Origin: Candidatus Acetothermia bacterium | GTDB taxonomy: Bacteria > Bipolaricaulota > Bipolaricaulia > RBG-16-55-9 > DRXL01 | Direction: 5' to 3' | Length of the DNA stretch: 64,000 nt | Assembly: GCA_016179105.1 (NCBI GenBank) | Contig: JACOSB010000054.1 | Location: 84 to 64,083, forward strand | Shown: in pieces, positions 1-64,000 of the stretch | Layout: every line of letters begins with the position of its first letter | Position numbering within the stretch: position 1 is the stretch's first letter | Position numbers and translations under genes: made by a program | The notes under the pieces: generated by a model | What the model was told of the DNA's origin: nothing | The model's database searches: none | What the model saw: only the letters and a program-made list of their open reading frames with translations

Positions 1-85
1 GACCAAGGTAGCGAGAATCATGCTTTCTGGGCAACTCCAAAACTCGCACATGGGGTTAGTTACTTACAAGGAGGAATTTTTCATT

Positions 86-1309
86 ATGTTAAACGTGAGC
101 AAAAGAGCATTAGCCACCCAGCCATCGCCCATTCGTAAGTTAAAGCCGCTCGCGGATGCCGCGAAGAAAGCGGGCAAAACCATCTATCACCTGAACATCG
201 GACAGCCGGATATTCCTACGCCGAAAGAATTTTACGAGGGCGTCAAGCAAGCTCCGGCTGTTCTCGCCTACAGTCCTTCGCAGGGTATGGATGAGACGCT
301 TGACGCCTGGATCGGCTATTATAAAACGCTCGGTGTCTCGCTCAAGCGCGAGGAAGTCATCACGAGCACGGGCGGCAGCGAAGGCCTCGTCATGACTCTG
401 CTCGCCCTGACCGATCCAGGCGATGCAATTCTCGTGCCCGAGCCGTATTACACCAACTACAACATGTACGCCCGCATGGCCGGGATCGAGATTATTCCCA
501 TCGAGACCCGCGCCGAAGAAGGCTTTCGCCTCCCCAACAAGCGCGCGATCGAGTCGAAGATCACACCAAAGACTCGCGCGATCATGTACTGCAACCCCGG
601 CAACCCGACCGGCGTCGTCTACAACGCGCAAGAAATCGAGATGTTAAAACAGATCGCGCTCGAGAAAAATCTTTATTTAATTGCTGACGAAGTGTATCGA
701 GAATTCGCGTATGATGGCCTGAAACCCATCAGCGTCTTGCAGCTTTCGGGACTCGACCAGCACGCGATCTGCGTGGACAGCATCTCGAAGCGCTTTTCAG
801 CTTGCGGTGCGCGCATCGGAGCCGTCATAAGCCACAATCCCGAAGTGATGCAGTCAGTCTTAAAATTTGCGCAGGCGCGGCTCTCACCGCCCACACTGGA
901 GCAATATGGACTCATCAACATGCTGCGCTCGCCGAGTTATACGGCTTTTATCAAAGAGATGATCGCTGAGTTCGAGCGACGCCGCAACATTCTCCATGAA
1001 GAATTCTCCAAAACTCCGGGAGTCTTGTGTCACAAGCCGCAAGGGGCATTCTATGTGATCGCCAAGCTGCCGGTCGAGAACGCCGAAGAGTTTGTGAAAT
1101 GGCTGCTCACTGAATTTGATGTGCACGGCGAGACGGTAATGCTCGCGCCCGCTGCTGAGTTCTACGGGACTCCGGGCAAGGGCCGAGACGAAGTGCGCAT
1201 CGCGTATGTGCTCAACACGACCGCGCTCAAGAAAGCGATGACAATTTTGCGCGAGGGGCTGGCGGCGTATCAGAAGAGAACAGCGAAAGAGACGGTGCGA
1301 GCGCAGTGA
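86..1309 (+). CDS. PLP-dependent aminotransferase class I/II (aspartate aminotransferase-like)
   Basis: Motifs LNIGQPD, NPGNPTG, DEVY and SISKRFSACGARIG (PLP lysine). Start moved to ATG 86, after the AGGAGG ribosome-binding site. Confidence 0.9.
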   Translation: MLNVSKRALATQPSPIRKLKPLADAAKKAGKTIYHLNIGQPDIPTPKEFYEGVKQAPAVLAYSPSQGMDETLDAWIGYYKTLGVSLKREEVITSTGGSEGLVMTLLALTDPGDAILVPEPYYTNYNMYARMAGIEIIPIETRAEEGFRLPNKRAIESKITPKTRAIMYCNPGNPTGVVYNAQEIEMLKQIALEKNLYLIADEVYREFAYDGLKPISVLQLSGLDQHAICVDSISKRFSACGARIGAVISHNPEVMQSVLKFAQARLSPPTLEQYGLINMLRSPSYTAFIKEMIAEFERRRNILHEEFSKTPGVLCHKPQGAFYVIAKLPVENAEEFVKWLLTEFDVHGETVMLAPAAEFYGTPGKGRDEVRIAYVLNTTALKKAMTILREGLAAYQKRTAKETVRAQ

Positions 1310-1372
1310 ACAACTCTTTATCCTTCATATGTGTCGATTTCGTTGATCAGCCAAGGAGTTAGATAGGATAGT

Positions 1373-3307
1373 TTGCATATGAAAATCGAGCATCAAGCAC
1401 TCTCTCATCAATCTCAATACTCAGACGACCAGCGCAAATTATTAGGGGTACACTACACTCCCGATGCTATTGTTGAGTATATCATTCGTTTTACACTCCG
1501 ACCTTATCTAGAGAAAAACAACCTCGAAGCCATTCGTAATATTACTATTGTAGATCCAGCCTGTGGATCTGGATTGTTTCTTCTAAAGGCGTTTGACACA
1601 CTTTGTTCTTTTTGGAAACAGCATCTCGGTTGTCTTCATGCGAGAGATGCCCAATATATACTTGAAAACAATCTTTATGGTGTCGATATTGATGTATCAG
1701 CTGTGAATGCAGCAAAGACCCATTTAACTACTAGAGCCAAAGAGTTGGGGGTAAAGACAATCAATGTAGATCATAATATTTGTCAGGGAGATGCTCTGGT
1801 GAGACCATTTTCTCAGCCTAGACTAGCAATGATTTTTAATGCTGAGTCATCTTCAGATGAATTTGACTGGCATCAAAAATTTCCCCAGATATTTGCTCGA
1901 GGAGGATTCGATTGCGTCGTTGGCAATCCCCCCTATATTCGTATCCAGCATGTTCAGCCACCAGAACGACGCGCCAAATATGTTGAGATTTACCAAACAG
2001 CTCGTGGACGGTTCGATATCGCAGGACTCTTTATTGAACTAGCGAATAGCCTTGTTAAGCACGGAGGGCGAATCGGATATATCGTTTCTAACAAATTATT
2101 GAGTACAAGCGGTGCAAGCGAATTGAGGAGTTACATCTTGACCCATTACAGGCTCGTAGAGATCGTTAATTTGTCAGATACTAAAATGTTCGCAGCCTCT
2201 GTTCTACCTATGATTCTGGTTATGGAGAAAAGACCCACTCAAGGGAAATTATTCGTGCACGCTTCAATCAAAGAGATCAAAGAGATCAACCAGACTCTTC
2301 CTCCTCCCTCCGTGGAAAGTTTGTTAGAGCCATTAGAGCAGGCTGAATTACCGCCTCTGCGAATAGATGTGGAATGGGAGGGGCGTTACTTCCGCATCGA
2401 GAAGTTCGAGTCTCCGCTGCCTACTCACCATCAACGTGTATGGACATTCCACTATCCATCTGAGCGGAGGATTATCGAAAAACTGAGAGAGAACGCTGTT
2501 CGTACGTTGGGATCAATCGCCCACAAGATCAGTGTTGGACTAAAGACAACGGCAGACGATGTATTCATTAAACGAATGACATTAGATTTTCTTCAACAGA
2601 ATAGGCTGGAACAAGAAATTGTGTTCCCAATTTTGGAAAGTCATAACATTCAGCGGTGGAAGTGTGATTGGAAACCCGAACGAGATCTTTACGTATTGTA
2701 TCCACACCGCGAACAAAATGGAAAGGTTCTCCCAGTTTGTCTTGACCTTTACCCAAATGTTGAACGCTATTTGCTGTCACATCGAAAACAGTTGGAGGCT
2801 CGAACGTACCTAAAAGCAAGTGGGCGGCAATGGTATGAGATTTGGGTCCACCAATCACCCAGGGATTTCGAGCAGATCAAACTCATTACACCCGACATTG
2901 CGCCACACAATTGTTTCGCGTTGGATGACCAAAAATATTTTGTCAACGGGACGTGCTTCTATATAATTCTTAAAGATCAATCTCTTAACTACAATCTGTT
3001 GATACTAGCCCTACTTAATTCAAGAGTGCTAGAGTTCTTCCACAAAGCGACTAGCGGTAACGTGTTGTATGCGAAGCGCTTCCGCTATTGGACATCCTAT
3101 CTAAAGACTTATCCCATCTGTGATATTGCCCAACCCAAGCATTCTGCTATAGTGAAACAACTCATCGAGAACACACGCAAGCTTATGGGCATAGTTAATG
3201 AACAAAAAAGAATTAGCTTAGAGAGAGAAAACGATAGATTGGTCTATCAACTCTATGGGCTTACTGATCAAGAAGTCGAAGAGCTTGAGTCCTTTCTCTT
3301 GTGCTAA
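1373..3307 (+). CDS. N6-adenine DNA methyltransferase (Eco57I/TaqI-like, gamma class) with C-terminal target-recognition domain
   Basis: Motif X (GVHYTP), motif I (DPACGSG) and motif IV (GNPPY) in gamma order; TaqI-C-like tail (LALLNSRVLEFF...); AT-richer than its flanks. Confidence 0.9.
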   Translation: MHMKIEHQALSHQSQYSDDQRKLLGVHYTPDAIVEYIIRFTLRPYLEKNNLEAIRNITIVDPACGSGLFLLKAFDTLCSFWKQHLGCLHARDAQYILENNLYGVDIDVSAVNAAKTHLTTRAKELGVKTINVDHNICQGDALVRPFSQPRLAMIFNAESSSDEFDWHQKFPQIFARGGFDCVVGNPPYIRIQHVQPPERRAKYVEIYQTARGRFDIAGLFIELANSLVKHGGRIGYIVSNKLLSTSGASELRSYILTHYRLVEIVNLSDTKMFAASVLPMILVMEKRPTQGKLFVHASIKEIKEINQTLPPPSVESLLEPLEQAELPPLRIDVEWEGRYFRIEKFESPLPTHHQRVWTFHYPSERRIIEKLRENAVRTLGSIAHKISVGLKTTADDVFIKRMTLDFLQQNRLEQEIVFPILESHNIQRWKCDWKPERDLYVLYPHREQNGKVLPVCLDLYPNVERYLLSHRKQLEARTYLKASGRQWYEIWVHQSPRDFEQIKLITPDIAPHNCFALDDQKYFVNGTCFYIILKDQSLNYNLLILALLNSRVLEFFHKATSGNVLYAKRFRYWTSYLKTYPICDIAQPKHSAIVKQLIENTRKLMGIVNEQKRISLERENDRLVYQLYGLTDQEVEELESFLLC

Positions 3308-3324
3308 GCTAAGCACACAGACCT

Positions 3325-3945
3325 ATGCGTAAAGCTACGATTCTAAGCGAAGCGAATCGAAAAAAACAGCTGATCTATCGAAAGGATTTGGAAGATGCGA
3401 ATGTTTTAGCTAACCAACGGCCGGAAGCATCGATGCTTTACAGATTGGAAGAAATTGCAGTCTTAGTAGAAGACCTTATGGGGATTGACGCACCCCGCGA
3501 TGAAGACGGAAGAATTTTGGAAGTTCGACCCAAGGGTCACTGGTTTGAATTTGAAGTTGCGAAGCGCCTGGGATACAACTATCCTCCAGTAGCAGGGCTA
3601 TTCCCTGATATTCGGCATCAAGTTTTAGAAATCAAACATCATACAGGTAAGAGTGTAACTGTTGATTTTGGTCGTTATCATCCAGGTTCAGACGAAATTA
3701 TCAATGAAGTTTGGAATCAAGAACTACAGCTACACGTGAACGAAATTCGTTATTTGATAGCATTAGCTCCGCCGCCAGAACATAAGATCACTACGCTTAT
3801 TCTCTTGACTGGAGCTCAAATTATGGATGTTTTTGGTGTTTCTCCTAAAGCAACTATCAAATATCAGATGGGGATCTCGAACCAATGGCGTGAAGAACAC
3901 CGAGGTAAAATGCTTGTTGGAGAATCGGTTTGGCATTCATTATAA
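3325..3945 (+). CDS. Putative type II restriction endonuclease (PD-(D/E)XK)
   Basis: 17 bp downstream of the methyltransferase, same AT-rich composition; FPDIRHQVLEIK fits PD...ExK. Confidence 0.6.
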   Translation: MRKATILSEANRKKQLIYRKDLEDANVLANQRPEASMLYRLEEIAVLVEDLMGIDAPRDEDGRILEVRPKGHWFEFEVAKRLGYNYPPVAGLFPDIRHQVLEIKHHTGKSVTVDFGRYHPGSDEIINEVWNQELQLHVNEIRYLIALAPPPEHKITTLILLTGAQIMDVFGVSPKATIKYQMGISNQWREEHRGKMLVGESVWHSL

Positions 3946-3988
3946 GCCATTAATATGAAGAGAGACATCAGTGTTCTAATTCATTCTC

Positions 3989-4078
3989 ATGTTCTTGTAT
4001 GACCACATCGGCCAAAGCTACGACTCCACCCGCCGTGCTGACTCGTACATCCTCAGCCGCTAATCCACCACCTCAACG
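3989..4078 (+). pseudogene. Frameshifted fragment duplicating the 5' end of the SAM methyltransferase at 4580
   Basis: TATGACCACATCGGCCAAAGCTACGACTCCACCCGCCG matches 4589 onward; reads MFLYDHIGQSYDSTRRADSYILSR then stops after a 1-nt deletion. Confidence 0.8.
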
Positions 4079-4130
4079 TTACATTTGCTGAACCTAGCAA
4101 TAGGCTCGCATTTTTTGGTAAGGTTGCTAC

Positions 4131-4373
4131 GTGATTGAGTACGAGTTTTCTGAACACGCTTTTGATATGCTAAAGGAGAGAGATATCTCAGAGAACTGAG
4201 TGAAGTCAACTATTGAAGCACCCGATATAAAAGAATCCAAAGATGATGGCACTGTTCATTACATCAAATCGATCCAAGAACACGGTGGAAGATATCTACG
4301 TGTTGTTGTAAATCCTGATGCAAAGCCTCAAAGGGTAGTGACGCTCTTCTTTGATCGTAGATTGAGGAGGTGA
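4131..4373 (+). pseudogene. DUF4258-like (RelE-fold) toxin with internal nonsense codon
   Basis: Manual translation: MIEYEFSEHAFDMLKERDISEN*VKSTIEAPD...RYLRVVVN...VVTLFFDRRLRR. TGA at 4197-4199 falls where homologues usually have Trp. Confidence 0.8.
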
Positions 4374-4375
4374 AG

Positions 4376-4576
4376 ATGAAACTAAAAGTTGACCACAAGA
4401 ACGATGCTTTGTACTTTCGACTTGACGAATCAGCGATTGTCGACTCTGAAGAGATAAAGCCAGGTGTGATTCTCGATTACGATGCCAATGACAATGTTGT
4501 CGGCATCGAAATCCTCAACTTGAGCAAGCGTGTCTCTGCGGAGACGCTTAAAAGCTTACAGTTCGAAACAGCATAA
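4376..4576 (+). CDS. DUF2283 family protein (putative antitoxin)
   Basis: KVDHKNDALYFRL...GVILDYDANDNVVGIEIL pattern; directly follows the DUF4258-like gene. Confidence 0.85.
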   Translation: MKLKVDHKNDALYFRLDESAIVDSEEIKPGVILDYDANDNVVGIEILNLSKRVSAETLKSLQFETA

Positions 4577-4579
4577 TAG

Positions 4580-5359
4580 ATGGCCACATATGACCACATC
4601 GGACAAAGCTACGACTCCACCCGCCGCGCAGACCCATATCTGCCCAGTCGTCTGATCCATCATCTCAATGCCAAGCCCGGCGATAAAATTCTCGATGTCG
4701 CCTGCGGCGCCGGCAACTACACGATCGCTCTTGCACAAGCTGGACTCCAGATGCACGGGATCGATCAGTCCAGCGTCATGCTGGAATACGCCCGCAAGAA
4801 GAGCAACAGTCATTTGGTCCAGTGGCACCTCGGCGATGCTGAGCACATGCCCTTTGCCGATAAAACTTTCGTAGGCGCGCTCTGCACGCTCGCGATCCAT
4901 CACTTCAACGACACGCGACCGATCTTCGCCGAAGTCTACCGCGTGCTCGCGCGCGGGCGCTTCGTCATCTTCACCGCCGACCCAGAGCAAATGAAAAAGT
5001 ATTGGCTCAATGTGTACTTCCCCCAGATGATGTCTAAGTCAATCGCGCGAATGTCCATGCTAGCCGCAGTCGAACAGAATCTACGAAATGCAGGCTTTAA
5101 GGCCATCCACAAAGAATCATTCAATGTGACCAACGAACTGCAAGATTTATTCCTCTTCAGCGGCAAGCATCGCCCCCAGATTTATCTAGACCCACGCGTG
5201 CGCGCGGGTATCTCTTCATTCGCGGACCTTGCGGATGCAGATGAAGTTGAATTAGGATTGCAGCAGCTCGCAGCAGATATTGACTCCGGAAAAATTTCTG
5301 AAGTGATCGCAACGCACCCCAACGAGAGCGATTATCTCTTCGTCATCGCTGAGAAGTGA
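4580..5359 (+). CDS. Class I SAM-dependent methyltransferase
   Basis: ILDVACGAGNY motif I; GDAEHMPF; YRVLARGRF. Confidence 0.9.
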   Translation: MATYDHIGQSYDSTRRADPYLPSRLIHHLNAKPGDKILDVACGAGNYTIALAQAGLQMHGIDQSSVMLEYARKKSNSHLVQWHLGDAEHMPFADKTFVGALCTLAIHHFNDTRPIFAEVYRVLARGRFVIFTADPEQMKKYWLNVYFPQMMSKSIARMSMLAAVEQNLRNAGFKAIHKESFNVTNELQDLFLFSGKHRPQIYLDPRVRAGISSFADLADADEVELGLQQLAADIDSGKISEVIATHPNESDYLFVIAEK

Positions 5360-5373
5360 TCTGAGGAGGTCTT

Positions 5374-5811
5374 ATGAAAACGCCATTTCGCATCCAGCGC
5401 TTGGGTCCGGGAGACAAAGAGAAGGCGTGTATGGTCGCTGAGATTCATAAATCGTTGCGCCCGAGCCGCGAGTACATGGCCGAGTTTCTCGCCAATCCCA
5501 GAAATTATCTGATCGTCGCTTATGTTGGTGAAGAGCCTACGGGATTTATCTTGGGATATGAGCTGCAGCGTGTCGACCGCCGGAACCCAATGATGTTTCT
5601 TTACGAAATCGGCACTTCTGAGAACCATCGCAGGAAGGGGATCGGACGCGCGTTAGTGAGTGAGCTCGATCGCATCTGTCGCGAGCGAAAATTTATGAAA
5701 ATGTACGTCTTCACTGACGAAGCCAATGTTGCTGCAATGGGTCTCTATCAAGCAACGGGAGGCAAGAGATCGCTTCCCGACAATGTCTTGTTTGGATGGC
5801 GTTACGACTAA
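5374..5811 (+). CDS. GNAT N-acetyltransferase
   Basis: HRRKGIGRAL acetyl-CoA motif; NVAAMGLYQATG. Confidence 0.9.
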   Translation: MKTPFRIQRLGPGDKEKACMVAEIHKSLRPSREYMAEFLANPRNYLIVAYVGEEPTGFILGYELQRVDRRNPMMFLYEIGTSENHRRKGIGRALVSELDRICRERKFMKMYVFTDEANVAAMGLYQATGGKRSLPDNVLFGWRYD

Positions 5812-5846
5812 AATTCTAGATCTGTAGCAAATAGAAAGGAGAGCAC

Positions 5847-6581
5847 ATGCGCATCGCAATCATCTCAGACATCCACGGGAATTTAGTTTCGTTTGAAACT
5901 GTTCTCAAAGAGATTAACCGTGAGAAGCTAGATCAGATTGTCTGCTTGGGCGATGTGGCTGCATTCGGCCCTCAGCCTCGTGAAGCTATCGCTCGGCTCA
6001 AATCCCTGAACTGTCCCGTGGTCATGGGCAACGCAGATGTAGAATTATTAAGCTCTCCATCCGTAGAGATAACTGATGAGCATGCTCGCCGCATAGCAAA
6101 GATGGCGACCTGGGGAGCAACGCAACTTTCTCAATCGGATTTAGATTTCATCCGCACTTTTCAACCGACGGTTGAGGTGCCTTTGGATGGGGAAAAGAAT
6201 CTACTCTGTTTTCATGGTTCCCCTCGATCGAATACCGAGATCATTCGAGCCACGACGCCCGACGAGGAGTTGGGAAGTATACTGTCTGGCTTCTATGCCA
6301 GCATAATGGTAGGCGGGCATACGCATACCCAGATGATCCGACGCTTTGGAGAGACAATCGTTATGAACCCCGGCAGCATAGGATTGCCCTATGAATTCTC
6401 CTGGGCAAAAAAAGAGGAGGTTCGGAATCCTCCGTGGGCCGAGTATGCGCTCATCAGTTATGAGAAAGAAAAACTGGGCATTGAACTGCGACGTGTACCC
6501 GTCGACATCCAAGCTATAAGACAAGCGGCGCTCCAGAGCACGATGCCTGATGCAGCAGAGTGGGCAGCGGGGTGGAGATAA
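5847..6581 (+). CDS. Calcineurin-like metallophosphoesterase
   Basis: SDIHGN, LGD, GNAD, HGSP, GHTH and NPGSIG motifs. Confidence 0.9.
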   Translation: MRIAIISDIHGNLVSFETVLKEINREKLDQIVCLGDVAAFGPQPREAIARLKSLNCPVVMGNADVELLSSPSVEITDEHARRIAKMATWGATQLSQSDLDFIRTFQPTVEVPLDGEKNLLCFHGSPRSNTEIIRATTPDEELGSILSGFYASIMVGGHTHTQMIRRFGETIVMNPGSIGLPYEFSWAKKEEVRNPPWAEYALISYEKEKLGIELRRVPVDIQAIRQAALQSTMPDAAEWAAGWR

Positions 6582-6648
6582 AATAAGCTGGACACAGTTA
6601 GTCAAACCATGTACGCTGGAATGTGATGATCTAGAAAGGAGAGGTGCT

Positions 6649-6900
6649 GTGGCAGTAAGACAAAGTCAAGTCCTGAGCCCTTCGAATGAGACAGTCGATT
6701 TTCTTCTCGAAGAGTTCGAAGAAGCCTGCGAACAAACCTTGTATATTCTCCAAAAGCTTAAGAAGACGAGCTACCAAGACTCAATTCATGAGGATCTCGA
6801 AGGCGCGTTTTACGCGGCTCTCCTCGACCTTCGAGACCACACACGCGACTTGGTAAAAGCTTGGGATAAGTTAACTGACTCTCTTCCTGATGAGGAGTGA
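6649..6900 (+). CDS. Small acidic helical hypothetical protein
   Basis: GTG at 6649 after AGGAGAGG; Glu/Asp-rich; stop overlaps the next start. Confidence 0.6.
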   Translation: MAVRQSQVLSPSNETVDFLLEEFEEACEQTLYILQKLKKTSYQDSIHEDLEGAFYAALLDLRDHTRDLVKAWDKLTDSLPDEE

Positions 6901-7097
6901 GCTCTTCTTTGGGCCAAAGGAAAAAGATTCGAAAAAAGATAAAAAGCCTTCAAGAAGTGATTAGATACCACCAAGAGAAAATCGCTCACGAGAAGAGCAA
7001 AAGCTCATCCGATAAACAGAACATTGTTTACTGGGAAAAAGAAATCCAAAGCCGACAGCGAGACATTGATCGACTGCGCAAGAGACTCAATCGTTAA
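6897..7097 (+). CDS. Small basic hypothetical protein
   Basis: Lys/Arg-rich coiled protein (IKSL...HQEKI...YWEKEI); GTGA overlap with the upstream gene. Confidence 0.6.
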   Translation: MSSSLGQRKKIRKKIKSLQEVIRYHQEKIAHEKSKSSSDKQNIVYWEKEIQSRQRDIDRLRKRLNR

Positions 7098-7106
7098 CCT
7101 CCTATT

Positions 7107-8033
7107 ATGCAAACTCAAATTGAAACCATTCTCTCCGTCCAGCAAGTACACAAACACTACGAAGGCACGAAAGCCGTCGATGGTGTAAGCTTTGAGATTC
7201 ACTCCGGAGAAATTTTCGGATTGCTGGGTCCCAACGGCGCGGGCAAGACCACGCTCATCCGCATGATCTTGGGAATCATGCAGCCTGACTCTGGAGAAAT
7301 TAATTTCTCTTTCTCGCCCGATGGTCGCTTTCAGCCTGAAAGAGTTGGTTACTTGCCCGAAGAGCGCGGGCTCTACGACGATCGCAAAGTTTCTGATACA
7401 CTCGTTTTTCTGGCGAGACTCAAGGGAATATCGCCAACCCAGGCCCGTGAGCGAGGTTTGCTCTGGCTCACCCGCCTCCAGCTCGAAAAATATTTCGATC
7501 GCAGAGTCCGTGAACTCTCCAAGGGCATGCAGCAGAAAGTCCAGTTCGTGGCTGCGATTTTGCATCAGCCCGCGCTCGTCGTGCTCGATGAGCCCTTTGC
7601 GGGACTCGATCCAGTCAACCAAGAACTTTTCAGCGAACTGATTCTCGAACTCAAATCGAAAGGCATGACTGTGCTGCTCTCGGCCCATCAGATGCACTTA
7701 GTCGAAGACCTCTGTGACAGAATCTTTCTCATCGACAAAGGTCAACAAGTACTCTATGGAAATTTGCGTGAGATCAAACGTAGCTGGGGCGAAGACTGGG
7801 TCAAGCTCGACTTTCACGGGAATGCCGAGTTTCTGCAGCAAAGTTCACTCGTAAAGAGCGCCACCATCAAAGACTCGCGCGCGGAGTTAGTTTTGAAGAA
7901 GGGCACCCGTCCAGAAGAGTTTCTGAACTCGATTTCTGGGAAGCTGGAGATCGAGCAAATTTCGATCCAAAAGCCGCCGCTGCACCACATCTTCGTCGAG
8001 CTGGTGACTCAAACGCCGGGTGAGAGCAAATGA
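7107..8033 (+). CDS. ABC-2 type exporter ATP-binding protein (NatA/YhaQ-like)
   Basis: GPNGAGKTT, LSKGMQQKV, LDEPF. Confidence 0.92.
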   Translation: MQTQIETILSVQQVHKHYEGTKAVDGVSFEIHSGEIFGLLGPNGAGKTTLIRMILGIMQPDSGEINFSFSPDGRFQPERVGYLPEERGLYDDRKVSDTLVFLARLKGISPTQARERGLLWLTRLQLEKYFDRRVRELSKGMQQKVQFVAAILHQPALVVLDEPFAGLDPVNQELFSELILELKSKGMTVLLSAHQMHLVEDLCDRIFLIDKGQQVLYGNLREIKRSWGEDWVKLDFHGNAEFLQQSSLVKSATIKDSRAELVLKKGTRPEEFLNSISGKLEIEQISIQKPPLHHIFVELVTQTPGESK

Positions 8034-9304
8034 GGCAGACATTGGAAATGGCACGCTGGGAGTTCTGGCAGAATCTTAAGAACAAGCTTTTTATCATAGT
8101 CACGTTCGTGAGCCCTTTAATTATGTTGGGCATCATTGGGGTCGTTTTCTTAGTACAAAACGCGGGACAGCGAAACGAGCTGAAGATCGCTCTCATCGAT
8201 CATGCAGGAATCGGCCAAGAGCTGGCGGCCAAACTCGCGGGTTCCAGTTATCGAGTGCAGACTGTCATAGAGCCAGAATCAGAGATAGCCAAGCGATTGC
8301 AAAAGGGAGAATTCGACGGGATTCTCATCGTCGAGACAGATTTTTCCGAGACGCTCGCCGCGCGCTATATTCCCAAGCCTCGCAGTTTCTTTCAGTCAGC
8401 GATAAAAGGCGATGTCAATTTTATCGCAGCGCCTCGCCCCATCACAGAAGTGCTCTCGCAGATCGCGCTCACGCACGGACTCCAAAGAGCAGGACTCTCT
8501 TCTCAACAAATCACGCGACTGACGCAAGGGGTTCACGTGAGCGTAGCGACTTCAACTGCTGAAGTGCAAGAACAAGTGAGCACGGGCCTCACGCTCGGAG
8601 TAGCTTTTGCGATGATTATCTTGTTGCAGATCATCACCACCAATTCGATCACCCTGATTCTCACGAGTGTGATGCGCGAGAAGCGCAATCGCGTCGTCGA
8701 GATTTTGCTCTCGTCGCTCTCGGCGAACGCATTGATGAGTGGGAAGATTCTAGGATTGGGGGCTTTGGCATTTTTGCAAGCGGCGATCTGGGCTTCGGTG
8801 GGATTGACGGTGATCTTTGTCGGCGGGCCTTATCTCGGGCTTCCGACGGGAGCGCTCGCGGCGGCTGTTCTGCCGTTTCTTGCTTGGGACAAGGTCTTGC
8901 TTTATCTCGCCTACTTTGTCTTGGGTTATTTTTTGTTGGCAGCGATGTGCGCCGCCGTGAGCGCGACGACGAGCGATGACCCGGCGAGCGCGAGCCAGCT
9001 CAACATGGCGCTCGTCTTCTTGCCTCCGATTCTTCCACTCTTACTCTTCACGCTCGTGCTCGATAAACCTGATCATATCGCACTAAAAATTATCAGTTTC
9101 TTCCCTCCAGCGACGCCGGGCATGATGATCCTGAGAACAGCTGTCAGTCCTGTGCCTTGGTGGGAAATTCTCTTAACGCTCGTTTTATTAACTCTATCGA
9201 CTTGGGGAATGATGCGGCTCGCCGGGAAAATTTTCCGAATTGGGATTCTGATGTACGGTAAATCCGCAGGGTTGAGGGAACTCTGGCGCTGGGCTCGGAG
9301 CTAG
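8030..9304 (+). CDS. ABC-2 type exporter permease (NatB/YhaP-like)
   Basis: EKRNRVVEILLSS, GKILG, multiple transmembrane segments; coupled to the ATPase gene. Confidence 0.9.
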   Translation: MRQTLEMARWEFWQNLKNKLFIIVTFVSPLIMLGIIGVVFLVQNAGQRNELKIALIDHAGIGQELAAKLAGSSYRVQTVIEPESEIAKRLQKGEFDGILIVETDFSETLAARYIPKPRSFFQSAIKGDVNFIAAPRPITEVLSQIALTHGLQRAGLSSQQITRLTQGVHVSVATSTAEVQEQVSTGLTLGVAFAMIILLQIITTNSITLILTSVMREKRNRVVEILLSSLSANALMSGKILGLGALAFLQAAIWASVGLTVIFVGGPYLGLPTGALAAAVLPFLAWDKVLLYLAYFVLGYFLLAAMCAAVSATTSDDPASASQLNMALVFLPPILPLLLFTLVLDKPDHIALKIISFFPPATPGMMILRTAVSPVPWWEILLTLVLLTLSTWGMMRLAGKIFRIGILMYGKSAGLRELWRWARS

Positions 9305-9840
9305 AAGATCTTTCTCAAATCGAGCACCAGATTTTTGAAAAGAGCAGAGCGCAACTCCTCGCGGTAGACACCCAAACTCTTATAGCCAGATTTGCCCAGC
9401 GAGAGCACTTCGATCGTTTTGTTGTCCGGATCGGCCAGCCAGAATTCTTTCACGTCATTCTTGGCATAAAGTTTGCGCTTGACTTGACGATCGTGATGGC
9501 TAGTGCCCTCCGAAATAATCTCAATCACCAGATCGGGAGCGCCAGAAATATTTTTCTTGGTGATAATAAACGAACGCGCTTTGGAGATGAAGAGCAGATC
9601 CGGCTGGACGACGTCTTCTTCAGAAAGAACGACGTCAAGTGGTGCGAAGCGCACCTCTCCTAGTTGATGTCGTCGGACATATCGATCTAGCTCACGGAAC
9701 AAATTTGCTGCCACTGTCTGATGCTCGTAATCTGGTGCCGGTGCCACCCCAAATTCCCCCTCAACCAATTCATACCGCTTGTCATTCGGCATGTGGAGAT
9801 AGTCCTCGTATGTAAACTTAATCGTTGCTTTCGTGGCCAT
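9301..9840 (-). CDS. Uma2 family endonuclease (DUF820)
   Basis: TYEDY...RYELVEGE, QPDL, GAPDLVIEIIS, EFWLADP. Start set at MATK after GAGG. Confidence 0.9.
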   Translation of the reverse strand: MATKATIKFTYEDYLHMPNDKRYELVEGEFGVAPAPDYEHQTVAANLFRELDRYVRRHQLGEVRFAPLDVVLSEEDVVQPDLLFISKARSFIITKKNISGAPDLVIEIISEGTSHHDRQVKRKLYAKNDVKEFWLADPDNKTIEVLSLGKSGYKSLGVYREELRSALFKNLVLDLRKIF

Positions 9841-9913
9841 ACATGTTGCCTCACTTTTTAGACTACTCTTTCTGAGCAGGCGAATCAACTCAAATCTGGA
9901 AACTGTCAAGAAT

Positions 9914-9946
9914 AAACAAAAAGGGAGCGTGTGCATCCACGCTCCC
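9914..9946 (-). terminator. Intrinsic terminator downstream of the Hsp20 remnant
   Basis: GGGAGCGTG/CACGCTCCC stem followed by a U-tract on the minus strand. Confidence 0.6.
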
Positions 9947-9966
9947 CCAACGGCTTGGTTATGGGT

Positions 9967-10275
9967 CTAGTGAGTTACCGACTCCTTCAAAGGAATCGCT
10001 ACTGTGAGGACGCCATCGGCCAACTTGGCCTCGATCTCGTTCGGGTTATTCAGTTGCTCAGGTAACGGGAAGATTCTCTGGAAGCGGCCATAGCGCCGGC
10101 CGATTCTCACATAGTTCTCCTGGTGGACCTTCTCGTTGCGCTTGGTCTCGCCCTCGATGGTGAGCCGTCCGTCCCCGACGCGCTCTAAATCGCGGATCGA
10201 CCAAAGCACCGGAATCATATCGTCGGCGATCTCTTTCGCTTCTTCACGGTGAGCCTTGCAAGTCAGCTCTTGCAT
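9967..10275 (-). pseudogene. Hsp20/alpha-crystallin remnant
   Basis: C-terminal half recognisable (LTIEGE...RRYGRFQRIFPLP...IEAKLADGVLTVAIP); N-terminal half does not resemble Hsp20. Confidence 0.6.
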
Positions 10276-10325
10276 CTCGCGCCAGGCACTTTTATAGTAA
10301 GAGCCAGAAAAAGGAGAGATGGCTT

Positions 10326-11348
10326 ATGCGCTGGTACACTCGCCCCGCCCTCGTCATCGCTAGTTGCACTAGTGTTTTATTGTTCAATCCTGCAACACAA
10401 TCTTCTCTAAGCCAGATCGAGCCCATCCAGCCCGACCCGGCCAATGCCCCCAAAATTATCTCCATCGAGTTCCCAGCACAGATCGTCCCCGACGGCAAAG
10501 CCGTCCAGGGCAAAGTGAACTTCGAAGCCCCCAAAGCCGACATCTATCAAGCCGAGTTCAAAATTTTGAAAGCGATCGACCCGAAAGATGGCAGCGACTC
10601 GCGCAACCGCTCCGAACTCCAAGACATTACGTACGACCCTCGCATCAAAGGCCAGTCCAAGGGCAGTTTCCCGTTTACGATAAAAACTAAAATCGAGCAG
10701 ATCGTGACGATCGCGATCACGCTCAGCGGCGAGAGCTCGGGCCGTGGGCCATCCAAAGAGTTTTCGTTCACGGCTCTGATCCCGAGCAGCGTGGGCACGC
10801 TCAAGTGGAGCATTCAAATCGGGACTTCGACGGCCTCGTCTCCCGCGATCGGCTCCGACGGAACGATCTATATTGGCTCGGACGACAACAAACTCTACGC
10901 AATCAATCCCAACAACAACGTCAAATGGACATTCAGAACCAGCGACGACGTCGACTCTTCGCCCGCGATCGGCTCCGATGATGTGATTTACATCGGCTCG
11001 AACGACGGGAAAGTCTATGCGCTTACGCCCGATGGGCGTCAGAAGTGGGCCTTCCCGACGCAAGATCGTGTACAGTCCACGGCTGTCATTGGCAACGACG
11101 GGACGATCTATGTTGGCTCGCAAGACCGGAGAATTTATGCGCTCAACCCCGAGGGGAGCTTAAAAATCACCTTCCCGCTCTCGGGCTCGATCGGAAATTC
11201 TTCCCCCACGATCGGGAGCGACGGGACGGTCTACATCGGCACCGTCGACGGGAAAATTCATGCGATTCTCAGCGTGAGCCAGAATATCGCGAGCTCGCCC
11301 TGGCCGATGTTCTTGAACAATCCAAGACATACGGGATCGGCGAGATAA
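10326..11348 (+). CDS. Secreted protein with PQQ-like beta-propeller repeats
   Basis: N-terminal signal-like segment; four SSPAIGSDGTIYIGS-type repeats; terminal SPWPMF...N..HTG. Confidence 0.85.
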   Translation: MRWYTRPALVIASCTSVLLFNPATQSSLSQIEPIQPDPANAPKIISIEFPAQIVPDGKAVQGKVNFEAPKADIYQAEFKILKAIDPKDGSDSRNRSELQDITYDPRIKGQSKGSFPFTIKTKIEQIVTIAITLSGESSGRGPSKEFSFTALIPSSVGTLKWSIQIGTSTASSPAIGSDGTIYIGSDDNKLYAINPNNNVKWTFRTSDDVDSSPAIGSDDVIYIGSNDGKVYALTPDGRQKWAFPTQDRVQSTAVIGNDGTIYVGSQDRRIYALNPEGSLKITFPLSGSIGNSSPTIGSDGTVYIGTVDGKIHAILSVSQNIASSPWPMFLNNPRHTGSAR

Positions 11349-11407
11349 ACCGCCAAGACGCCAAGGACACAAAGACTTTTCTTGGCGCTCTTGGCGCCTT
11401 GGCGGTT
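11348..11407. repeat. (CGCCAAG)n palindrome, empty copy 1
   Basis: AACCGCCAAGACGCCAAGGACACAAAG-ACTTTT-CTTGGCGCTCTTGGCGCCTTGGCGGTT. Confidence 0.9.
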
Positions 11408-11430
11408 CAATTCTGGTAAAATACTAACGC

Positions 11431-11840
11431 AAGAGGGGTAAAGGGCCGCAATCGTCTGAAAAGATGATTGAGGAAAGTCCGGACTCCATAGGGCCAGTCG
11501 CTCAACGAGACCCGGTGCACTTGTCGGTCAAGTTGAGAGGGAGTGATCCCTGGGCAGGCCACAGAAACCAGACCGCCAACGGCTCTTCTCGAAGAGCGCG
11601 GGCAAGGGTGAAAGGGTGGGGTAAGAGCCCACCGCCAACTCGGGTGACCGGGTTGTGGCTGGCAATCCTCCGGCGGGAGCAAGGCCAAATAGGCAGGCGT
11701 GCGTAGGGACAGTTCACGAACTGCCCCTACCAACGGGCGGCCCGTCCAACGCTCGCAAGAGCGACGTCTGCGGGTAGGCCGCATAGATGGATGGCCCTTA
11801 CGGAAATTTTTTCCGACAGAATCCGGCTTACTCCCCTCTT
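11431..11840 (+). ncRNA. rnpB: RNase P RNA, type A-like
   Basis: GAGGAAAGTCCGG and ACAGAATCCGGCTTA (P4); GGGTGAAAGGGTGGGGTAAGAGCCCACC; GAGCAAGGCCAAATAGG; P1 AAGAGGGG/CCCCTCTT. Confidence 0.95.
11703..11730. repeat. GTAG-type REP-like palindrome inside rnpB
   Basis: GTAGGGACAGTTCACGAACTGCCCCTAC matches the dispersed GTAGGGGCG...CGCCCCTAC family. Confidence 0.8.
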
Positions 11841-11857
11841 CGTTTTGTTTATTCGGA

Positions 11858-11926
11858 AACCGCCAAGGCGCCAAGAGCGCCAAGAAAAGTCTTTGAATTT
11901 CTTTTTGTCCTTGGCGCCTTGGCGGT
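11858..11926. repeat. (CGCCAAG)n palindrome, empty copy 2 (inverted relative to copy 1)
   Basis: First 38 nt are the exact reverse complement of the last 38 nt of copy 1, followed by a 10-nt loop insertion and TGTCCTTGGCGCCTTGGCGGT. Confidence 0.9.
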
Positions 11927-11934
11927 CAATTTTT

Positions 11935-12321
11935 ATGGCACAAACAAAAAAATTTTCGCTCGCGCGGTGGGTCTGGGGTGCGCTCTGGGTCGCGTATGCT
12001 GTGCTTATCTTTTATCTTTCGAGCCAAGCTTTACCAGATGAAGAATCTTTGTTGAAAAAGATTCCCTTCGGTGACAAAGGCACCCACGCGGGCGAGTATT
12101 TTATCTTCGGCTTGCTCACGCTCTTGACGTTTCGACCACGCACTGGGTCAAGGTGGGTCTTCGGTCTACTCATAGCTCTCGGCTATGCTGCTTCTGACGA
12201 GATTCATCAAGCATTTGTTCCCACGCGCGATCCCAGTTTTTTTGATTGGACTGCTGATGCTGTCGGGATTTTGTCGAGTGCACTAGTGTATATTCTCTAT
12301 CCGAAAAATTTGAATCGCTGA
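11935..12321 (+). CDS. VanZ family membrane protein
   Basis: IFYLSSQ, DKGTHAGEY, YAASDEIHQAFVPTR, DWTAD. Start moved to ATG 11935 because the upstream in-frame region is rnpB and repeat. Confidence 0.88.
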   Translation: MAQTKKFSLARWVWGALWVAYAVLIFYLSSQALPDEESLLKKIPFGDKGTHAGEYFIFGLLTLLTFRPRTGSRWVFGLLIALGYAASDEIHQAFVPTRDPSFFDWTADAVGILSSALVYILYPKNLNR

Positions 12322-12323
12322 AG

Positions 12324-12392
12324 CCGCGGAGCAGCACGGAAAACACGGAATGAAGGCAAGTCGTTTTCAGTGACTTCCGTGATTCTATGTGG
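12324..12392. repeat. (CACGGAA)n imperfect palindrome
   Basis: CCGCGGA-CACGGAA-CACGGAA ... TTCAGTG-TTCCGTG-TTCTATGTGG. Confidence 0.6.
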
Positions 12393-12438
12393 AACTCCTC
12401 TCGCTTCGTGTTATAATCTGAGCGTTGGTCATTGACAT

Positions 12439-12802
12439 GGGGGTGCACCGGTTTCGACGGGGGTGCGGCAGGGAGGCTGCAGGCCGAGTTCTCCGTACAC
12501 TCGCTAATCAGACGGAAAGGCATATAAATGCCAACAACTTTGCTGTTGCTGCTCCTTCCCTGAACTAAGCGAAGGAGCATGTTCTGGGTAGCGTTGGGCT
12601 CGTAGCGCTGCGCAGAACACCGACTATACGGGCCTACCTCACGATCGGCCGCGGGCCGTGGGGGAATTCTTAAAGGCGGCTAGGGTCGGCTGATCTTGTC
12701 CGACGGGAGCGACCGATCTGAACTTTAAAGCATCGGACTAAGCCTGTAGATGCCAAACGAAAGCACCTTCGGACGCGGGTTCGATTCCCGCCACCTCCAC
12801 CA
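12439..12802 (+). ncRNA. ssrA: tmRNA
   Basis: 5' GGGGGTG...TTCGAC; 3' GCGGGTTCGATTCCCGCCACCTCCACCA; resume context ATAAAT-GCC; tag frame 12530-12568; TGTTATAAT upstream at about 12409-12417. Confidence 0.95.
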
Positions 12803-12815
12803 CCGAGGACATCTT

Positions 12816-13220
12816 ATGAACCGCCAAGACGCCAAGATAGAACCAAGGTTTGAAATTGATGAGTGGGCCAGATTGGTTATTGGCGCTGCCATCGAGGTGC
12901 ACAAGCATTTAGGACCTGGCTATCTGGAAAGTGTTTATGAAGAAGCACTGGCTATGGAGTTTAATTTGAGATCCGTACCCTTCGAACGACAAAAGCCAAT
13001 AAATGTGACTTATAAAGGACAGCCTGTAGGCGAAAGCCGTCTTGATTTTTTGGTTGATGGATGTCTTATTGTAGAACTGAAAGCGGTAGAAGCTTTTGCT
13101 CCTGTGCATCAAGCTCAAGTCATTTCATACCTAAAAGCTATGAATCTTCAACTCGGTTTGCTCATTAACTTTAATGTCCCTATTCTCAAAGATGGCATTA
13201 AGAGAGTGGTGTTAACATGA
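12816..13220 (+). CDS. GxxExxY protein (PD-(D/E)XK-like nuclease family)
   Basis: GAAIEVHKHLGPGYLESVYEEAL, RLDFLV...IVELKAV, QVISYLK, GLLINF. ATG 12816 after GAGGA. Confidence 0.92.
   Translation: MNRQDAKIEPRFEIDEWARLVIGAAIEVHKHLGPGYLESVYEEALAMEFNLRSVPFERQKPINVTYKGQPVGESRLDFLVDGCLIVELKAVEAFAPVHQAQVISYLKAMNLQLGLLINFNVPILKDGIKRVVLT
12819..12847 (+). repeat. (CGCCAAG)n left arm, encoding the N-terminus of GxxExxY
   Basis: AACCGCCAAGACGCCAAG is identical to the start of copy 1 and encodes NRQDAK. Confidence 0.88.
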
Positions 13221-14545
13221 ATAAAAAATCTTGGCATCCTTGGCGCCTTGGCGGTTATATGATGTTCGGCGTCCTTGGCGCCTTGACGGTTAGCTTAATG
13301 ATCGTTGGGCTGAGTGGGCCAGTATTTGCCCAACAATTGGGACTGGTCAAGCTTGAGGCAACGATCAACCCCGTGACCAAAGACTTCATCGTTCGCGTGA
13401 TCGACGAAGCGAATCGCGACGGCGTTGTCGCGCTGGTGATCCAACTCGACACGCCGGGCGGGTTGCTCGATTCCACCAAAAATATCATCGAAAAGTTTTA
13501 CGAGTCGAAAATCCCGATCGTCGTCTGGGTTGGACCATCCGGCTCACGCGCGGCGTCGGCGGGTTCGCTCATCACCCTTGCTTCTGATATCGCCGCGATG
13601 GCCAGCTCAACTTCGATCGGCGCGGCTCACCCCGTAGGCCTCGGTGGACAAGCTCCCGACAAAGATGACCCCATGACGAAAAAAATAGAAAACTTTGCCT
13701 CGGCTGAAGCCCGTAGCATCGCTGAGAAGCGCGGCCGCCCGGTCGATATTGCCGAAAAATTTGTCCGCGAAAGTCTCTCGCTCACCTCGACCGAAGCGCT
13801 CAACCAAAAAGTCATCGATCTGCTGGCTGACAACTTGGGTGAACTCGCCAAGAAACTAAATGGTTTCAAACTCAAAGACGGCCGCACGCTCACGATCACT
13901 AATTTTAACTACAAAGAGTACACGATGACCTGGAAAGACCAGTTGATGAACTATCTGGCTGACCCGAACATCGTCTACTTCCTGATGTTGATCGGACTTT
14001 ATGGGTTGATCGCGGAAGTTTTTTCGCCCGGACATGGCGTCGGTATTGCGGGCATCATCTGTCTCTTGCTCGCGTTTTTGGGGTTGCAAATCTTGCCCGT
14101 GAATATCGTCGGCATCGTCATGATCTTGGTCGGCGCGGGCATGATGGTCTTGGATATTTTTGCTCAGACCCACTTGGCATTGACAGCGGGAGGTGCCATC
14201 GCTTTGGTCTTAGGCTCGCTCTTCTTGTTCAATTTTGACGAATTTTCTTCACCGGCCTTTGAATTGCCTTGGACCACGATCCTCGTCACCGTCGGGGCAA
14301 TCACCGCGCTCTTCGCTTTTATGATCACGAAAGGCTTGCTCATCCAGCGCAAGAAAGTGACGACGGGCATCGAGGGCATGGTCGGCGCGATTGGCCAAGC
14401 TCGGGATGATTTAGCTCCTGAGGGCATGGTTTTCGTCCAGGGCGAATACTGGAAAGCGCTCTCACAAGAAGGCTCCATTCGCTCAGGAGAAGAGATTACG
14501 GTCGAGTCGATGCGCGACGGAAAGCTCCTCGTGCGCAAGCGTTGA
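13217..14545 (+). CDS. nfeD: NfeD, membrane-bound ClpP-class serine protease
   Basis: LDTPGG, RAASAG, IGAAHPV, transmembrane region, C-terminal OB domain (GMVFVQGEYWKA). Confidence 0.92.
   Translation: MNKKSWHPWRLGGYMMFGVLGALTVSLMIVGLSGPVFAQQLGLVKLEATINPVTKDFIVRVIDEANRDGVVALVIQLDTPGGLLDSTKNIIEKFYESKIPIVVWVGPSGSRAASAGSLITLASDIAAMASSTSIGAAHPVGLGGQAPDKDDPMTKKIENFASAEARSIAEKRGRPVDIAEKFVRESLSLTSTEALNQKVIDLLADNLGELAKKLNGFKLKDGRTLTITNFNYKEYTMTWKDQLMNYLADPNIVYFLMLIGLYGLIAEVFSPGHGVGIAGIICLLLAFLGLQILPVNIVGIVMILVGAGMMVLDIFAQTHLALTAGGAIALVLGSLFLFNFDEFSSPAFELPWTTILVTVGAITALFAFMITKGLLIQRKKVTTGIEGMVGAIGQARDDLAPEGMVFVQGEYWKALSQEGSIRSGEEITVESMRDGKLLVRKR
13230..13291 (-). repeat. Two (CTTGGCG)n right arms after GxxExxY, within the nfeD 5' end
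   Basis: CTTGGCATCCTTGGCGCCTTGGCGGTT (13230-13256) and TTCGGCGTCCTTGGCGCCTTGACGGTT (13265-13291). Confidence 0.88.
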
Positions 14546-14567
14546 GGAGTTGCAGAAAGGGGTATAC

Positions 14568-15119
14568 ATGGTCGTCAATCCTCAGATTAAGCTGAGTTAC
14601 GAAGATTATCAGAATTTGCCCGAGTCGGAGACGAAACGCTATGAGCTCTTGGAGGGAGAGTTGGTGATGGTCCCAGCACCCAATTGGTTTCATCAATCGA
14701 TCGCGCGGGTACTTTTCAAATTCCTGGATAACTTCGTAGGAAAGAACAGTCTCGGGGAGGTTCGCTTTGCCCCGCTGGATGTGGTCCTCTCAGACGAGAT
14801 TGTCGTCCAACCGGACATCATTTACATCTCCAAGCAACGCGCGAAGATCATCCATCAAGAGGAGGTTCGCGGAGCTCCGGATCTCGTGGTCGAAATCCTC
14901 TCGCTGGCCACGGCTAAGCGAGACCGCACCACGAAGAAGACGCTCTATGCCCGCTACGGCGTTACGGAGTACTGGCTGGTCGACCCTGAGACCAACACTG
15001 TGGAAGTGCTTAAGCTGACCGCCCGTGGTTACCGGAGAGCTGGAGTCTACGGTGAAAAGGAGACGCTGCGTTCCCCGCTTTTGCCGGGGCTGGAAATTCC
15101 TCTAAGCAAGGTCTTTTGA
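14568..15119 (+). CDS. Uma2 family endonuclease
   Basis: YEDY..LPESETKRYELLEGELVMVPAP, QPDI, APDLVVEILS, EYWLVDP. Confidence 0.92.
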   Translation: MVVNPQIKLSYEDYQNLPESETKRYELLEGELVMVPAPNWFHQSIARVLFKFLDNFVGKNSLGEVRFAPLDVVLSDEIVVQPDIIYISKQRAKIIHQEEVRGAPDLVVEILSLATAKRDRTTKKTLYARYGVTEYWLVDPETNTVEVLKLTARGYRRAGVYGEKETLRSPLLPGLEIPLSKVF

Positions 15120-15238
15120 GATTGGATCGCGCGCCAGCACTCGTAAAGCATTTTCACCGAAATTTCACCTCACCGCCATCAAATTTGTACCCATTCCCTC
15201 CTAAGATTAGTCCTTATATTTGAGTTAAAGGAGCTAAG

Positions 15239-18200
15239 ATGATGCACTTATTGCTCTCTCTTTTATCAGTGCGAAGATGGACCTGCCTTGCGATAGTTTC
15301 ACTGATTGTTGGCGGGGTGGTCTGGCCGTTTGGGGCTTACGCTTCAGGCTCGCCGGTCGTTTCTTCCCATCCTCGCATCTTGCTCACACCCAGCATCAAA
15401 GCCCAGCTGCTCGCGAAGAAGAACGCGAACGATCCTATGTGGTTGGCGTTGAAAGCAGAAGCTGATGCACTCGTGATGTACTCGATTTTGCAGTACAAAT
15501 ACGCGACGCGCACTCAAGAGCCGGACAATACTATTTTCTATGACTACCAAGGCTCCGGCTGGTATGACGCTGCGATGCCCTTGGCGCTCGCGTTCCAGAT
15601 GACCGGCGACACCAAATACTCGGACAAACTCTTGGCGCTCGCCGACGAGATGCTCCGCGCGCAGTCAGACCCTGCCAATAACCCGCCCAACGGTCGCCCG
15701 CCGCTCCAGCCCGATAATTACTACCCCACCCGCTATTTGGGTCCTGTCATTGCCATTATCTTTGACTGGTGCTACGATCAATTGGGCGCAACGCGCAAAG
15801 CCCAACTCGTCTCTTTGATGAACGCCTATTTTGACGACCTGCGCGCGAACGCTTATCAAGCGAACGACCACGCCGACGGCAATTATTTCGGCGGCCATCT
15901 CGCCGCCGCGGCGTTCATGGGCTATGCGTCCTACGGAGACAACTCACGCGCCCAAGAGATGATCGACTACGCGCGCCTGCGCTTCGACGGCACGCCCAGC
16001 AATCTCGTCGATCCGTCGAACGTTCCCGAAACGAACTTTGCTCAGCTCTTCGAGGGCGGCTACAAGCCGGACATTGCTCTCGGCTGGAATGGGCCGAATA
16101 TCACAACAGCTCCCTTCAAAGGTGGCTTTGACTTTCAAGGCTGGGCCTACGGGACGGGGAACTACGTTCGTATCATTGATTATCTACTTGTCGTAAAAAG
16201 CGCCACGGGCGAAGACTTGGTTGCGCAACACTCATCTTGGTTTTCCCAAATCTTGCGCGCGCAAAAGCACGCGCTCTTGCCCAATCACTTCGAGATTGAC
16301 CCGATGGGCGACTGGGGCGGTAACTTTGGCGATGTCATCATTCGCAGCCTGCCGATCCGCATCGCGTATGTCTTGGCGGGAACTCCCGATGGCCCAGGCG
16401 CACAGCACTTTGCTTCTGCTGAAATCGCGGCACACTCGCCCTATCCCGACTTCTATGACTCTGTGTATCAAAAATATTTTCAGCCCAGCCCCTGGGAAAA
16501 TTTTTACTTCACTGACATGACTCGACCGTCAGAAGAGTTAACACTTCCGCCGTACTACACGGGCTTTGGCCCAGCGTACCCCCAAGCAGGGCAGATCAAC
16601 GGCGCTCTGCCCTATTTTATTATGCGCAGCGACTGGGGGACGAACGCGACCTGGGCTTCGCTCAGCATGGGCGCGGCCTACTATGACGACCACCAGCACC
16701 ACGACGCTGGAAGTTTTTCCATCAAGCACGGCAACGATTATTTGTTGATCGATGCGTCCAATTGGAAAGGCGATGCCGGCTCGATCGGCATCGTCGGTAG
16801 CTCAACTGAAGCAGATGCGACGGCGGCTGCCAACACCCTGTGGCTCAACGATTTCGGTGACTTCCAGAACGATTATTATCTGTACTCCGGCGGCCAAGGA
16901 TTCTGGGGCAAGGATGAAATTGTAGCCGACGAACAGAACGATACTTATTCTTATGTGCGCGGCGATCTCTCGACAGCTTACAACCGCAGCGCAGACCCAG
17001 CCGATCAAGTCGGTCGCCCGATCGAATACTTTTATCGAAGCTTCCTCTATTTGCGCTCGGCCAATCTCTTCATCAGTTACGACCAAGTGAAAGCAAAAAA
17101 CTCCACGAACCCGCTCGGACAATACCACAAGCATATTCGCTGGCATTTCCCGACTCAGCCCGCCATCAACGGGAAACGAGTGCAAGTTAGCCAAGGCGCG
17201 TCGCGTCTTTATCTCGACACGCTCCTGCCTAGCTCAGCGTCGATCACGGCCATCGATGAGTCACACAACCCCGACCCGTGCGACGGCTCAGTCGCCGGTT
17301 GCACGCCCTATGATAATTGGTTCAACAACAGCGGCACCTGGCGCATCGAAGTGAAAGATTCTAATAACCCGCTCTTCATCCCATTTCTGACTGTGATCCA
17401 AGTCGGGGATAATTCAGCTCCGGCGATGAACACGACGCTTCTGAATTCGCTCGATTCAAAGATGGTCGGTGCTCAAATTTCTCAGCCGAACGGGCAAATA
17501 AATATCGTTTTTTTCAACAATCAATCCGGGCAAGTGCCCACCCCTCTTACCAATACTTCGTATAATTTTTCTGGCCCCGACACAGCCATCCACACGCTGA
17601 TGGGCGTCGTGCCCAACGCAAAGTACGCTGTCTCGTTCGCGAACTCAGCCGTCACGGTTGTCCAAGACAATTCCGGGAACTTCACAGCTTCTCCAGCGGG
17701 CGTTTTGCAGTTCACTGTGAATAGCAATGGCGGCGGGGGCGGCGGTCCCACTTCTTTCACGCTCACAGTAAGCAAATCGGGCACGGGCAGTGGGAAAGTC
17801 ACCAGCTCGCTTCCCGGAATAGACTGTGGTCCCCACTGTTCGTTCAGCTATGCCAACAATACCGTCGTCACACTGAAAGCCACGCCGGATGCTAATGCTA
17901 CATTTGACGGCTGGAGCGGGGCGTGCACAAATACAACGGGAGATTGCGCTGTGACGATGGACGCAGCCAAGTCCGTCACAGCGAGTTTTACTCTTATCGT
18001 TGGGACGACTTGCCCCGGCGTGACCGTCTCGGTGAGCCCGAGCTCTGTTACCTATAAGCCAACTGACAGAAAACCGGCGCGCAAAGCGATACGCCTCACC
18101 CTTCTCAACAAGAGCGGCGCGAGCCGCACGGTTACAGAGATTTCAGCACTGCCGGGTGCACTCTTTACGATTGTGAGCATTAGCCCTACGCTCGGGCGAG

Positions 18201-18622
18201 CCATCCCTAACGGACGGCGACTCACTTTTACCGTTCGCACCCAGCGAGGGGCGGGACTGGCCCAAGCCACCGCGAGTCCTCCCTATTTTTCGGTCTCGCT
18301 GGACTGCGGGCTCTTGCCCCAAACTAATTCCTTGCTCTCTCCCGTTCCACTCAGCGTCAACGAGCTCCGTCTAGAACTGAAGAGCGGCCAGTTGTTCTTG
18401 CAGGCCGAGGGAGCGGGAATCGCATCGGTACGATTACAACTCTTCACCCTCGGCGGCCGGATTGTCGTCGATAAGACAAATGAAGAAAATTCACTCACTT
18501 TGTCGGTTGAAGATAACAAAGCCTTGTTGCCGAACGGTATCTATCTTTACGTAGTGAGCGTGCGCGGGCAGAAAGGTGAGCTCTTGCGCAGCGAAGTGCG
18601 AAAAATTGTCGTCATCCGATAA
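15239..18622 (+). CDS. Large secreted protein: heparinase II/III-like lyase region, InlB-B/Flg_new-like repeat, basic Cys-bracketed domain and T9SS-like CTD
   Basis: Signal peptide ending AYA; HPRILL; MRSDW...HQHHDAGSFSI...YLLID; LTVSKSGTGSGKVTS...FDGWSGAC; C-terminal LPNGIYLY...RKIVVIR. Confidence 0.8.
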   Translation: MMHLLLSLLSVRRWTCLAIVSLIVGGVVWPFGAYASGSPVVSSHPRILLTPSIKAQLLAKKNANDPMWLALKAEADALVMYSILQYKYATRTQEPDNTIFYDYQGSGWYDAAMPLALAFQMTGDTKYSDKLLALADEMLRAQSDPANNPPNGRPPLQPDNYYPTRYLGPVIAIIFDWCYDQLGATRKAQLVSLMNAYFDDLRANAYQANDHADGNYFGGHLAAAAFMGYASYGDNSRAQEMIDYARLRFDGTPSNLVDPSNVPETNFAQLFEGGYKPDIALGWNGPNITTAPFKGGFDFQGWAYGTGNYVRIIDYLLVVKSATGEDLVAQHSSWFSQILRAQKHALLPNHFEIDPMGDWGGNFGDVIIRSLPIRIAYVLAGTPDGPGAQHFASAEIAAHSPYPDFYDSVYQKYFQPSPWENFYFTDMTRPSEELTLPPYYTGFGPAYPQAGQINGALPYFIMRSDWGTNATWASLSMGAAYYDDHQHHDAGSFSIKHGNDYLLIDASNWKGDAGSIGIVGSSTEADATAAANTLWLNDFGDFQNDYYLYSGGQGFWGKDEIVADEQNDTYSYVRGDLSTAYNRSADPADQVGRPIEYFYRSFLYLRSANLFISYDQVKAKNSTNPLGQYHKHIRWHFPTQPAINGKRVQVSQGASRLYLDTLLPSSASITAIDESHNPDPCDGSVAGCTPYDNWFNNSGTWRIEVKDSNNPLFIPFLTVIQVGDNSAPAMNTTLLNSLDSKMVGAQISQPNGQINIVFFNNQSGQVPTPLTNTSYNFSGPDTAIHTLMGVVPNAKYAVSFANSAVTVVQDNSGNFTASPAGVLQFTVNSNGGGGGGPTSFTLTVSKSGTGSGKVTSSLPGIDCGPHCSFSYANNTVVTLKATPDANATFDGWSGACTNTTGDCAVTMDAAKSVTASFTLIVGTTCPGVTVSVSPSSVTYKPTDRKPARKAIRLTLLNKSGASRTVTEISALPGALFTIVSISPTLGRAIPNGRRLTFTVRTQRGAGLAQATASPPYFSVSLDCGLLPQTNSLLSPVPLSVNELRLELKSGQLFLQAEGAGIASVRLQLFTLGGRIVVDKTNEENSLTLSVEDNKALLPNGIYLYVVSVRGQKGELLRSEVRKIVVIR

Positions 18623-18623
18623 A

Positions 18624-18677
18624 CCCTCACCCTTCGTCCCTCTCCCGTTTGAACGGGAGAGGGACGAAGGGTGAGGG
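18624..18677. repeat. Perfect 26-bp-stem hairpin of the CCCTCACCC...CCCTCTCCC/GGGAGAGGG type
   Basis: CCCTCACCCTTCGTCCCTCTCCCGTT-TG-AACGGGAGAGGGACGAAGGGTGAGGG right after the stop codon; no U-tract. Confidence 0.85.
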
Positions 18678-18776
18678 CTATCAAGTGACGCGATACTCCC
18701 CTCTGTCCTCTCTTGGGGTGCCGAGCATCACCTCGGAGGCTTACCGATTTTCTCGCGTAGATTCAAGTGCTTTATC

Positions 18777-18806
18777 TTGACACCCCTATGCCTGAGCTTG
18801 TATAAT
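18777..18806 (+). promoter_or_regulatory. Sigma70-type promoter
   Basis: TTGACA-18 nt-TATAAT. Confidence 0.7.
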
Positions 18807-19423
18807 CCGGCGGGTTTTGCTGCCGCTAGGTGTGATTGGGACACTCCTGAGCAGAGGAGGCTTTTATACTTAAAGTGTTTTCGGGGTTACAGTTGCTCGG
18901 GAGTCAATGTGGCATAATTTTTGTTTATAAGTAGGGAGAGCGTATTCGCGGGAGTTAGGCTTTAACGTGCAGCAGTCTGATATTTTGATCCGACAGGAGG
19001 CGGAGACCTGCATCGATTGAGACTTCCATGAATGTATCGAGCATCACAGACCAAACCGCCGATGTAGTTTACAATACTCTAAAGGACTTCGGGCGTATCT
19101 GGATTTTGCAAGGGGCGGTCACGGTGAGGAGCCACACCAAAGGCCGAAAGTTATACGTGCAATTCATACCAAGCTGCTCTCATTCGGCATTTTCCCATTA
19201 TGGCATTCATAAATATTCACCATCAAGAAAGGGGGAGATTCCATCGCGTCAAGAATTATGGCGGTCGTATGCCAGGATCCCGCGACGGTTCCATTATTTC
19301 TAGCTGGAGAGTGTAGAGAGTCTGACAGGAGGCATTAAATGACTACCAAACAACAAGCAAGCAAGAAGGAGGAGACAGCAAATGAACATACCCCAAGTAG
19401 TACATCACAAAGGAGGAGTTCAG

Positions 19424-20137
19424 ATGAACGCTAAGAGAAGTTGCATCGTATTCGCGTCGCTGGCCGTGCTAGTGCTCGGCCTAGCGCTGATCGCCGTCCC
19501 GGCCCAGGCGATTTCCATCCCGATCAATTGCGGTTCGAGCTTTTTCGCTTACGTGGGATTCCATTCTATAATGTGCGTGAACCCCATCACGGGTTTCTCC
19601 GGATTATTGGACAAGAACCCTTCGTTGAGCTGTGTCGGTTATGGTGCCAACCAGAAGCAGAATGGCCAGATCTTCATCGATAAAGCCGACTGTCTTTCGT
19701 TCTCCATTATTACTGGTCCTCTTATCGTCACCGGGGGGCCAACGGGGATCACGCTCTCAGCCTTCGCCTGGCCGTGCCGCCTCATCGCGAACGTGTTAAA
19801 GCGCAACAACCAGTTTTTAGACAAGTCTAAGCTCATCCCTATCTTTAACAGCCCTGGCTGCACTTTGAATCTCTCAAGTCGACTGACAGTGGTGCCCGCA
19901 GCGGAGCGCAGTAGCCAGAGCAAGCCGCTAGAAGCGATGACCGCGCAAGTTTATAACCTGCGCGGCCGGCTCGTCTACGAGAGCAACACGGCAGCCAGTC
20001 CGAGCCTGATCGAGACGGCGCTGAAGAGCGTCAGCCAGCAGTTGGCCCCGGGCGTCTATCTGGCCGTAGTAAGCACGCGGGGGAACCAGGGCGAACTGAT
20101 CCGCCGCGAGGTGCGTAAGCTGGTCGTCACCCGATAA
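19424..20137 (+). CDS. Secreted Cys-containing protein with T9SS-like CTD
   Basis: AGGAGGA RBS; signal peptide ending AQA; C-terminal VYNLRGRLV...LAPGVYL...RKLVVTR. Confidence 0.75.
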   Translation: MNAKRSCIVFASLAVLVLGLALIAVPAQAISIPINCGSSFFAYVGFHSIMCVNPITGFSGLLDKNPSLSCVGYGANQKQNGQIFIDKADCLSFSIITGPLIVTGGPTGITLSAFAWPCRLIANVLKRNNQFLDKSKLIPIFNSPGCTLNLSSRLTVVPAAERSSQSKPLEAMTAQVYNLRGRLVYESNTAASPSLIETALKSVSQQLAPGVYLAVVSTRGNQGELIRREVRKLVVTR

Positions 20138-20179
20138 GTTGAGGAGGGACAAATGACATCACGAGAAGGAGGAGCCCAT

Positions 20180-23100
20180 ATGAAGTGTAAGAGATCCCAA
20201 TACGTTTTTAGTATTCTGTTCTTGGCCATCGCGATCGTCGCGGTGGCTCCGTGGTCGGCTCAGGCCAATCCACCCCCAGTGCGCATACATGTCAACTCGA
20301 CACTTGACACAGTCGATGCGGCACCGGGCAATGGCATCTGCGATGATGGCGGTGGCAACTGCACGCTGCGCGCGGCGATCCAGGAGGCGAACGCCGGCGT
20401 TAACTTCGGTGTAGAGAATATCATCGAGTTTAGCATCCCATCGGCCGGCAACGCCTGCGTCTCCGGCGTCTGCACCATCACGATAGCTACTCCGCTACCA
20501 GCCTTGACTGACTCCCAACCGACGATCATCGACGGCACCACGCAGCTGCCCGCCTGTGGCAGTTTCTGCATCGTAGTCACTGGAAATCCTGTCGGCGCCA
20601 CCTTCACGATCAAGTCTGATAACAACGTGATCCGGGGCTTGGTCATTAACGGGAACACAAGTGACCCCGCGATCTTGATTACGGCTACTGGCGCTCCGGG
20701 CGGGACCGCCAACAAAAACAGCATCTTGCAAAACAAGATCGACGCCAACGGCGTCGGCGTCCGCATCGCCGCCTCTGGCGCCGGAACGACTAACACCAAT
20801 GACAACTGCATCGGCGGCCTCACAGGCGTCAATGACCTCACAAGCGAAACCTTCAGGTCCTGTGACCCCATCGCCGCCGTTGTGTATCCATCCCTCTTGG
20901 ACGGAGGCAGCGGCAACCTCATCACCAACCACAGCACTGCCGGCATCCAGGTCACGTTAGGCTCAGATGGTAACGTCATCATCGGCAACGTCATCGGTGG
21001 CGGTAACGGCATCGGCATTTCGGATGATAGCGACAGCTTTACTACCATCGGCGGTGTCCCCGGCGGCTTGCCGGCCGGCCCACTGCCTAAGGGCAACATA
21101 ATCAACGCTAACACGGGCGACGGTATCCAGCTTAACAACAACGTTTCTGGAACCTGTGGAGGTCCCGCCGGTTGCGGCACGAACATCGCAGGTAACATCA
21201 TCGGGTCAGTGGGCAGCGGGAACGGTGGTCACGGCATTCATGTCCTGGCCACCAATAACGCTCAGCAGTGCATCGGCGGAATCTTCAGCGGCACCTGCGG
21301 CGGCGGAGGTGTGTCCGGAAATAGCATCACCGCTAACATCCTCGCCGGCGTCAAGATCGACGCCACCACGATTGCGAATGACATCATTGGCAACACCATA
21401 AACTTCAATGTCTTGGACGGTGTTCGCATTGACCCATCGTCGAATCAATGCATCGGCGGCACGATCGTCGCGGGCGTCTGTACGCCCTCCGCCGGCACAG
21501 GCAACGTCATCAACAGCAACCTGGCCAACGGTGTCAGCATCGACGGCAACAACAACACCGTCATTGGCAACTGCATCGGATCAGGGCCGACGGTGGCCGC
21601 CTGCAACCTCCCGGGCCTGGGGAACGCCTTGGACGGCGTGCTGATCTTCTCCAGCGGAGGATCATCCCATGACAACGTGATCGGCGGTACGACCGATGCA
21701 GCCCGCAACATCATCAGCGGCCAGAATTCCGGGTTTGCCGGAGTGCACATCTCGGGGACCGTCGGCCCTGGAGCTGCCAACAATAACAGCGTGCTGGGCG
21801 ACTACATCGGCACCGACGGCGCGGGCACGGGCGCTAACGGCAACACTGTTGGCGTGGTAATCGAAGCACCGCTCAATAGCAGCAAGGCGAACAACAACTG
21901 CATTGGCGGTCTGATCGTCGGCGGTGTCTGCATACCGCAACTGGGAGCCCTGAATAACTTCCCGACCAACCTGGCGGGCAACCTGATTAACGCTAATGGC
22001 ACAGGTGTGTTTCTTATTGGCGGTGCGGACGGGAACAACATCATCAGCAACTTCTTCGGGCTCGACAAGACCGGAAACGCCGGGGGGGGACCCTTGGGTA
22101 ACGCTGTCGGGATCGCGGATGCTAGCGACAGCTTCACCTGCATCGGCGCTTCCAACTCGCTACCGGGTGGGTGTGTGCCGGTCAGCGGCACGATCAACGG
22201 CCGCAACATCATCAGCGGTAGCAGCCTCTTCGGCATCAAGATTTTCGAACTGATCCCCGGCGACACGGTCAATGACACCATAATTGCCAACTACATCGGG
22301 ACCGACAGGACAGGCACCATACCAGTGCCCAATCAGGTAGGAGTCTTCCTGGACCCCTCGAGCTTCAACCAGGTCGGCGGGGATGCCTTCGCCAACCCGC
22401 TCGTCCGCAACGTGATCAGCGGCAACAGCGCAGTCGGTGTCCTCATCACCGGCGTCGAGGGCCCACCGTTGACGATCACCTCGACGCACAACAGCGTCCA
22501 GGGCAACTTGATCGGGACGAAGTCCGACGCGGTCTCACCCCTGCCCAACGGCGCCGGCGTAGTGCTGGCGCTCGGCGCTCAGGACAACAACGTCGGTGAC
22601 GGCTCACTGGCCGACGCCAAGTGCAATCCGGGCCTGGGCAACGTCATCGCTTTCAATCTCGCCCATGGCGTGAACGTGGACGGCATCACGAGCTTCCACA
22701 ATAGGATCCGCTGCAACTCGATCCATGACAACGGCGGCGTGGGCATCTCGCTGACTCACCACGCCAACAACGACATCCCGCCACCGACAGTCACGGCCAC
22801 CTCGACGATCGACGGCACGGCCAAGGGCGGGAGCATCGTCGATGGCTACAATGACAATGGCGCTCAGGGTGGGACCTACATCGGCGAGGACCTCGCCAAC
22901 ACCAACTGCAACGGCGGGGGCATCTGCCAGTACACGATCACCGGCAGCAACCCCAACAAGAACGCGACAGCCACGCAGACCGATGCGCTGGGCGATACGT
23001 CGGCGTTCTCCAAAGAGCTGGCCACCAACCATGCGCCCACGGCGCTGGCTGGTAATGATGCAACCGTCCATGCGGGCATCCCGGTCACCCAGACGGGCAA

Positions 23101-24253
23101 CTGCACCGACCCTGACGCTGGCCAGACCTGTACCTTCGCTTGGTCCTTGGTGGGGGCGAACACGGCCGCTTGCAGCTTCGCCAGCCCGACCAACCAGCAG
23201 CAGGTCACGGTCAACACCAACTTAGGACCGGGGGCCTGCACGGTGCAACTGGTCGTCACGGACAATGGCAATCCGAACTTGCCGAGCGCTCCGGACAGCT
23301 TCCAGATCACCACGACGAACAACCCGCCCTTCTTCGCCAGCCCGGTCGATCAGACCGTGGTGGCGGGGCAGAGCGTAACGCTGGACTCGGGCGCTAAGGA
23401 CCCGGATGTGGATTCGCTCACTTATCTGTGGTCCTTGCCCGGCGGCGCCGGCACAGCCGGTTGCTCCCTGCCCGGACCGAACAACAACTCGACCGTGAAA
23501 GTGAACACGAGCGCGGTCGGCACGTGCCAGGTTCGCATAGACGTCAGCGACGGGCACGGCGGCACGGCCAACACGACCGTCACGATCACCACAGTCGTAG
23601 CGATCGTCTGCAACGTCTCCGCTGCCACTGTTCCTGTCTCGGATCCGATCAGGTTCCGCAGGAACCAAACCCGGCAGATTGACCTGACGGTGACCAACGC
23701 GGCCAGCAGCACCGGCGCCGCGACGATCACCGGCATCGCGGCGATCGCGGGCCTTAACCTCTCGGTCACTCAGGTGCTCTTTGGCAAGAAGAAGCTGCTG
23801 CCAGCCTTCAGCATCACGCTGCCGATCGGATCGCAGCAGACCTTCCGGGTGAGGATCAAGTCCTCGGTCAAGCAGACCTTGAGCCCACCGTTCGTTCAGG
23901 TGGCGGGTCTGTGTGGAGCAGTAGCCTTCAACACCCCGGCGAACGATCGGCTGCTGCACTTCGTGCCGGCGCTGCGACTCACGCTCGAGCAGCTGGCGGT
24001 GCGAGTGCAGGCGGGCCAGATCGTAGCTGAGGCGCAGGGCGCGGGCATCCGCAGCCTGCAGCTGCAGGTCTTCGACGCGAACGGACGGTTAGTCGTAGAC
24101 CAGACGGTTGAGGCCGCTCAGCTGAGCCTGTCGGCGGTTGACCGGAACGGAAAAGCGTTAGCCAACGGTGTTTACATGGCTGTGATCACCGTGCAGGGCA
24201 ACGACGGCAAGATACTGCGCAGTGGGGTGAAGAAGCTCCTCGTCCTGCGCTAG
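20180..24253 (+). CDS. Secreted CSLREA-type, parallel beta-helix adhesin-like protein with PKD/Ig-like domains and T9SS-like CTD
   Basis: Signal peptide ending AQA; VNSTLD...CTLRAAIQEAN; many GNxI/IGG/RNIISG repeats; NHAPTALAG and LTYLWS PKD-like motifs; LANGVYM...KKLLVLR. Confidence 0.85.
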   Translation: MKCKRSQYVFSILFLAIAIVAVAPWSAQANPPPVRIHVNSTLDTVDAAPGNGICDDGGGNCTLRAAIQEANAGVNFGVENIIEFSIPSAGNACVSGVCTITIATPLPALTDSQPTIIDGTTQLPACGSFCIVVTGNPVGATFTIKSDNNVIRGLVINGNTSDPAILITATGAPGGTANKNSILQNKIDANGVGVRIAASGAGTTNTNDNCIGGLTGVNDLTSETFRSCDPIAAVVYPSLLDGGSGNLITNHSTAGIQVTLGSDGNVIIGNVIGGGNGIGISDDSDSFTTIGGVPGGLPAGPLPKGNIINANTGDGIQLNNNVSGTCGGPAGCGTNIAGNIIGSVGSGNGGHGIHVLATNNAQQCIGGIFSGTCGGGGVSGNSITANILAGVKIDATTIANDIIGNTINFNVLDGVRIDPSSNQCIGGTIVAGVCTPSAGTGNVINSNLANGVSIDGNNNTVIGNCIGSGPTVAACNLPGLGNALDGVLIFSSGGSSHDNVIGGTTDAARNIISGQNSGFAGVHISGTVGPGAANNNSVLGDYIGTDGAGTGANGNTVGVVIEAPLNSSKANNNCIGGLIVGGVCIPQLGALNNFPTNLAGNLINANGTGVFLIGGADGNNIISNFFGLDKTGNAGGGPLGNAVGIADASDSFTCIGASNSLPGGCVPVSGTINGRNIISGSSLFGIKIFELIPGDTVNDTIIANYIGTDRTGTIPVPNQVGVFLDPSSFNQVGGDAFANPLVRNVISGNSAVGVLITGVEGPPLTITSTHNSVQGNLIGTKSDAVSPLPNGAGVVLALGAQDNNVGDGSLADAKCNPGLGNVIAFNLAHGVNVDGITSFHNRIRCNSIHDNGGVGISLTHHANNDIPPPTVTATSTIDGTAKGGSIVDGYNDNGAQGGTYIGEDLANTNCNGGGICQYTITGSNPNKNATATQTDALGDTSAFSKELATNHAPTALAGNDATVHAGIPVTQTGNCTDPDAGQTCTFAWSLVGANTAACSFASPTNQQQVTVNTNLGPGACTVQLVVTDNGNPNLPSAPDSFQITTTNNPPFFASPVDQTVVAGQSVTLDSGAKDPDVDSLTYLWSLPGGAGTAGCSLPGPNNNSTVKVNTSAVGTCQVRIDVSDGHGGTANTTVTITTVVAIVCNVSAATVPVSDPIRFRRNQTRQIDLTVTNAASSTGAATITGIAAIAGLNLSVTQVLFGKKKLLPAFSITLPIGSQQTFRVRIKSSVKQTLSPPFVQVAGLCGAVAFNTPANDRLLHFVPALRLTLEQLAVRVQAGQIVAEAQGAGIRSLQLQVFDANGRLVVDQTVEAAQLSLSAVDRNGKALANGVYMAVITVQGNDGKILRSGVKKLLVLR

Positions 24254-24283
24254 TCGCGCTTAAAAACTAAGAACGGAAACAGC

Positions 24284-24321
24284 ACCGCCCTCGGGAGTGA
24301 TCCCGGGGGCGGTTGATTTTT
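24284..24321 (+). terminator. Intrinsic terminator
   Basis: ACCGCCCTCGGGA-GTGA-TCCCGGGGGCGGT followed by TGATTTTT. Confidence 0.7.
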
Positions 24322-24333
24322 AGGGATTAGTGA

Positions 24334-24360
24334 AACCGCCAAGAGCGCCAAGAAAAAAGT
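24334..24360 (+). repeat. Solitary (CGCCAAG)n arm
   Basis: AACCGCCAAGAGCGCCAAGAAAAAAGT resembles 11858-11890. Confidence 0.75.
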
Positions 24361-24372
24361 TGGGTTAGTTTT

Positions 24373-24521
24373 TCATCGTGTCCAGTCTTCCACTTTGAGA
24401 CCATCTATCCGCTGAAAATCACTGTCTGAGGTAACTAACGTAGCGCCTAGCGAAACCGTGGTAGCAGCAATCCATAGGTCATTCAACTGAGAGTCGAAGT
24501 GTCCAGCAGGTAAATTGCCAC
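24373..24521 (-). pseudogene. VapC/PIN toxin with internal deletion and frameshift
   Basis: Minus strand reads MAIYLLDTSTLS*, then in another frame NDLWIAATTVSLGATLVTSDSDFQRIDGLKVEDWTR*; the PIN core is missing. Confidence 0.8.
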
Positions 24522-24522
24522 A

Positions 24523-24783
24523 CTATCGCTTTCGTTTTCTGATTAAAGGATTGTCAAAGTGCACAGAACGTTTACCCTCTTCGATTAACCGCATTAACTC
24601 CTCAACATCCGCAGGTTTCACATGAGGTGGTGGGGCGTCCATAGCGGCCAAGACGGCCCGGGGAGAACCTCTGGTTGCCTGTAAGGGTGTTACTAGAACT
24701 TCCGTCCCATCAGGTAGATCTGCTGGTTCTTCTAGTGTGACGGTCTTACCTCGCAGGATGCCTTTATACACTGACTGGGGCAT
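24523..24783 (-). CDS. Putative antitoxin (DUF104-like N-terminus)
   Basis: YKGILRGKTVTLEEPADLPDGTEVLV pattern; directly upstream of the PIN relic. Start set at MPQS after AGGAAGGTG. Confidence 0.65.
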   Translation of the reverse strand: MPQSVYKGILRGKTVTLEEPADLPDGTEVLVTPLQATRGSPRAVLAAMDAPPPHVKPADVEELMRLIEEGKRSVHFDNPLIRKRKR

Positions 24784-24959
24784 TAGCTTCACCTTCCTGG
24801 AACTCATTGTATCGTATCCTCTGGGATTCTCCATCTCTTGAGTCGCCAGCAGCGGCTTGGGTATCGACGTATCCATTTTCACCCAATTTTCACCTCAAAA
24901 ACGAACCAAGTGCAGTGCATCGCCCGAACTCTTTTGCTATGCTGGATTTGGTGATTCTT

Positions 24960-25520
24960 ATGGCGATGAAAGTGCATATTCCCTTCACTTACGAAGATTA
25001 CAAAAGCTTGCCGGAATCCGAGACCAAACGCTATGAGCTTTTGGGAGGAGAGCTGGTCATGGTCCCCGCACCGCTGACGTACCACCAACGGGTCTCACGC
25101 AATTTGGAAGGTTTTTTGTGGGATTTCGTGAAAGATAACGAGTTGGGTGAAGTCTACAGTGCACCCATTGATGTCGTCCTCGGGCGTCCCGGCAAAGAAG
25201 ATGTTGTCCAGCCGGATATTCTCTTTGTCGCTAAAGATCGGCTCTCGATTATCGCTGAAGAAGAGATCCGTGGTGCTCCCGATTTGGTCGTCGAGATCTT
25301 TTCGCCATCGACCGCTGAGCGCGATCGCACTTACAAGAAGAGGCTCTATGGACGCAACGGCGTCAAAGAACTCTGGCTCGTCGACCCTGACCTCAAAACC
25401 GTTGAGGTCTTCCAGTGGACGCGCCGAGGTTTTCAGAGCAAAGCTGTTTATGGGCACAAAGATCAGTTGGTCTCTCCTCTCTTACCCGGGCTTACTATTC
25501 CCTTGCGTGAGGTGTTTTAA
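24960..25520 (+). CDS. Uma2 family endonuclease
   Basis: FTYEDYKSLPESETKRYELLGGELVMVPAP, QPDI, APDLVVEIFSPST. Confidence 0.92.
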   Translation: MAMKVHIPFTYEDYKSLPESETKRYELLGGELVMVPAPLTYHQRVSRNLEGFLWDFVKDNELGEVYSAPIDVVLGRPGKEDVVQPDILFVAKDRLSIIAEEEIRGAPDLVVEIFSPSTAERDRTYKKRLYGRNGVKELWLVDPDLKTVEVFQWTRRGFQSKAVYGHKDQLVSPLLPGLTIPLREVF

Positions 25521-25535
25521 GACAAAAACCAAGCT

Positions 25536-28500
25536 ATGCAAATTCTAAAATCGCGCGGCGTGGTTGTCAGTCTGTTTCTGGTGTTTGGGTTACTCTTCGG
25601 TCAAACGACTGAAGCGTTTGCGACCTCCGTCAAGCCCCTCAATCTCGAAGACCTGGTGTCCGGCGCTGAGCTCATTTTCATCGGCAAACTCCTCTCAGCC
25701 AATAGTTTTATCGATCTGAACGGGCTACCGGTCACTGAGTACGAATTTGAAGTGCTCCACCCCATCAAAGGCAGCGCGGACTCAACGATCACGATCCGTC
25801 AGTTTGGGCTGCGCGAGGCCGACTTCGCCACGGGCCGAGCCCCAGCTTATCCGGGTGTTCCGACCTATGAAATAGATGGTGTCTATCTGCTCTTCGTGAA
25901 TGGAGAAAGTCGATTCGGCCTGCGCAACGCCGTCGGCTTGGGCCAGGGCGCTTTTTCCGTGTTTCAACAAATGACAGACCAGGGCGATTTAGAAATACGC
26001 GCCGTCAATGCCTATAACAATGCTGGGCTTTTCAAAAATACTCGTATTCTGAACCGCCTCAATCTAAACCCGAACGAGCGCGTTCTCTTGCAATCTCGGG
26101 GCGATCTGCTGCCGATCGATTCGTTTGTTTCGCTCGTCGAAAAATTTGTCGAAAAAATGACACCCGCTCAGTTCGTGGCACCGCGCGGACCGAGCGCGGT
26201 CCCCCTCTCCGTGCGATTGGCCGATACACTCGGCAAAGCACCGGCAGAAGAAACGCCTTCGGAAGATTTAGAAAAACCTCTCCAAGGTCCGCTGGTCGTC
26301 GCGAGCGACGGCAGCCCCTACGTCTGGGATATCCCCTCAGCGACCAACCCGAGTGGGTCATTGACAGCAATTCCCTATAACCCCGATGGTGATCTGACGG
26401 ATCCTGTCTTGGGCACCTTAGGCAAGGCCGGCGCTGATGCCGCTGTGGCTAGTTTGTTCAACGGCTGGACGGCCGATTCAGGCGTGGGAGGCCAAGTTCC
26501 CACAACCTCCGTTAAATTTGTGAATGCCGGGAATCTCCCCGTCGATTGCACCGCGAGCAACATCACGGCGACCGGGTGCCTGCCCAACTTCGCCGACGGC
26601 TTCAACCCGATCATCTATGACGAAGATGGCAGTATCACCCGCGCGCTCTTTGGCAGCGGAGCCGAGTGCAGCATTCTGGGCTTTGCCGGTCCCGATTTTG
26701 TCGATTCCAGCCATCACATCGTCGAAGCGAGCGCCACCCTTAACGGCATCTGGATCGATGGCCAGAGCAACTCTGCCCAGTGCAACAGAAATACAGAAAT
26801 TTCTCAGGATGAATTTCTGGGCGTCTTCGCCCATGAGTTCGGGCACTTCTTCGGGCTCGACCACACCCAGATCAATCTCAACCTCTATCTGAATAATGCC
26901 AATCTGGTCATTGGGTCTACGAATTACGGAGTCCCTCCCGTTCAGTCGATTGCGACGATGGAACCGTTCATCGCCGGACAAGACGCTCGGTCCCTAGAGA
27001 CCGACGACAAAGCTTCGGTCTCGCGGCTCTATCCGGCCTTGGATGGCAGCTTCAGTAATACCCTTGGCTCGATCAGCGGAAAAATCCTGCGCTCGGATGG
27101 AGTCACGCCCTTCGATTGTGCCAACGTCATCGCCCGCGACCTGAGTGACCCGTTCCATAAAGCCGTCTCGGGCCCCTCGGGCGACCGAGGTTCTACCAAG
27201 GGCGGAGCCTTTGGCTTACGTGGCGTCTATGAGATTGTGGGCTTGCCACCGGGAAGCTATGCGGTCAAAGTCGAGCGCATTCGCTCCAACTTCATCAACG
27301 GTTCTTCAGTAGGCCCTTGCAACTCGAGCCAGCCTTCTCTCCCAAGCCCTGAAGAATTCTGGAACAGTGCTGAAAGCTCGAGTGACAATCCCGGCGATTT
27401 CACAGCGCTCACGATCAACGCCGGGACGGCCTTTACTGGCATAGACATCATTCTCAACGCTGCTCCTGCGGTTGATCTCTCTGTCTCCCAGACTGTCGCT
27501 CCCACGCAAGGCACGGTGGGGAACAAACTGACTTACACGATCACCGTCACCAACAACGGCCCCACAGCAGCCACCAATGTCTCTCTAACGGATACCCTGT
27601 CGGGAAACTTCACCGTCGTCTCTGCTGTGCCCAGCCAGGGGAGTTGTAATCTCCCCAGCCCCATCAACTGTAGCCTAGGCACTCTCAACAATGGGGCTTC
27701 GGCAGGGGTTACTCTCAGTCTCACTCCCACCGCGGCTGGAACGATCACGAGCACCGCCACGGTCTCGGCGACTCAGCCCGACTCCAGTCCCGCGAACAAT
27801 TCATCCGTGGTCAGCACCAGCGTCAACGCGACGACCGATCTGTCGGTAGTCCAGTCGGGTTCACCTAATCCCGCAATTGTCGGGAACCCTCTGACTTACA
27901 CGATCACGGTCACCAACAACGGTCCCGCGACTGCCACCGGCGTCACGGTGAGTGATCCCTTGCCCACGGGTGTCACGTTTGTCTCGGCTTCCTCCGGCTG
28001 TACGCTCTCGGGGAGCACGCTCACCTGTGGGGTGGGCACTCTGGCGAATGGGGGGAGCGCGATCCTCACGCTCATCGTCACCCCCACTGCGGCGGGTCTA
28101 TTGAGCAACACAGCCAGCGTGACCAGCAGCGTCACAGACCCCAACATGATCAATAACAACGCTATGGCTAGCATCACAGTGAATCCTCCACCTTGCGCGG
28201 GTGTGACGTTGACAGCCTCGCCGGCCACGATCGTTTACACCAAGAGCCGCCAACGCAAGACGGTAAGTGTCACCATCGCCAATAGCACAAGCAATCCCAT
28301 CACCGTGATAGGTTTCGCTCCTCAAGCCGGACAGCCTTTCAAAATCATCAGTGTCAGCCCAAGCCTGAAGAAGAATAGCAACAAAACTATCAAGCCCGGC
28401 GTTGTGAAGACTTTCGATGTCAAGACGCAAGGACCATCCACGGCCTCAGCCATCCCAGCGACGGCGAACGCGCCGTACCTCACCACGACGCTCAGCTGTG

Positions 28501-28808
28501 GCACGGTCACCTCCGCGAGCACATTGCCCTCGTTCTCTCTGGACGACCTAAGTATCAGAACCGACGGTGCTTCGATAGAGATCACTGCCCAGGGCCAAGG
28601 TATTGATTCAATGACAGCGCGCGTCTATGATTTGAAGGGTCGCTTAGTGCTCGTAGACCAGAGCGAGAGTGCAAGGCTCACCATCGAGATCGCCGACGCT
28701 GGCAGAAAGCTTCTGGCCAACGGTATCTATCTCGCTCTGATCACTGTGCGTAATAGCGATAACACAATCAAGCATAGCGAGATCAAGAAAATTTTGATCC
28801 ACCGGTAA
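25536..28808 (+). CDS. Secreted metzincin metalloprotease with two DUF11 Ig-like domains and T9SS-like CTD
   Basis: Signal peptide ending AFA; HEFGHFFGLDH plus Met-turn (ATMEP); two DLSV...LTYTITVTNNGP repeats; LANGIYL...KKILIHR. Confidence 0.88.
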   Translation: MQILKSRGVVVSLFLVFGLLFGQTTEAFATSVKPLNLEDLVSGAELIFIGKLLSANSFIDLNGLPVTEYEFEVLHPIKGSADSTITIRQFGLREADFATGRAPAYPGVPTYEIDGVYLLFVNGESRFGLRNAVGLGQGAFSVFQQMTDQGDLEIRAVNAYNNAGLFKNTRILNRLNLNPNERVLLQSRGDLLPIDSFVSLVEKFVEKMTPAQFVAPRGPSAVPLSVRLADTLGKAPAEETPSEDLEKPLQGPLVVASDGSPYVWDIPSATNPSGSLTAIPYNPDGDLTDPVLGTLGKAGADAAVASLFNGWTADSGVGGQVPTTSVKFVNAGNLPVDCTASNITATGCLPNFADGFNPIIYDEDGSITRALFGSGAECSILGFAGPDFVDSSHHIVEASATLNGIWIDGQSNSAQCNRNTEISQDEFLGVFAHEFGHFFGLDHTQINLNLYLNNANLVIGSTNYGVPPVQSIATMEPFIAGQDARSLETDDKASVSRLYPALDGSFSNTLGSISGKILRSDGVTPFDCANVIARDLSDPFHKAVSGPSGDRGSTKGGAFGLRGVYEIVGLPPGSYAVKVERIRSNFINGSSVGPCNSSQPSLPSPEEFWNSAESSSDNPGDFTALTINAGTAFTGIDIILNAAPAVDLSVSQTVAPTQGTVGNKLTYTITVTNNGPTAATNVSLTDTLSGNFTVVSAVPSQGSCNLPSPINCSLGTLNNGASAGVTLSLTPTAAGTITSTATVSATQPDSSPANNSSVVSTSVNATTDLSVVQSGSPNPAIVGNPLTYTITVTNNGPATATGVTVSDPLPTGVTFVSASSGCTLSGSTLTCGVGTLANGGSAILTLIVTPTAAGLLSNTASVTSSVTDPNMINNNAMASITVNPPPCAGVTLTASPATIVYTKSRQRKTVSVTIANSTSNPITVIGFAPQAGQPFKIISVSPSLKKNSNKTIKPGVVKTFDVKTQGPSTASAIPATANAPYLTTTLSCGTVTSASTLPSFSLDDLSIRTDGASIEITAQGQGIDSMTARVYDLKGRLVLVDQSESARLTIEIADAGRKLLANGIYLALITVRNSDNTIKHSEIKKILIHR

Positions 28809-28813
28809 ATGGT

Positions 28814-28840
28814 GTAGGGGCGAAGCATGCTTCGCCCACA
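28814..28840. repeat. GTAG-type REP-like palindrome
   Basis: GTAGGGGCGAAGCATGCTTCGCCCACA between convergent genes. Confidence 0.85.
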
Positions 28841-28845
28841 AATCT

Positions 28846-30606
28846 TTAATGTCGCACCACGCAAAAATCTAGCCCGCGCAGCTCTAAGGGATGACTGTTA
28901 TCAGGCGAGTGAATGACCATTCGCCCCTTCTCAAAGTAGGGCAAAATCTTCTGATAGTGTTTGGGCGCATTCACTTTCTCGGCCATCTCCGAATCCATGC
29001 CCAATAAAATTTTGGTGCTGATCTGCGAGAGCACGCCGTCATTCACGTCCTGCGGGTTTTGAGTAATTAGCACAAGACCAAGTCGATTCTTGCGCCCTTG
29101 CTTGGCGGCGCGGATGAATTTTTCGACGATAATTTTATCTTGGGCAGTCTCGGACTTGGTGAGATACGAGTGTGCCTCGTCGACCGCGAGCACCACAGGG
29201 ATTCTCCCAAGTTGTGTGCCCCACTCGCGGTCGTCCATCGCTTTGGTTTTGGCGTCGGCGACCATAGACATAATGGTGAGAACGACGACGCGTTCGCCTT
29301 CTTCGCTTAAATGATCGGTAGGAAAGACGCTGACCGCGCCCTCGTTGAAGGCTTCATTATAAATTTTTGTGAGCGGGTTCGCGCCCTGGTCGAAAATCTT
29401 CTGGAAATAGGAGCGGCTCACACGACGGCGAATCGCACGAAGCGTTCCTTCGTGTATCCCAAACGTCGTCAAGAATTTTTCCGTGTTCCCTTCATCTTCG
29501 ACAAATTGATGAAATTTAGCATAAGTCTTTGCTGTTGCAGTTTTGAAGAATTCTTGGACAAGTCTGACCAAACCGTCGTATTGCATCTCGTTCAGCTCGC
29601 CACCCGCAATGAGATAAGGGAAATCTTGGACCAATTCAAAGGGGATCGTGAAGTTAGTGTAGCGATCTGAGCCCGCATATTTTTTGCCTTCTTCGTTGGC
29701 GATAAAGACATTCAATCTGGAATCGATGCCGCCGCATTTTCCACCGACGGCTTTCAGATTGACGATCTCTTCGTTGTCGGAAGAGAGATTCGGGTTTTCA
29801 TCCTTGAGTCCCCAGTACTCGTTATCGGGGTCGATGATCACTAAGCATGGCTCGCGCTCGGCTCCACTGCGGCGCTCCATCTTATATTTAGAGCCGACGA
29901 CTTGGCGCAAAAAGTTCTTGGACGTATGCGTCTTGCCGCGGCCGCTCATCCCCGCGATGAGCGTGTGCGTGAAGAGCAACGGGTCGCCCGTCTTGCTCGT
30001 GTCGTTAATCAAATAGTACGGAATGGGAAGCTGGCTCTTGACTGTGATGCGCTCACCGTTCACAGACACATAGCCTAAGAATAGTCCGCTTTGCGGTATG
30101 TCGAGCCCTGTCTTAATTTCATCGGCGTCGACGACGCGGCGGACGATGGTGTTCGGTTTGGGCAAGTAACGGACCTCGGCCGGGCGCGCGTCTTGGGTGC
30201 CGACCATCGAGATCGGCTCCAGCTCGGCGATTTCAATGTATTCGTCCTCGCTCACTTGCTCTAAATTGAGACGCGCATGGATCTCGCTCATATCGTCGAT
30301 CGCGTCGCGCTTACGATAGGAGAGCTTTTTGAGGCGTGCGAAGATTTTGTAGGGCTGATATTTTAAGGGGATGACCACATACTCGCTGACGGCGACCTCG
30401 TTGCGCTTCTCCTCAGGAATATAGACTTCGATGCAGTGCTCGGTCGTGCTCACGTAAAGCTCATCGCTGATCGCGACGTGCCCAATCTCTTCGGGAGCAA
30501 GCGCGCGCTTGGGCGGTGCGGTCGTTTGCAGCGCATCTTCGCTGAGCACCTTCTCACGCACCCGCCGCATACGTTGCAGTTCTTGTTCGAGATCGAATTC
30601 GGCCAT
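28846..30606 (-). CDS. herA: HerA DNA translocase/helicase (FtsK-HerA ATPase)
   Basis: HAS-barrel-like N-terminus; Walker A GMSGRGKT; Walker B LAVDEAH; GRKNRLGLVLITQNP. Confidence 0.88.
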   Translation of the reverse strand: MAEFDLEQELQRMRRVREKVLSEDALQTTAPPKRALAPEEIGHVAISDELYVSTTEHCIEVYIPEEKRNEVAVSEYVVIPLKYQPYKIFARLKKLSYRKRDAIDDMSEIHARLNLEQVSEDEYIEIAELEPISMVGTQDARPAEVRYLPKPNTIVRRVVDADEIKTGLDIPQSGLFLGYVSVNGERITVKSQLPIPYYLINDTSKTGDPLLFTHTLIAGMSGRGKTHTSKNFLRQVVGSKYKMERRSGAEREPCLVIIDPDNEYWGLKDENPNLSSDNEEIVNLKAVGGKCGGIDSRLNVFIANEEGKKYAGSDRYTNFTIPFELVQDFPYLIAGGELNEMQYDGLVRLVQEFFKTATAKTYAKFHQFVEDEGNTEKFLTTFGIHEGTLRAIRRRVSRSYFQKIFDQGANPLTKIYNEAFNEGAVSVFPTDHLSEEGERVVVLTIMSMVADAKTKAMDDREWGTQLGRIPVVLAVDEAHSYLTKSETAQDKIIVEKFIRAAKQGRKNRLGLVLITQNPQDVNDGVLSQISTKILLGMDSEMAEKVNAPKHYQKILPYFEKGRMVIHSPDNSHPLELRGLDFCVVRH

Positions 30607-30630
30607 CGGTCCCCCTTACCTTGTGCGAGG

Positions 30631-30666
30631 CCCCCTCCCAGCCTCCCCCGCTACGCAGAGGAGGAG
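30631..30666. repeat. CCCCCTCCC..CCTCCCCC-type degenerate palindrome
   Basis: CCCCCTCCCAGCCTCCCCCGCTACGCAGAGGAGGAG in the nurA-herA spacer. Confidence 0.55.
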
Positions 30667-30681
30667 CCTTCACGCTCTGAA

Positions 30682-31932
30682 TTATAACGGTTCTCCTCGC
30701 GTCTGATTATAAATCAAATCGAGCCCCACGCCACATTCGCGCATCAACGCTTCTCGTTCTTCTTGCGTGATGCGCGCGCGGCTGTCGGCTCTTCTGATTG
30801 CATGAGGAACGCCCTGTCCACGCGCTAACTCCGAGAGCATCTTCTGTTGAATTCTTTCAGGGTCGTGCGCGCGCAGCATCAGCCGTGGCGTCTCGATTTT
30901 CATCACCGTGCGGATGCGCGGGTCGTACACATAGAAGAAGCAGACGTGATACGCCGAGGACTCGTGAGCCAGCGTGAAAGCGTGAAGTTTTCTAAAGAGA
31001 TCGACGCTGTCCCCAGTGCCCCCGGCCGGTGACGGATATTCTTCCTGCACGAACCAGCTTGAATACGAGAGATGATCTTTGGGCGCATCGCTGAGCACCG
31101 CTTTGAAAAACTGTCGGTCGTTGCTCCAGTACTGACGTCGCGCGTCGAGACAATATTGAGTGAACCATTTGGTGTCAGGATTTTTGTTGAGCGCAACGTA
31201 GGCTACTCCGCGTTGATAGAAAACTTCAGCGACACGCAACGGCATTTGTAATATCTCTACGGCCTCATCCAATTCATCTAAATGAATATCCCACTTCCAG
31301 CCCCAGCTTGCGCCCTTTTCTCCAGCGATATAATAGAGTATTCCGATGGGAAAGGCGTTGCCGTCGAGAATGAAAAATCCTTGCTTCAGGTTGAGTGCGT
31401 CCAACATGCGCAGCGTGTGCGTCGATTCACTCGCAATATCAGCGAGCCCCTTCACCAATTGTTCGACCTTGCGTTTCACTTTGTCGGGGGTCAGATGGAT
31501 GTGCCACAAATGAACCAAGTCATTCAGTTCTCGTTCGGCAGAAGCTCCTCCTAAATCATCTCTAAAAGTATGTGAGATGATCGAGACGCAGCGATAGGCT
31601 TCCAAGGGCAACCCGTGAAGCTCGGAGGCTGGGTCGCTAGAGAGCACAGCCTGGTTGGCGCACATGATCGTCCCGTTCTCAAACAGCATTGGACGCGTGC
31701 TGCCGCCGTCGACCGCGTAGACCGTCTCCCATCCAGGAAATCTCTGAATTGCGAGATCGAGAATCGGGGCGCTGCGAAAGAAGGGCTCACCCAACGGCTT
31801 GATGCTGCCGTCCAGCTTGAGTTGTGAGAAGAGCTGGCGGGCTTCCTCGCGGTGATTACGAGCCCGGCGAGTCATCTCGCCGAATTCTTGGAGTCGTTGC
31901 GTCATCGCGCGGCGCGTTTCTTTGGAGAGCAT
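30682..31932 (-). CDS. nurA: NurA 5'-3' nuclease
   Basis: YAVDGGS, ILDGN, KIETP and GVPHAIRRADSRARI motifs; lies between rad50 and herA. Confidence 0.85.
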   Translation of the reverse strand: MLSKETRRAMTQRLQEFGEMTRRARNHREEARQLFSQLKLDGSIKPLGEPFFRSAPILDLAIQRFPGWETVYAVDGGSTRPMLFENGTIMCANQAVLSSDPASELHGLPLEAYRCVSIISHTFRDDLGGASAERELNDLVHLWHIHLTPDKVKRKVEQLVKGLADIASESTHTLRMLDALNLKQGFFILDGNAFPIGILYYIAGEKGASWGWKWDIHLDELDEAVEILQMPLRVAEVFYQRGVAYVALNKNPDTKWFTQYCLDARRQYWSNDRQFFKAVLSDAPKDHLSYSSWFVQEEYPSPAGGTGDSVDLFRKLHAFTLAHESSAYHVCFFYVYDPRIRTVMKIETPRLMLRAHDPERIQQKMLSELARGQGVPHAIRRADSRARITQEEREALMRECGVGLDLIYNQTRGEPL

Positions 31933-31941
31933 TTTTCACCC

Positions 31942-31998
31942 GTAGGGGCGAATCTTGCATTCGCCCTCTCGTAGGGGCGGTTCGCAAACCGCCCCTAC
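31942..31998. repeat. Tandem pair of GTAG-type REP-like palindromes
   Basis: GTAGGGGCGAATCTTGCATTCGCCCTCTC followed by GTAGGGGCGGTTCGCAAACCGCCCCTAC. Confidence 0.88.
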
Positions 31999-32021
31999 TT
32001 CTTGGCGGTTTGCCCCCAAGT

Positions 32022-34418
32022 TCATCGCATCTTCCTGACCGTGCTGATATTATCGTTTCCCTTCTCCGTCCGGTATTCATGATCGGCTCCTTCGACCAAT
32101 CCCGTTTCGTGTGAAACGATAATCACCTGACCGACGCGCCGCCCCAAATCTTCCAATAACCGTTGCAGCCGAGCGATGCGCTCGCGATCGAGATAGATCG
32201 TCGGCTCGTCCAAAATCAAGGGCATTCGTCTGATTTCTTGGGATAGTACTTGATGGATCGCGCAGCGCAATGCAATATTGATCAGCGCGCGCTCACCCCC
32301 GGAGAGCAAGGCTGGACTAATTATCCCGCCGTTCTTGAGCTGGACTTGGATCTCATATTCGTCTGTAATCCGAACGCCCGCGTAGCTATCTTCAGCTCCC
32401 ATCAGATTGAAAAAACCATTGAAGGCCGCGTTGAGCTTGTCCATATAGCGCAGGCGCAATTCTTTCTTAACCATTTGATAAAGATCGCGCATCTTCTCCA
32501 GCTCCGACTGAATCGTCTCGATCGTTTGCGATTGGGTCGCTAAACGCCCCTGATCGCTTCGCCATTTTTCGAGTTGCTGCAACTGATTGCTGACTGTTCC
32601 GCGCTCGTGCACGAGTTTTTCATGTTGTACAGCAAGTTTTGTCTTCTCATCACGGAGCGCTTTCAGATGTTCTTGAACTTTCGTTAATTTTGCTTGCAGC
32701 TCGTCGCGATCCGTAAGCTGCGTTTTTTTCTCGTCGACTTGAGTCATGAGACGGGAAATATCGTTGCGTAGCTCGTCTCGGTTCTCATTCAGCGTCTTGC
32801 GCTGCTCGCGCTTTTGTTTCCCTTCTTCTTTCGTCCGGAGCAAAAGTAGCGTTTTCTCTTTGAGAATCTCTAACTTTTCTTTGCGTTGCTCTAGGGCTTT
32901 GATCGTTGTGTTGATCACGGCTTGTTCGGTTTGGTTCTTCGTTCGGAGCGTCGAGCGATTTGTATCAATTTTTTTGAGTTCAGTTTCAGCACCAGCAATC
33001 TCGTCGCTCAACTGTGCTTTATGTTTTTCTAGATGGTCGAGCGTCGCTCCCAGTGTTTGGTGAGAGACCTCTTGCTGACACGTAGGGCACTTGCCCAGCT
33101 CAATCAGCTCTTGGTGGCGCTGCTGTTGTAGCTCCAATTGTTTCAGTTGTGTGCGCTTCTCTGTCACTTTTTGAGAGATTTTGTCTCGCTCTTCGCGAAG
33201 CTGCTCTTCAGCTTCGATCGCTTCAGCGCGCTTTGTCTCTAACTGAGCGCGCGCCTCTTCTACTCTCGCTTTCGCGTTAGAAAATTCTTCCGGGAGCGAC
33301 GCGATTTGCTCGAACGCGTCCGCTGGCCAGAGGGATTCAATTATTCTTTGCGAGTCTAACTCCAGGTCTCGCAGTCCCTCGCTCAAATGTTTCTCCAAAT
33401 CGCGATAGCGCTGCTCGAGCATTTTGAGTTCTTTGCTCAATTGCTCTTCACGTTGAGCGAATTGTTTCAGCTTTTGTTCTTTGGTAGAGATTTCTTGTTG
33501 CGCTTGAGAAATTTCTTTGGTTACTTGTTCTAAGCGCCGGAGTTGTTCTTCAAAATGTGCCCGCAGCTGCTCGATTTCAGATAATTTTGTCTCGCGCATC
33601 TGAATCTCAGACTGAAGAGCTTCGATCTGTTTGGTGAGTTCGAGTCTCTTTGCTTCGAGCTGGAGCGCTTCGTACGCTTCGATATTTTTTTTGAGTTCTT
33701 TTTGTGCCCGCTGAAGGCCGTCGAGCTCGCGGTTGACCGCGCGTTGCGCTCCTTCTTTGACACGTCGACTATAAACATCCAACTTTTCTAAGCGCAAGAG
33801 TCGATCTATCATTTGTTTTCGTTCTTCGTCGCCCGCGCGAATCAGCCGATCGATCTCGCCCTGGCGCACGTAGAGACAGTTTACAAAGTCATCGCGGCTC
33901 ATCCCGAAGAGCAATTCGATCTGAGCAACAACATCACGCACACCGACCCAGCGCTCGCCCCTGTCACTCTTAAGAACACTCTCTTCGCGCTCGCTGATGA
34001 CTTGGTCGCCGCGTTTTCGAAGGGCCATCTGCGCCGTGTATCTTTTCCCATCGTGTAAAAACGAGAGAGAGACTGAGCCCGCGTCGCTCCCTAATCGTAA
34101 GATCCCGTCAAGCGAGCGACCCATCGCGGCTCCGGCTTCGCTGCCATAGAGCGCGAAGAAGACGCTTTCCAAAAGCGACGATTTTCCGCTTCCGTTCGCG
34201 CCTGCAATCACAGTGATGCCGTGACTCCAATCGATGCGAGCCTTCTCATAGCACCAGAGATTCTCGACCTCGATGCCCTCCAAGAGCAACTGCGAGTGAG
34301 CGCTGGGTGGCATCGTAACGGTCGACGCGTGCTCGGACGGGGCACTGATCTCAGCTTTGGCGAGCAAGTCTACTGCCGTCTGTTCAAGCAAAATTTTGTC
34401 AGATTTTTTTCGGGGCAC
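32022..34418 (-). CDS. rad50: Rad50/SbcC SMC-like ATPase
   Basis: GANGSGKSS, Q-loop YVRQGEI, coiled coil, zinc hook CPTC, LSGGE, LILDEPT, VSH. Confidence 0.92.
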   Translation of the reverse strand: MPRKKSDKILLEQTAVDLLAKAEISAPSEHASTVTMPPSAHSQLLLEGIEVENLWCYEKARIDWSHGITVIAGANGSGKSSLLESVFFALYGSEAGAAMGRSLDGILRLGSDAGSVSLSFLHDGKRYTAQMALRKRGDQVISEREESVLKSDRGERWVGVRDVVAQIELLFGMSRDDFVNCLYVRQGEIDRLIRAGDEERKQMIDRLLRLEKLDVYSRRVKEGAQRAVNRELDGLQRAQKELKKNIEAYEALQLEAKRLELTKQIEALQSEIQMRETKLSEIEQLRAHFEEQLRRLEQVTKEISQAQQEISTKEQKLKQFAQREEQLSKELKMLEQRYRDLEKHLSEGLRDLELDSQRIIESLWPADAFEQIASLPEEFSNAKARVEEARAQLETKRAEAIEAEEQLREERDKISQKVTEKRTQLKQLELQQQRHQELIELGKCPTCQQEVSHQTLGATLDHLEKHKAQLSDEIAGAETELKKIDTNRSTLRTKNQTEQAVINTTIKALEQRKEKLEILKEKTLLLLRTKEEGKQKREQRKTLNENRDELRNDISRLMTQVDEKKTQLTDRDELQAKLTKVQEHLKALRDEKTKLAVQHEKLVHERGTVSNQLQQLEKWRSDQGRLATQSQTIETIQSELEKMRDLYQMVKKELRLRYMDKLNAAFNGFFNLMGAEDSYAGVRITDEYEIQVQLKNGGIISPALLSGGERALINIALRCAIHQVLSQEIRRMPLILDEPTIYLDRERIARLQRLLEDLGRRVGQVIIVSHETGLVEGADHEYRTEKGNDNISTVRKMR

Positions 34419-34421
34419 GTT

Positions 34422-35480
34422 CTACTCCAGAACTTTTTCTAGATAGCGACTCACTTCATCGTCGACGCGCGAGTCAGCGATGCGTTCATCGCGCACGATG
34501 GAATCGATCTGTCGCGTCCACTCCGAAAAATTCTCGCGGTCGAGTCGCTCGGCAATTTTTTGATCGAGATTGCCCACTTCAAAGCTCACGCCTTGAGCCT
34601 CGGCCTGCGCCAAGTCCGGGCGTCTCAAATCCCGTACACGTACGGCGAGGGCACCTTTGGAAAGCCCGTGTTCTTCGATCTCTCGAATGGTGTACCCTTC
34701 TTCTTCGAGATAGACAGCCACGACAGACTCGCGAAGCTCTTTCGCGTGAGCATCGATGCCCTTGATCGGGTCTTCGTTCTCACGAATGAAGACAAAAGGG
34801 CGCGTTTGCAATTCGCGTCGATCGAGTCTTTGCGATTCTAGATGGATGAGACTGATCCCGCGCGGGCTGGATTCACTGAGCGCCCAGCGCTCGCTGCTGC
34901 CGGGGTATGTGATCATGACATCTCCCTCGTGCCAGACGCGATGCTCGTGATAGTCTCCCAAGAGCACCAGCGAAGCGCCAACGTTCGCCATGTCTATCGA
35001 TTTGAGCTCGGCTTCCTGCATCGGTTGGGCTTTGTCGAGCATCTGATGTAAGACCAGAGCGCTCTTTTTCTCTTTTAATTTGGGCAACCGAAGCTCGCGT
35101 CGCCCGGCATAGTCCATCCCATAGAAAGCGAACTCACCCAACGAGAAAGGCTCTGGTCCCAAATGTACGGCCAATCCCAAACCCGCGAAGAGGTCGATCC
35201 ATTGAACGCCGCGGCGCTGCTCGTGATTGCCGACGATCGCCAAAAATGGGATCTCGGCTTCCTTTAAGCGAAAGAGTCCTTGCAAAACATCTCTTAAATC
35301 TTCGGCCGAGACGTAGCGTTCATCGAAAAGATCGCCGGCGTGCACGACGGCGTCGACTTTTTCACTAATAGCCATATCGACGATTTGCCAGAACGCCTTC
35401 GAAAAATCCTCGCGGCGCTCTTCGAGACCATACTGGCGACAACCCAAATGAGTATCGGCTGTATGCAAGATACGTGTCAT
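34422..35480 (-). CDS. mre11: Mre11/SbcD nuclease
   Basis: HTADTHLG, HAGDLFD, GNHE, LHQ, LGDYHE, YPGSSER. Start set at MTRILH. Confidence 0.92.
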   Translation of the reverse strand: MTRILHTADTHLGCRQYGLEERREDFSKAFWQIVDMAISEKVDAVVHAGDLFDERYVSAEDLRDVLQGLFRLKEAEIPFLAIVGNHEQRRGVQWIDLFAGLGLAVHLGPEPFSLGEFAFYGMDYAGRRELRLPKLKEKKSALVLHQMLDKAQPMQEAELKSIDMANVGASLVLLGDYHEHRVWHEGDVMITYPGSSERWALSESSPRGISLIHLESQRLDRRELQTRPFVFIRENEDPIKGIDAHAKELRESVVAVYLEEEGYTIREIEEHGLSKGALAVRVRDLRRPDLAQAEAQGVSFEVGNLDQKIAERLDRENFSEWTRQIDSIVRDERIADSRVDDEVSRYLEKVLE

Positions 35481-35756
35481 CATTTCCTCACAAAGCGGGC
35501 GTATGCCGAGTATAACGAGGGCTTTGCCGACGCGCAAATACTGGTTTAGAATCGCGGAGACTCACGAAGCGGCGGGCATTCCACTGAGCGCACGTTTTGA
35601 CAGCGGACGTAGCGATGGGTATCTTGAAACATCGGGTCACGAAAAGGTGTGGCGTGTTTTCAGTCATTGACAGAAGAGTTGAAACTGAGCTCTATGAGGG
35701 ATCAAGGGCACTTAAGTCTTGGGGTGAAATAGCTGATGGTGAAAATTAGAGCAATG

Positions 35757-35984
35757 TTACTTTTGTGACTGCAGGCCAAAGCTATCAACCTGATTGGCTT
35801 TATCTGCCCAGCGTTCGAGAATTCGAGCGATGTTGCGCTCGTCCAACTTGGAACCGTTGCGGGTGACAAAAAGACAATCTTCTCCTAAGAAGTGCCCTCG
35901 GATTTGCAGCCAGTCTTGCATTGCTCGAGTCAGGCGCTTTCCCATGAAGACAATACGCTCTCGATCGCGCTTGCTTTGATGCAC
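35757..35984 (-). pseudogene. Tyrosine recombinase/integrase internal fragment
   Basis: SKRDRERIVFMGKRLTRAMQDWL...LFVTRNGSKLDERNIARIL; lacks box I Arg and the HxxR/Tyr box II. Confidence 0.7.
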
Positions 35985-36046
35985 GCATTGGGAGCGAGTT
36001 TGTCAATTGGCTTGCCAACTTGAAGTGTGATGCGCGTTACGATAAA

Positions 36047-36087
36047 TGGTTGACAAAATTCATAAATTATTATAATATTGTCAACCA
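36047..36087 (+). promoter_or_regulatory. Promoter overlapped by an inverted-repeat operator
   Basis: TGGTTGACAAAATT...AATATTGTCAACCA (13 of 14 inverted match), containing TTGACA and TATAAT, upstream of the XRE gene. Confidence 0.7.
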
Positions 36088-36101
36088 ACGAGGAGAACAA
36101 A

Positions 36102-37277
36102 ATGATTGGCCAGAGACTGAAACAGTTACGCATGTCCCGTGGTTTCTCACTGGATGCTCTCGCAGCAGAATTAGGTGGCATTGTAACCAAGCAAGCTTTG
36201 TCAAAATACGAACAGGGCAAGATACGACCGTCACCTGTAGTGTTGAATAAGCTGGCATCAACTCTTGGGATTAAAGTTTCATATTTGTTCAAAGAGCCAA
36301 CTATTCAGGTAAAATTTATAGCCTATCGAAAAGTTTCTCGACTTCCTAAAAAGGAACAGTTGAGGGTAGAATGTCTGGTCAAGGAGGCATTAGAAGATCG
36401 TATTCGACTACAACAACTAACCAATCAAGCAAATGGTTCCCACATACCTATACAGTCGATGCGTGTCAAAACAATTGAAGACGTTGAAGCAGCTGCTCAA
36501 AAATTACGCACACAATGGGAATTAGGGGTCGATCCCATTTCAAGTGTTACGGATATTTTGGAAGCACACTTCATTCATGTATTGCCGGTTAACGCTGACG
36601 ATAAATTCGACGGTATTGCGGCCGTTGCTTATTCTGGTAATCACCATGTCATGGCGGCTGCGGTGGTCACACGCGGGGAAATCTCAGGTGAACGTCAACG
36701 CCTGAATCTGACCCATGAATTAGGTCATTTAGTTCTGGACATGCCTAAAAACTTGGATGAAGAAAAAACAGCATTTCGATTTGGTGCAGCATTCTTGGCT
36801 CCTGCAGAAGTAGTGTACAGAGAAGTTGGTACTAAAAGAGGTTTTATGCAACCTGAAGAATTGTTGCTCCTGAAACGCTACTTTGGCATGAGTATTCAGG
36901 CTCTTCTATACCGCCTGCGTGACTTGGGCATCATTACTGAGTCCCACTATAAGCAATGGTGCATGGACATTAGTAGGCTGAGCTGGCGAAAGCAAGAACC
37001 TTTGGAGTTAAAACCTGAACGAGCAAAATGGCTGCGTCAAAAAGTGCTTCGTGCGTTTGCTGAAGGTGTCATCACTCTGGAGGATGCAGAACGAATGCTT
37101 GGCGACAAGCTGAATACGAAGCAACCCTTGTCACTGATAGAACGACGAGCCTTTATGAAACTGCCCACTGAGGAGCGTCGTCGAATATTGGTAGAACAAG
37201 CAGGAAAAATGGTAGCGTACTATGAACAACATAGAGAGTGGGAAGAACTTCAAGGAGGCGACGTGATTGAGTATTAG
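36102..37277 (+). CDS. XRE helix-turn-helix fused to ImmA/IrrE (M78) metallopeptidase
   Basis: IGQRLKQLR...TKQALSKYEQG HTH; RQRLNLTHELGH; FGAAFLAP. ATG 36102 after GAGGAG. Confidence 0.9.
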   Translation: MIGQRLKQLRMSRGFSLDALAAELGGIVTKQALSKYEQGKIRPSPVVLNKLASTLGIKVSYLFKEPTIQVKFIAYRKVSRLPKKEQLRVECLVKEALEDRIRLQQLTNQANGSHIPIQSMRVKTIEDVEAAAQKLRTQWELGVDPISSVTDILEAHFIHVLPVNADDKFDGIAAVAYSGNHHVMAAAVVTRGEISGERQRLNLTHELGHLVLDMPKNLDEEKTAFRFGAAFLAPAEVVYREVGTKRGFMQPEELLLLKRYFGMSIQALLYRLRDLGIITESHYKQWCMDISRLSWRKQEPLELKPERAKWLRQKVLRAFAEGVITLEDAERMLGDKLNTKQPLSLIERRAFMKLPTEERRRILVEQAGKMVAYYEQHREWEELQGGDVIEY

Positions 37278-37629
37278 TTCCACAATCCCGAAGCGTGGTG
37301 AAATTTGGAAGATAAATCTCGATCCGACTGTAGGTGCTGAAATCAAGAAGAGTCGTCCTGCTATTGTAGTGAGTTCTGATGCTGTTGGTAAATTGCCAAT
37401 CAAATTAGTTGCCCCTATTACTGAATGGAATCACGCATTCACACAAAACATCTGGCATGTCAGAATCGAACCCGATCAACTCAATGGTCTGTCAAAAGCT
37501 TCTGCGGTTGACGTTCTTCAACTTAGGGGCGTAGACATACAAAGATTTATCAGCAAGTTAGGGCAAGTACACGCAACTTTAATGGAAGAAATAGCGGCTG
37601 CCATTGCAGCAGTAGTTGAATATCAATAG
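37267..37629 (+). CDS. mazF: PemK/MazF family toxin
   Basis: KRGEIWKINLDPTVGAEIKKSRPAIVVS, VAPIT, NGLSKAS. Confidence 0.9.
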   Translation: MSISSTIPKRGEIWKINLDPTVGAEIKKSRPAIVVSSDAVGKLPIKLVAPITEWNHAFTQNIWHVRIEPDQLNGLSKASAVDVLQLRGVDIQRFISKLGQVHATLMEEIAAAIAAVVEYQ

Positions 37630-37922
37630 CAGAGGACTCTGCCCCCAAACGTACGATACTTTGCTACTGTTCCAACAACCGATTGCTCTGTCCGGCATGT
37701 CACGGCCGGGCCGAGGATGTAAATGGGGCGATGACCCGCGAAGAAATCACGCTCTTCGCGTAGGAGTCCTGCTTCCCAGCAATTGCCCCATCCCTTGGGA
37801 GTGTGATATAATTTTGCATCTACTGGTGGTCTTTGACAGAAGCAAAGAAGAATAGGACAAGACAAACCCTATGAGGGATGCTGATATGACCTGCTTCAGG
37901 TGTTTGTTGCTTTGTTTTCTTT

Positions 37923-38120
37923 GTGGAAGAAGTCTTCTTTGCGAATTCACCTCAGTTCCGGAAGTCGGGTGAGGTTACTTATGCCTTTGGTCAAACACGC
38001 GCCGGACGCTATCTCTTCATCGTCTTCAAACACTTGAGCCGAGGACGTGCACAAGTTATTACTGCCCGCGCGATGGACCAGACTGAAAAACGCTATTACA
38101 AAAAACGAAGAGGTTTGTGA
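37923..38120 (+). pseudogene. BrnT-like toxin, 5'-truncated
   Basis: EEVFF...YAFGQTRAGRYLFIVF...VITARAMDQTEKRYY; the usual FEWD..N...HGV N-terminus and an RBS are absent. Confidence 0.65.
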
Positions 38121-38446
38121 TGAAGAAAACTATCGACAACCGCAAGAAAAAGTTGCCCGATTTCAGCAAGATGACCGATGCCGAGATCGCCGATTTTTGG
38201 GACACACATAGTTTCGTAGATTATTGGGATAAGCTGGAAGAGATCGAGGTGACCACCAAGTCCTCTTCGACAGAAGTGATCGGCGTGCGGCTGGCCAAGA
38301 GCGACCTCGATCAGATTAAGAGAGTCTCGCGGAAGCTGGGGCTGAGCTATTCGACCCTCTTGCAGGCTTGGATCAAGGAAAAACTTCGTGAGCTTCGCGC
38401 GGTTAAGACAGGCCGGGGGCCCAAGTCTGCTCGCGGAGATCGATAG
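38117..38446 (+). CDS. BrnA/CopG-like antitoxin
   Basis: LPDF...EIADFWDTHSFVDY followed by an RHH-like GVRL...KLGLSYSTLLQAWIKEKL. Confidence 0.85.
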   Translation: MMKKTIDNRKKKLPDFSKMTDAEIADFWDTHSFVDYWDKLEEIEVTTKSSSTEVIGVRLAKSDLDQIKRVSRKLGLSYSTLLQAWIKEKLRELRAVKTGRGPKSARGDR

Positions 38447-38463
38447 CTGACTGATCCACTTAC

Positions 38464-38564
38464 GATGCAGAAGACGGGCCCTATGAGGGATGGAACACAA
38501 TGATTACTCCTGCGTCGAGCAGTTGTCGCTCGAGTTGACACAGAAGACGAGCCCTATGATTGAT
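38464..38564 (+). CRISPR. Degenerate CRISPR-like repeat-spacer-repeat (orphan)
   Basis: GATGCAGAAGACGGGCCCTATGAGGGATGGAAC and GACACAGAAGACGAGCCCTATGATTGAT, 23 of 28 identical with a 73-nt period; no cas genes in the window. Confidence 0.45.
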
Positions 38565-38672
38565 TAGCTTTCGTGCACCAAAGCCGATTTATATTTCGCC
38601 CGCAGCAATTTTTTCTCAATAAACGCCACATATTCTTTGCCACTCATTGAACACTTAATACTATTTTGCCTT

Positions 38673-38981
38673 CTAAATGTCCGAATGATTGGCTCTTCCA
38701 GTCAGCCTTTGCCTCCAATTTATCCAGACATTCCCATGACAAATTAGTATAATAAATGCCATACAATCTTCATCATTTAATTTAAATTGATTGCAGATAC
38801 TCTTGGCTGTACCTATCTTCACTTCTCCCCGGCCCTGCGGTACTGTAATCCTGAATTTGCATTGACCGCCTATCAATATCCATGCGTTCGTTTCACCTGA
38901 CTCCCTGATTCGTCTATTTTCAACTGGCGGTTTTTCGAGAGCTTTACGAGCTTCCTGAAGTCGAAAATTAAGTTTGCCCAT
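38673..38981 (-). CDS. Small basic protein, HicA-like toxin candidate
   Basis: Size and RITVPQGRGEVKIGTAKSICNQFKL pattern resemble HicA; overlaps the stop of the upstream HicB-like gene. Confidence 0.5.
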   Translation of the reverse strand: MGKLNFRLQEARKALEKPPVENRRIRESGETNAWILIGGQCKFRITVPQGRGEVKIGTAKSICNQFKLNDEDCMAFIILICHGNVWINWRQRLTGRANHSDI

Positions 38982-39561
38982 GATTTCTTTCGATATGGTG
39001 CGCCAAAATCCTTTTCCAACTCTTGGGAAGCTTTCCGAGTGATTCATCTTTCATAGAGACAAGTTCCGCAAATAACTCCATGATATTCCTCTTGAGGCCC
39101 ATTATGGCAGCAGTCTCCGTTTCTGCCGAAGAATAGAGTTCTAGTTCTGGCCAAGTCGCAAGTATTTCATCTTCGTATTCTTCGATAGAAATTGGAATAC
39201 TAGCCTTGATTTGGAAATCATCATTGCTTAAATCCATTAGCCATACTTGTTTCACTGTTGGTCGCTGTGATATTGCTTGTTTGATTTCGGTTATCATTTT
39301 TTCTAGATTCCCAATACGCCTCTCCAAATTCTCGATTCTCTGTACAAGTTCTCCAATGTGCTCAGTTCTATAGGTACCTACTGACTGAATTAGCACAGAA
39401 GCGAACCCTGGAACGGTCAAAGGCCATTGATCAATTCCGGTTCTTCTTTCGGGGTGCTGATACATTTCTGGGAAATGACTTCTAAGCACATACAAGCCAG
39501 ATATTTTTTCTTGTGCTTTCTCCTCATCAGGAAACAACTCTTCTAAATCCTTAGTATTCAT
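38968..39561 (-). CDS. Hypothetical protein with coiled coil and C-terminal HicB-like domain
   Basis: ISIEEYEDEILATWPELELYSSAETETAAIMGLKRNI resembles the HicB partial RNase H fold. Confidence 0.55.
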   Translation of the reverse strand: MNTKDLEELFPDEEKAQEKISGLYVLRSHFPEMYQHPERRTGIDQWPLTVPGFASVLIQSVGTYRTEHIGELVQRIENLERRIGNLEKMITEIKQAISQRPTVKQVWLMDLSNDDFQIKASIPISIEEYEDEILATWPELELYSSAETETAAIMGLKRNIMELFAELVSMKDESLGKLPKSWKRILAHHIERNHGQT

Positions 39562-40217
39562 GTAGTCTCCTTAGGGGTAGCGAACTTTCTGGCTATTTCG
39601 GTTGCCTTTCTAAGCGAGTCTTGAGGTAAATCCTCCTGAAGAGAACTTTTATACTCAAAGGATACAGATAAGTTTAGTTCTTCAGAAGTTCTCTTTGAAC
39701 GTTTCCCGGCATTCGTACAATCTATGACAGCACTATAGAGTAAATCTTCGCCCCTGTATTTTGTTAGACGAATACCACGTATTTCATCAAAAATTTCATT
39801 ACTGCCATCCCCGATGGAAAGCGGCAATGGAATAATACACACGACTTCATTTAATGGATAGCTGAAAGTTGTTCTACAAAAAATTTTAACATTCCCTTTC
39901 AGTCCAGCAAGTTTTTCAAGAACAGTCTCTGCCTTTATAACAGTCTTCGGAGATTCAGATACAGAAGCTCTCCTATAGGTAATGTCAAAAAATGACTCTT
40001 CTTTTTTGTCAGGCTTTGACAATAATCCCATGATACTATATTTTGTTTTGCCGATTGAGTAGGACTCAGTAAATAATAACAACTCACGTTTCCTTCGGCT
40101 TTGATCCTCCAACCTAATTAGTTGCTCAAAAGAACTTTTGGGCAAGGTAATATGTCCGTGTCCATATAATTCTATAGCTCTAGCACTTTGTAAGTCGAGT
40201 TTAGTAGTCCACGACAT
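39558..40217 (-). CDS. Hypothetical beta-rich protein
   Basis: 219-aa AT-rich ORF with AAGGGG RBS; ATGA overlap with the next gene. Confidence 0.65.
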   Translation of the reverse strand: MSWTTKLDLQSARAIELYGHGHITLPKSSFEQLIRLEDQSRRKRELLLFTESYSIGKTKYSIMGLLSKPDKKEESFFDITYRRASVSESPKTVIKAETVLEKLAGLKGNVKIFCRTTFSYPLNEVVCIIPLPLSIGDGSNEIFDEIRGIRLTKYRGEDLLYSAVIDCTNAGKRSKRTSEELNLSVSFEYKSSLQEDLPQDSLRKATEIARKFATPKETT

Positions 40218-40587
40218 TGATTTCCCCTTATTTTAATCCTTACATTTATACTTCAACATTTCCCTTAGTGCCAATTTTGTCTCAATTCACCCGTAATTTC
40301 GCTGGCAAATGTCCATGAGGCAAGAGAAGTCTGCTAGGTCGCCGTTCGCTGGATGTTTATTTGGCTAAAATTGGAAGCGAAGAGTCCCCGGACTTTTGCA
40401 GCAAAGCTGCAATCGCTGGCTTTGCCTCAAATGTCAAGGTTTTGGCCTACTTTTGGGGCAAGTGACAAATCTGCCTCAAAAGTCGCTGTGATCCGTAGCT
40501 CATAGATGGATTGTATCAGAACACAAAGGTTATGGCACAGCACTTTGCACAAGACTATATTGATTATGAAGCCTCAGAAGAGAAAAG

Positions 40588-41013
40588 TCATTGTTTCGAT
40601 CTTTTCAATATTTTTACCACATTCCCGTATGCTGGCCCTTCTAATGCCTGCAAGGTACTATGTTCAATATCTACGTTTTTGCCTAGCTTACTTGCCCAAA
40701 TCCCTGAACCCAATTGCCTAGCCATATGAGTTGGCATACCATTATTCCTGGCATAAATTGCAACTTTTTCGTAACCTTCTTCTAATGAAGCATTTTCACA
40801 GGGAATATACCTAAGAGTTCTAAAGGCTTGTATAAAACTTTCCACTGTCGTTTGTCGGCGAATACCGTCTGGCCAATAGGCTCTTGTTGGCCACCACCAT
40901 CTGTGGGTTTCTCCAGCAGCATAGGCAACACAGTTGTAGTAATGAGATTCTTCGCTCGCTACCTTCCACTGGGCATTCTGCAATTGCGGGAATTCACTGA
41001 AATCCAAACTCAT
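40588..41013 (-). CDS. Papain-like Cys-His protein (DUF7689-like)
   Basis: YNCVAYA...WWWP...THMARQ...WASKLG; TGATG coupling to the upstream gene. Confidence 0.7.
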   Translation of the reverse strand: MSLDFSEFPQLQNAQWKVASEESHYYNCVAYAAGETHRWWWPTRAYWPDGIRRQTTVESFIQAFRTLRYIPCENASLEEGYEKVAIYARNNGMPTHMARQLGSGIWASKLGKNVDIEHSTLQALEGPAYGNVVKILKRSKQ

Positions 41014-41462
41014 CAATAACCGTGCTGTTGACCCCACCTCAGCCATGCTTCGGTCATTTTCCTAATATCTCCTAGATCACCAGGGTCAACGGGGTCATCT
41101 CCTGTTATTGCTTCCAACGCGGCAAACCAATGATCTGGACGTTCTTGCAGTTCCTTTAATAAGAAAGGAATCGCTGGGATTCCAATCGTTATTATCGCTT
41201 GATAACAAGGGTGTGAAATCATCTCGTCAATCGAGGAAGTAAATTTAACCTCTTCGCGCCATTGCCCTGCTAAGTAGTTCAATGTTTGGAATATTGCCTG
41301 TTGGGAAAAAATGTAAGACAATTTCTTAATGGATGAATTATCCGATTGACTCCGAGAAGCTTGCCATGCTTGCACACGGGAATCCGTACTATCCGTGCGT
41401 GTCACAGCATAATCAATACTATTAGTACCTGTTACAGCATAATCAACGACTTCCATAATCAT
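41013..41462 (-). CDS. Hypothetical protein with S/T-rich N-terminus and HEAT-like C-terminal domain
   Basis: HPCYQAIITIGIPAIPFLLKEL...HWFAALEAITG..P; N-terminal DYAVT repeat. Confidence 0.7.
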   Translation of the reverse strand: MIMEVVDYAVTGTNSIDYAVTRTDSTDSRVQAWQASRSQSDNSSIKKLSYIFSQQAIFQTLNYLAGQWREEVKFTSSIDEMISHPCYQAIITIGIPAIPFLLKELQERPDHWFAALEAITGDDPVDPGDLGDIRKMTEAWLRWGQQHGY

Positions 41463-41857
41463 TCCTTTTTCTGCTGTTCTTGCACTTTCAATGCTTCAAA
41501 TTCGGCTACTTTTTGCAATAACCAGTTCGCTATGACTTTAGCATCAGGTGCACTCATCACAACTCCGACTTGAAACTCTCTAGTTATATCTACAGTTCCA
41601 GGGGTCTTTGTCTGAGTAATCTGTTCACCCAAGCCACCGCCCTCTGTTACTTTTCTGATTTCTTCCTTTGGGGCGGTGGCATACTCTATGAAAAAATCAC
41701 ATTTCAGACCTTGTGCAGTAACTCCTCCGTAAACCCCAGTTGCTGCTATAACTCTATAATCATTTGCCATCTTGTAAGTGAATCTTACTTTATCGGGTAG
41801 TTTACCAATAGACTCTGCCACAAGTTCCTTTCTCAAGTAGATGTCAAGTATATTCAT
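41459..41857 (-). CDS. Hypothetical small beta-strand protein with C-terminal helix (DUF3467-like pattern)
   Basis: YRVIAATGVYGGVT...CDFFIE...REFQVGVVMSAPDAKVIANWL; ATGA overlap with the next gene. Confidence 0.65.
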   Translation of the reverse strand: MNILDIYLRKELVAESIGKLPDKVRFTYKMANDYRVIAATGVYGGVTAQGLKCDFFIEYATAPKEEIRKVTEGGGLGEQITQTKTPGTVDITREFQVGVVMSAPDAKVIANWLLQKVAEFEALKVQEQQKKE

Positions 41858-41981
41858 TCTACTATACCCAGACTTTTACATCAAAGTCACGAAAAATTTC
41901 GCATACTTTTGAGGCAAAGCCGCAATCGCTCAAATAAATAAGTAAATTATGCTTATTTTAAGATATTTATAAACAAAAGTA

Positions 41982-42010
41982 TTGACAAATTATATTTGCT
42001 GTGCTATACT
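41982..42010 (+). promoter_or_regulatory. Sigma70-type promoter of the MFS gene
   Basis: TTGACA-17 nt-TATACT with TG extension. Confidence 0.8.
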
Positions 42011-42042
42011 TAGGCCGCAGATCCGCCAAAGGAGGGTTCACC

Positions 42043-43398
42043 ATGAACGCGACAAAAACTTTTAAGAGACTTGCCAGCTCTCTGCGCCAATTCACTACTC
42101 CTTCCGTCGAACGAGAAGCCACGGGCTTGACTGGTTACATCCAAAAAATAAAGCTCTTCAGCTACAACGCGCGGCTCTATCTTCTTCACGTGATCGGGAT
42201 GGACCTGATCCACGGCACCTGGGATGTGATCTTCAATCTCTACTTGCTCGCGGCTGGTTTTGGCGTCGATTTTATCGGCTTACGCATTTTAATCAGCGGA
42301 GTCTCGCGCTCGATCGCCGCGATCCCGATGGGCTGGGTCTCAGATCGCATCGGGCGCAAAGCCGGGTTTATTCTGGGAGATGGCATCGGCGCAGCCATAG
42401 CCCTTGTCCAGATTATGACCGTGAACCCCGCTGTCTTGCTCGTCGCTCCGGTGATTGGGAGCTTCTTTGGTGCGTTGCACGAGGTCACCGAGCCGGCCTT
42501 CATGGCCGAGAACAGCGAGAAGCGCGAGCGTGTTCATCTCTTCAGCGTCTCGGATGGCCTGCGTACGCTCTCGGCGATGGTTGGTAGTCTGATCGCTGGC
42601 TTCTTGCCCCTCTGGGTCGCGAATGCGTTTGGTTTTAACAAACTCGATGCCTATCGCATCGCGACGTTCATCGGCATCGCCTGGTGGTTCCTCTCGCTCG
42701 CTCCTGCGGTGATGTTGCGAACATATCAGCGACCTGAAACTGTGTTGAACACTAAGCACCCGAAAGGTTTCTCGGCGCTCTGGAAGAACGTGAAGAATCC
42801 AATACTTATCGCGCGGTTTGTGACGGTCGATGCTCTCATCGCGCTCGGCGCGGGCTTCGTCGTCCCGCTCTTCAACGTGTTTTTCAAAGAAGGCGTGCAC
42901 GCGCATGAGCACGAGATCGGTGTCACGTTTGCGACGGGCTCCGCTTTCTTGGCGATCGCTGCCCTGCTCTCGCCTTTCGTCGTCGAACGACTTGGGAAAG
43001 TGCGGGCCGTCTTTTACACGCGCTTGCTCTCAGTTCCGTTCATTCTGGTGATGGCCTTCGCCCCGGAAGTCGGAGCAGACGTCGGCGCGCTCTCCGTGCT
43101 CTCGGTGGCGGGCATGGCCTACGTCGCGCGCACGATGTTCATGAATATGTCGAACCCAGCGGCCTCGGCGTTCAGCATGGAGACGCTCGATCCGGGAGAG
43201 CGTGCAACATTTATAGGATTCTCGACAGCCGCTTATGGGGTCCTCACCGGGCTCGGAGGTTTGCTCGGCTCGCGCATGATGGACGCCGGCGATTTCCGCA
43301 CGCCCTTCCTCATCATGAGCGCGATGTATTTGCTCTCGAATGTGTTCTACTGGGTCTTTTTCCGAACGCTGGAGAAAGTTTCAGAGAACAAAATTTAG
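42043..43398 (+). CDS. MFS transporter
   Basis: GWVSDRIGRK motif A; about 12 transmembrane segments; AGGAGG RBS before ATG 42043. Confidence 0.9.
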   Translation: MNATKTFKRLASSLRQFTTPSVEREATGLTGYIQKIKLFSYNARLYLLHVIGMDLIHGTWDVIFNLYLLAAGFGVDFIGLRILISGVSRSIAAIPMGWVSDRIGRKAGFILGDGIGAAIALVQIMTVNPAVLLVAPVIGSFFGALHEVTEPAFMAENSEKRERVHLFSVSDGLRTLSAMVGSLIAGFLPLWVANAFGFNKLDAYRIATFIGIAWWFLSLAPAVMLRTYQRPETVLNTKHPKGFSALWKNVKNPILIARFVTVDALIALGAGFVVPLFNVFFKEGVHAHEHEIGVTFATGSAFLAIAALLSPFVVERLGKVRAVFYTRLLSVPFILVMAFAPEVGADVGALSVLSVAGMAYVARTMFMNMSNPAASAFSMETLDPGERATFIGFSTAAYGVLTGLGGLLGSRMMDAGDFRTPFLIMSAMYLLSNVFYWVFFRTLEKVSENKI

Positions 43399-43443
43399 TG
43401 AGCGGGCTGGCAAGCTTTCTCCTAGGTAATATAATGTCTGACC

Positions 43444-43469
43444 GTAGGGGCGAGGTTACTTCGCCCCAC
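43444..43469. repeat. GTAG-type REP-like palindrome
   Basis: GTAGGGGCGAGGTTACTTCGCCCCAC. Confidence 0.85.
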
Positions 43470-43480
43470 ACAAATCCAGT

Positions 43481-44101
43481 ATGAATGAAGAATTGCCGAC
43501 GACCCAGAAGATCAGTTTAGAGCGATACCTCCCGAGGATTTTCTGGAGCTTGCTCATTGGCGCACTGGTCGGGAGCGTCGGCGGTTTTCTCATTATTTTC
43601 TACTTCGCAAAAAATATCTGGTGCTACATCGGCGCATTAGTCGGCGGGGCACTAGGTGCTCTGCAAGTCGCGCGCATCTTGGCCTCGATGCTCAATCTCA
43701 ATGAGCAACAGCTCTATCATGGAGAGAACATCACCGGGCAATGGATCCGTCTGTACTGGCTTCTCAACTCGCACTTCTTGCTCGCCATGTATGGCGTCGT
43801 CGTCGGCTTCGTGCTCTCTTTGGGGCTCATGGTCTACGATACGTACAATTTGCCTCTTGTAAAAGGACAAGCCAAGGTAGTCAACGCTGAACTCGATCAA
43901 GAAGCTGCCTACCGGAGCGACGAATTCAAGGGGCGCGTTTATATAATCACTGTTCAAATGGGAACAGCTAAGCTAAACTATCACGTTGATATCGAGACTT
44001 ACGACCGTACGCGCGTGGAAGATATAGTGCAGATCGCTTACACCGAAAGTCGACTCTTCCACATCGTTCAGCTGCGTGACGTACACAAAGCATCTCAATA
44101 A
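43481..44101 (+). CDS. Hypothetical membrane protein with C-terminal beta domain
   Basis: Three hydrophobic segments followed by a short beta-rich tail. Confidence 0.65.
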   Translation: MNEELPTTQKISLERYLPRIFWSLLIGALVGSVGGFLIIFYFAKNIWCYIGALVGGALGALQVARILASMLNLNEQQLYHGENITGQWIRLYWLLNSHFLLAMYGVVVGFVLSLGLMVYDTYNLPLVKGQAKVVNAELDQEAAYRSDEFKGRVYIITVQMGTAKLNYHVDIETYDRTRVEDIVQIAYTESRLFHIVQLRDVHKASQ

Positions 44102-44142
44102 ATTTCTTCATTGATTGTTGGCAGATTCTAGCATTCAGGGTG

Positions 44143-45850
44143 ATGAGCGATTTCTAATACGACCGATGTAGCCATCGTGGGCGGTGGCGTGGCGGGAGCT
44201 TATATTGCTTGGCGCTTGGGCACAGCGACACTCCAGGAGTTAGACCCAGGGTTCGCCCGCGTGCCGAACGAAACTTCTCTGTATGAATTACTCAAGGAGC
44301 GTTCCGGAAGATTAAGAATTCACTTGTACGAACAGAGCGATCGGATCGGTGGCCGCCTGCATTCGTTACGCGTTCGAGGCATGCCCGACGTGCGCGCCGA
44401 ACTGGGAGGCATGCGCTATCATTCGACACATCAGATGGTCGCGGGATTAGTGAAACAATTGGGCTTGGTTCCCAAGCCCTTCCCCACAGGAGATAAGAAT
44501 AATCTTTTCTATTTACGCCGTCACCGTTTACGCTCCAAAGACCTTCTGAACGCAAATTCAGCTCTCTATCGATTAGCGCCTCACGAGAGAGCTAAGGCAC
44601 CTGCTGATTTGATCTTGCACGCGATCGAGAGGATCATTGGCGATGCGCGAAGATTTTCTGGAGAAACTGAGACAGTTTGGAAGAGACGGTGGGAACGGCT
44701 CAGACGAGAAGCGCAGTTGGAGAATAAAAGGCTCTATGAGCTTGGCTTCTGGGATGTGCTCGCGAACCTCTTGAGCAGCGAGGGTTATCAGTTTGTGCTG
44801 GATGCGGGAGGCTACTCGCCCTTCCGCAAAAATTGGAATGCCGCCGAGGCGATTTACTGGTTTCTCGCCGATTTTCTGGCCGAAGAAACCGAAGAAGCTC
44901 TGGGGTATCAGACCCTGGAAAAGGGATTTGACCGACTTCCGCAGACGCTCGCCGAGAATTTTAAGAACTTTCCGAATGCGCACATATTTTTGAGACACAA
45001 GCTGGTCTCATTCAAGCAAGACCCACTCAATCCAAGGGTCATCAAACTCTACTTCGAAGATCTTGAGCATCATCACACTGTCCAAGTCAATGCATATCAT
45101 CTGATTCTCGCGATGCCTCAACGAGCCCTCAAACTCTTGGACCAACGCAACAACTTCTTCGACTCTGAGCAACTCCAGCGTGATTTGGATTCTGTTATCG
45201 CTGAGCCCGCGATGAAGCTCTTTCTCGCTTACAAAACCCCTTGGTGGCACGCTCTGAAAATACACTCTGGTAGCTCGATCACGGACCTGCCTATCCGACA
45301 AACGTACTACTTTGGGGCGCAATCGGAAGCAAGCCCAACTGAGAAAGACAACTCAAATTCTTTGTTGCTCGCCGTCTATAACTACGGTGATATACGCGGA
45401 GTTTGGGGAAAATTTTTTGAAAAGTCTAACTCGCCTGCTCAAGGGCTTTTCGAGATTGACAAGACCGTAGAGCCCGGCTATCCCGATCGACTCGAAAGAG
45501 ACCATCTGCCCACGAGAGCGCTCGTGCAAGCCGTCCAAGCTCAGCTCAAAGAAGTGCACGGTCTCGCGTCCGACGTACCGGAGCCCTACACGGCGCTCGT
45601 GCAGGACTGGGGGAAAGATCCATACGGCGGGGCTTGGCACTTGTGGAAGACCGGAGCAAAATCTTTTGAAATCATTCCACGCATAAGACATCCATATCCT
45701 CATCGCAACGTCTACATCTGTGGCGAAGCGTATTCGACCGAGCACGCCTGGGTCGAAGGGGCGCTCATCTCGGCGGAGAATGTGCTTGAGAAAATTTTGG
45801 GGTTGAAAAGACCAAACTGGTTGTCCGATGATTACTATCTCGGACCTTAA
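44143..45850 (+). CDS. Flavin monoamine/L-amino-acid oxidase family protein with apparent 5' frameshift
   Basis: DVAIVGGGVAG, EQSDRIGGRL, ELGGMRY, ICGEAYS...WVEGAL; ATG 44143 is one base out of frame with the body. Confidence 0.8.
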
Positions 45851-46157
45851 CCGAGCTTGCCCAGCCAAACCGATCAGCACAAACAGAGCTAAAAAATTTG
45901 AACCAACTCACCTACGTGTCGCCCTCAAGAGACACGCGTCTCATCTCGAAGGCCTCAAAGTAATAACGCTTTTGTAATCAGTATTATCGCTGTTTTGCTC
46001 TCTGATCGCGTACGCTGCTGGCTGTGAGAATGTACGGGTCGATCGGCGGAGGTTTTGCCTTCTCTCTTTTGCATAGCCGCTACGTCGATCTTGCCCCAAA
46101 ATTCAAGGAGAAGCGATGAGATTTTTCAATCTGATTCACGCCAGAAGGAAGGTCGAT

Positions 46158-48485
46158 ATGAGATTCATTGCGGCGAGTTTTATGGTTTTTGCGGCAGTGT
46201 TCGCAGTGGGGATGATGGGATCGGATGCGCAGGCACAGACCACGCCCGCGTTTGCTTCTCCTTCCGGGTGCCGGACGACAACCCTCAAAAATACGTTGCT
46301 TTTCACCCAGGCCCGCACGGGCAACCCCGGGGACACGAGCGTTGTCGTCGGCGCGTACACCGTCACCGACGATGACCCCGAAGTCCAGGACACCGGATCG
46401 GTCGAGAACGCCAACTGCAACCCGGCTAGTTCTTCTGATGGCCATCCCACGCACGTCACGTCCATCACCGTCACGCTGGCGGGCGGCGACCTCGTCGCGG
46501 CCGACGTGCGCGCCGTAAAACTTCATCTCGACGGCAACCAAGATGGATTCATTCAAGCAGGCCAAGATCAACAGATCGGAAACGATCTGCCGGGTACGTG
46601 TTTATTCACGGAATGCGTCTTCAATTTCGGCCGCTCGACCCCGCTCTTCAGCGTCCACGATACTCAGACAGAGTCGCAAACGGCGACGGTCACTGAAAAT
46701 CCCTCCGAGGCGTTCATTATCTCGGTCGATCTTGGACCCAACGCGCGCGCGGGTGCCAATCTGATGATCAACGTGATGGCCGAGTCCAACGACATCGTCG
46801 TCCGCGGAGTAGATTCGGTCAGCTCCGACTTTAACGATACTTTTCGGAGCCAAACTTCTAATATCATTCTGAATAGTCTCACGGGCGGAGACAGTTTTGT
46901 CTTACGAGGAGTTAACAACGGCAGCGGCAATCCCGAGACGGGCATGAGGTCTGTCGAGTTTGATGGGCTTCTCACGCGCTTCCGCGACCAGAAGATCGTT
47001 CCGGGAACACGTGAGACTATCGCGGCCATGATCTATGTCTGCGAAGGAGGAACGCCTGTCACTCCCTCGGTCGTTATCTTGCCCGCGATCGCCAAGAGCG
47101 ATCCGACCATCGCTGGTTATCCCGATGTGCTTGCTTGTATCACTTCTTCTATCCCCGATACGATCGGCACGCGGTTGCTGCGCGTGCGCGTGGGCGTGAG
47201 CGGAAATTCGGGTGCGGTCGGCACGATGAGGCTTTACGACGACGCCAACGACAACGGTGTTCTGTTCGAGGGCGGCGAGCTCGTGCTGAGCGCTAATCCT
47301 GTGGGTGGGGTTGCCATCTTCGGTTCGCTCAACAACCCCTTGCTCTCTGGCACGCGCCCGAACGCCGAGCCCGCTCCGGGCGTATACGCCCCGCAAACCG
47401 GCCCTAACGTGACGCTCTGTGACTCTACTCAGGACAATCCCAAGCCGGGAGGTGCTTCGAAGGGTTGCCCACACTTACTGGTCTTCACCTTCGATGTCAA
47501 CAGCAACGCCCAACCCGGCGACGTGAATTTTGACATCGTACTGGACGTGGGCAACTTGCCGGGCGAGGGCACCGAGTCGGCCACGGCCTCATCGAACTTG
47601 ATCAGCACGGCCTCCACCCGCAGCAAAGTGACGATCGAAGCCCGCGAAATCATCACTCAACAAAAATCCCTATTGAAACTGACCGCGGAGCATTCGGGCA
47701 ATCCCAATGTCATTGAAGACGATGACATCTTCTGGGCGATGAGAAAGTGGACGAACAACGAGCCGCTCAATGACGACAATCTCAAAATCACAGACGGCGA
47801 TATGCTCACGGCCGTTCGTTATTGGTCCGATGGAACGAGCATCGCTGCAGCTACTCTTGGCGACAAGCGCTTTGGCACTCTGGCTACGTCTTTCGCAGTC
47901 AGCCAAAAAACGAGCGCTGTCACGGTCGCTCCGGGCGAGTCATTTTTAGTGACAACAACCATCGAGGGCAAGAGCGTGAACGGTCTCTTGATGAGCCCAA
48001 ACTTACCCGATGGCTGGACGGTCACGTCCGTGAAGAAGATAGATGCTGCTTTTAACGGGAGCGGTTGGCTCTGGTTAAATCTGAACGGGAAGATAACAGT
48101 TACCTACAAAGTGATAGTACCTGCTAGCGCGAAAAACGGCCTCTACACAATCGGTGGACAACTGAAAGTTGCGTCTCCGGCTTATGAAGCAGCGATGAAG
48201 AAGATCATCGTGAGAGTGGCGGGTGATCCCGTGGCTCTAAAAGTGAATGAGATTCACTTAAGCAATGGCGAGTTCATCGTCGAGGGTGCAGGCATCAGCA
48301 GCACGAGCATTGAGCTCTTCAGCTTGAGCGGCGCAAAGCTTTTTGCTGGCTCCGCTGAGGGCAATCGTGTCATGCTGAGCAACGCTGGCAGTCTAGCGAA
48401 TGGCGTTTATTTGTATCTGGTGACGATCAGGGGTACAGACGGCACATTGATTCGGCGGTTCAACAAACTCATCGTCCGACATTAA
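46158..48485 (+). CDS. Acidic secreted surface protein with dockerin-like duplicated motif and T9SS-like CTD
   Basis: Signal peptide ending AQA; LHLDGNQDG and LYDDANDNG loops; IEDDDIFWAMRKW / ITDGDMLTAVRYW; LANGVYLY...NKLIVRH. Alternative start 46116. Confidence 0.75.
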   Translation: MRFIAASFMVFAAVFAVGMMGSDAQAQTTPAFASPSGCRTTTLKNTLLFTQARTGNPGDTSVVVGAYTVTDDDPEVQDTGSVENANCNPASSSDGHPTHVTSITVTLAGGDLVAADVRAVKLHLDGNQDGFIQAGQDQQIGNDLPGTCLFTECVFNFGRSTPLFSVHDTQTESQTATVTENPSEAFIISVDLGPNARAGANLMINVMAESNDIVVRGVDSVSSDFNDTFRSQTSNIILNSLTGGDSFVLRGVNNGSGNPETGMRSVEFDGLLTRFRDQKIVPGTRETIAAMIYVCEGGTPVTPSVVILPAIAKSDPTIAGYPDVLACITSSIPDTIGTRLLRVRVGVSGNSGAVGTMRLYDDANDNGVLFEGGELVLSANPVGGVAIFGSLNNPLLSGTRPNAEPAPGVYAPQTGPNVTLCDSTQDNPKPGGASKGCPHLLVFTFDVNSNAQPGDVNFDIVLDVGNLPGEGTESATASSNLISTASTRSKVTIEAREIITQQKSLLKLTAEHSGNPNVIEDDDIFWAMRKWTNNEPLNDDNLKITDGDMLTAVRYWSDGTSIAAATLGDKRFGTLATSFAVSQKTSAVTVAPGESFLVTTTIEGKSVNGLLMSPNLPDGWTVTSVKKIDAAFNGSGWLWLNLNGKITVTYKVIVPASAKNGLYTIGGQLKVASPAYEAAMKKIIVRVAGDPVALKVNEIHLSNGEFIVEGAGISSTSIELFSLSGAKLFAGSAEGNRVMLSNAGSLANGVYLYLVTIRGTDGTLIRRFNKLIVRH

Positions 48486-48497
48486 GAGGGGGTTGCA

Positions 48498-48537
48498 CGA
48501 ACCCTCGGCTCTACCCGAGCCGGGGGTTCGTTTTTTT
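48498..48537 (+). terminator. Intrinsic terminator
   Basis: CGAACCCTCGGCTC-TACCC-GAGCCGGGGGTTCG followed by T7. Confidence 0.85.
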
Positions 48538-48549
48538 GAGGAATGTGCT

Positions 48550-48584
48550 GTAGGGGCGAATCTTGTTGATGAGAAATCGCCCAC
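48550..48584. repeat. Degenerate GTAG-type REP
   Basis: GTAGGGGCGAATCTTG...AAATCGCCCAC; first 16 nt identical to the 31942 copy. Confidence 0.65.
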
Positions 48585-48692
48585 CAGTTCACCGAATAAC
48601 AAAACTACTAGCGCTCAGTAGATCATTCACTTAAAACTAAATTTTTGCTTCCACCTTTGAAATAGCTTGCTGCGTTCGATACACTTTTCTCC

Positions 48693-50447
48693 GTGCCCAA
48701 ATCAAAAACTTTTAGGAATTCTGCTGCTTGGAGGAATCCGATTTTGCGTTGGTTACCGTTGAAAACTTTTGCTTGCTTGCTCTGTTTCAGTCTGCTCTAT
48801 ATTGACCCTGTAGGTCTCAGCCAAGTTGCTTCAACGTCTTACAAAATTGAGTCCCAAACTCTCGACGAACAAGGCGTCACGCACATTCAAGTCAAGAACG
48901 CACTCATAAACTATGATTTTTCGACTGTGGGCGGAACTCTGCAGAGCGCCTATCTCTACTTCGCACCCTGGGGAAGCTCACGCGAAGAGATGATCCCCGG
49001 GACGACAACTGATCAAAAATCACTCAAGCGCACTTACACTCCTGGGCAGGTCTACCCCTTCCAGCTAAGTCTCGGCTTGCTCAAGCCAACGGACGTGTAT
49101 CAATCGCGAATAATCCCTAGCGCTGACGGAAGCCAGCTCCAAGTCGAGTTCACCCACGAGGCCGATGGTCTCAAAGTGACCAAACTCTACACGATCCATA
49201 ACGATGCGACGGGCACGATCGACTTTGCACTCACCTTGCAAAATTTGTCTCCTTCTGGAAAAAAATTTGACGACGGGTACAAACTGGCGCTCGGTACAGG
49301 CGTACACAAAATGGACGAAAAAGCCGAAGCGCGTTTCTTCTTCGATGGGCAGCGCACGAGCGCGATCGTCCAGAACGGGAAACTCGAGGGCCTCGGCTTC
49401 GTGAGCGGCTTTGCTCTCTGGTTAATCACCCAGCCTACGGACAGTTTGAAGCCTTACCAAGAACCGCTCCAGCTCAATGTGTCTACCCAGCAGGGTATTT
49501 TGCAAGTGAGCAAGACCGCGCTCGGCGTCCAGTCAGCACCGATCACGCTCGCGCCGAGCCAAACGATGATCCACAATTTCCGGCTCTACACGGGACGCGT
49601 CAAATATACGCTGCTCGAATTGGTAAAGCTCCAGCACATCGCCGACATGAGCTGGTGGGACCAGCTGCTCGTGCCGGTCGCGAACTTCTTGAACTGGCTC
49701 TTCGGCTTCACCGGTAACTATGCCTGGGCCATCTTGCTCTTCACGCTGCTCACGCGCATCCTGCTCTTCCCATTGACCCGAGCACAATATCACTCGATGG
49801 CCAAGATGACTCAGCTTCAGCCCCGATTGCAAAAGCTCCAGCAGCGCTATCCCAACCTCAATCAACTGAAAGCCAGTTACCCTAAGATGAGCGAGCTGGA
49901 ACTCAAACAGCGGGCCATGGAAAACCGCCAAGAGATGACGCAGAAAATGATGGAAATGTACAAAAAAGAGGGCGTCAATCCTCTCGGCGGTTGCTTGCCC
50001 ATGGTCATTCAGTTCCCGATTCTCATCGTCTTATGGCAGGCGATCACTTACACGGCCGAGCAGATTCACTTGACGCCGGGTTTTCTCTGGTTGCCCGACC
50101 TCAGCTTGGCCGACCCTCTTTACATTATCGTGCTCTTGACCGTCGCCGCGATGATCGTCCAGACCAAGATGACCCCAACGCCCGGAGCGCAGCAAAATCA
50201 GCTGCTGACCTGGGTAATGCCGATTATGATGGGTGTGATGCTGAAAGATTTTGCGTCCGGGCTTTGGATCTATTACTTTTCCTCGACGGTGGCGCAAGTC
50301 GGCCAGCAGATGTTCATCAGCTGGGAACTGAAACGCGAAGCCGCACGCAAACCCGCACCAGCTCTGGCCGAGGACGATGACGCGTTGACGAACAAACCCG
50401 TGGCCCAAGAAGCGCAGGTCAGCGATGGAAATCGATCCCAAAATTAA
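48693..50447 (+). CDS. yidC: Membrane protein insertase YidC (long form)
   Basis: GNYAWAILLFTLLTR, GVNPLGGCLP, FLWLPDLS; large N-terminal extracytoplasmic domain. Start uncertain. Confidence 0.92.
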   Translation: MPKSKTFRNSAAWRNPILRWLPLKTFACLLCFSLLYIDPVGLSQVASTSYKIESQTLDEQGVTHIQVKNALINYDFSTVGGTLQSAYLYFAPWGSSREEMIPGTTTDQKSLKRTYTPGQVYPFQLSLGLLKPTDVYQSRIIPSADGSQLQVEFTHEADGLKVTKLYTIHNDATGTIDFALTLQNLSPSGKKFDDGYKLALGTGVHKMDEKAEARFFFDGQRTSAIVQNGKLEGLGFVSGFALWLITQPTDSLKPYQEPLQLNVSTQQGILQVSKTALGVQSAPITLAPSQTMIHNFRLYTGRVKYTLLELVKLQHIADMSWWDQLLVPVANFLNWLFGFTGNYAWAILLFTLLTRILLFPLTRAQYHSMAKMTQLQPRLQKLQQRYPNLNQLKASYPKMSELELKQRAMENRQEMTQKMMEMYKKEGVNPLGGCLPMVIQFPILIVLWQAITYTAEQIHLTPGFLWLPDLSLADPLYIIVLLTVAAMIVQTKMTPTPGAQQNQLLTWVMPIMMGVMLKDFASGLWIYYFSSTVAQVGQQMFISWELKREAARKPAPALAEDDDALTNKPVAQEAQVSDGNRSQN

Positions 50448-50958
50448 GACTGCTCTAGAAATTTATCTGAAGGGGCTTTTCGAGGTTGTGGGCGAGCACG
50501 CTCACGTCGAGATCCGCCCCGGTGAAGAAGGCATCCTCATCGATTTACAGGGCGCGAGCGTCTTTGAGGGCCAAGACCAGCGGGCACTGCGCTCGTTGGC
50601 GTATCTCTTAGAGATCTACGTGAGACGCACGATGAACGCTGAGATTCGCGTGCAGATGGACGCCGACGGCTATCGTCAGTATCGTAAGGAAGAGCTGCGC
50701 GTGATGGCGTTGCAGATCGCCGAGGAAGTGATGCGCGAGCGCAAGCGCGTGCGCCTCAACCCGATGGAACCCTACGAGCGCAAAGCCGTGCACGAAGCGC
50801 TTCAAGAGATACCGGGCGTGCGTACGTACAGCGAAGGGCCGAACGAAGAACGAAGAGTTATTATCGAGCCCGTTGATTTATCCAAAGCTTCCGAGAAGCC
50901 GGAGAAGAGAGTAGAGGGGCAGCCGAACCCTGCCCCGCCAAAGAGCAACGAGCAGTAA
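50425..50958 (+). CDS. jag: Jag/EloR-like KH-R3H RNA-binding protein (short form)
   Basis: LNPMEPYERKAVH R3H motif, TYSEG; follows yidC. Confidence 0.85.
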   Translation: MEIDPKIKTALEIYLKGLFEVVGEHAHVEIRPGEEGILIDLQGASVFEGQDQRALRSLAYLLEIYVRRTMNAEIRVQMDADGYRQYRKEELRVMALQIAEEVMRERKRVRLNPMEPYERKAVHEALQEIPGVRTYSEGPNEERRVIIEPVDLSKASEKPEKRVEGQPNPAPPKSNEQ

Positions 50959-50978
50959 CAAAAGGCGGGGTTAGGGCT

Positions 50979-52754
50979 TTGCCCCTCGTGCGCAGTAGAG
51001 GGACAGCGATCACTCTGAAAGAAGACAAAACTCTACACCTGCTTTCGCCAAATTCCTTCGGCTTCGCGAGCCCATCCTTTACGGTGGGAGCAGCATCCGT
51101 CGGCAAACGAAGTTTAGCCACCGATGCGCACGTTATGATAGCCTGGGCTCGACGCTGTAGAAGGAATCTTCTCATTGCGCTGCCGTTCTCTCTTTTCTTT
51201 TTTGTCCTCGCTGATGTACGCCTGTGGGGATTGGGTCTTGGTTTGGGTGTCTTAATCTTCGGGCGACTTCTTAGACAAAACTTAAAACTGCCCGATTGGG
51301 TAGAACTCGCTTTCTTGAGCGCGGCCGGATTCGTAGCCTACGCATTCGGATTTCGCATTCAATTCTTGACCAAGCCCGAGGGCGGCTTCTTCTATTTGAC
51401 GGCGCTCAGTTTGCCCCTCACGATCGCGTGGATCGTCGCTGTCGCGCAGAGTGTGAATTTTTTGGGACGCGTCGACTCCACCGGAAAGCTCCTAGGCAAG
51501 ACTGTCTTGCTAACGGGCTTCGCTTTTCTTTTGACCGATCTGCTCCAGAGCCAAGTGCCAGCCTTCGCGCTCGTGCTGGTGCTCGCCATCCTCGGGCTAA
51601 CGCTGGCTTTGATGATCCATCGTATCCACTTCGCTATTTCGGGAGTGGGCCAGTGTTTGAGTTTTGGCTTGGCGCTCGTCTCAATTTCGGGTCTACTGAA
51701 GACGACGGCCTCGCTCGCGCTCTTGACTCCTTTAGCCATCTTCGGGCTGCCGATGGTGACGACGAGTCTTGCATTCGCAGCGGGTCGTGCGCCTATGCAA
51801 CACGGGTGGCTTGACTTCTTCACAACTAGAGGCTTTTCTGTAACAGCTGCGCTCTTCTTGATCTATCTCGCGTCGAGCTTGCTGAGTCTCTCGCTCGTGC
51901 TTACGGCTCAACTCAATACTTTGGCGTTCATCAGTTGCTTCGCGCTGCTGATCGTGAGTGGAACTGTTTTGGTCTTTGGCAAAGACCGCTGGCTCGCGGG
52001 CGGCTTGGAATCTGATGAGAAAAAACTAAAACTTTTTGGGACATCCGTCGATCGCGTGACGCTCGACGAAGCATCTGACAAGCTAGAAACATTGGTGCGT
52101 TCCGGGTACGGTGCGATGATCATTACGCCCGATACGACGGCGCTCATGCGCGCGCAGCGCGACGCGAAGCTCAGAAAAATCTATGAGAGTGCGGCGCTCG
52201 TGACTCCCGATGGATCGGGGCTGGTGCTGGCGTCCAAATTACTCGGAATGTCTCTCAAAGAGCGCGTTTCCGGGATTGATCTCTTAGTAAGATTTTTCCC
52301 GTGTGCGGCTGCGAAGGGTTATAAAATTTTCTTACTCGGCTCAGCGCCGGGCGTAGCCGAAGAAGCTGCGCTCAAGCTAGAGAAACGCTTTAAGAAATTG
52401 AAAATTGTCGGGACTCACCACGGCTATTTTAGCGCCAAAGAGAATGACGCTGTGATCGAAAAAATTCGCCAAACACAGCCAGATTTGATCTTGGTCGCGC
52501 TCGGTGTGCCGCGCCAAGAGCATTGGATGTCGGAGAATCAAGAAGCGCTCGGAGTTCCAGCGCTCATGGGCGTTGGCGGTAGCTTAGATGTTTTTGCGGG
52601 AAGAGTAAAGCGCGCACCGGAACTTTGGCAAAAGCTGGGGCTCGAATGGGCGTATCGCGTCTTAAAACAGCCATGGCGGCTCTGGCGTGTGCGGGTCCTC
52701 CCGATCTTCTTGAGCAAAGTCCTGCTCCTCAAATTGGTCAAAGCGCTGGTCTAA
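50979..52754 (+). CDS. WecB/TagA/CpsF glycosyltransferase fused to a degenerate MraY/TagO-like membrane domain
   Basis: C-terminal TPDGSG, ERVSGIDL, HHGYF, VALGVPRQE, GVGGSLD, KRAP, LEWAYR; polytopic N-terminal half. Start uncertain. Confidence 0.85.
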   Translation: MPLVRSRGTAITLKEDKTLHLLSPNSFGFASPSFTVGAASVGKRSLATDAHVMIAWARRCRRNLLIALPFSLFFFVLADVRLWGLGLGLGVLIFGRLLRQNLKLPDWVELAFLSAAGFVAYAFGFRIQFLTKPEGGFFYLTALSLPLTIAWIVAVAQSVNFLGRVDSTGKLLGKTVLLTGFAFLLTDLLQSQVPAFALVLVLAILGLTLALMIHRIHFAISGVGQCLSFGLALVSISGLLKTTASLALLTPLAIFGLPMVTTSLAFAAGRAPMQHGWLDFFTTRGFSVTAALFLIYLASSLLSLSLVLTAQLNTLAFISCFALLIVSGTVLVFGKDRWLAGGLESDEKKLKLFGTSVDRVTLDEASDKLETLVRSGYGAMIITPDTTALMRAQRDAKLRKIYESAALVTPDGSGLVLASKLLGMSLKERVSGIDLLVRFFPCAAAKGYKIFLLGSAPGVAEEAALKLEKRFKKLKIVGTHHGYFSAKENDAVIEKIRQTQPDLILVALGVPRQEHWMSENQEALGVPALMGVGGSLDVFAGRVKRAPELWQKLGLEWAYRVLKQPWRLWRVRVLPIFLSKVLLLKLVKALV

Positions 52755-52959
52755 GCTAACTTAACTTCTCTCAATCCGTCTTCAGGTATAAATCTCAGTG
52801 GCAAACTGCCGTTTGACTCTGCTGGACGCGAAGAGCTACAATTTATCGTACCGTTCCGCCGGCCGGAGAGTCTTTGTTAAGCTCTTCGGTGTCAGGAAGT
52901 GCCAAAACGCTCGTAGAATTAGATTCAGAAAGCCAAAGACCAAAGGGGGAAGAGAAGTT

Positions 52960-54888
52960 ATGCAACGCCGCGCCGATCGTCTTGCCTTGAGGAATTTGAT
53001 GCTGTTCTCAGTCGCTCTGGTGTGCTTCACTCTTGCTGTCTATCATCCGTGGGCTCTGGCTGGGCCTCAAGACAATAGTTTGGTCGTCGGAACTTCGCAG
53101 GAGCCGCGCGTCATCGGCGGAGATTTTTTGAGCGTCATCTCTAACCAAGCGATCAAAGCTGAGATCGAGCTCTATCTCTTCCCTAATGTCATCAACATCA
53201 ATCTGGACAGCAAAAATTATGCTGTGCTCGCGACGGAAGCCCCGACTCTCGAGAACAAGCGCGTGCGCTTTACGGATTTGGGTCAGGGCAAGCGTCGCCT
53301 TGAAGTGGATATTACCCTGAGAAACGATCTCAAATGGTCCGACGGAAAACCCCTCACAACCGATGATGTGCAATTCTATTACGACGTCGGCAAAGCCAAG
53401 GGGATGCCCCTGCTCAACCCCGATTACTGGTCTCGCGTCACGCTCAAAGTCAAAGACAAGGCCAACTATACTGTTATTTACGAGCCCGCGTTTTATACAG
53501 ATCTACAAGGGGGAACACGTCCGAGCGTCGCGCTTGGATACGCACCCGCGCACATTATGAAAGATGCTTGGGAGAAGACCAAGACGGCAGTTGCAACCCT
53601 CGATCCGACCAAGGACGCCGAAAAGCTGAACGAACTCTATCGCAATTTTTTTCAGCAGTTCTCGACCCCTGAAGCAGTCAACAAGGGCGCGATGGTCTAC
53701 GCCGGCCCGTTTGCCGTCAGGCGCTGGGTGCCGGGTAACTCAATTGAGCTTACTCGCAACAAGTACTTTTCCCTCACGCCTTCCGGCGGAGCTGAAAAAT
53801 ATGTCCAGAAAGTCGTCTATCGCTTTATCCAAAACACCAACTCGCTTCTAGTCTCGATCTTGGGCGGCCAGATCGACGTGACTTCGAGCGTGGCGCTCAC
53901 CTTCGATCAAGCCCGTAGCCCTCAACTGACCAGCCGCGCCCCCGGACGTTTTGACATCTGGTTTGTCCCGAGCGCGACCTGGGAGCACATCGACGTCAAC
54001 AAATTTTCCGCCGTCCAGAAGGTCAAAGAATTACAATTGGACAACCCCAAAACGCGACAGGCTCTGCTCTTCGCGATGAACCGCGAAGGGCTGACGAAGG
54101 CTTTTTTTGATGGCCTCCAGCCCGTCTCGCATATCTGGATCGCTCCTGTCAACCCACTCTTCAATCCGGACGTGAAAAAATATCCATACAACATCGAACA
54201 AGCAAAAAAACTCCTGGCCGAACTGGGATGGAAACCTGGCCCAGACGGCATCTTGCAACGCACCGTCGAGGGCAAGACGGTTAAGTTCGAGATCGAATTT
54301 GTCACGACCGCCGGCAACGCCGTGCGCGAGCGCGCCCAGCAGTTCTTGGCCGACAACCTCAAACAAGTGGGTGTCTTAGTCAAGATCAATAACGCACCCA
54401 GTTCCGTCGTCTTCGCGGATGACTATATCCAAAGGGCCGTTGAGAGCAAGTGGACCGGGATGTTTATGTTTGCGTGGGTCTCCAGCCTGAGCGAACTAGG
54501 AAACTTGTTTGCGTGCAAAGACTTAAACACCGGCGCGACCTTTATGCCGACGAAAGAAAACAATTATCAGGGTCAGAACGTCGGCGGCTGGTGCAACAAC
54601 AAGTATGACGAGATCCGCGCACAGGCAGTCACCGAGTTTGACGACAAGAAACGCAAGGCGCTCTTCGACCAGATGCAACAAACCTGGTCCGAGGATTTGC
54701 CGGCGCTCCCATTGTACTTCCGTTCCAACCCGTTCGTCGTCGCCAAAGGTCTTGTCAATTATGTGACGGCGGCGTATGCAGGTGGCAACGGGTATCCGTC
54801 TTGGGAATCTTGGAATATCGGCTGGGAACAAAAGGGTGCGAAAAAAATATACGACCAAGCGAAGTACGCACTTTCTCTCAAGAAATAG
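52960..54888 (+). CDS. Peptide/nickel ABC transporter substrate-binding protein (family 5)
   Basis: LRNDLKWSDGKPLTTDDVQF, GPF, RQALLFAMNR; signal peptide ending ALA. Confidence 0.9.
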   Translation: MQRRADRLALRNLMLFSVALVCFTLAVYHPWALAGPQDNSLVVGTSQEPRVIGGDFLSVISNQAIKAEIELYLFPNVININLDSKNYAVLATEAPTLENKRVRFTDLGQGKRRLEVDITLRNDLKWSDGKPLTTDDVQFYYDVGKAKGMPLLNPDYWSRVTLKVKDKANYTVIYEPAFYTDLQGGTRPSVALGYAPAHIMKDAWEKTKTAVATLDPTKDAEKLNELYRNFFQQFSTPEAVNKGAMVYAGPFAVRRWVPGNSIELTRNKYFSLTPSGGAEKYVQKVVYRFIQNTNSLLVSILGGQIDVTSSVALTFDQARSPQLTSRAPGRFDIWFVPSATWEHIDVNKFSAVQKVKELQLDNPKTRQALLFAMNREGLTKAFFDGLQPVSHIWIAPVNPLFNPDVKKYPYNIEQAKKLLAELGWKPGPDGILQRTVEGKTVKFEIEFVTTAGNAVRERAQQFLADNLKQVGVLVKINNAPSSVVFADDYIQRAVESKWTGMFMFAWVSSLSELGNLFACKDLNTGATFMPTKENNYQGQNVGGWCNNKYDEIRAQAVTEFDDKKRKALFDQMQQTWSEDLPALPLYFRSNPFVVAKGLVNYVTAAYAGGNGYPSWESWNIGWEQKGAKKIYDQAKYALSLKK

Positions 54889-54905
54889 TTTTGTAAAGAC
54901 CAACA

Positions 54906-54947
54906 ATGCCCTGTAGGGGCGACCGGCCGATCGCCCCTACAGGGCAT
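54906..54947. repeat. GTAG-type REP with extended stem
   Basis: ATGCCCT-GTAGGGGCGACCGGCCGATCGCCCCTAC-AGGGCAT. Confidence 0.88.
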
Positions 54948-54958
54948 AGGGAGCAGCG

Positions 54959-55966
54959 ATGCTAGCTTACACGATGCGACGGCTCTTGCAGATGATCCCG
55001 CTCCTCTTTGCCGCCTCGCTGGTCATATACGCATTGCTCGCGTTGCAACCCGGCGACCCCTTGGATGAGCTGCGCCAGAACAATCCCAACTTGACGAGTG
55101 AGCAGCTCAGCCAACTGATACACGCTTACGGGCTCGACCAACCCATCTACATTCGTTACTTCAAATGGCTGGGCCGCGCCCTCCAAGGGGATTTCGGCCA
55201 GTCTCGGACCTACGCCCAGCCGGCAGCCAAGTATGTCTTCACCGAGCGATTGCCCAAAACACTGGCTCTTTCTGGAATTGCTCTGCTCTTGGCTCTGATC
55301 GTTGCGATTCCCATTGGCGTGCTCTCGGCCGTGCGCCAGTACTCGCTCACCGATTATTCGATCACGTTTTTCTCGTTCGTCGGTTTTTCGACCCCAGTCT
55401 TTTTTTTGGGGATCTTGTTGCTCTTTCTGTTCGCGATCGTCCTACCCGAGACCCTGCATATCCCGGCGCTGCCGACCGGGGGCGTGCCGAACGTTTTGTG
55501 GGCCGATGTGAAAGACGGTTCAGTGGATTTCTTCTCTTATATCGGGCAATGGGCCTATTATCTCGTCTTGCCGGTGATGACCCTCGCGCTCATCCAGATG
55601 GCCACCTGGACGCGCTTCATGCGGGCAAGTTTGCTCGAAGTGCTCACGCAAGACTTTATTCGCACGGCGCGATCGAAGGGATTGGCCGAGCGCCGAATTC
55701 TCTACAAGCACGCGCTCAGAAACTCACTCATTCCGATCGTCACGCTGGTCGGTTTGGCGATTCCAAACGTGCTCGGCGGAGCAATCATCACCGAGACGGT
55801 CTTCTCGTATCCGGGCATGGGCACGGGGATCTTTGACTCCTTGACGCAAAAGGACTACAACGTGGCCATGGTCTCTCTGGCATTCTTGGCTGTCTTAACG
55901 GCCTTCTCGACGCTGTTCGCCGATCTTATGTACGCGATCGTCGACCCGCGCATCCGCTATGACTGA
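54959..55966 (+). CDS. Peptide ABC transporter permease (OppB/DppB)
   Basis: PGDP, YGLDQP, TARSKGL (EAA loop), HALRNS, DPRIR. Confidence 0.92.
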   Translation: MLAYTMRRLLQMIPLLFAASLVIYALLALQPGDPLDELRQNNPNLTSEQLSQLIHAYGLDQPIYIRYFKWLGRALQGDFGQSRTYAQPAAKYVFTERLPKTLALSGIALLLALIVAIPIGVLSAVRQYSLTDYSITFFSFVGFSTPVFFLGILLLFLFAIVLPETLHIPALPTGGVPNVLWADVKDGSVDFFSYIGQWAYYLVLPVMTLALIQMATWTRFMRASLLEVLTQDFIRTARSKGLAERRILYKHALRNSLIPIVTLVGLAIPNVLGGAIITETVFSYPGMGTGIFDSLTQKDYNVAMVSLAFLAVLTAFSTLFADLMYAIVDPRIRYD

Positions 55967-57221
55967 GAAAACTTCTGCGGTCGCTTCAACCACTGCCAAA
56001 GCCCTTGCTACTCCCAAATCTCAGTCCACGTGGGCGCTCGCCTGGCGGCGTTTTCGACGGCACAAGCTTGCGATCGCGGCCTCGGTCGTGATCCTCTTGC
56101 TCGTCTCGATGGCTCTTTTCGCGTCTCTCATCGCTCCGTATGACCCGACCGCGATTCCCTCGGATTTGGTCAACAGCCAGTTCTTGCCCCCTAGCGCAGA
56201 GCACTGGCTGGGCACAGACGACCTCGGCCGGGACGTCCTCTCGCGCATCATTTATGGCTCGCGCATCTCGCTCTTAGTGGGGTTTATCGCTGCTTTCACG
56301 AGCGTCCTGATCGGCACGGTCTTGGGCATCCTCGCGGGATATTTTTCGGGTCAATCGTTCAACGTCTACACCGGCCCCTTCAGCCGGACAGCAAATCCCG
56401 AGCAGCCGCTCTTTTTTGCGAGCAGTGCTACTTCAAAATTCTCGCTAACCTGGCTGCCGCTTGTGCCAAGCTGGATACTCTTCTATCTGGTGCTCTACGG
56501 CTGCGGCCTTATTGGCTGGATACTGGTCGAACCTGTGGTGCAGCGGGGTTTTTCAAGTGGAGCCTGGGACGCAGGTGCGTTCGTGGGTCTAGTCTTGTTG
56601 GGTATCACTGCGGTCGGCGCTATCTGGGGGTTGTTTGGGCGCATCTCGATCGATCTGGACATCCTCATCAGTCGCTGGATCGACTTCATGCTGACGATCC
56701 CCGCACTCCCGTTGAATTTGGTCCTCTCGGCCTTCTTGCGTGATCCCAACACGGGGTTTGGTCAGTGGGCGCAACAAATTTTCGGAGAATCCGCTTCCGT
56801 TTTTATAATTATAAGCATCATCACGATCTTTGGTTGGCTCACGATTGCGCGTCTCGTGCGCGGGACGATTCTCTCGCTGCGCGAACAAGAATTTACAGCC
56901 GCTGCCAAGGCTCTGGGATCCAGTGAATCCCGTGTCATGTTCCATCATCTCTTGCCGAACGCGCTCACGCCGATCATCGTGCAGACGACTTTGCAAGTCG
57001 GAGGCGCATTGCTCACGGAAGCCGCGCTTTCGTTCTTGGGCTTTGGGATTCAGCCGCCGGTCGCGACCTGGGGCAATATGCTGACGAACGCGCAGAACTA
57101 TATTTTCAATTCCCCTTGGTTGGCCTTCCCACCGGGGGTTATGATTCTGCTCACAGTGCTCGCCTTCAATTATCTCGGCGACGGGCTGCGCGACGCGCTC
57201 GATCCCAGAAGCCGACGATAA
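55959..57221 (+). CDS. Peptide ABC transporter permease (OppC/DppC) with internal insertion
   Basis: HWLGTDDLGRD, AAKALG, HLLPN, GDGLRDALDP. Confidence 0.92.
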   Translation: MTEKTSAVASTTAKALATPKSQSTWALAWRRFRRHKLAIAASVVILLLVSMALFASLIAPYDPTAIPSDLVNSQFLPPSAEHWLGTDDLGRDVLSRIIYGSRISLLVGFIAAFTSVLIGTVLGILAGYFSGQSFNVYTGPFSRTANPEQPLFFASSATSKFSLTWLPLVPSWILFYLVLYGCGLIGWILVEPVVQRGFSSGAWDAGAFVGLVLLGITAVGAIWGLFGRISIDLDILISRWIDFMLTIPALPLNLVLSAFLRDPNTGFGQWAQQIFGESASVFIIISIITIFGWLTIARLVRGTILSLREQEFTAAAKALGSSESRVMFHHLLPNALTPIIVQTTLQVGGALLTEAALSFLGFGIQPPVATWGNMLTNAQNYIFNSPWLAFPPGVMILLTVLAFNYLGDGLRDALDPRSRR

Positions 57222-57400
57222 ATCAGTTGCTTCTTGCACAATACTGCACTAGGAACGACGCTGAAAATTGATTCACTCATCCGGGAAAATCTTTGCTTTG
57301 CTCTCGCGGCGGCACGATCAGATAATACTGTTTTGCCTTCTGAATGTCCGAAGGCTGGCGTTACCAGATCAGCATTTTTCGCCCATCTATCACGACATGA

Positions 57401-58876
57401 TCAATGCAAAACAGTATAACTCAATAAAAAGCCGACGACGCCCGTGAGCACGAGCGCACCCGTCCACAGATGCACCGTCCAAGAAATGCCCTTACTCAAC
57501 TGGAGCATGGCGAAGTAGACTCCATACAGAGCCAAGGGTGCAGTGAACGCAAAGACGCGATAAGCCCACAGGCGTTGGAGAGAGGGCCTAAGTTGCCATA
57601 ACAACAGATCGGCGAACAAACCCGCGATGCCTCCGAACATCAATGCTTGCGGCAGTGCCCTTAGCGTGTCATCGTCAGACTGAGTGATCATCAAGACTGC
57701 ATTGAGTAAAAAAATGAGCGTGAGACTGCCGAAGGGTAATGGCCAGCGTCGGACAGCTAATAAGACTAACCCCATCAGCAACCCGACTTGTAACAAGATG
57801 CTGAGCATTCCAATGATTTGCCCAAACTCTCTTGCGTCAAACGAGGCCACGTCCTGAGAAAGAATGGAATGCCCGGTCGAGCTGAATGCGATCTTGTTCT
57901 GGGCCCATGACGGAAAAGACTCTTCCATCCCGGGATTGTTGGAGATGTTGATAGGGTTAGAGCCGTCCGCGTTCATCACATAGATCTCCGCGTTCTCGTC
58001 GCGCTCTGAGACGAATGCAATCTGTTTGCCATCGGGCGACCAGGTCGGCTGGTAATCGTTGGCTTGGTTGTTGGTCAAATTTACTAAGCCCGTGCCGTCG
58101 GCGTTTATCAGATAAACTTCGATGTTGCCGTCGCGGTTGGAGGCAAAAGCGATCTTGCTGCCATCGGGAGACAAAACCGGGCTTGTCTCTTCGCTCTCGG
58201 GCAGATGGGTGAGCCGAGTCTGAGCAGCTCCGGAGGCGTTCATCGTATAGATTGCGCTATGAATCTGGGCTTTGGAGATTTTTTGGGCGATCCAGGGCTC
58301 TGCGACGGGGTGCGCAAACTGCGTCATGAACGTGAGGAGCGAGAGCAAGAATGTGAGCGAGAGAAGCATGGGCAATAGCCCGCTCCAGCCCTTCGATGGG
58401 GAGCGATGCCAGGCCGCACGCAGCGGACCGCTCACGATAAGCGCTATGCCGGTCGCGAGTATCAAGTGCGTCGGACTGAAGAGTGCTTCCAAGTTGCGCT
58501 CAATCCCAAAAACGATGTGCCAGATCATATCGCCAATGCCGCCCAAGAAAAAGATCGGGACCCCGAGCATCGTCAGTTGATACCCCTCGGGCAGTGAGCG
58601 CGTCCAGAGATGGCCTTTGTTGTGATGGCGCCACATTGAAAAAGCAAGAAAGCCGGCAACCGCAAAATATCCCGAATAGAAGACGGCGTGCCAGGGAGTA
58701 AAGAACGTTTCCAGTTGAGCCACGTGATTGTGCGCCCAGCCATCAAGATAGAGCCCACCCAAGAACCAGGCACTGAACCCAACGACTGCCCAATCAAACG
58801 TAAGGCCGCCCATGGGGCGCTCTTCAATCTTCACACGTGTTGTTTCGACATTGACCGTGCCGACTCGCGTCGTCAT
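57401..58876 (-). CDS. Polytopic membrane protein with inserted TolB-like PD40 repeats
   Basis: LDGWAH...FFTPWH transmembrane domain; SPDGSKIAFASNRDGN and WSPDGKQIAFVS repeats. Confidence 0.8.
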   Translation of the reverse strand: MTTRVGTVNVETTRVKIEERPMGGLTFDWAVVGFSAWFLGGLYLDGWAHNHVAQLETFFTPWHAVFYSGYFAVAGFLAFSMWRHHNKGHLWTRSLPEGYQLTMLGVPIFFLGGIGDMIWHIVFGIERNLEALFSPTHLILATGIALIVSGPLRAAWHRSPSKGWSGLLPMLLSLTFLLSLLTFMTQFAHPVAEPWIAQKISKAQIHSAIYTMNASGAAQTRLTHLPESEETSPVLSPDGSKIAFASNRDGNIEVYLINADGTGLVNLTNNQANDYQPTWSPDGKQIAFVSERDENAEIYVMNADGSNPINISNNPGMEESFPSWAQNKIAFSSTGHSILSQDVASFDAREFGQIIGMLSILLQVGLLMGLVLLAVRRWPLPFGSLTLIFLLNAVLMITQSDDDTLRALPQALMFGGIAGLFADLLLWQLRPSLQRLWAYRVFAFTAPLALYGVYFAMLQLSKGISWTVHLWTGALVLTGVVGFLLSYTVLH

Positions 58877-59034
58877 TGCCTCATCGCCTCCTGAGTGAAA
58901 CCCATCATAACGGGTGAGTGTCGAGTTCTGACAAGCTTCTTAATTCTGTGAATGATCGGAAGCGTCTAAAAGTTCATTGGGAAGATAATCAACTCATCAT
59001 GCGCCAGAAGAAATCAGCCAACACAATAAAAGGG

Positions 59035-59064
59035 GTAGGGGTAGGGACGCGTCCCTGCCCCTAC
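59035..59064. repeat. GTAG-type REP-like palindrome
   Basis: GTAGGGGTAGGGACGCGTCCCTGCCCCTAC. Confidence 0.75.
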
Positions 59065-59100
59065 CACGTGCCATCATCTCGAAGCCCTTCGGTACTTGCG

Positions 59101-59328
59101 TTAACTTGCGTTGAGCTGTGATGCGGGTGATGTCTCCAAGGAACGCGAGGAGTGCTTTTTCTTGTTCTCTTTCTCCCGTGTATGAGCGTGAGACCAAAGG
59201 ACACCGGCCTCGTGCGGGCACACCGCCGGAGCTTCCTCAACGGGCTTCAAATCGTCTTTTCCACGGAGAATGCGGCATAGCTCTTCGCGGAGCAGCGTGA
59301 GGTTCTCATCTACAGCAAGTCGGATCAT
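59101..59328 (-). pseudogene. Possible decayed response-regulator receiver N-terminus
   Basis: MIRLAVDENLTLLREELCRILRGKDDLKPVEEA resembles NarL-type receiver starts; the rest is unrecognisable. Confidence 0.35.
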
Positions 59329-59630
59329 AGAAGAACCCTTCTACTCTGGGGGCAAGATAGAGTTGGTGCAGGGGGAGGAGCCCACAGCTTCCTCCCCGCG
59401 ATGCACCTCATCTTGCCCCTTCCCCCGCCCGAAACTATCGAATCGATGAACTACTTAACGAAATTATTGAATTCAAGTATAGGTGAAAATGCTCCTGTTT
59501 TTCTCCTGGTTTACTCCTACGAATTTTTACGATAAAATCAGAGAAAACGGTCTGTCGCGACATGAAATGTCAGCGCAGCGCAGAAATTTAACGGGAATTT
59601 AACGACGCCGCTATATACTGTCGCTGGAGC

Positions 59631-62600
59631 GTGGATAACGTGGGTTCCCATCGCCGTGCCGACGATGTCAGCTTCACGATAAAATTTTTCGGGCCGTGCG
59701 AGGTCTGGCGCCAGGGAGTATTGATCGCTTCGACAGCCTGGCTTCAGCAAAAGACTCTCGCGTTGTTCAAACGGATGGCCAGTGCGCGCGGCCGGGTCTT
59801 CACGCAAGATCAGCTCATCGAAGCGCTCTTCCCCGAAGCAAAACCCGATACAGCGACACAGAATTTGTACCGACGCCTCAGCGAATTGAGATATATTCTC
59901 GAGCCGCGCCTCAAAAAAGGCTCTGCTTCCAAGTTTATCCTCAACGTCGGGTCGCAAAGCTATTGTTTTAGCGACAAAGTCCCTTGCGAGATCGACACTG
60001 AAAAATTCGAAGAACATTTAGGGTCAGCTCAGGCAGCCGAGAAAACAAGCCGTTGGCTCCAGGCGCTCCAAGAGTATCAAACCGCCATCGAACTTTATCG
60101 AGACGATTTTCTGGTCGAAGACCTTTATGAAGAATGGACCATCGGGCCGCGCGAGCACTGGCGTGAGCTGTATCTGACGGCTCTCTTGCGCACCGCAGAC
60201 TGTCACGCGCGCTTGGGACACTATACAGAAGCGATCGCTTCTTGCCGGAAACTTTTGAAGCAAGAACCGATGCGCGAAATCGCTTTTTATCAGAAGATGC
60301 TCTATCACGCGTTAGCCGGCGAGACGAGCGCCGCGTTGCAAACGTACCAAGACTGCGTCAAAGCCCTGAGAGCAAGGCTGGACGAGAAGCCTCAGCCGGA
60401 GACCGAAGAGTTAGCTCGACAGATTGTGGAGGGAAAGCTTCCGGCGAGCCTCCGTCGACGCTACCCCTTGGCTGCTATGCCCACGCAGCACAATTTGTCC
60501 GGTCAATTGCCCAGCTTTATCGGGCGAGAGCGCGAGATTGCCGAGATCAAAGGTTTGTTGGGTGTAGGGGCGCAGCATGCTGCGCCCCTACGGGTGGTAA
60601 CGTTGACGGGCATCGGCGGCTCTGGCAAGACACGGCTGGCACTACGGGTCGCGATGGATTTAGTCCAAGAATTCACTCACGGGGTCTGGTGGGTGGAACT
60701 CGCTTCTCTCACAGATTCTGGCTTGGTGGCGCAAGCCGTCGCTTCGGCGCTCGGCCTGCACGCCGAGCCGGGCAGTTCGCTCCCAGAAATTTTGTCAAAT
60801 TATCTTCGCCCGAGAGAATTGTTGCTCATTTTGGACAACTGCGAGCACTTGATCACAGCCTGTGCTCAATTGACAGAATTTTTGCTCAATGCGGCTCCCC
60901 AACTGAAAATACTCGCGACCAGCCGGGAGATCTTAGGAGCCGCGGGCGAGACAGTCTGGCAGGTGCCGCCGCTGCTCTTGCCCGATCCGCGCCAAACCTC
61001 GAGCAAAACCTTAGCTCAATCCGATGCCGTACGGCTCTTTATGGAGCGTGCCAAAGCCGCTCGATCGGATTTTGCCCTCACCGAACAAAACGTTTCTCTG
61101 GTAGCTCAGATATGTCAACGACTCGACGGAATTCCGCTCGCGCTTGAGCTGGCGGCCGCACGGGTCAAGACGCTCTCGATTAAGCAAATCGCCTCGCGGT
61201 TGGACGATTGTTTGCAGCTGCTCACCGGAGGCCGACGGACGGCCGTTCCCCGCCATCAGACGCTCCGAGCCGCGATCGACTGGAGCTACAACCTGCTCTC
61301 ATCCAAAGAGCGACAGCTCTGGGGACGGCTCTCCGTTTTCGCTGGAGGGTGTACGTTGGAAGCTGCGGAGGGCATCTGTACTGACTCGCAACACGTAGGG
61401 GCGAGGTCACCTCGCCCCTACAAATCATCCGACATAGCTCCCGCCGAGATTCTCGATCTGTTAACCCAGTTGGTGGATAAATCACTCGTCGTGGCCGAAG
61501 AACGCGGAGAAGCGACGCGCTATCGCTTACTCGAGACGGTGCGCCAGTATGCCCAGATCAGATTGTTCGAGGCCGGCGATGCCGAGATCGCTCGCGACCG
61601 GCATCTTCATTTCTTCTTGGAGCTGGCCGAGCAGGCTGAATCAAGGCTTCGGGGAGCCGACCTAAAGAGTTGGCTCGATCGGTTGGAGATGGAACACGAT
61701 AATCTGAGAGCCGCGCTCGAATGGGGACGGACTCATCAACAAAACACAGAATCCGCTTTGCGACTAGCGGGGGCTTTGGGCTGGTTCTGGGAAGTGCGCG
61801 GTTACTGGGACGAAAGTCGTCGCTGGCTTGAAGACATATTATCTCAGAGCAAAAATGTCTTAGCCTCGGTGCGCGCCAAGGCGCTCACGGCCGCTGGGGG
61901 ACTGGCCTGGCGTCGTGGAGAGTATAGCCAAGCGACGGCGCTCTCCGAGAAAGGACTCGCGCTTGCTCAGAAACTTAACGACAAGCGAGGGGTCGCGTCG
62001 GCACTCAATGTGCTGGGGTTGGTCGCGCATTATCGGGGAGAGTTTGCGCGAGCGACCAAAGCCTATCGAGAGAGCTTAGCGCTCTGTCGGTCGCTCAAGG
62101 ATAAACGAGGAATTGCTTCTACGCTGAATAACTTGGGACGCGTCGCGTACTACCAAGGTCAGCACGCACCAGCAGCAAAAATGCTCGAAGAAAGCTTGCG
62201 CTTGTGGCGCGAGTTGGGAGATGCTTGGGGAACGGCGATGGTCTTGCTGCTCTTGGGAGAGGTCGCGCTTTCCCAAGGGGAGCACGAGCGCGCCCGGGCA
62301 CTACTCGACGAGGGATTGGCTCGTTGTCGATCGGTGGGCGATAAGCGGGGGATCGCGCTCGCGCTCAATATTCTGGGAGCGATCGCGCATTTGCAAAGAG
62401 ATTGCGAGCGAGCTACCGCGATGCTGGAGGAGAGTCTGAGGCTGTGCCGTGAGATAGGAGACAAGCGCGGGTTGGCACTGGCGCTCGATATTCTGGGAGT
62501 CGTCTCTCATTTGCAAGGCGATCCAATACGAGCCACGGCGGTACTCAAGGAGAGCTTGGCCCTTCGACGAGACCTCGGAGATAAGCGAGGCATCGCCGAT

Positions 62601-62861
62601 TGCGTCGAAGATTTGGCGCTGATCGACCTAACGCAGGATCCGGAGCGAGCTGCAAAATTATTCGGCATGGCTGAGGGGCTACGCCAATCGATTGGAGCTC
62701 CCTTGCTGCCTTATGAACGCCAGGAGCACGATCGGAATCTCACCGCAGTTCGTGCAAAATTAGGAGAGAAGACGTTTGAGATATTCTGGAAGATGGGATT
62801 AGCGATGCCTTTGGAGGGAGTGATTCGTTACGCTTTAAGTGAAGAGCTAGGAAACCCATAG
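59631..62861 (+). CDS. AfsR/SARP-family regulator: wHTH-BTAD, STAND ATPase and TPR repeats
   Basis: BTAD (IDTEKFE...LYRDDFL), FIGRERE, GIGGSGKTRLA, LILDNCEHL, LDGIPLALELAA, repeated DKRG.A..L TPRs. Confidence 0.92.
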   Translation: MDNVGSHRRADDVSFTIKFFGPCEVWRQGVLIASTAWLQQKTLALFKRMASARGRVFTQDQLIEALFPEAKPDTATQNLYRRLSELRYILEPRLKKGSASKFILNVGSQSYCFSDKVPCEIDTEKFEEHLGSAQAAEKTSRWLQALQEYQTAIELYRDDFLVEDLYEEWTIGPREHWRELYLTALLRTADCHARLGHYTEAIASCRKLLKQEPMREIAFYQKMLYHALAGETSAALQTYQDCVKALRARLDEKPQPETEELARQIVEGKLPASLRRRYPLAAMPTQHNLSGQLPSFIGREREIAEIKGLLGVGAQHAAPLRVVTLTGIGGSGKTRLALRVAMDLVQEFTHGVWWVELASLTDSGLVAQAVASALGLHAEPGSSLPEILSNYLRPRELLLILDNCEHLITACAQLTEFLLNAAPQLKILATSREILGAAGETVWQVPPLLLPDPRQTSSKTLAQSDAVRLFMERAKAARSDFALTEQNVSLVAQICQRLDGIPLALELAAARVKTLSIKQIASRLDDCLQLLTGGRRTAVPRHQTLRAAIDWSYNLLSSKERQLWGRLSVFAGGCTLEAAEGICTDSQHVGARSPRPYKSSDIAPAEILDLLTQLVDKSLVVAEERGEATRYRLLETVRQYAQIRLFEAGDAEIARDRHLHFFLELAEQAESRLRGADLKSWLDRLEMEHDNLRAALEWGRTHQQNTESALRLAGALGWFWEVRGYWDESRRWLEDILSQSKNVLASVRAKALTAAGGLAWRRGEYSQATALSEKGLALAQKLNDKRGVASALNVLGLVAHYRGEFARATKAYRESLALCRSLKDKRGIASTLNNLGRVAYYQGQHAPAAKMLEESLRLWRELGDAWGTAMVLLLLGEVALSQGEHERARALLDEGLARCRSVGDKRGIALALNILGAIAHLQRDCERATAMLEESLRLCREIGDKRGLALALDILGVVSHLQGDPIRATAVLKESLALRRDLGDKRGIADCVEDLALIDLTQDPERAAKLFGMAEGLRQSIGAPLLPYERQEHDRNLTAVRAKLGEKTFEIFWKMGLAMPLEGVIRYALSEELGNP
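60564..60591. repeat. GTAG-type REP inside a CDS
   Basis: Perfect 28-bp palindrome GTAGGGGCGCAGCATGCTGCGCCCCTAC, encoding VGAQHAAPL. Confidence 0.9.
61395..61421. repeat. GTAG-type REP inside a CDS
   Basis: GTAGGGGCGAGGTCACCTCGCCCCTAC, encoding VGARSPRPY. Confidence 0.9.
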
Positions 62862-62916
62862 TAACTTGGGTAAAATTTGCAACATAAAACTGATGGGCGA
62901 ACAGGGAGGCGTGGGT

Positions 62917-64000
62917 GTGGGAAATCTTAAAGTCAATCGGCGTTCGTTCTTAAAACATTGTAGCGTTTTTGTCATTGCTCTCGGGGCGGTGAGTCCCTTC
63001 GCGCGCTCAGAAGAGCGCAAGCTCTACTTCTGGAGCAGCGTGCTCAGCGATCCACGGTATAAGCAACAGTATGTCCCATGGTTTAGGGAGCAAGTAAAGA
63101 AAAAATTGCCGGACTTCGAGCTCATCATAGAAGGCTATGATTACGATGAGATGCAGAGTAAATTCTTTGCCCAAGTTATCTCCAATAAACCAGGGATACC
63201 GGACATTCTAGAAGGAGTCCTCGAGCAAGTGCCGATCTATCAAACCTTCGGCATGATCGCTCCTCTAACAGCGGCCTTCAATGATTGGAAGGAGCACCAA
63301 GAATTTATCCCCTCGTTCCTTGAGGGCTTCAAGTTCAAGGGCGAACTCTGGGCCATGCCGTATTCCATCAATGCCCGGGGACTGGTCTATCGGATGCCGT
63401 TGCTGGCGAAGTACAAACTCGACGTTCCGAAGACATGGGACGATCTACTCAAAGCGAGCTCCAAGATTACCGCGGGCGAGAAAGATGTGCCGATCAGCGG
63501 CTACATTATCGCTACCCAGAAGGGAGCCGTGCGTGTCTTTCAGGAATTCATCTCCCATGTGTTCCAGCTCTCGGATCACGTCTTTGCCTTCAATAAAGTA
63601 CAGAGCAAATGGGAAGTCCAGATCACCCTGCAGCAGCTCGATCGGGTTTTTCGGTTTTATCACGATCTGTTCTTTACGGGCGATCCCCCGGCCATTCCCC
63701 TGAACTTACGGGGCATGCGGGGTAACAAGAACGACGAGAACTATACGAAGGGCAAGCACGCCATGACCCCTACGGGCAGTTTCATCTTCGGCCGTCGCCA
63801 AGAAGGGCCGGATCAGCGTCAAATTCTGGAGAACGAGACGGGGATTGCCTTCTTGCCCACTCCGCCCCGGGGTCGACAGAAGACCTACTTAGAGATTAGT
63901 CCGGTCTTGCTCAACGCGTTCAGCGAGCACCCCGCCGAAGCGTTTGAAGTGATAAAAATTTTCACCAGCGCAGAGAGCATCGTGCGTCTTCAGATGCTCG
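62917..64000 (+). CDS. Tat-exported sugar-type ABC solute-binding protein (runs off the window end)
   Basis: Manual translation: MGNLKVNRRSFLK...IPDIL...GELWAMPYSINARGLVYR...VPKTWDDLLKA. Absent from the ORF track, probably because it has no stop in the window. Confidence 0.85.
   Translation, partial: MGNLKVNRRSFLKHCSVFVIALGAVSPFARSEERKLYFWSSVLSDPRYKQQYVPWFREQVKKKLPDFELIIEGYDYDEMQSKFFAQVISNKPGIPDILEGVLEQVPIYQTFGMIAPLTAAFNDWKEHQEFIPSFLEGFKFKGELWAMPYSINARGLVYRMPLLAKYKLDVPKTWDDLLKASSKITAGEKDVPISGYIIATQKGAVRVFQEFISHVFQLSDHVFAFNKVQSKWEVQITLQQLDRVFRFYHDLFFTGDPPAIPLNLRGMRGNKNDENYTKGKHAMTPTGSFIFGRRQEGPDQRQILENETGIAFLPTPPRGRQKTYLEISPVLLNAFSEHPAEAFEVIKIFTSAESIVRLQML

What the first reader, a model, noticed from the sequence alone, without database searches (positions are those of the whole stretch)
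11348..13291. GxxExxY nuclease gene nested in the loop of a dispersed (CGCCAAG)n palindrome: candidate new nuclease-plus-repeat mobile system
Seen: a ~60-bp palindrome with three 7-mer units per arm (AACCGCCAAG.CGCCAAG..CGCCAAG / CTTGGCG..CTTGGCG.CTTGGCGGTT) occurs empty at 11348 and 11858 and as a half copy at 24334. The same arms enclose the GxxExxY gene: the left arm starts right after its ATG (encoding NRQDAK) and the right arm starts 9 bp after its stop. This filled copy lies just past the tmRNA CCA end. Established: GxxExxY is a widespread PD-(D/E)XK-like family of unknown function, and REP/RAYT and MITE/IS pairs show the same autonomous versus empty arrangement. Inference: GxxExxY recognises and disseminates these palindromes, making it a REP-like system driven by a restriction-fold nuclease instead of an HUH or DDE transposase.
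Basis: partly seen in the sequence, partly recalled or inferred. Interest (0 to 1): 0.85.

Follow-up and report, generated by a model that had tools for sequence, protein, structure and literature searches.

The report
Nuclease gene bracketed by dispersed palindrome arms
A small restriction-enzyme-like gene of unknown function sits between inverted repeat arms whose gene-less copies are scattered through the genome, an arrangement seen with this gene family in many bacterial phyla that looks like an undescribed kind of nuclease-plus-repeat selfish element.

Summary
The window holds 7 arm matches against 0.01 expected. The ORF at 12816-13220 is a GxxExxY / PF13366 protein. Its left arm starts right after the ATG and its right arm 9 nt after the stop.

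The pattern is general. Flanking inverted arms built of 3-4 heptamer-like units bracket GxxExxY genes in 78 of 80, 32 of 43 and 34 of 39 loci in three samples. Only 6 of 218 neighbouring ORFs show the same.

Gene-less arms of the gene's own type number 32-121 per genome, and other types are rarer or absent, though two genomes also carry a second abundant type. In relatives, tmRNA is followed directly by nfeD, so arms plus gene are an insertion at the nfeD start codon.

Against a strict dependence on the gene: the second arm family persists in 14 relatives in which no gene was found. The gene copy is also vertically stable in Microcoleus.

That the nuclease spreads the arms is inferred, not shown. 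No paper found in the searched library links the family to repeats. Best reading: a REPIN/RAYT-like system with a PD-(D/E)XK nuclease (confidence 0.5).

The parts
11348..11407 (.). Gene-less palindrome 1 of the CGCCAAG family. Left arm 11348-11374, loop 11375-11380, right arm 11381-11407. It lies 22 nt upstream of the RNase P RNA gene.
   Evidence: hairpin -20.7 kcal/mol, z -7.05
11858..11927 (.). Gene-less palindrome 2 of the CGCCAAG family. Left arm 11858-11884, right arm 11901-11927. It lies 13 nt downstream of the RNase P RNA gene.
   Evidence: hairpin -26.0 kcal/mol, z -6.5
12331..12385 (.). Degenerate palindrome of the second arm family (GAATCACGGAA type), between the VanZ-like gene and the tmRNA gene. 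This is the arm family of the genome's other GxxExxY gene.
   Evidence: C51:12414-12433 + and 12449-12468 -, converted to window coordinates; weak fold, z -1.7
12439..12802 (+). tmRNA gene. The element lies 13 nt past its CCA end. It is context, not part of the element.
12803..12818 (+). Spacer with GAGGA (12805-12809) and the ATG. It is alignable with the tmRNA-nfeD spacer and the nfeD start codon of relatives, so the nuclease gene appears to use the former nfeD start signals.
   Evidence: for example L220: CCA + CCGAGATCTTTCT + ATG; inference
12819..12845 (+). Left arm of the filled copy. The first 18 nt are exact and the third unit is degenerate. It encodes residues 2-10 of the protein.
   Evidence: residues 1-6 have pLDDT below 50 and lie outside the fold
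12816..13220 (+). GxxExxY gene (134 aa), a PD-(D/E)XK nuclease-fold protein with G35xxE38xxY41, D77, E87, K89, Q101 and Y105.
13230..13256 (-). Right arm of the filled copy (1 mismatch to the 27-nt arm). It is read in frame by the ORF that starts at 13217.
13265..13291 (-). Third, arm-like sequence (3 mismatches) inside the nfeD signal-peptide coding region (FGVLGALTV). It may be an arm-like ancestral target or a converted sequence.
   Evidence: interpretation is inference
24333..24360 (+). Half copy: one arm with two units and no partner.

Best explanation
The 12819-13256 segment is one inserted unit: a small PD-(D/E)XK (GxxExxY) nuclease gene bracketed by inverted arms, each made of a short AACC terminus plus three CGCCAAG units. 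It entered the G000 lineage exactly behind the start codon of nfeD, just 3' of the tmRNA gene.

The roughly 90 gene-less arms and hairpins of the same sequence in this genome are its non-autonomous relatives. They stand to it as REPINs stand to a RAYT, or MITEs to an autonomous element.

Inferred mechanism: the nuclease recognises its own arm type, with the repeated units as binding sites. It cuts at or near arms or arm-like sequences, probably in hairpin or cruciform form. Host break repair or replication then copies an arm pair, and rarely the gene, into the cut site.

Shown here: the anatomy, the insertion, the family-wide association, the matching of arm type to gene type, and derivatives formed by internal deletion. 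Inferred: binding, cleavage, and any role of the protein in spreading the arms.
For: Flanking arms, three samples.
- 80 homologous loci from at least 9 phylum-level groups: best flanking inverted repeat scores 14 or more in 78 of 80. The reversed-flank control gives 20 of 80, and neighbouring ORFs give 6 of 218. At a score of 20 or more the figures are 67 of 80 against 0 of 218.
- None of the 80 loci was found through the arm-encoded search peptide.
- Second subfamily from metagenomes: 32 of 43 against 0 of 43.
- 39 diverse paralogues, one per genome: 34 of 39 against 8 of 39.

Arm type matches gene type.
- G000 has two GxxExxY genes and two abundant arm families: CGCCAAG with 89 arms and CACGGAA with 35-63 arms.
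- CGCCAAG / CGCGAAG / CGCAGAG arm counts are 112/0/6, 50/1/42, 32/4/25, 4/121/2 and 0/0/46 in five genomes whose gene is flanked by CGCCAAG, CGCCAAG, CGCCAAG, CGCGAAG and CGCAGAG arms respectively.

Distribution of the arms.
- CGCCAAG arms: 89 in G000 and 0 in each of 40 relatives.
- Among 121 genomes of one acidobacterial class, 5 of the 7 arm-rich genomes hold a close homologue (57% identity or more). Only 3 of the 114 arm-poor genomes do.
- Arms are intergenic: 20 of 152 lie inside ORFs, against 86% of the genome in ORFs.
- Arms cluster near the gene: 7 of 89 lie within 2 kb, against 0.1 expected.

Insertion and decay.
- None of the 14 relatives' loci read shows arms or a GxxExxY gene between tmRNA and nfeD. 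In 7 of them nfeD follows the tmRNA gene within 4-14 nt.
- The orthologous clpP-downstream site in a sister genus shows a naked site, a solo hairpin that looks like an internal-deletion derivative, a full element and a truncated gene.

The protein. The catalytic D77, E87, K89, Q101 and Y105 are invariant or nearly so in 39 sequences. The AF2 model (pLDDT 92) has a restriction-endonuclease-like fold.
Against: No direct evidence was obtained that the protein binds or cuts arms or that arms move.

- CACGGAA arms occur in all 17 family relatives (4-65 per genome). PF13366 was found in only 3 of them, one truncated. Arms therefore persist, and possibly spread, without the gene.
- Two arm-rich acidobacterial genomes (G053, G139) lack a close homologue. 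Three genomes with a close homologue have 0-1 arms.
- Close cyanobacterial proteins carry different units: L067 has CGCGAAG and L074 has CGCAGAG, and they are sisters with support 95. Unit specificity is therefore not simply encoded in the protein.
- The gene sits at an orthologous locus in six Microcoleus/Tychonema genomes, so the gene copy itself rarely moves.
- PD-(D/E)XK hydrolases form no covalent DNA intermediate. A cut-and-paste or copy mechanism would need host functions.
- A non-nuclease family (23S_rRNA_IVP) is bracketed in the same way.
- No target-site duplication could be established.
- Many loci in the samples are related. 54 of the 80 are cyanobacterial, many of them orthologous, so the counts overstate independence. 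Among the 26 non-cyanobacterial loci, 25 score 14 or more.
Confidence: 0.5

Rival explanations
1. Parasite of a pre-existing repeat (homing-like). The palindromes are spread by some other process, such as replication template switching, a Y1/RAYT-type enzyme or an unknown host function. GxxExxY is a site-specific endonuclease gene that cuts arm-like sequences and is copied into or next to them by repair. It is then a passenger of the repeats, not their driver.
For: - Arms persist in 14 relatives in which no gene was found.
- The ratio is 1-4 genes to 32-121 arms of the gene's own type per genome.
- Both reconstructed insertion sites carry arm-like sequence in relatives that lack the element. 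GAATCA[CT]GGACAC lies at the clpP site, and CTTGGCTTGG-type codons lie in the nfeD signal peptide.
- PD-(D/E)XK homing endonucleases exist (recalled, for example I-Ssp6803I).
- G000 has a Y1 transposase and 114 GTAG-type hairpins.
Against: - CGCCAAG arms are absent from all 40 relatives and abundant only in G000, which also holds the cognate gene. The same arm sequence travels with the closest proteins across phyla. So arms and gene arrive together.
- The empty tmRNA-nfeD site has no hairpin waiting to be invaded.
- The Y1 gene of G000 is flanked by its own, different hairpins.
- Only one filled copy per arm family is seen in G000, despite about 11 tight CGCCAAG hairpins available as targets.
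Confidence: 0.2
2. The arms act on RNA or expression as part of a small selfish gene cassette, as in rRNA intervening sequences. Their pairing forms a long stem that RNase III can cut to release the ORF from a host transcript, or that terminates or insulates transcription, or that locks the start codon. Gene-less hairpins are then decayed cassettes kept because they are harmless or useful 3' hairpins. The nuclease activity serves another purpose, such as a toxin or defence.
For: - The ATG abuts the arm in about half of the 80 loci, so start codon and 3' UTR would pair.
- The element sits just behind the strongly transcribed tmRNA gene, and the two gene-less palindromes flank the RNase P RNA gene.
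- 4 of 152 arms lie within 60 nt of tRNA or tmRNA genes, against 0.38 expected for random positions.
- The 23S_rRNA_IVP gene of G000 lies between tRNA-Ile and tRNA-Ala inside an inverted repeat.
- Internal-deletion derivatives exist.
- Arms are intergenic.
Against: - A stem alone needs complementarity, not sequence. Yet the same arm sequence is kept across phyla.
- Non-complementary hybrid arm pairs and lone arms are common in G000.
- About 90 near-identical gene-less arms with uniform short loops (38 exact to the 27-nt pattern) are hard to derive from about 45 independent full insertions followed by deletion.
- About 6 of the 34 bracketed loci in sample 3 have the inverse topology, which places the gene outside the hairpins (also L007).
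- No terminator-like T tract was called at the arms in the window.
Confidence: 0.15
3. Chance or assembly artefact: the arms are a simple repeat, and the nesting of the gene is coincidental.
For: None beyond the fact that the genome is a 166-contig metagenome-assembled genome.
Against: - 7 matches in the window against 0.01 expected.
- 0 arms in the reversed genome.
- The same architecture appears in 144 of 162 loci from unrelated assemblies, including complete genomes.
- Contigs of four independent runs cover the gene plus right arm plus nfeD.
Confidence: 0.01

Closest known systems
REP / REPIN - RAYT systems (REP-associated tyrosine transposases)
   Same: - A low-copy gene of about 130-180 aa is flanked by two inverted copies of a repeat.
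- The same repeat is present in tens to hundreds of gene-less, intergenic, hairpin-forming copies, often as inverted doublets.
- Each paralogue has its own repeat family.
- The gene is often vertically inherited.
Sources: abstracts listed and my.
   Different: - The enzyme has a PD-(D/E)XK fold (PF13366), not an HUH/Y1 fold (PF01797).
- The arms have an AACC or GAATC terminus plus 3-4 heptamer units, instead of a GTAG/CGTC-tagged single palindrome.
- The gene often lies inside the loop, with its ATG abutting the arm.
- The same arm sequence is shared across phyla, which implies horizontal transfer of the unit.
MITEs and their autonomous insertion sequences
   Same: - Terminal inverted repeats are shared by a rare coding element and many short non-coding copies.
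- Derivatives by internal deletion are seen (L103, L006 and the tandem partial copy next to L097).
   Different: - There is no DDE, serine or tyrosine transposase.
- No target-site duplication was demonstrated.
- The arms are internally repetitive.
- The coding copy is usually single and stable.
rRNA intervening sequences with a 23S_rRNA_IVP (four-helix-bundle) ORF
   Same: - A small ORF sits in the loop of a long stem next to or inside stable-RNA genes.
- ORF-containing and ORF-less versions both exist (passage of 10.1101/2024.02.27.582315).
- G000's own IVP gene is bracketed by an inverted repeat between tRNA-Ile and tRNA-Ala.
   Different: - The GxxExxY element here lies outside the RNA gene.
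- Its arms are highly dispersed (89 copies against 7 for the IVP arm).
- The cargo is a nuclease.
Homing endonuclease genes
   Same: - It is a small free-standing nuclease gene.
- Insertion sites resemble the flanking arm sequence.
- A LAGLIDADG ORF occupies the neighbouring tmRNA site in sister genomes.
   Different: - It is not inside an intron or intein, nor in a conserved single-copy recognition site.
- It is associated with a multicopy repeat.
- Cleavage was not tested.
Rickettsia palindromic elements
   Same: These are palindromic repeats that can insert in frame into coding regions and next to or in tmRNA. Here the right arm is read in frame as the new N-terminus of NfeD.
   Different: RPEs have no associated enzyme gene. 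No relation in sequence is known.

Membership tests
PF13366 PDDEXK_3 / TIGR04256 GxxExxY | Profile match above the curated cut-off | tested here: met
   PF13366: E 8.8e-43, 145.8 bits (cut-off 22). TIGR04256: E 2e-44, 150.6 bits (cut-off 35)..
PF13366 PDDEXK_3 / TIGR04256 GxxExxY | GxxExxY motif | tested here: met
   G35-Y-L-E38-S-V-Y41. G35, E38 and Y41 are invariant in 39 sequences.
PD-(D/E)XK nuclease superfamily | Catalytic D ... (D/E)xK motif on the core beta strands | tested here: met
   D77 is invariant. E87 and K89 are at least 90% conserved. There are weak Cas4 profile hits over residues 67-114.
PD-(D/E)XK nuclease superfamily | Restriction-endonuclease-like alpha/beta fold | tested here: met
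   AF2 model has pLDDT 92. VIA-align gives Z 8.1 for the BpuSI nuclease domain, 7.9 for Cas4 SSO0001, 7.6 for BglII and 6.6 for Hjc. Foldseek's best hits are lambda exonuclease and Cas4 at E about 5e-3. The scores are middling and no single closest family stands out.
PD-(D/E)XK nuclease superfamily | Nuclease activity | not testable with these tools
   Needs biochemistry.
REP/REPIN-RAYT system | Enzyme is an HUH Y1 transposase (PF01797) | tested here: not met
   The protein matches only PF13366. The Y1 gene of G000 lies elsewhere, with different flanking hairpins.
REP/REPIN-RAYT system | Low-copy gene flanked by inverted copies of a repeat that is dispersed in many gene-less copies | tested here: met
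REP/REPIN-RAYT system | GTAG or CGTC tag at the 5' end of the repeat | tested here: not met
   The arm termini are AACC, GAATC or TGTCTGAACC.
MITE / autonomous IS pair | Terminal inverted repeats shared by coding and non-coding copies | tested here: met
MITE / autonomous IS pair | Target-site duplication | tested here: inconclusive
   A possible ACGGA repeat lies at the clpP site. None is evident at G000 hairpins. The Microcoleus genomes compared were too diverged for clean empty sites.
Homing endonuclease gene | Cleaves the empty allele and is copied into it | not testable with these tools
   Only indirect: arm-like sequence at the two empty sites.
rRNA IVS-type element | ORF in the loop of a stem inserted in an rRNA helix and removed by RNase III | tested here: not met
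   The stem-loop with an ORF is present, but the element lies between tmRNA and nfeD, not in rRNA. Processing was not testable.

The most novel reading that the evidence does not exclude
The GxxExxY family (39,223 clusters at 50% identity) provides the mobilising or maintaining enzymes of a hitherto unrecognised superfamily of heptamer-unit palindromic repeats found across many bacterial phyla. This would be a new class of transposable element whose only protein is a minimal restriction-fold (RecB/Cas4-like) nuclease. It would use host repair instead of HUH, DDE, serine or tyrosine chemistry. It would also be able to insert in frame at gene starts, next to stable-RNA genes.
Probability: 0.35. 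Interest if true: 0.9.

Novelty: new variant of a known kind. Interest (0 to 1): 0.8.

Why it matters
GxxExxY / PF13366 is a very large family of unknown function. My profile search found 39,223 clusters at 50% identity. The 2012 PD-(D/E)XK survey lists it as 'Unknown' with multiple transfers (passage read).

A consistent genomic partner, cognate dispersed palindromes, gives the family a concrete, testable function. It also offers a candidate enzyme for a large class of orphan palindromic repeats in cyanobacteria, Chloroflexi, Acidobacteria, Planctomycetes, Verrucomicrobia and others.

If the nuclease drives the repeats, this is a second, mechanistically unrelated solution to the REPIN/RAYT lifestyle. 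It would also be a source of small sequence- or structure-specific nucleases whose specificity could be read from the genome.

It matters for annotation as well. The arms are read as spurious N- and C-termini (NRQDAK... and ...LGVLAV) and break short-read assemblies.

Tried and rejected
- **Strand asymmetry of the hairpin.** I looked for conserved mismatches or wobbles at the spacers. Spacers are purines in both arms and no consistent left/right difference was seen. Dropped.
- **Terminator role.** The consensus scan called no terminator at the arms in 11200-13500.
- **Enrichment next to tRNA genes.** 4 of 152 arms against 0.38 for random positions. The null ignores that arms are intergenic, so I do not lean on it.
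- **Y1 transposase as mobiliser.** G000 has one full PF01797 gene. It is flanked by its own hairpins, not by heptamer arms.
- **Population variants.** Contigs of runs X2-X5 were laid on 11300-13400. Contigs break at the arms. The gene plus right arm plus nfeD is covered in all four runs. No contig showing an empty tmRNA-nfeD junction was seen, which proves nothing either way.
- **Empty-site or target-duplication search in Microcoleus.** The gene locus is orthologous in all five other genomes searched. A second region with a gene-less hairpin was not syntenic enough to use.
- **Dimer prediction of the protein.** No verdict. It is not used as evidence for or against.
- **Sequence search of solved structures with the profile.** No hit at E 0.01 or better.
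- **PADLOC.** Only weak Cas4 and Cas4b hits. Not a known defence family.
- **Literature.** Searches were 'GxxExxY' (3 papers, none on repeats), PDDEXK_3/PF13366 (2 papers), arm 10-mers (only chance hits in unrelated papers), RAYT/REPIN/PDDEXK, and IVS protein/TIGR04256. A search on small dispersed repeats in cyanobacteria gave nothing relevant. I read only the passages shown and the listed abstracts. Supplements were closed and were not seen. Subscription journals are not covered. I recall Elhai's 2008 paper on small dispersed repeats in cyanobacteria and the text of the NCBI TIGR04256 entry as possibly relevant, but could not read either.

Full report
**1. What is in the window**

Reading 11000-13600, with ARAGORN and Rfam and Pfam/NCBIfam, gives this order on the + strand:
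- a beta-propeller gene ending at 11348;
- a 60-nt palindrome (11348-11407);
- RNase P RNA (11430-11845);
- a 70-nt palindrome (11858-11927);
- a VanZ-like gene (11938-12321);
- a degenerate palindrome of another type (12331-12385);
- tmRNA (12439-12802);
- a 13-nt spacer containing GAGGA;
- a 134-aa ORF (12816-13220) that matches PF13366 (E 8.8e-43) and TIGR04256 GxxExxY (E 2e-44);
- nfeD.

The arm AACCGCCAAG-A-CGCCAAG... starts at 12819, directly behind the ATG. Its inverted partner starts at 13230, 9 nt behind the stop. A third, weaker copy (13265-13291) lies in the nfeD signal-peptide region.

The 18-nt arm pattern occurs 7 times in the window against 0.01 expected. The two gene-less palindromes fold at -20.7 and -26.0 kcal/mol (z about -7). 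The half copy at 24334 is present.

**2. The repeat in the genome**

The window is contig C51 of a 3.7-Mb, 166-contig genome. The genome has 97 arms within 5 mismatches of the 27-nt arm, 38 of them exact. The reversed genome has none.

Eleven arm pairs are tight hairpins. Most arms are lone, are paired with an arm of another unit type, or are followed by a GTAG-type GC hairpin. Arms are intergenic: 20 of 152 lie inside long ORFs, while 86% of the genome does.

A second family, GAATCACGGAA-NN-CACGGAA, has 35 copies at up to 1 mismatch and 63 at up to 2. Other unit types that I tested are essentially absent.

G000 has exactly two PF13366 genes. One is flanked by CGCCAAG arms (the window). The other lies between CACGGAA palindromes (C53). 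The two abundant arm families are therefore those of the two genes. Seven of the 89 CGCCAAG arms lie within 2 kb of the gene, against 0.1 expected.

**3. Is the bracketing general?**

*Sample 1.* The window protein retrieved 80 loci of 55-71% identity. The hosts are Chloroflexi, Cyanobacteria, Verrucomicrobia, Acidobacteria, Planctomycetes, Burkholderiales, Myxococcota, Bacteroidetes and others. None was found through the arm-encoded peptide.

I scored the best ungapped inverted repeat between the gene's upstream and downstream flanks.
- The median score is 27, against 11.5 for a reversed-flank control.
- The score is 14 or more in 78 of 80 loci, against 20 of 80 in the control.
- Among 218 neighbouring ORFs in the same loci, 6 reach 14 and none reaches 20. 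For the gene, 67 of 80 reach 20.
- The arms are of the same family as in the window: AACCGCCAAG..., or the variants AACCGCGAAG... and AACCGCAGAG....
- The ATG often abuts AACC.

54 of the 80 loci are cyanobacterial and many are orthologous. Among the 26 non-cyanobacterial loci, 25 score 14 or more.

*Sample 2.* The second G000 protein was searched against metagenome contigs, giving 47 loci of which 43 had enough flank. The score is 14 or more in 32 of 43, against 0 of 43 in the control. The arms have another sequence (for example TGTCTGAACC-ATGATTT units) but the same architecture.

*Sample 3.* I took one paralogue from each of 40 genomes of an acidobacterial class (41-55% identity); 39 were usable. 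The score is 14 or more in 34 of 39, against 8 of 39 in the control. About six loci have the inverse topology, with the arm termini facing the gene.

In the family's relatives, four of five further genes are bracketed as well.

**4. Does arm type follow the gene, and do gene-less arms follow the gene?**

Five genomes were counted with three patterns. Counts are given as CGCCAAG / CGCGAAG / CGCAGAG:

| Genome | Counts |
|---|---|
| Blastocatellia G045 | 112 / 0 / 6 |
| Planctomycete G041 | 50 / 1 / 42 |
| Brasilonema G044 | 32 / 4 / 25 |
| Microcoleus G043 | 4 / 121 / 2 |
| Rivularia G042 | 0 / 0 / 46 |

The backwards-pattern controls gave 0-2. In each genome, arms of the type that flanks the gene found are abundant. 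In G041 and G044 the CGCAGAG type is also abundant; G041 carries a paralogue with CGCAGAG-like arms, whereas only one PF13366 gene was found in G044.

These genomes hold 1-4 PF13366 genes each, and each paralogue has its own arms. Two similar paralogues from an acidobacterium and a planctomycete both carry AACCACAGATG arms.

I built a tree from the protein core with the arm-encoded columns removed. The arm label changes 20 times on it, against 41-54 in 300 shuffles. Relatedness of the hosts inflates this result. Close cyanobacterial proteins can also differ in unit.

CGCCAAG arms number 89 in G000 and 0 in each of 40 relatives. In 121 genomes of the class of G045, 7 are arm-rich (18 or more arms). 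Five of those hold a homologue of 57% identity or more. Three of the 114 arm-poor genomes also do.

**5. Results against a simple dependence**

- CACGGAA arms occur in all 17 relatives of the family (4-65 each) and in essentially none of 23 genomes outside it. PF13366 was found in only three of the 17, one truncated.
- Two arm-rich acidobacterial genomes carry an AAACGCCAAG variant without a close homologue.
- The gene occupies an orthologous locus in six Microcoleus/Tychonema genomes.
- A 23S_rRNA_IVP four-helix-bundle gene next to one of the sampled loci is bracketed by TAGCT-unit arms.
- G000's own IVP gene lies between tRNA-Ile and tRNA-Ala within an inverted repeat, though that arm has only 7 copies.

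**6. Filled and empty sites**

In 14 loci of the family's relatives, nothing resembling the element lies between tmRNA and nfeD.
- In 7 of them nfeD starts 4-14 nt after the CCA.
- Two have GTAG-type hairpins there.
- One has an assembly gap.
- Four have an intervening sequence with a LAGLIDADG ORF inside the tmRNA 3' arm.

The G000 spacer CCGAGGACATCTT-ATG aligns with the spacer and nfeD start of a relative. The unit AACC...GGTT therefore sits exactly behind the former nfeD start codon. The nuclease gene uses that start. nfeD now opens either at the ATG overlapping the nuclease stop (ATGA), reading the right arm in frame, or at ATG 13259.

At a second site, downstream of clpP in the sister genus, I found the following series:
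- a site with no arm;
- two sites with only GAATCA[CT]GGACAC;
- a solo hairpin that keeps the sequence just upstream of the gene start, that is, an internal-deletion derivative;
- a full element;
- a full element with a duplicated clpP end;
- a truncated gene.

Both empty sites contain sequence that resembles an arm unit. This is suggestive of arm-directed insertion but is not proof.

**7. The protein**

D77, E87, K89, Q101 and Y105 and the GxxExxY motif are conserved. The AF2 model (pLDDT 92) leaves the arm-encoded residues 1-6 disordered.

Structural neighbours are generic PD-(D/E)XK nucleases at Z 6-8: the BpuSI nuclease domain, Cas4, BglII and Hjc. Foldseek ranks lambda exonuclease and Cas4 first at E about 5e-3. 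No related solved structure was found by sequence.

The family is large: 39,223 clusters at 50% identity. It includes tandem two-domain fusions.

**8. Reading**

The gene and its arms are one co-inherited, insertable unit. Gene-less arms of the cognate type accumulate in genomes that have, or in the sister genus probably had, the gene.

The closest analogy is REPIN/RAYT, with MITE-like decay. The enzyme is a restriction-fold hydrolase and the arms are unit repeats, so it is not a member of that family.

The step from association to 'the nuclease spreads the arms' is inference, and I give it about even odds. The main rivals are a homing-like passenger of repeats that are spread by other means, and an IVS-like expression or processing cassette.

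**9. Novelty**

None of the literature searches found a paper linking this family with repeats. The 2012 survey lists PF13366 as 'Unknown' (passage). Coverage is limited to the open library, supplements were closed, and database curators may have noted the context informally.

Noticed in passing
window 13217-13330: nfeD appears to have been re-started by the insertion. An ATG at 13217 overlaps the nuclease stop (ATGA) and reads the right arm in frame (MNKKSWHPWRLGG...) into the signal peptide. A second possible start is ATG 13259. The signal-peptide region itself contains an arm-like 27-mer.
   Followed up: partly
window 12331-12385: A degenerate palindrome of the GAATCACGGAA family lies between the VanZ-like gene and tmRNA. 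With it, every intergenic spacer from 11348 to 13260 holds one of the two arm families.
   Followed up: partly
window 14550-15119: A Uma2/DUF820 putative restriction-endonuclease-fold gene (PF05685, E 2.9e-38) lies directly downstream of nfeD. This is another small PD-(D/E)XK-like family of unknown role.
   Followed up: no
G000 contig C85:7496-7810 (-): A 23S_rRNA_IVP four-helix-bundle gene sits between tRNA-Ile and tRNA-Ala (an rRNA-operon spacer context). It is bracketed by an inverted repeat (GTGTTGCAGTGCTGC...). That arm has only 7 copies in the genome.
   Followed up: partly
L029:219-569: In an Anaerolineaceae contig, a 23S_rRNA_IVP gene near the GxxExxY locus is bracketed by inverted arms of TAGCT-type units. 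It was one of the two control ORFs with a high inverted-repeat score.
   Followed up: partly
L222 (G001), L225 (G012); degenerate in L227 (G007), L228 (G010): The tmRNA gene of these sister-genus genomes is interrupted in its 3' T-arm by an intervening sequence of about 0.7 kb. It encodes a LAGLIDADG_3 protein (E 6e-6). The tmRNA 3' end resumes afterwards and nfeD follows. Rfam called no intron family.
   Followed up: partly
L221 (G003), L223 (G004), and genome-wide in G000: GTAG-tagged GC-rich hairpins (GTAGGGGC...GCCCCTAC) occupy the same tmRNA-nfeD spacer in two relatives. G000 has 114 such hairpins, often nested between heptamer-unit arms. It also has one full Y1 transposase (C128:5166-5531) that is flanked by a different hairpin.
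   Followed up: partly
L019/L090 (Brasilonema) and L061 (Microcoleus): Both arms of the element carry the same extra insert, about 44 nt in Brasilonema and about 27 nt in Microcoleus, in mirror-image positions. This points to arm-to-arm copying or to twin targeted insertions.
   Followed up: no
G000, for example C111:4124, C87:23844, C153:1347: Hybrid pairs occur: a (CGCCAAG)3 arm is followed by a non-complementary (CTCTGCG)n arm, often preceded by GTCTRA. Such pairs cannot form a stem.
   Followed up: no
L100 (G012), clpP-downstream site: An insert of about 650 nt, apparently coding on the minus strand, with a duplicated target-like sequence and a single CACGGAA-type right arm, occupies the site that holds the GxxExxY element in sister genomes.
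   Followed up: no
one search hit list (P0001-P0012 and others): Proteins of 250-295 aa with two GxxExxY domains in tandem are among the best-scoring family members.
   Followed up: no
window 12284-12406, runs X2 and X3: Contigs from two groundwater runs replace the stretch holding the CACGGAA palindrome with 118 other letters. This is a strain-level variant at a palindrome site.
   Followed up: no

Follow-up and report, generated by a model that had tools for sequence, protein, structure and literature searches.

A divergent T9SS-like C-terminal domain and a candidate export and anchoring cassette in Bipolaricaulota

Five proteins encoded in a 64,000-nt stretch of contig JACOSB010000054.1 (GCA_016179105.1, Candidatus Acetothermia bacterium; the window is this whole stretch, and coordinates follow its numbering) probably leave the cytoplasm through Sec as cargo of a compact Bipolaricaulota pathway, related to T9SS, for export across and anchoring at the outer membrane; the evidence for it is computational. 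No published description of such a pathway in Bipolaricaulota was found. The five proteins and their shared C-terminal domain (CTD) are laid out as follows.

15239..18622 (+): cargo 1, 1127 aa; signal peptide, heparinase II/III-like lyase region, InlB B-repeat, pre-CTD module, CTD 18404-18619 (residues 1056-1127)
19424..20137 (+): cargo 2, 237 aa from the ATG at 19424 (longest ORF from 19382); signal peptide, small 7-Cys passenger, CTD 19913-20134
20180..24253 (+): cargo 3, 1357 aa from 20180 (longest ORF from 20153); signal peptide, CSLREA N-terminal domain, long Gly/Asn-rich repeats, two PKD/Ig domains, CTD 24032-24250
25536..28808 (+): cargo 4, 1090 aa; signal peptide, HExxH zinc metalloprotease region, two DUF11 repeats, pre-CTD module, CTD 28587-28805
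46158..48485 (+): cargo 5, 775 aa from 46158 (longest ORF from 46116); signal peptide, passenger matching no family, CTD 48279-48482

In agreement with a prior sequence-only reading of this DNA, all five proteins carry leaders of the Sec type. Those of cargo 1 and cargo 4 have an n-region/h-region/AxA-like layout, and at 19424, 20180 and 46158 ATGs inside the longest ORFs open clean leaders (MNAKRS.., MKCKRSQ.. and MRFIAAS.., respectively). The passengers are unrelated, as had also been proposed: family searches give a different content for each protein, including TIGR04214 (E=1.2e-8) and PKD (E=8e-14) in cargo 3 and DUF11 (E=1e-54) in cargo 4. The last ~73 residues of the five proteins align with 27-43% identity to the first sequence, and the invariant G, L, G, Y and K residues of this alignment fall inside the three motifs by which a common C-terminal domain had been recognized, (V/L)(Y/F)xxxGxx(V/L), L(A/P)(N/P)G(V/I)Y and a terminal K(L/I)xxx(R/H). 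The G(A/Q)GIxS motif, previously taken for a separate upstream element, is present as the opening strand of that domain.

A profile HMM of the five tails, used for the count that the sequence-only reading had called for, detects 117 domains at E<=1e-3 among the 20,819 six-frame ORFs of the genome (cargo 5 scores 92 bits, by construction). After iteration, 125 domains are found in 124 proteins, and the tail similarity is beyond chance. The domain ends no more than 12 residues from the stop codon in 106 of the 124 proteins; in 100 it comes to within 2 residues, and 92 of these 100 proteins have a basic final residue (R, H or K). Among the 106 C-terminal carriers, 90 have a Lys at -8 to -4 and 92 a signal-peptide-like segment, which is present in 624 of 1434 background ORFs. 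In 17 of the 124 proteins, all fibre/adhesin paralogs, the domain instead lies near the N-terminus. Frequent internal copies, or copies in proteins lacking signal peptides, had been named as evidence against a sorting role; the former is observed in part, yet these 17 domains always directly follow a signal peptide. A strict C-terminal export signal would forbid such copies, which count against the pathway and move the favoured mechanism from a strict C-terminal signal to a carrier-docking module; they leave the link to T9SS standing.

The proposed resemblance to T9SS type A CTDs stands as relatedness, at modest scores. By hmmscan, TIGR04183 (cut-off 23 bits) matches four of the five window proteins below its cut-off (17.0, 21.2, 19.6 and 14.4 bits for cargoes 1, 2, 3 and 5, respectively), and the protease tail of cargo 4, with no TIGR04183 row at E<=1, is matched only by PF18962 (15.2 bits; cut-off 27 bits). 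In a six-frame search of the genome, two window tails reach the TIGR04183 cut-off (24.1 bits for cargo 3 and 23.3 bits for cargo 2), that of cargo 1 scores 22.5 bits and two are not listed. Genome-wide, 43 tails match at E<=0.001, 30 of which reach the cut-off, although three do so only after the scores of in-frame neighbours are added. A type B tail model has no match on the five window proteins. Judged by its sequence, the tail is divergently related to the type A CTD (TIGR04183/PF18962) and scores at or slightly under the curated cut-offs. The hmmscan scores of the window tails, the similarly weak E-values with which FlgD_ig, CHU_C and A2M_bMG2 also match tails, and the lack of strict C-terminal placement would also suit a generic beta-sandwich of the Ig or FlgD type, serving structure or carbohydrate binding instead of sorting and resembling T9SS CTDs in fold only. 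This reading is improbable: most copies (106 of 124) run up to the stop codon, where a basic final residue and a conserved Lys recur, and 30 of 43 matches pass the curated cut-off.

The host, suspected to be Bipolaricaulota-like rather than a member of the FCB group, proves to be so. A gene of the candidate cassette described below has a 92%-identical ortholog labelled 'Candidatus Acetothermia bacterium' at NCBI, which places Candidatus Acetothermia in phylum Candidatus Bipolaricaulota, outside the FCB group. The host is a diderm with BamA, and LpxC was found in none of 121 genomes sampled from the phylum. Canonical SprA is absent from the genome (best 23 bits, cut-off 200) and above cut-off in 0 of the 121 genomes; the same model scores 434-450 bits in both Cloacimonadota control genomes. 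Canonical PorU is likewise absent, the PorU model matching through its CTD part only, against 579-585 bits in both controls. An FCB genome with a canonical T9SS, which the sequence-only reading had said would refute its inference, is not what is found here. The fragmented assembly (166 contigs, 93.2% complete, 1.45% contamination) could nonetheless accommodate an ordinary T9SS that was missed or misattributed, whether through FCB contamination of the contig or bin or through a canonical system in the unassembled 7%. This explanation is very improbable, as the tail occurs in 119 of the 121 genomes, two single-contig ones included, tail-bearing proteins are spread over dozens of contigs of this genome, a cassette gene has an Acetothermia-labelled ortholog, and none of the 121 genomes has SprA above its cut-off or an LpxC match. 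GldL and GldM have no matches in the genome, an uncontrolled negative because GldM also went unfound in both FCB controls, and GldK was not recognized. Given that the motor is needed for substrate release in the solved system (PMC10994853, in excerpt), the missing GldL and GldM count against the pathway.

In keeping with the earlier view, no machinery gene was found within the window. Outside it, on contig C47, lies a divergent machinery candidate, a cassette comprising an S8 peptidase that itself carries this tail, a PorV/PorQ-family barrel and a large outer-membrane protein.

G000:C47:11932-16272: 1446-aa SprA-like protein with a built-in Reg_prop propeller

The C47 barrel matches NF033709 over its full length (E=1.9e-21, 77 bits), and copies on contig C63 reach 74 and 88 bits, the cut-off being 90; with the PorV model itself, the genome's PorV-like barrels score 28-42 bits against a cut-off of 250. 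Among 14 named controls, NF033709 matches only in Bacteroides thetaiotaomicron. No component, the big protein included, attains an equivalog cut-off, which counts against the pathway. At 14 of 17 loci, spanning 7 of 10 GTDB families, a single strand carries the S8-CTD gene, then the PorV-like gene and then the big-protein gene, three loci being without the full cassette, and coordinates place the PorV-like and big-protein genes side by side in 18 further genomes. All 14 orthologs of the peptidase retain the S8 triad (D253/H333/S674) unchanged. Across the 121 genomes, the CTD is found in 119, the PorV family in 114 and the big protein, essentially single-copy, in 114; one genome (G085, 85% complete) has the big protein with no CTD or PorV-like match. 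All 22 PorV-like genes in the fetched loci are preceded by a CTD gene on the same strand.

Complex prediction for a window tail and a PorV-like barrel yielded an ipSAE of 0.71 (median of three runs), compared with 0.02 for the best control; 58 of 80 solved complexes attain that mark, as do 2 of 110 mismatched pairs. Between runs, at least 86% of contacts recur, with a partner pLDDT of 69. Because SprA-PorV-CTD complexes have been solved, this result may mirror likeness to known complexes. The predicted docking uses the three conserved motifs of the tail, with which the CTD contacts (residues 15, 17-23, 46-51, 53, 67-70, 72 and 74-75) coincide. This predicted interface, exactly the conserved motifs, argues against a generic beta-sandwich, as does the gene-by-gene pairing of the domain with PorV-family barrels across the phylum.

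Several comparisons link the 1446-aa protein to SprA. The SprA model has one weak match, at ~584-714, in 101 of 121 genomes, which lies inside the big gene in all 23 rows compared. Alignment with a Cloacimonadota SprA by hhalign gives 84% probability (E=7e-6), and reciprocally the big-protein profile matches the SprA ORFs of the controls; phmmer leads to two proteins of 1920-2157 aa with TIGR04189 scores of 159-168 bits. The ~100-aa segment shared with SprA is not diagnostic alone, because it also occurs in 1090-aa Cloacimonadota ORFs and in a 1784-aa protein with phage-tail matches. Two partial models of moderate confidence (pLDDT 72.8 and 80.2; pTM 0.41 and 0.57) contain ~37-38 long strands, versus 36 in SprA. 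In Foldseek, SprA occupies the top 3 of 350,542 chains for both; for the propeller-free half its E-values are 1e-12 to 3e-10 (TMq 0.40), and the next match is at 2.7e-4. VIA-align likewise puts SprA (6h3i_A; Z 16.0 over 427 aligned residues, rmsd 10.2) at the head of 48,161 chains, ahead of a runner-up at Z 10.7 with 210 residues, although SprA superpositions have high rmsd (10-27 Å). Among solved structures, the models of the big protein match SprA best.

These data support the divergent T9SS-like sorting or anchoring pathway that had been suggested. In the periplasm, the tail would dock by its three motifs, near-terminal Lys included, on the extracellular loops of a PorV/PorQ-family barrel, itself situated at the half-length SprA-like barrel, whose propeller belongs to the fold class of PorZ. 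The carrier-cargo pair would exit through the SprA-like barrel, and the cargo would then be held on the surface by its carrier or be freed when the CTD-bearing S8 peptidase, a putative non-homologous stand-in for the PorU sortase, cuts off the tail. We infer the transport step, the peptidase role and the energy source. With no LpxC in any sampled genome of the phylum, anchoring cannot proceed by the canonical covalent link to anionic LPS, and in our reading the pathway works without LPS and without a recognizable motor. It is rather unlikely that the domain is an anchor only, docking proteins to surface PorV-like barrels after outer-membrane passage by another route, with the 1446-aa protein serving as the scaffold of an attachment complex (a barrel bearing a PorZ-like propeller) or as some unrelated transporter, not as a translocon. 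Such an anchor would explain the 17 domains behind signal peptides, hardly able to serve as C-terminal export signals, the pairing of all 22 PorV-like genes with CTD genes, as in the PorQ-PorZ, PorV-PorU and SprF-SprB carrier pairs, and the missing motor; in addition, the propeller has matches to Reg_prop sensors (Z~27) and a weak one to PorZ (E=0.11 by sequence, Foldseek rank 45). Against it, the propeller-free half is structurally closest to the SprA translocon, well ahead of other barrels, the big barrel is single-copy phylum-wide in one operon with the carrier and the CTD-bearing peptidase, and no alternative export route was identified for >100 large folded proteins, secretins and other systems lying outside the searches.

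The export and anchoring pathway favoured here resembles the SprA-PorV translocon with type A CTD substrates of Flavobacterium johnsoniae (PDB 6H3I, 8GL6, 8GL8; PMC10994853, in excerpt) in its Sec leaders, its ~70-80-aa C-terminal beta-sandwich tails, which share the motifs and the near-terminal conserved Lys, its PorV/PorQ-family carrier barrel on which the tail is predicted to dock, and its giant barrel, whose best structural match is SprA. Unlike SprA, the big barrel has ~60% of the length, scores 23 bits on the SprA model and contains an inserted seven-bladed propeller. The Bipolaricaulota system further differs from the Bacteroidota T9SS in a host outside the FCB group that lacks detectable LpxC, in having no recognized GldLM/PorLM, GldK or PorU, in its single operon, and in tails also found at the N-terminus of fibre proteins. 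With the T9SS of the two Cloacimonadota controls it has in common many CTD-tailed proteins and the ~100-aa SprA segment; these controls encode full-length SprA (2027-2177-aa ORFs) and PorU, and neither has an ortholog of the 1446-aa protein.

PorU-PorV-PorQ-PorZ is the attachment complex of Porphyromonas gingivalis (named in, e.g., PMC12365241 and PMC5562754). Here, too, a peptidase with its own CTD is encoded beside a PorV-like barrel, a partner bears a propeller, and several PorV/PorQ-like paralogs are each paired with a CTD protein. In contrast to C25-like PorU, the peptidase belongs to the S8 serine proteases; the propeller is built into the big barrel rather than forming a separate CTD protein like PorZ, and there is no anionic LPS to receive cargo as in P. 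gingivalis. Relative to type B CTD proteins with PorP/SprF-like carriers, the tails match type A (TIGR04183) and the barrels the PorV/PorQ family. As in that system (PMC9143113, in excerpt), a cargo gene is directly followed by its own carrier-barrel gene, and by analogy cargo is proposed to be held on the surface non-covalently by its carrier.

The five window proteins that share a C-terminal domain of ~73 residues (the tail, or CTD) are encoded on the + strand by genes ending at 18622, 20137, 24253, 28808 and 48485. As the sequence-only reading of this DNA had claimed, all five translations open with typical Sec leaders. The starts at 19424, 20180 and 46158 are ATGs inside the longest ORFs, and a better leader is obtained from these internal starts. 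The passengers, described in that reading as unrelated, give different content in each protein in family searches.

Passengers of the five tail proteins (gene end, strand, content)
18622, + strand: heparinase II/III-like region with an InlB B-repeat
20137, + strand: small protein with 7 Cys residues
24253, + strand: CSLREA N-terminus, long Gly/Asn-rich repeats, two PKD domains
28808, + strand: HExxH metalloprotease with two DUF11 repeats
48485, + strand: no family match

The last ~73 residues of these proteins are 27–43% identical to the first sequence, and the invariant residues lie inside the three motifs by which the domain had been recognized: (V/L)(Y/F)xxxGxx(V/L), L(A/P)(N/P)G(V/I)Y and a terminal K(L/I)xxx(R/H). 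A fourth element, G(A/Q)GIxS, had been reported upstream in four of the tails; it is not separate, however, but forms the first strand of the same domain. The other window genes belong to families outside the secretion machinery (NfeD, Uma2, HerA-NurA-SbcCD-like, MFS, amine oxidase, YidC, WecG, an Opp-type ABC system and a STAND regulator), in agreement with the earlier statement that no machinery genes are found in the window. Several further features of the window were recorded.

Additional window features
14550-15119 and 24807-25520: two putative endonuclease genes of the Uma2 family (PF05685), each with a CTD cargo gene just downstream
17980-18400 (lyase-like protein) and 28180-28580 (protease): a pre-CTD module of ~110-130 aa, assigned to no family, immediately N-terminal to the tail; by blastp (E 2e-20 to 2e-4) it recurs in at least 13 CTD proteins, including ~11 others of the same genome
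28846-35537, - strand: operon of four genes, HerA (DUF87), NurA, an SbcC/Rad50-like ATPase and an Mre11/SbcD-like phosphoesterase
36000-44000: stretch of low GC (0.44-0.48, versus ~0.53 for the genome) that may be foreign DNA
36078-37277: HTH_3 and M78/ImmA-IrrE fusion gene that opens the low-GC stretch
59631-63999: AfsR-type STAND regulator (Trans_reg_C, BTAD, NB-ARC, TPR), then an ORF running past the window end

Across the 20,819 six-frame ORFs of the window's own genome (G000), an HMM made from the five tails detects 117 domains, and its iteration to convergence yields 125 domains in 124 proteins. The domain lies within 12 residues of the stop codon in 106 of the 124 proteins, near the N-terminus in 17 and internally in one; a second internal domain is one member of a tandem pair, and the protein that carries it has the domain at its end as well. 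A leader-like hydrophobic segment is observed within the first 80 residues of 92 of the 106 C-terminal carriers, compared with 624 of 1434 ORFs in a crude background (ORFs of 300 aa or more). The final residue is Arg, His or Lys in 92 of the 100 carriers whose domain ends no more than two residues from the stop, and a Lys is found at positions -8 to -4 in 90 of the 106. Contig C63 alone contributes 21 of these C-terminal carriers, in an array. This array of ~21 same-strand CTD genes (G000:C63:1293-41277) is closed by two pairs in which a CTD gene is followed by a PorV-like barrel.

The 17 N-proximal carriers are paralogous fibre/adhesin-like proteins, encoded on contigs C112 (15.6-32 kb), C104, C110, C134, C137, C161, C60, C78, C8, C16, C120 and C67 of G000. 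Here the domain is complete, including its K-L-x-V motif, and is placed directly after a signal peptide and a short conserved strand. This arrangement in 17 paralogs suggests that the CTD-like domain can work as an N-terminal anchor. The sequence-only reading had treated frequent internal copies, or frequent copies on proteins without a signal peptide, as evidence against a sorting role; the domain is not exclusively C-terminal, but the N-proximal copies follow signal peptides and the large majority of copies stand at the C-terminus.

The relationship of the tail to known sorting domains was assessed against curated cut-offs (23 bits for TIGR04183, 27 bits for PF18962). By hmmscan, four of the five window proteins match TIGR04183 at 14.4-21.2 bits and three match PF18962 at 14.1-16 bits, all under the respective cut-off; the only sorting-domain match of the protease tail is to PF18962, at 15.2 bits. 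In a six-frame search, two of the five window tails exceed the TIGR04183 cut-off (24.1 and 23.3 bits), and across the whole genome 43 tails are matched at E<=0.001, of which 30 are over the cut-off, a figure that includes these two window tails and three tails that pass only when summed with neighbours in frame. The likeness to T9SS CTDs proposed from the sequence is supported at genome scale, although the window tails themselves score below the cut-off by hmmscan. The window tails also match, weakly, PorU and PorZ at their CTD ends as well as CHU_C/FlgD_ig. The type B CTD model matches none of the five window proteins, and the type C model gives one weak match (E=0.028). Based on the scores over and near the TIGR04183 cut-off, the tail probably belongs to the type A CTD family as a divergent member, or is closely related to it.

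The host does not belong to the FCB group: Candidatus Acetothermia bacterium is placed by NCBI in the phylum Candidatus Bipolaricaulota, as had been suspected, and one gene of G000 has a 92%-identical ortholog labelled Candidatus Acetothermia bacterium in NCBI. The genome (3.71 Mb in 166 contigs) is 93.2% complete with 1.45% contamination. It was compared with a sample of 121 genomes of the phylum, drawn evenly, all of one class and covering 10 GTDB families, two of them single-contig genomes. Two Cloacimonadota genomes (G001 and G002), reached through YidC records ~30% identical to the YidC of the window, served as FCB controls. The tail is found in 119 of the 121 sample genomes.

Canonical T9SS parts were sought with the same controls. 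The SprA/Sov equivalog model TIGR04189 (cut-off 200 bits, for a protein of ~2300 aa) gives a single match in G000, at 23.3 bits, and no match over the cut-off in any of the 121 sample genomes, whereas both FCB controls exceed it (434-450 bits). All 31 matches of G000 to the PorU model NF033707 fall at model positions 942-1095, the CTD end, and the C25-like catalytic region is not found in this genome; the two FCB controls match at 579-585 bits over positions 4-1094. Canonical SprA and PorU are accordingly not found in G000. The models for GldL and GldM (PorL/PorM; TIGR03513, TIGR03517) give no match in G000; their absence cannot be claimed, because no control matched either, GldM being missed also in both FCB genomes, which have SprA and PorU. 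GldK is likewise uninformative, since partial FGE-sulfatase-type matches appear in all genomes searched and none is over the cut-off, even in the FCB controls.

The weak SprA match and a weak PorV match of G000 are found in adjacent genes on contig C47. Together with the gene before them, they form a cassette of three genes.

The cassette on contig C47 of G000
8287-10839: S8 subtilase, 850 aa, ending in the same CTD
Between the flanking genes: PorV-like barrel, 331 aa; full-length match to NF033709 (E=1.9e-21; 77 bits, cut-off 90), and 63 bits on PorQ
11932-16272: large putative outer-membrane protein, 1446 aa; it has a signal peptide and a linker rich in Pro and Gln, and faintly matches SprA, PorZ and porins

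At the end of the C63 array stand two further PorV-family barrels (87.9 and 74 bits), each immediately preceded by a CTD gene. All three copies in G000 align over their full length to the PorV/PorQ family model NF033709 and remain under its cut-off; the PorV equivalog model NF033710 gives only 28-42 bits against a cut-off of 250. A cassette ortholog in another genome of the sample (G068) reaches 93.4 bits on NF033709 and is over the cut-off. A search for porV, which the sequence-only reading had recommended, returns barrels of this family, mostly below the cut-off, in G000 and in 114 of the 121 sample genomes (6 of 121 over the cut-off). Among 14 named controls, NF033709 matches Bacteroides thetaiotaomicron only, and not Thermotoga, Thermus or Deinococcus.

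The 1446-aa family is also present in 114 of the 121 genomes, in essentially one full-length copy each. The cassette was compared across 17 loci, consisting of C47 and ~20 kb around the large gene from 16 further genomes. The order S8-CTD peptidase, PorV-like barrel, large protein, on one strand, is observed in 14 of the 17 loci and in 7 of the 10 families; a PorV-like gene lies directly upstream of the large gene, on the same strand, in 14 of the 17, and in 18 more genomes compared by coordinates only. The S8 cassette peptidases are orthologous (35-47% identity over their full length), and their D/H/S triad is invariant. Only the three cassette families are common to at least 13 of the 17 loci, with no fourth conserved gene or energiser beside them; FtsH and Dxr neighbours recur in 7. 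Exceptions are the loci of G067 and G049, which have neither the S8-CTD nor the PorV-like neighbour beside the large gene, and that of G023, where the PorV-like genes are convergent. In G085 (locus L061, G085:C1; 85% complete) the large gene is present, and the tail, carrier and cassette peptidase were not found. A 727-aa ORF upstream of the large gene in this genome matches none of the models used. A further candidate for a large protein without a carrier, G027, was rejected, as its PorV-like fragment is cut by a contig end. In the fetched loci, all 22 PorV-like genes follow a CTD gene, and several paralogs of this carrier occur per genome.

Whether the 1446-aa protein is related to SprA was examined at the levels of sequence and predicted fold. 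Its TIGR04189 match covers model positions 585-638 only. Exactly one such weak match (17-38 bits, positions ~584-714) is observed in 101 of the 121 sample genomes, and it lies inside the large gene in all 23 rows compared. An hhalign comparison of the family profile with Cloacimonadota SprA aligns 104 columns (residues 477-585 against SprA 549-659) at 84% probability and E=7e-6, and the same segment is picked out when the profile is searched against the SprA ORFs of both FCB genomes. No full-length ortholog is found in either FCB control genome. Against PDB sequences, the profile does not match SprA and finds only Reg_prop (E=1e-24) and PorZ (E=0.11). A protein-cluster search yields only clusters without a name, of which one at 0.88 carries DUF6599 and Reg_prop on fewer than half of its members. 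A phmmer search of the propeller-free half against 1.84 billion representatives returns 240 proteins at E<=0.001, of which 80, mostly of 1260-1500 aa, are at E<=1e-30; it also reaches proteins of 2157 aa and 1920 aa (E=1.2e-10 and 2.1e-6) that match the SprA model at 159-168 bits over several stretches. As a caveat, the shared segment of ~100 aa also occurs in 1090-aa Cloacimonadota ORFs (G001:C113, G002:C32) and in a protein of 1784 aa that matches phage tail-tube and distal-tail families. In VIA-align, ~65 residues of the insert align to phage tail proteins with Z about 8.5.

Two AlphaFold2 models were prepared. The first (residues 247-1446, 7 sequences; pLDDT 72.8, pTM 0.41) retrieves the SprA chains 8gl6_A, 6h3i_A and 8gl8_A as the top three of 350,542 PDB chains in Foldseek (E=7.5e-13 to 1.7e-12), with low TM-scores (0.23) and propeller proteins ranking next. 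VIA-align, which is independent of Foldseek, returns only seven-bladed propellers for this 1200-residue model (Z~26-27), a result that carries no information on the barrel; for this reason the propeller-free half was folded separately (residues 89-640, 21 sequences; pLDDT 80.2, pTM 0.57). For the second model, these three SprA chains again rank highest in Foldseek (E=1.1e-12 to 2.8e-10; TMq 0.40), followed by a porin at 2.7e-4. In VIA-align, SprA ranks first of 48,161 chains (Z 16.0, 427 residues, rmsd 10.2), compared with Z of 10.7 or less and ~210 aligned residues for ordinary porins. By DSSP, the two models contain 9 + 4 + about 24-25 long strands, ~37-38 in total; the SprA barrel has 36, according to the accessible part of PMC10994853. 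The middle 300 residues are predicted to fold as a Reg_prop propeller of seven blades, with Z~27 to sensor domains from Bacteroides. PorZ belongs to the same fold class but is itself a weak match, at Foldseek rank 45 and at the E value obtained by sequence. The partial models suggest a SprA-like fold, with a high superposition rmsd.

In the solved Flavobacterium complex, as described in the accessible part of PMC10994853, the tail binds PorV loops inside SprA, and a Lys near the tail end makes the one conserved contact with these loops. This near-terminal Lys is invariant in the alignment of the five window tails. For a complex prediction, the cassette barrel (residues 65-331, alignment of 13) was paired with the first window protein's tail (alignment of 17). 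The ipSAE is 0.71 (runs of 0.75, 0.64 and 0.71), compared with 0.02 for the best control. Of 80 solved complexes, 58 reach this mark, as do 2 of 110 mismatched pairs. At least 86% of the contacts recur between runs, and the partner pLDDT is 69. The predicted contacts of the tail (residues 15, 17-23, 46-51, 53, 67-70, 72 and 74-75) correspond to its three shared motifs, the Lys included. Because SprA-PorV-CTD complexes have already been solved and the prediction may draw on them, this result indicates likeness to solved T9SS complexes rather than establishing binding of this particular pair.

These results suggest a possible route for the cargo. Following Sec export and folding in the periplasm, the tail would dock on a PorV-like carrier at the SprA-like barrel, carrier and cargo would leave together, and the cargo would afterwards either be kept on the carrier or be freed by the S8 peptidase. 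Retention on the carrier is suggested by the 22 of 22 PorV-like genes that follow a CTD gene, by the several carrier paralogs and by the position of the domain at the N-terminus of fibres in which a different module occupies the C-terminus. We infer release by the S8 peptidase from its operon position, its intact triad and its own tail, the last of these paralleling PorU. The canonical step, in which PorU removes the tail and the cargo is attached to anionic LPS, is unlikely, since the catalytic part of PorU is not found and LpxC is detected in none of the 121 sample genomes by a search that, among the named controls, matches exactly the four LPS producers. If LPS is missing from the phylum, which the LpxC result suggests, attachment to it would be excluded. 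This result fits the published envelope: PMC6092417 reports that Bipolaricaulota lack genes for LPS and have a simple diderm envelope like that of Thermotoga, and bioRxiv 10.1101/2025.11.21.689855 describes the outer membrane of the phylum's first isolate as toga-like, with an S-layer. Omp85/BamA is present in G000 over its cut-off (73.5 bits).

The sequence-only reading had offered a divergent T9SS, or a CTD-dependent sorting or anchoring pathway outside the FCB group. The census, the missing canonical SprA and PorU and the C47 cassette support this view, and on computational grounds the most fitting interpretation of the tails is that they serve for sorting and docking in a compact T9SS-related pathway of a phylum outside the FCB group. 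A fuller proposal, which we advance tentatively and hold to be somewhat short of probable, is that Bipolaricaulota possess a minimal three-protein T9SS-type machine, consisting of a propeller-bearing, half-length SprA-like pore, carriers of the PorV-like type and a serine protease as 'sortase'. This machine would operate with neither LPS nor the GldLM/PorKN motor and ring, and its sorting domain would be a carrier-docking module usable at either protein end. If true, the SprA-PorV-CTD core would be older or more mobile than the FCB superphylum, and the system would be the simplest available model of this kind of secretion, including substrate release without the known motor.

Among the matches listed in literature searches, no publication links Acetothermia or Bipolaricaulota to T9SS (supplementary gene tables lie outside such searches). 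PMC8542988, which appeared to make this link, was rejected as a reference-list coincidence. Likewise among the matches listed, T9SS, SprA or PorV is not paired with Thermotogota, Terrabacteria or Deinococcota, and work on TIGR04183, Por_Secre_tail or PF18962 concerns FCB bacteria or unrelated topics. The accessible portions of PMC6092417 and bioRxiv 10.1101/2025.11.21.689855 do not mention such a system; in the former, genome analyses of the phylum note only Sec and report that adhesins were not found. New here are the cargo census, the phylum-wide counts, the positive controls for missing canonical parts, the LpxC result, the N-proximal domain copies and the finding that each carrier gene is paired with a CTD gene. 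Such a pathway would explain the export of surface proteins (more than 100 in G000) in a poorly known phylum. The T9SS, in the sections of reviews available to us, is confined to Bacteroidota or the FCB superphylum and comprises ~20 proteins, a proton-driven motor and attachment to LPS. A three-gene relative present throughout a phylum of Thermotoga-like diderms, in whose sampled genomes LpxC was not found, would widen this range, would separate the core of tail, carrier and pore from its accessories, and would make the exit of substrate from the pore testable in a much simpler setting.
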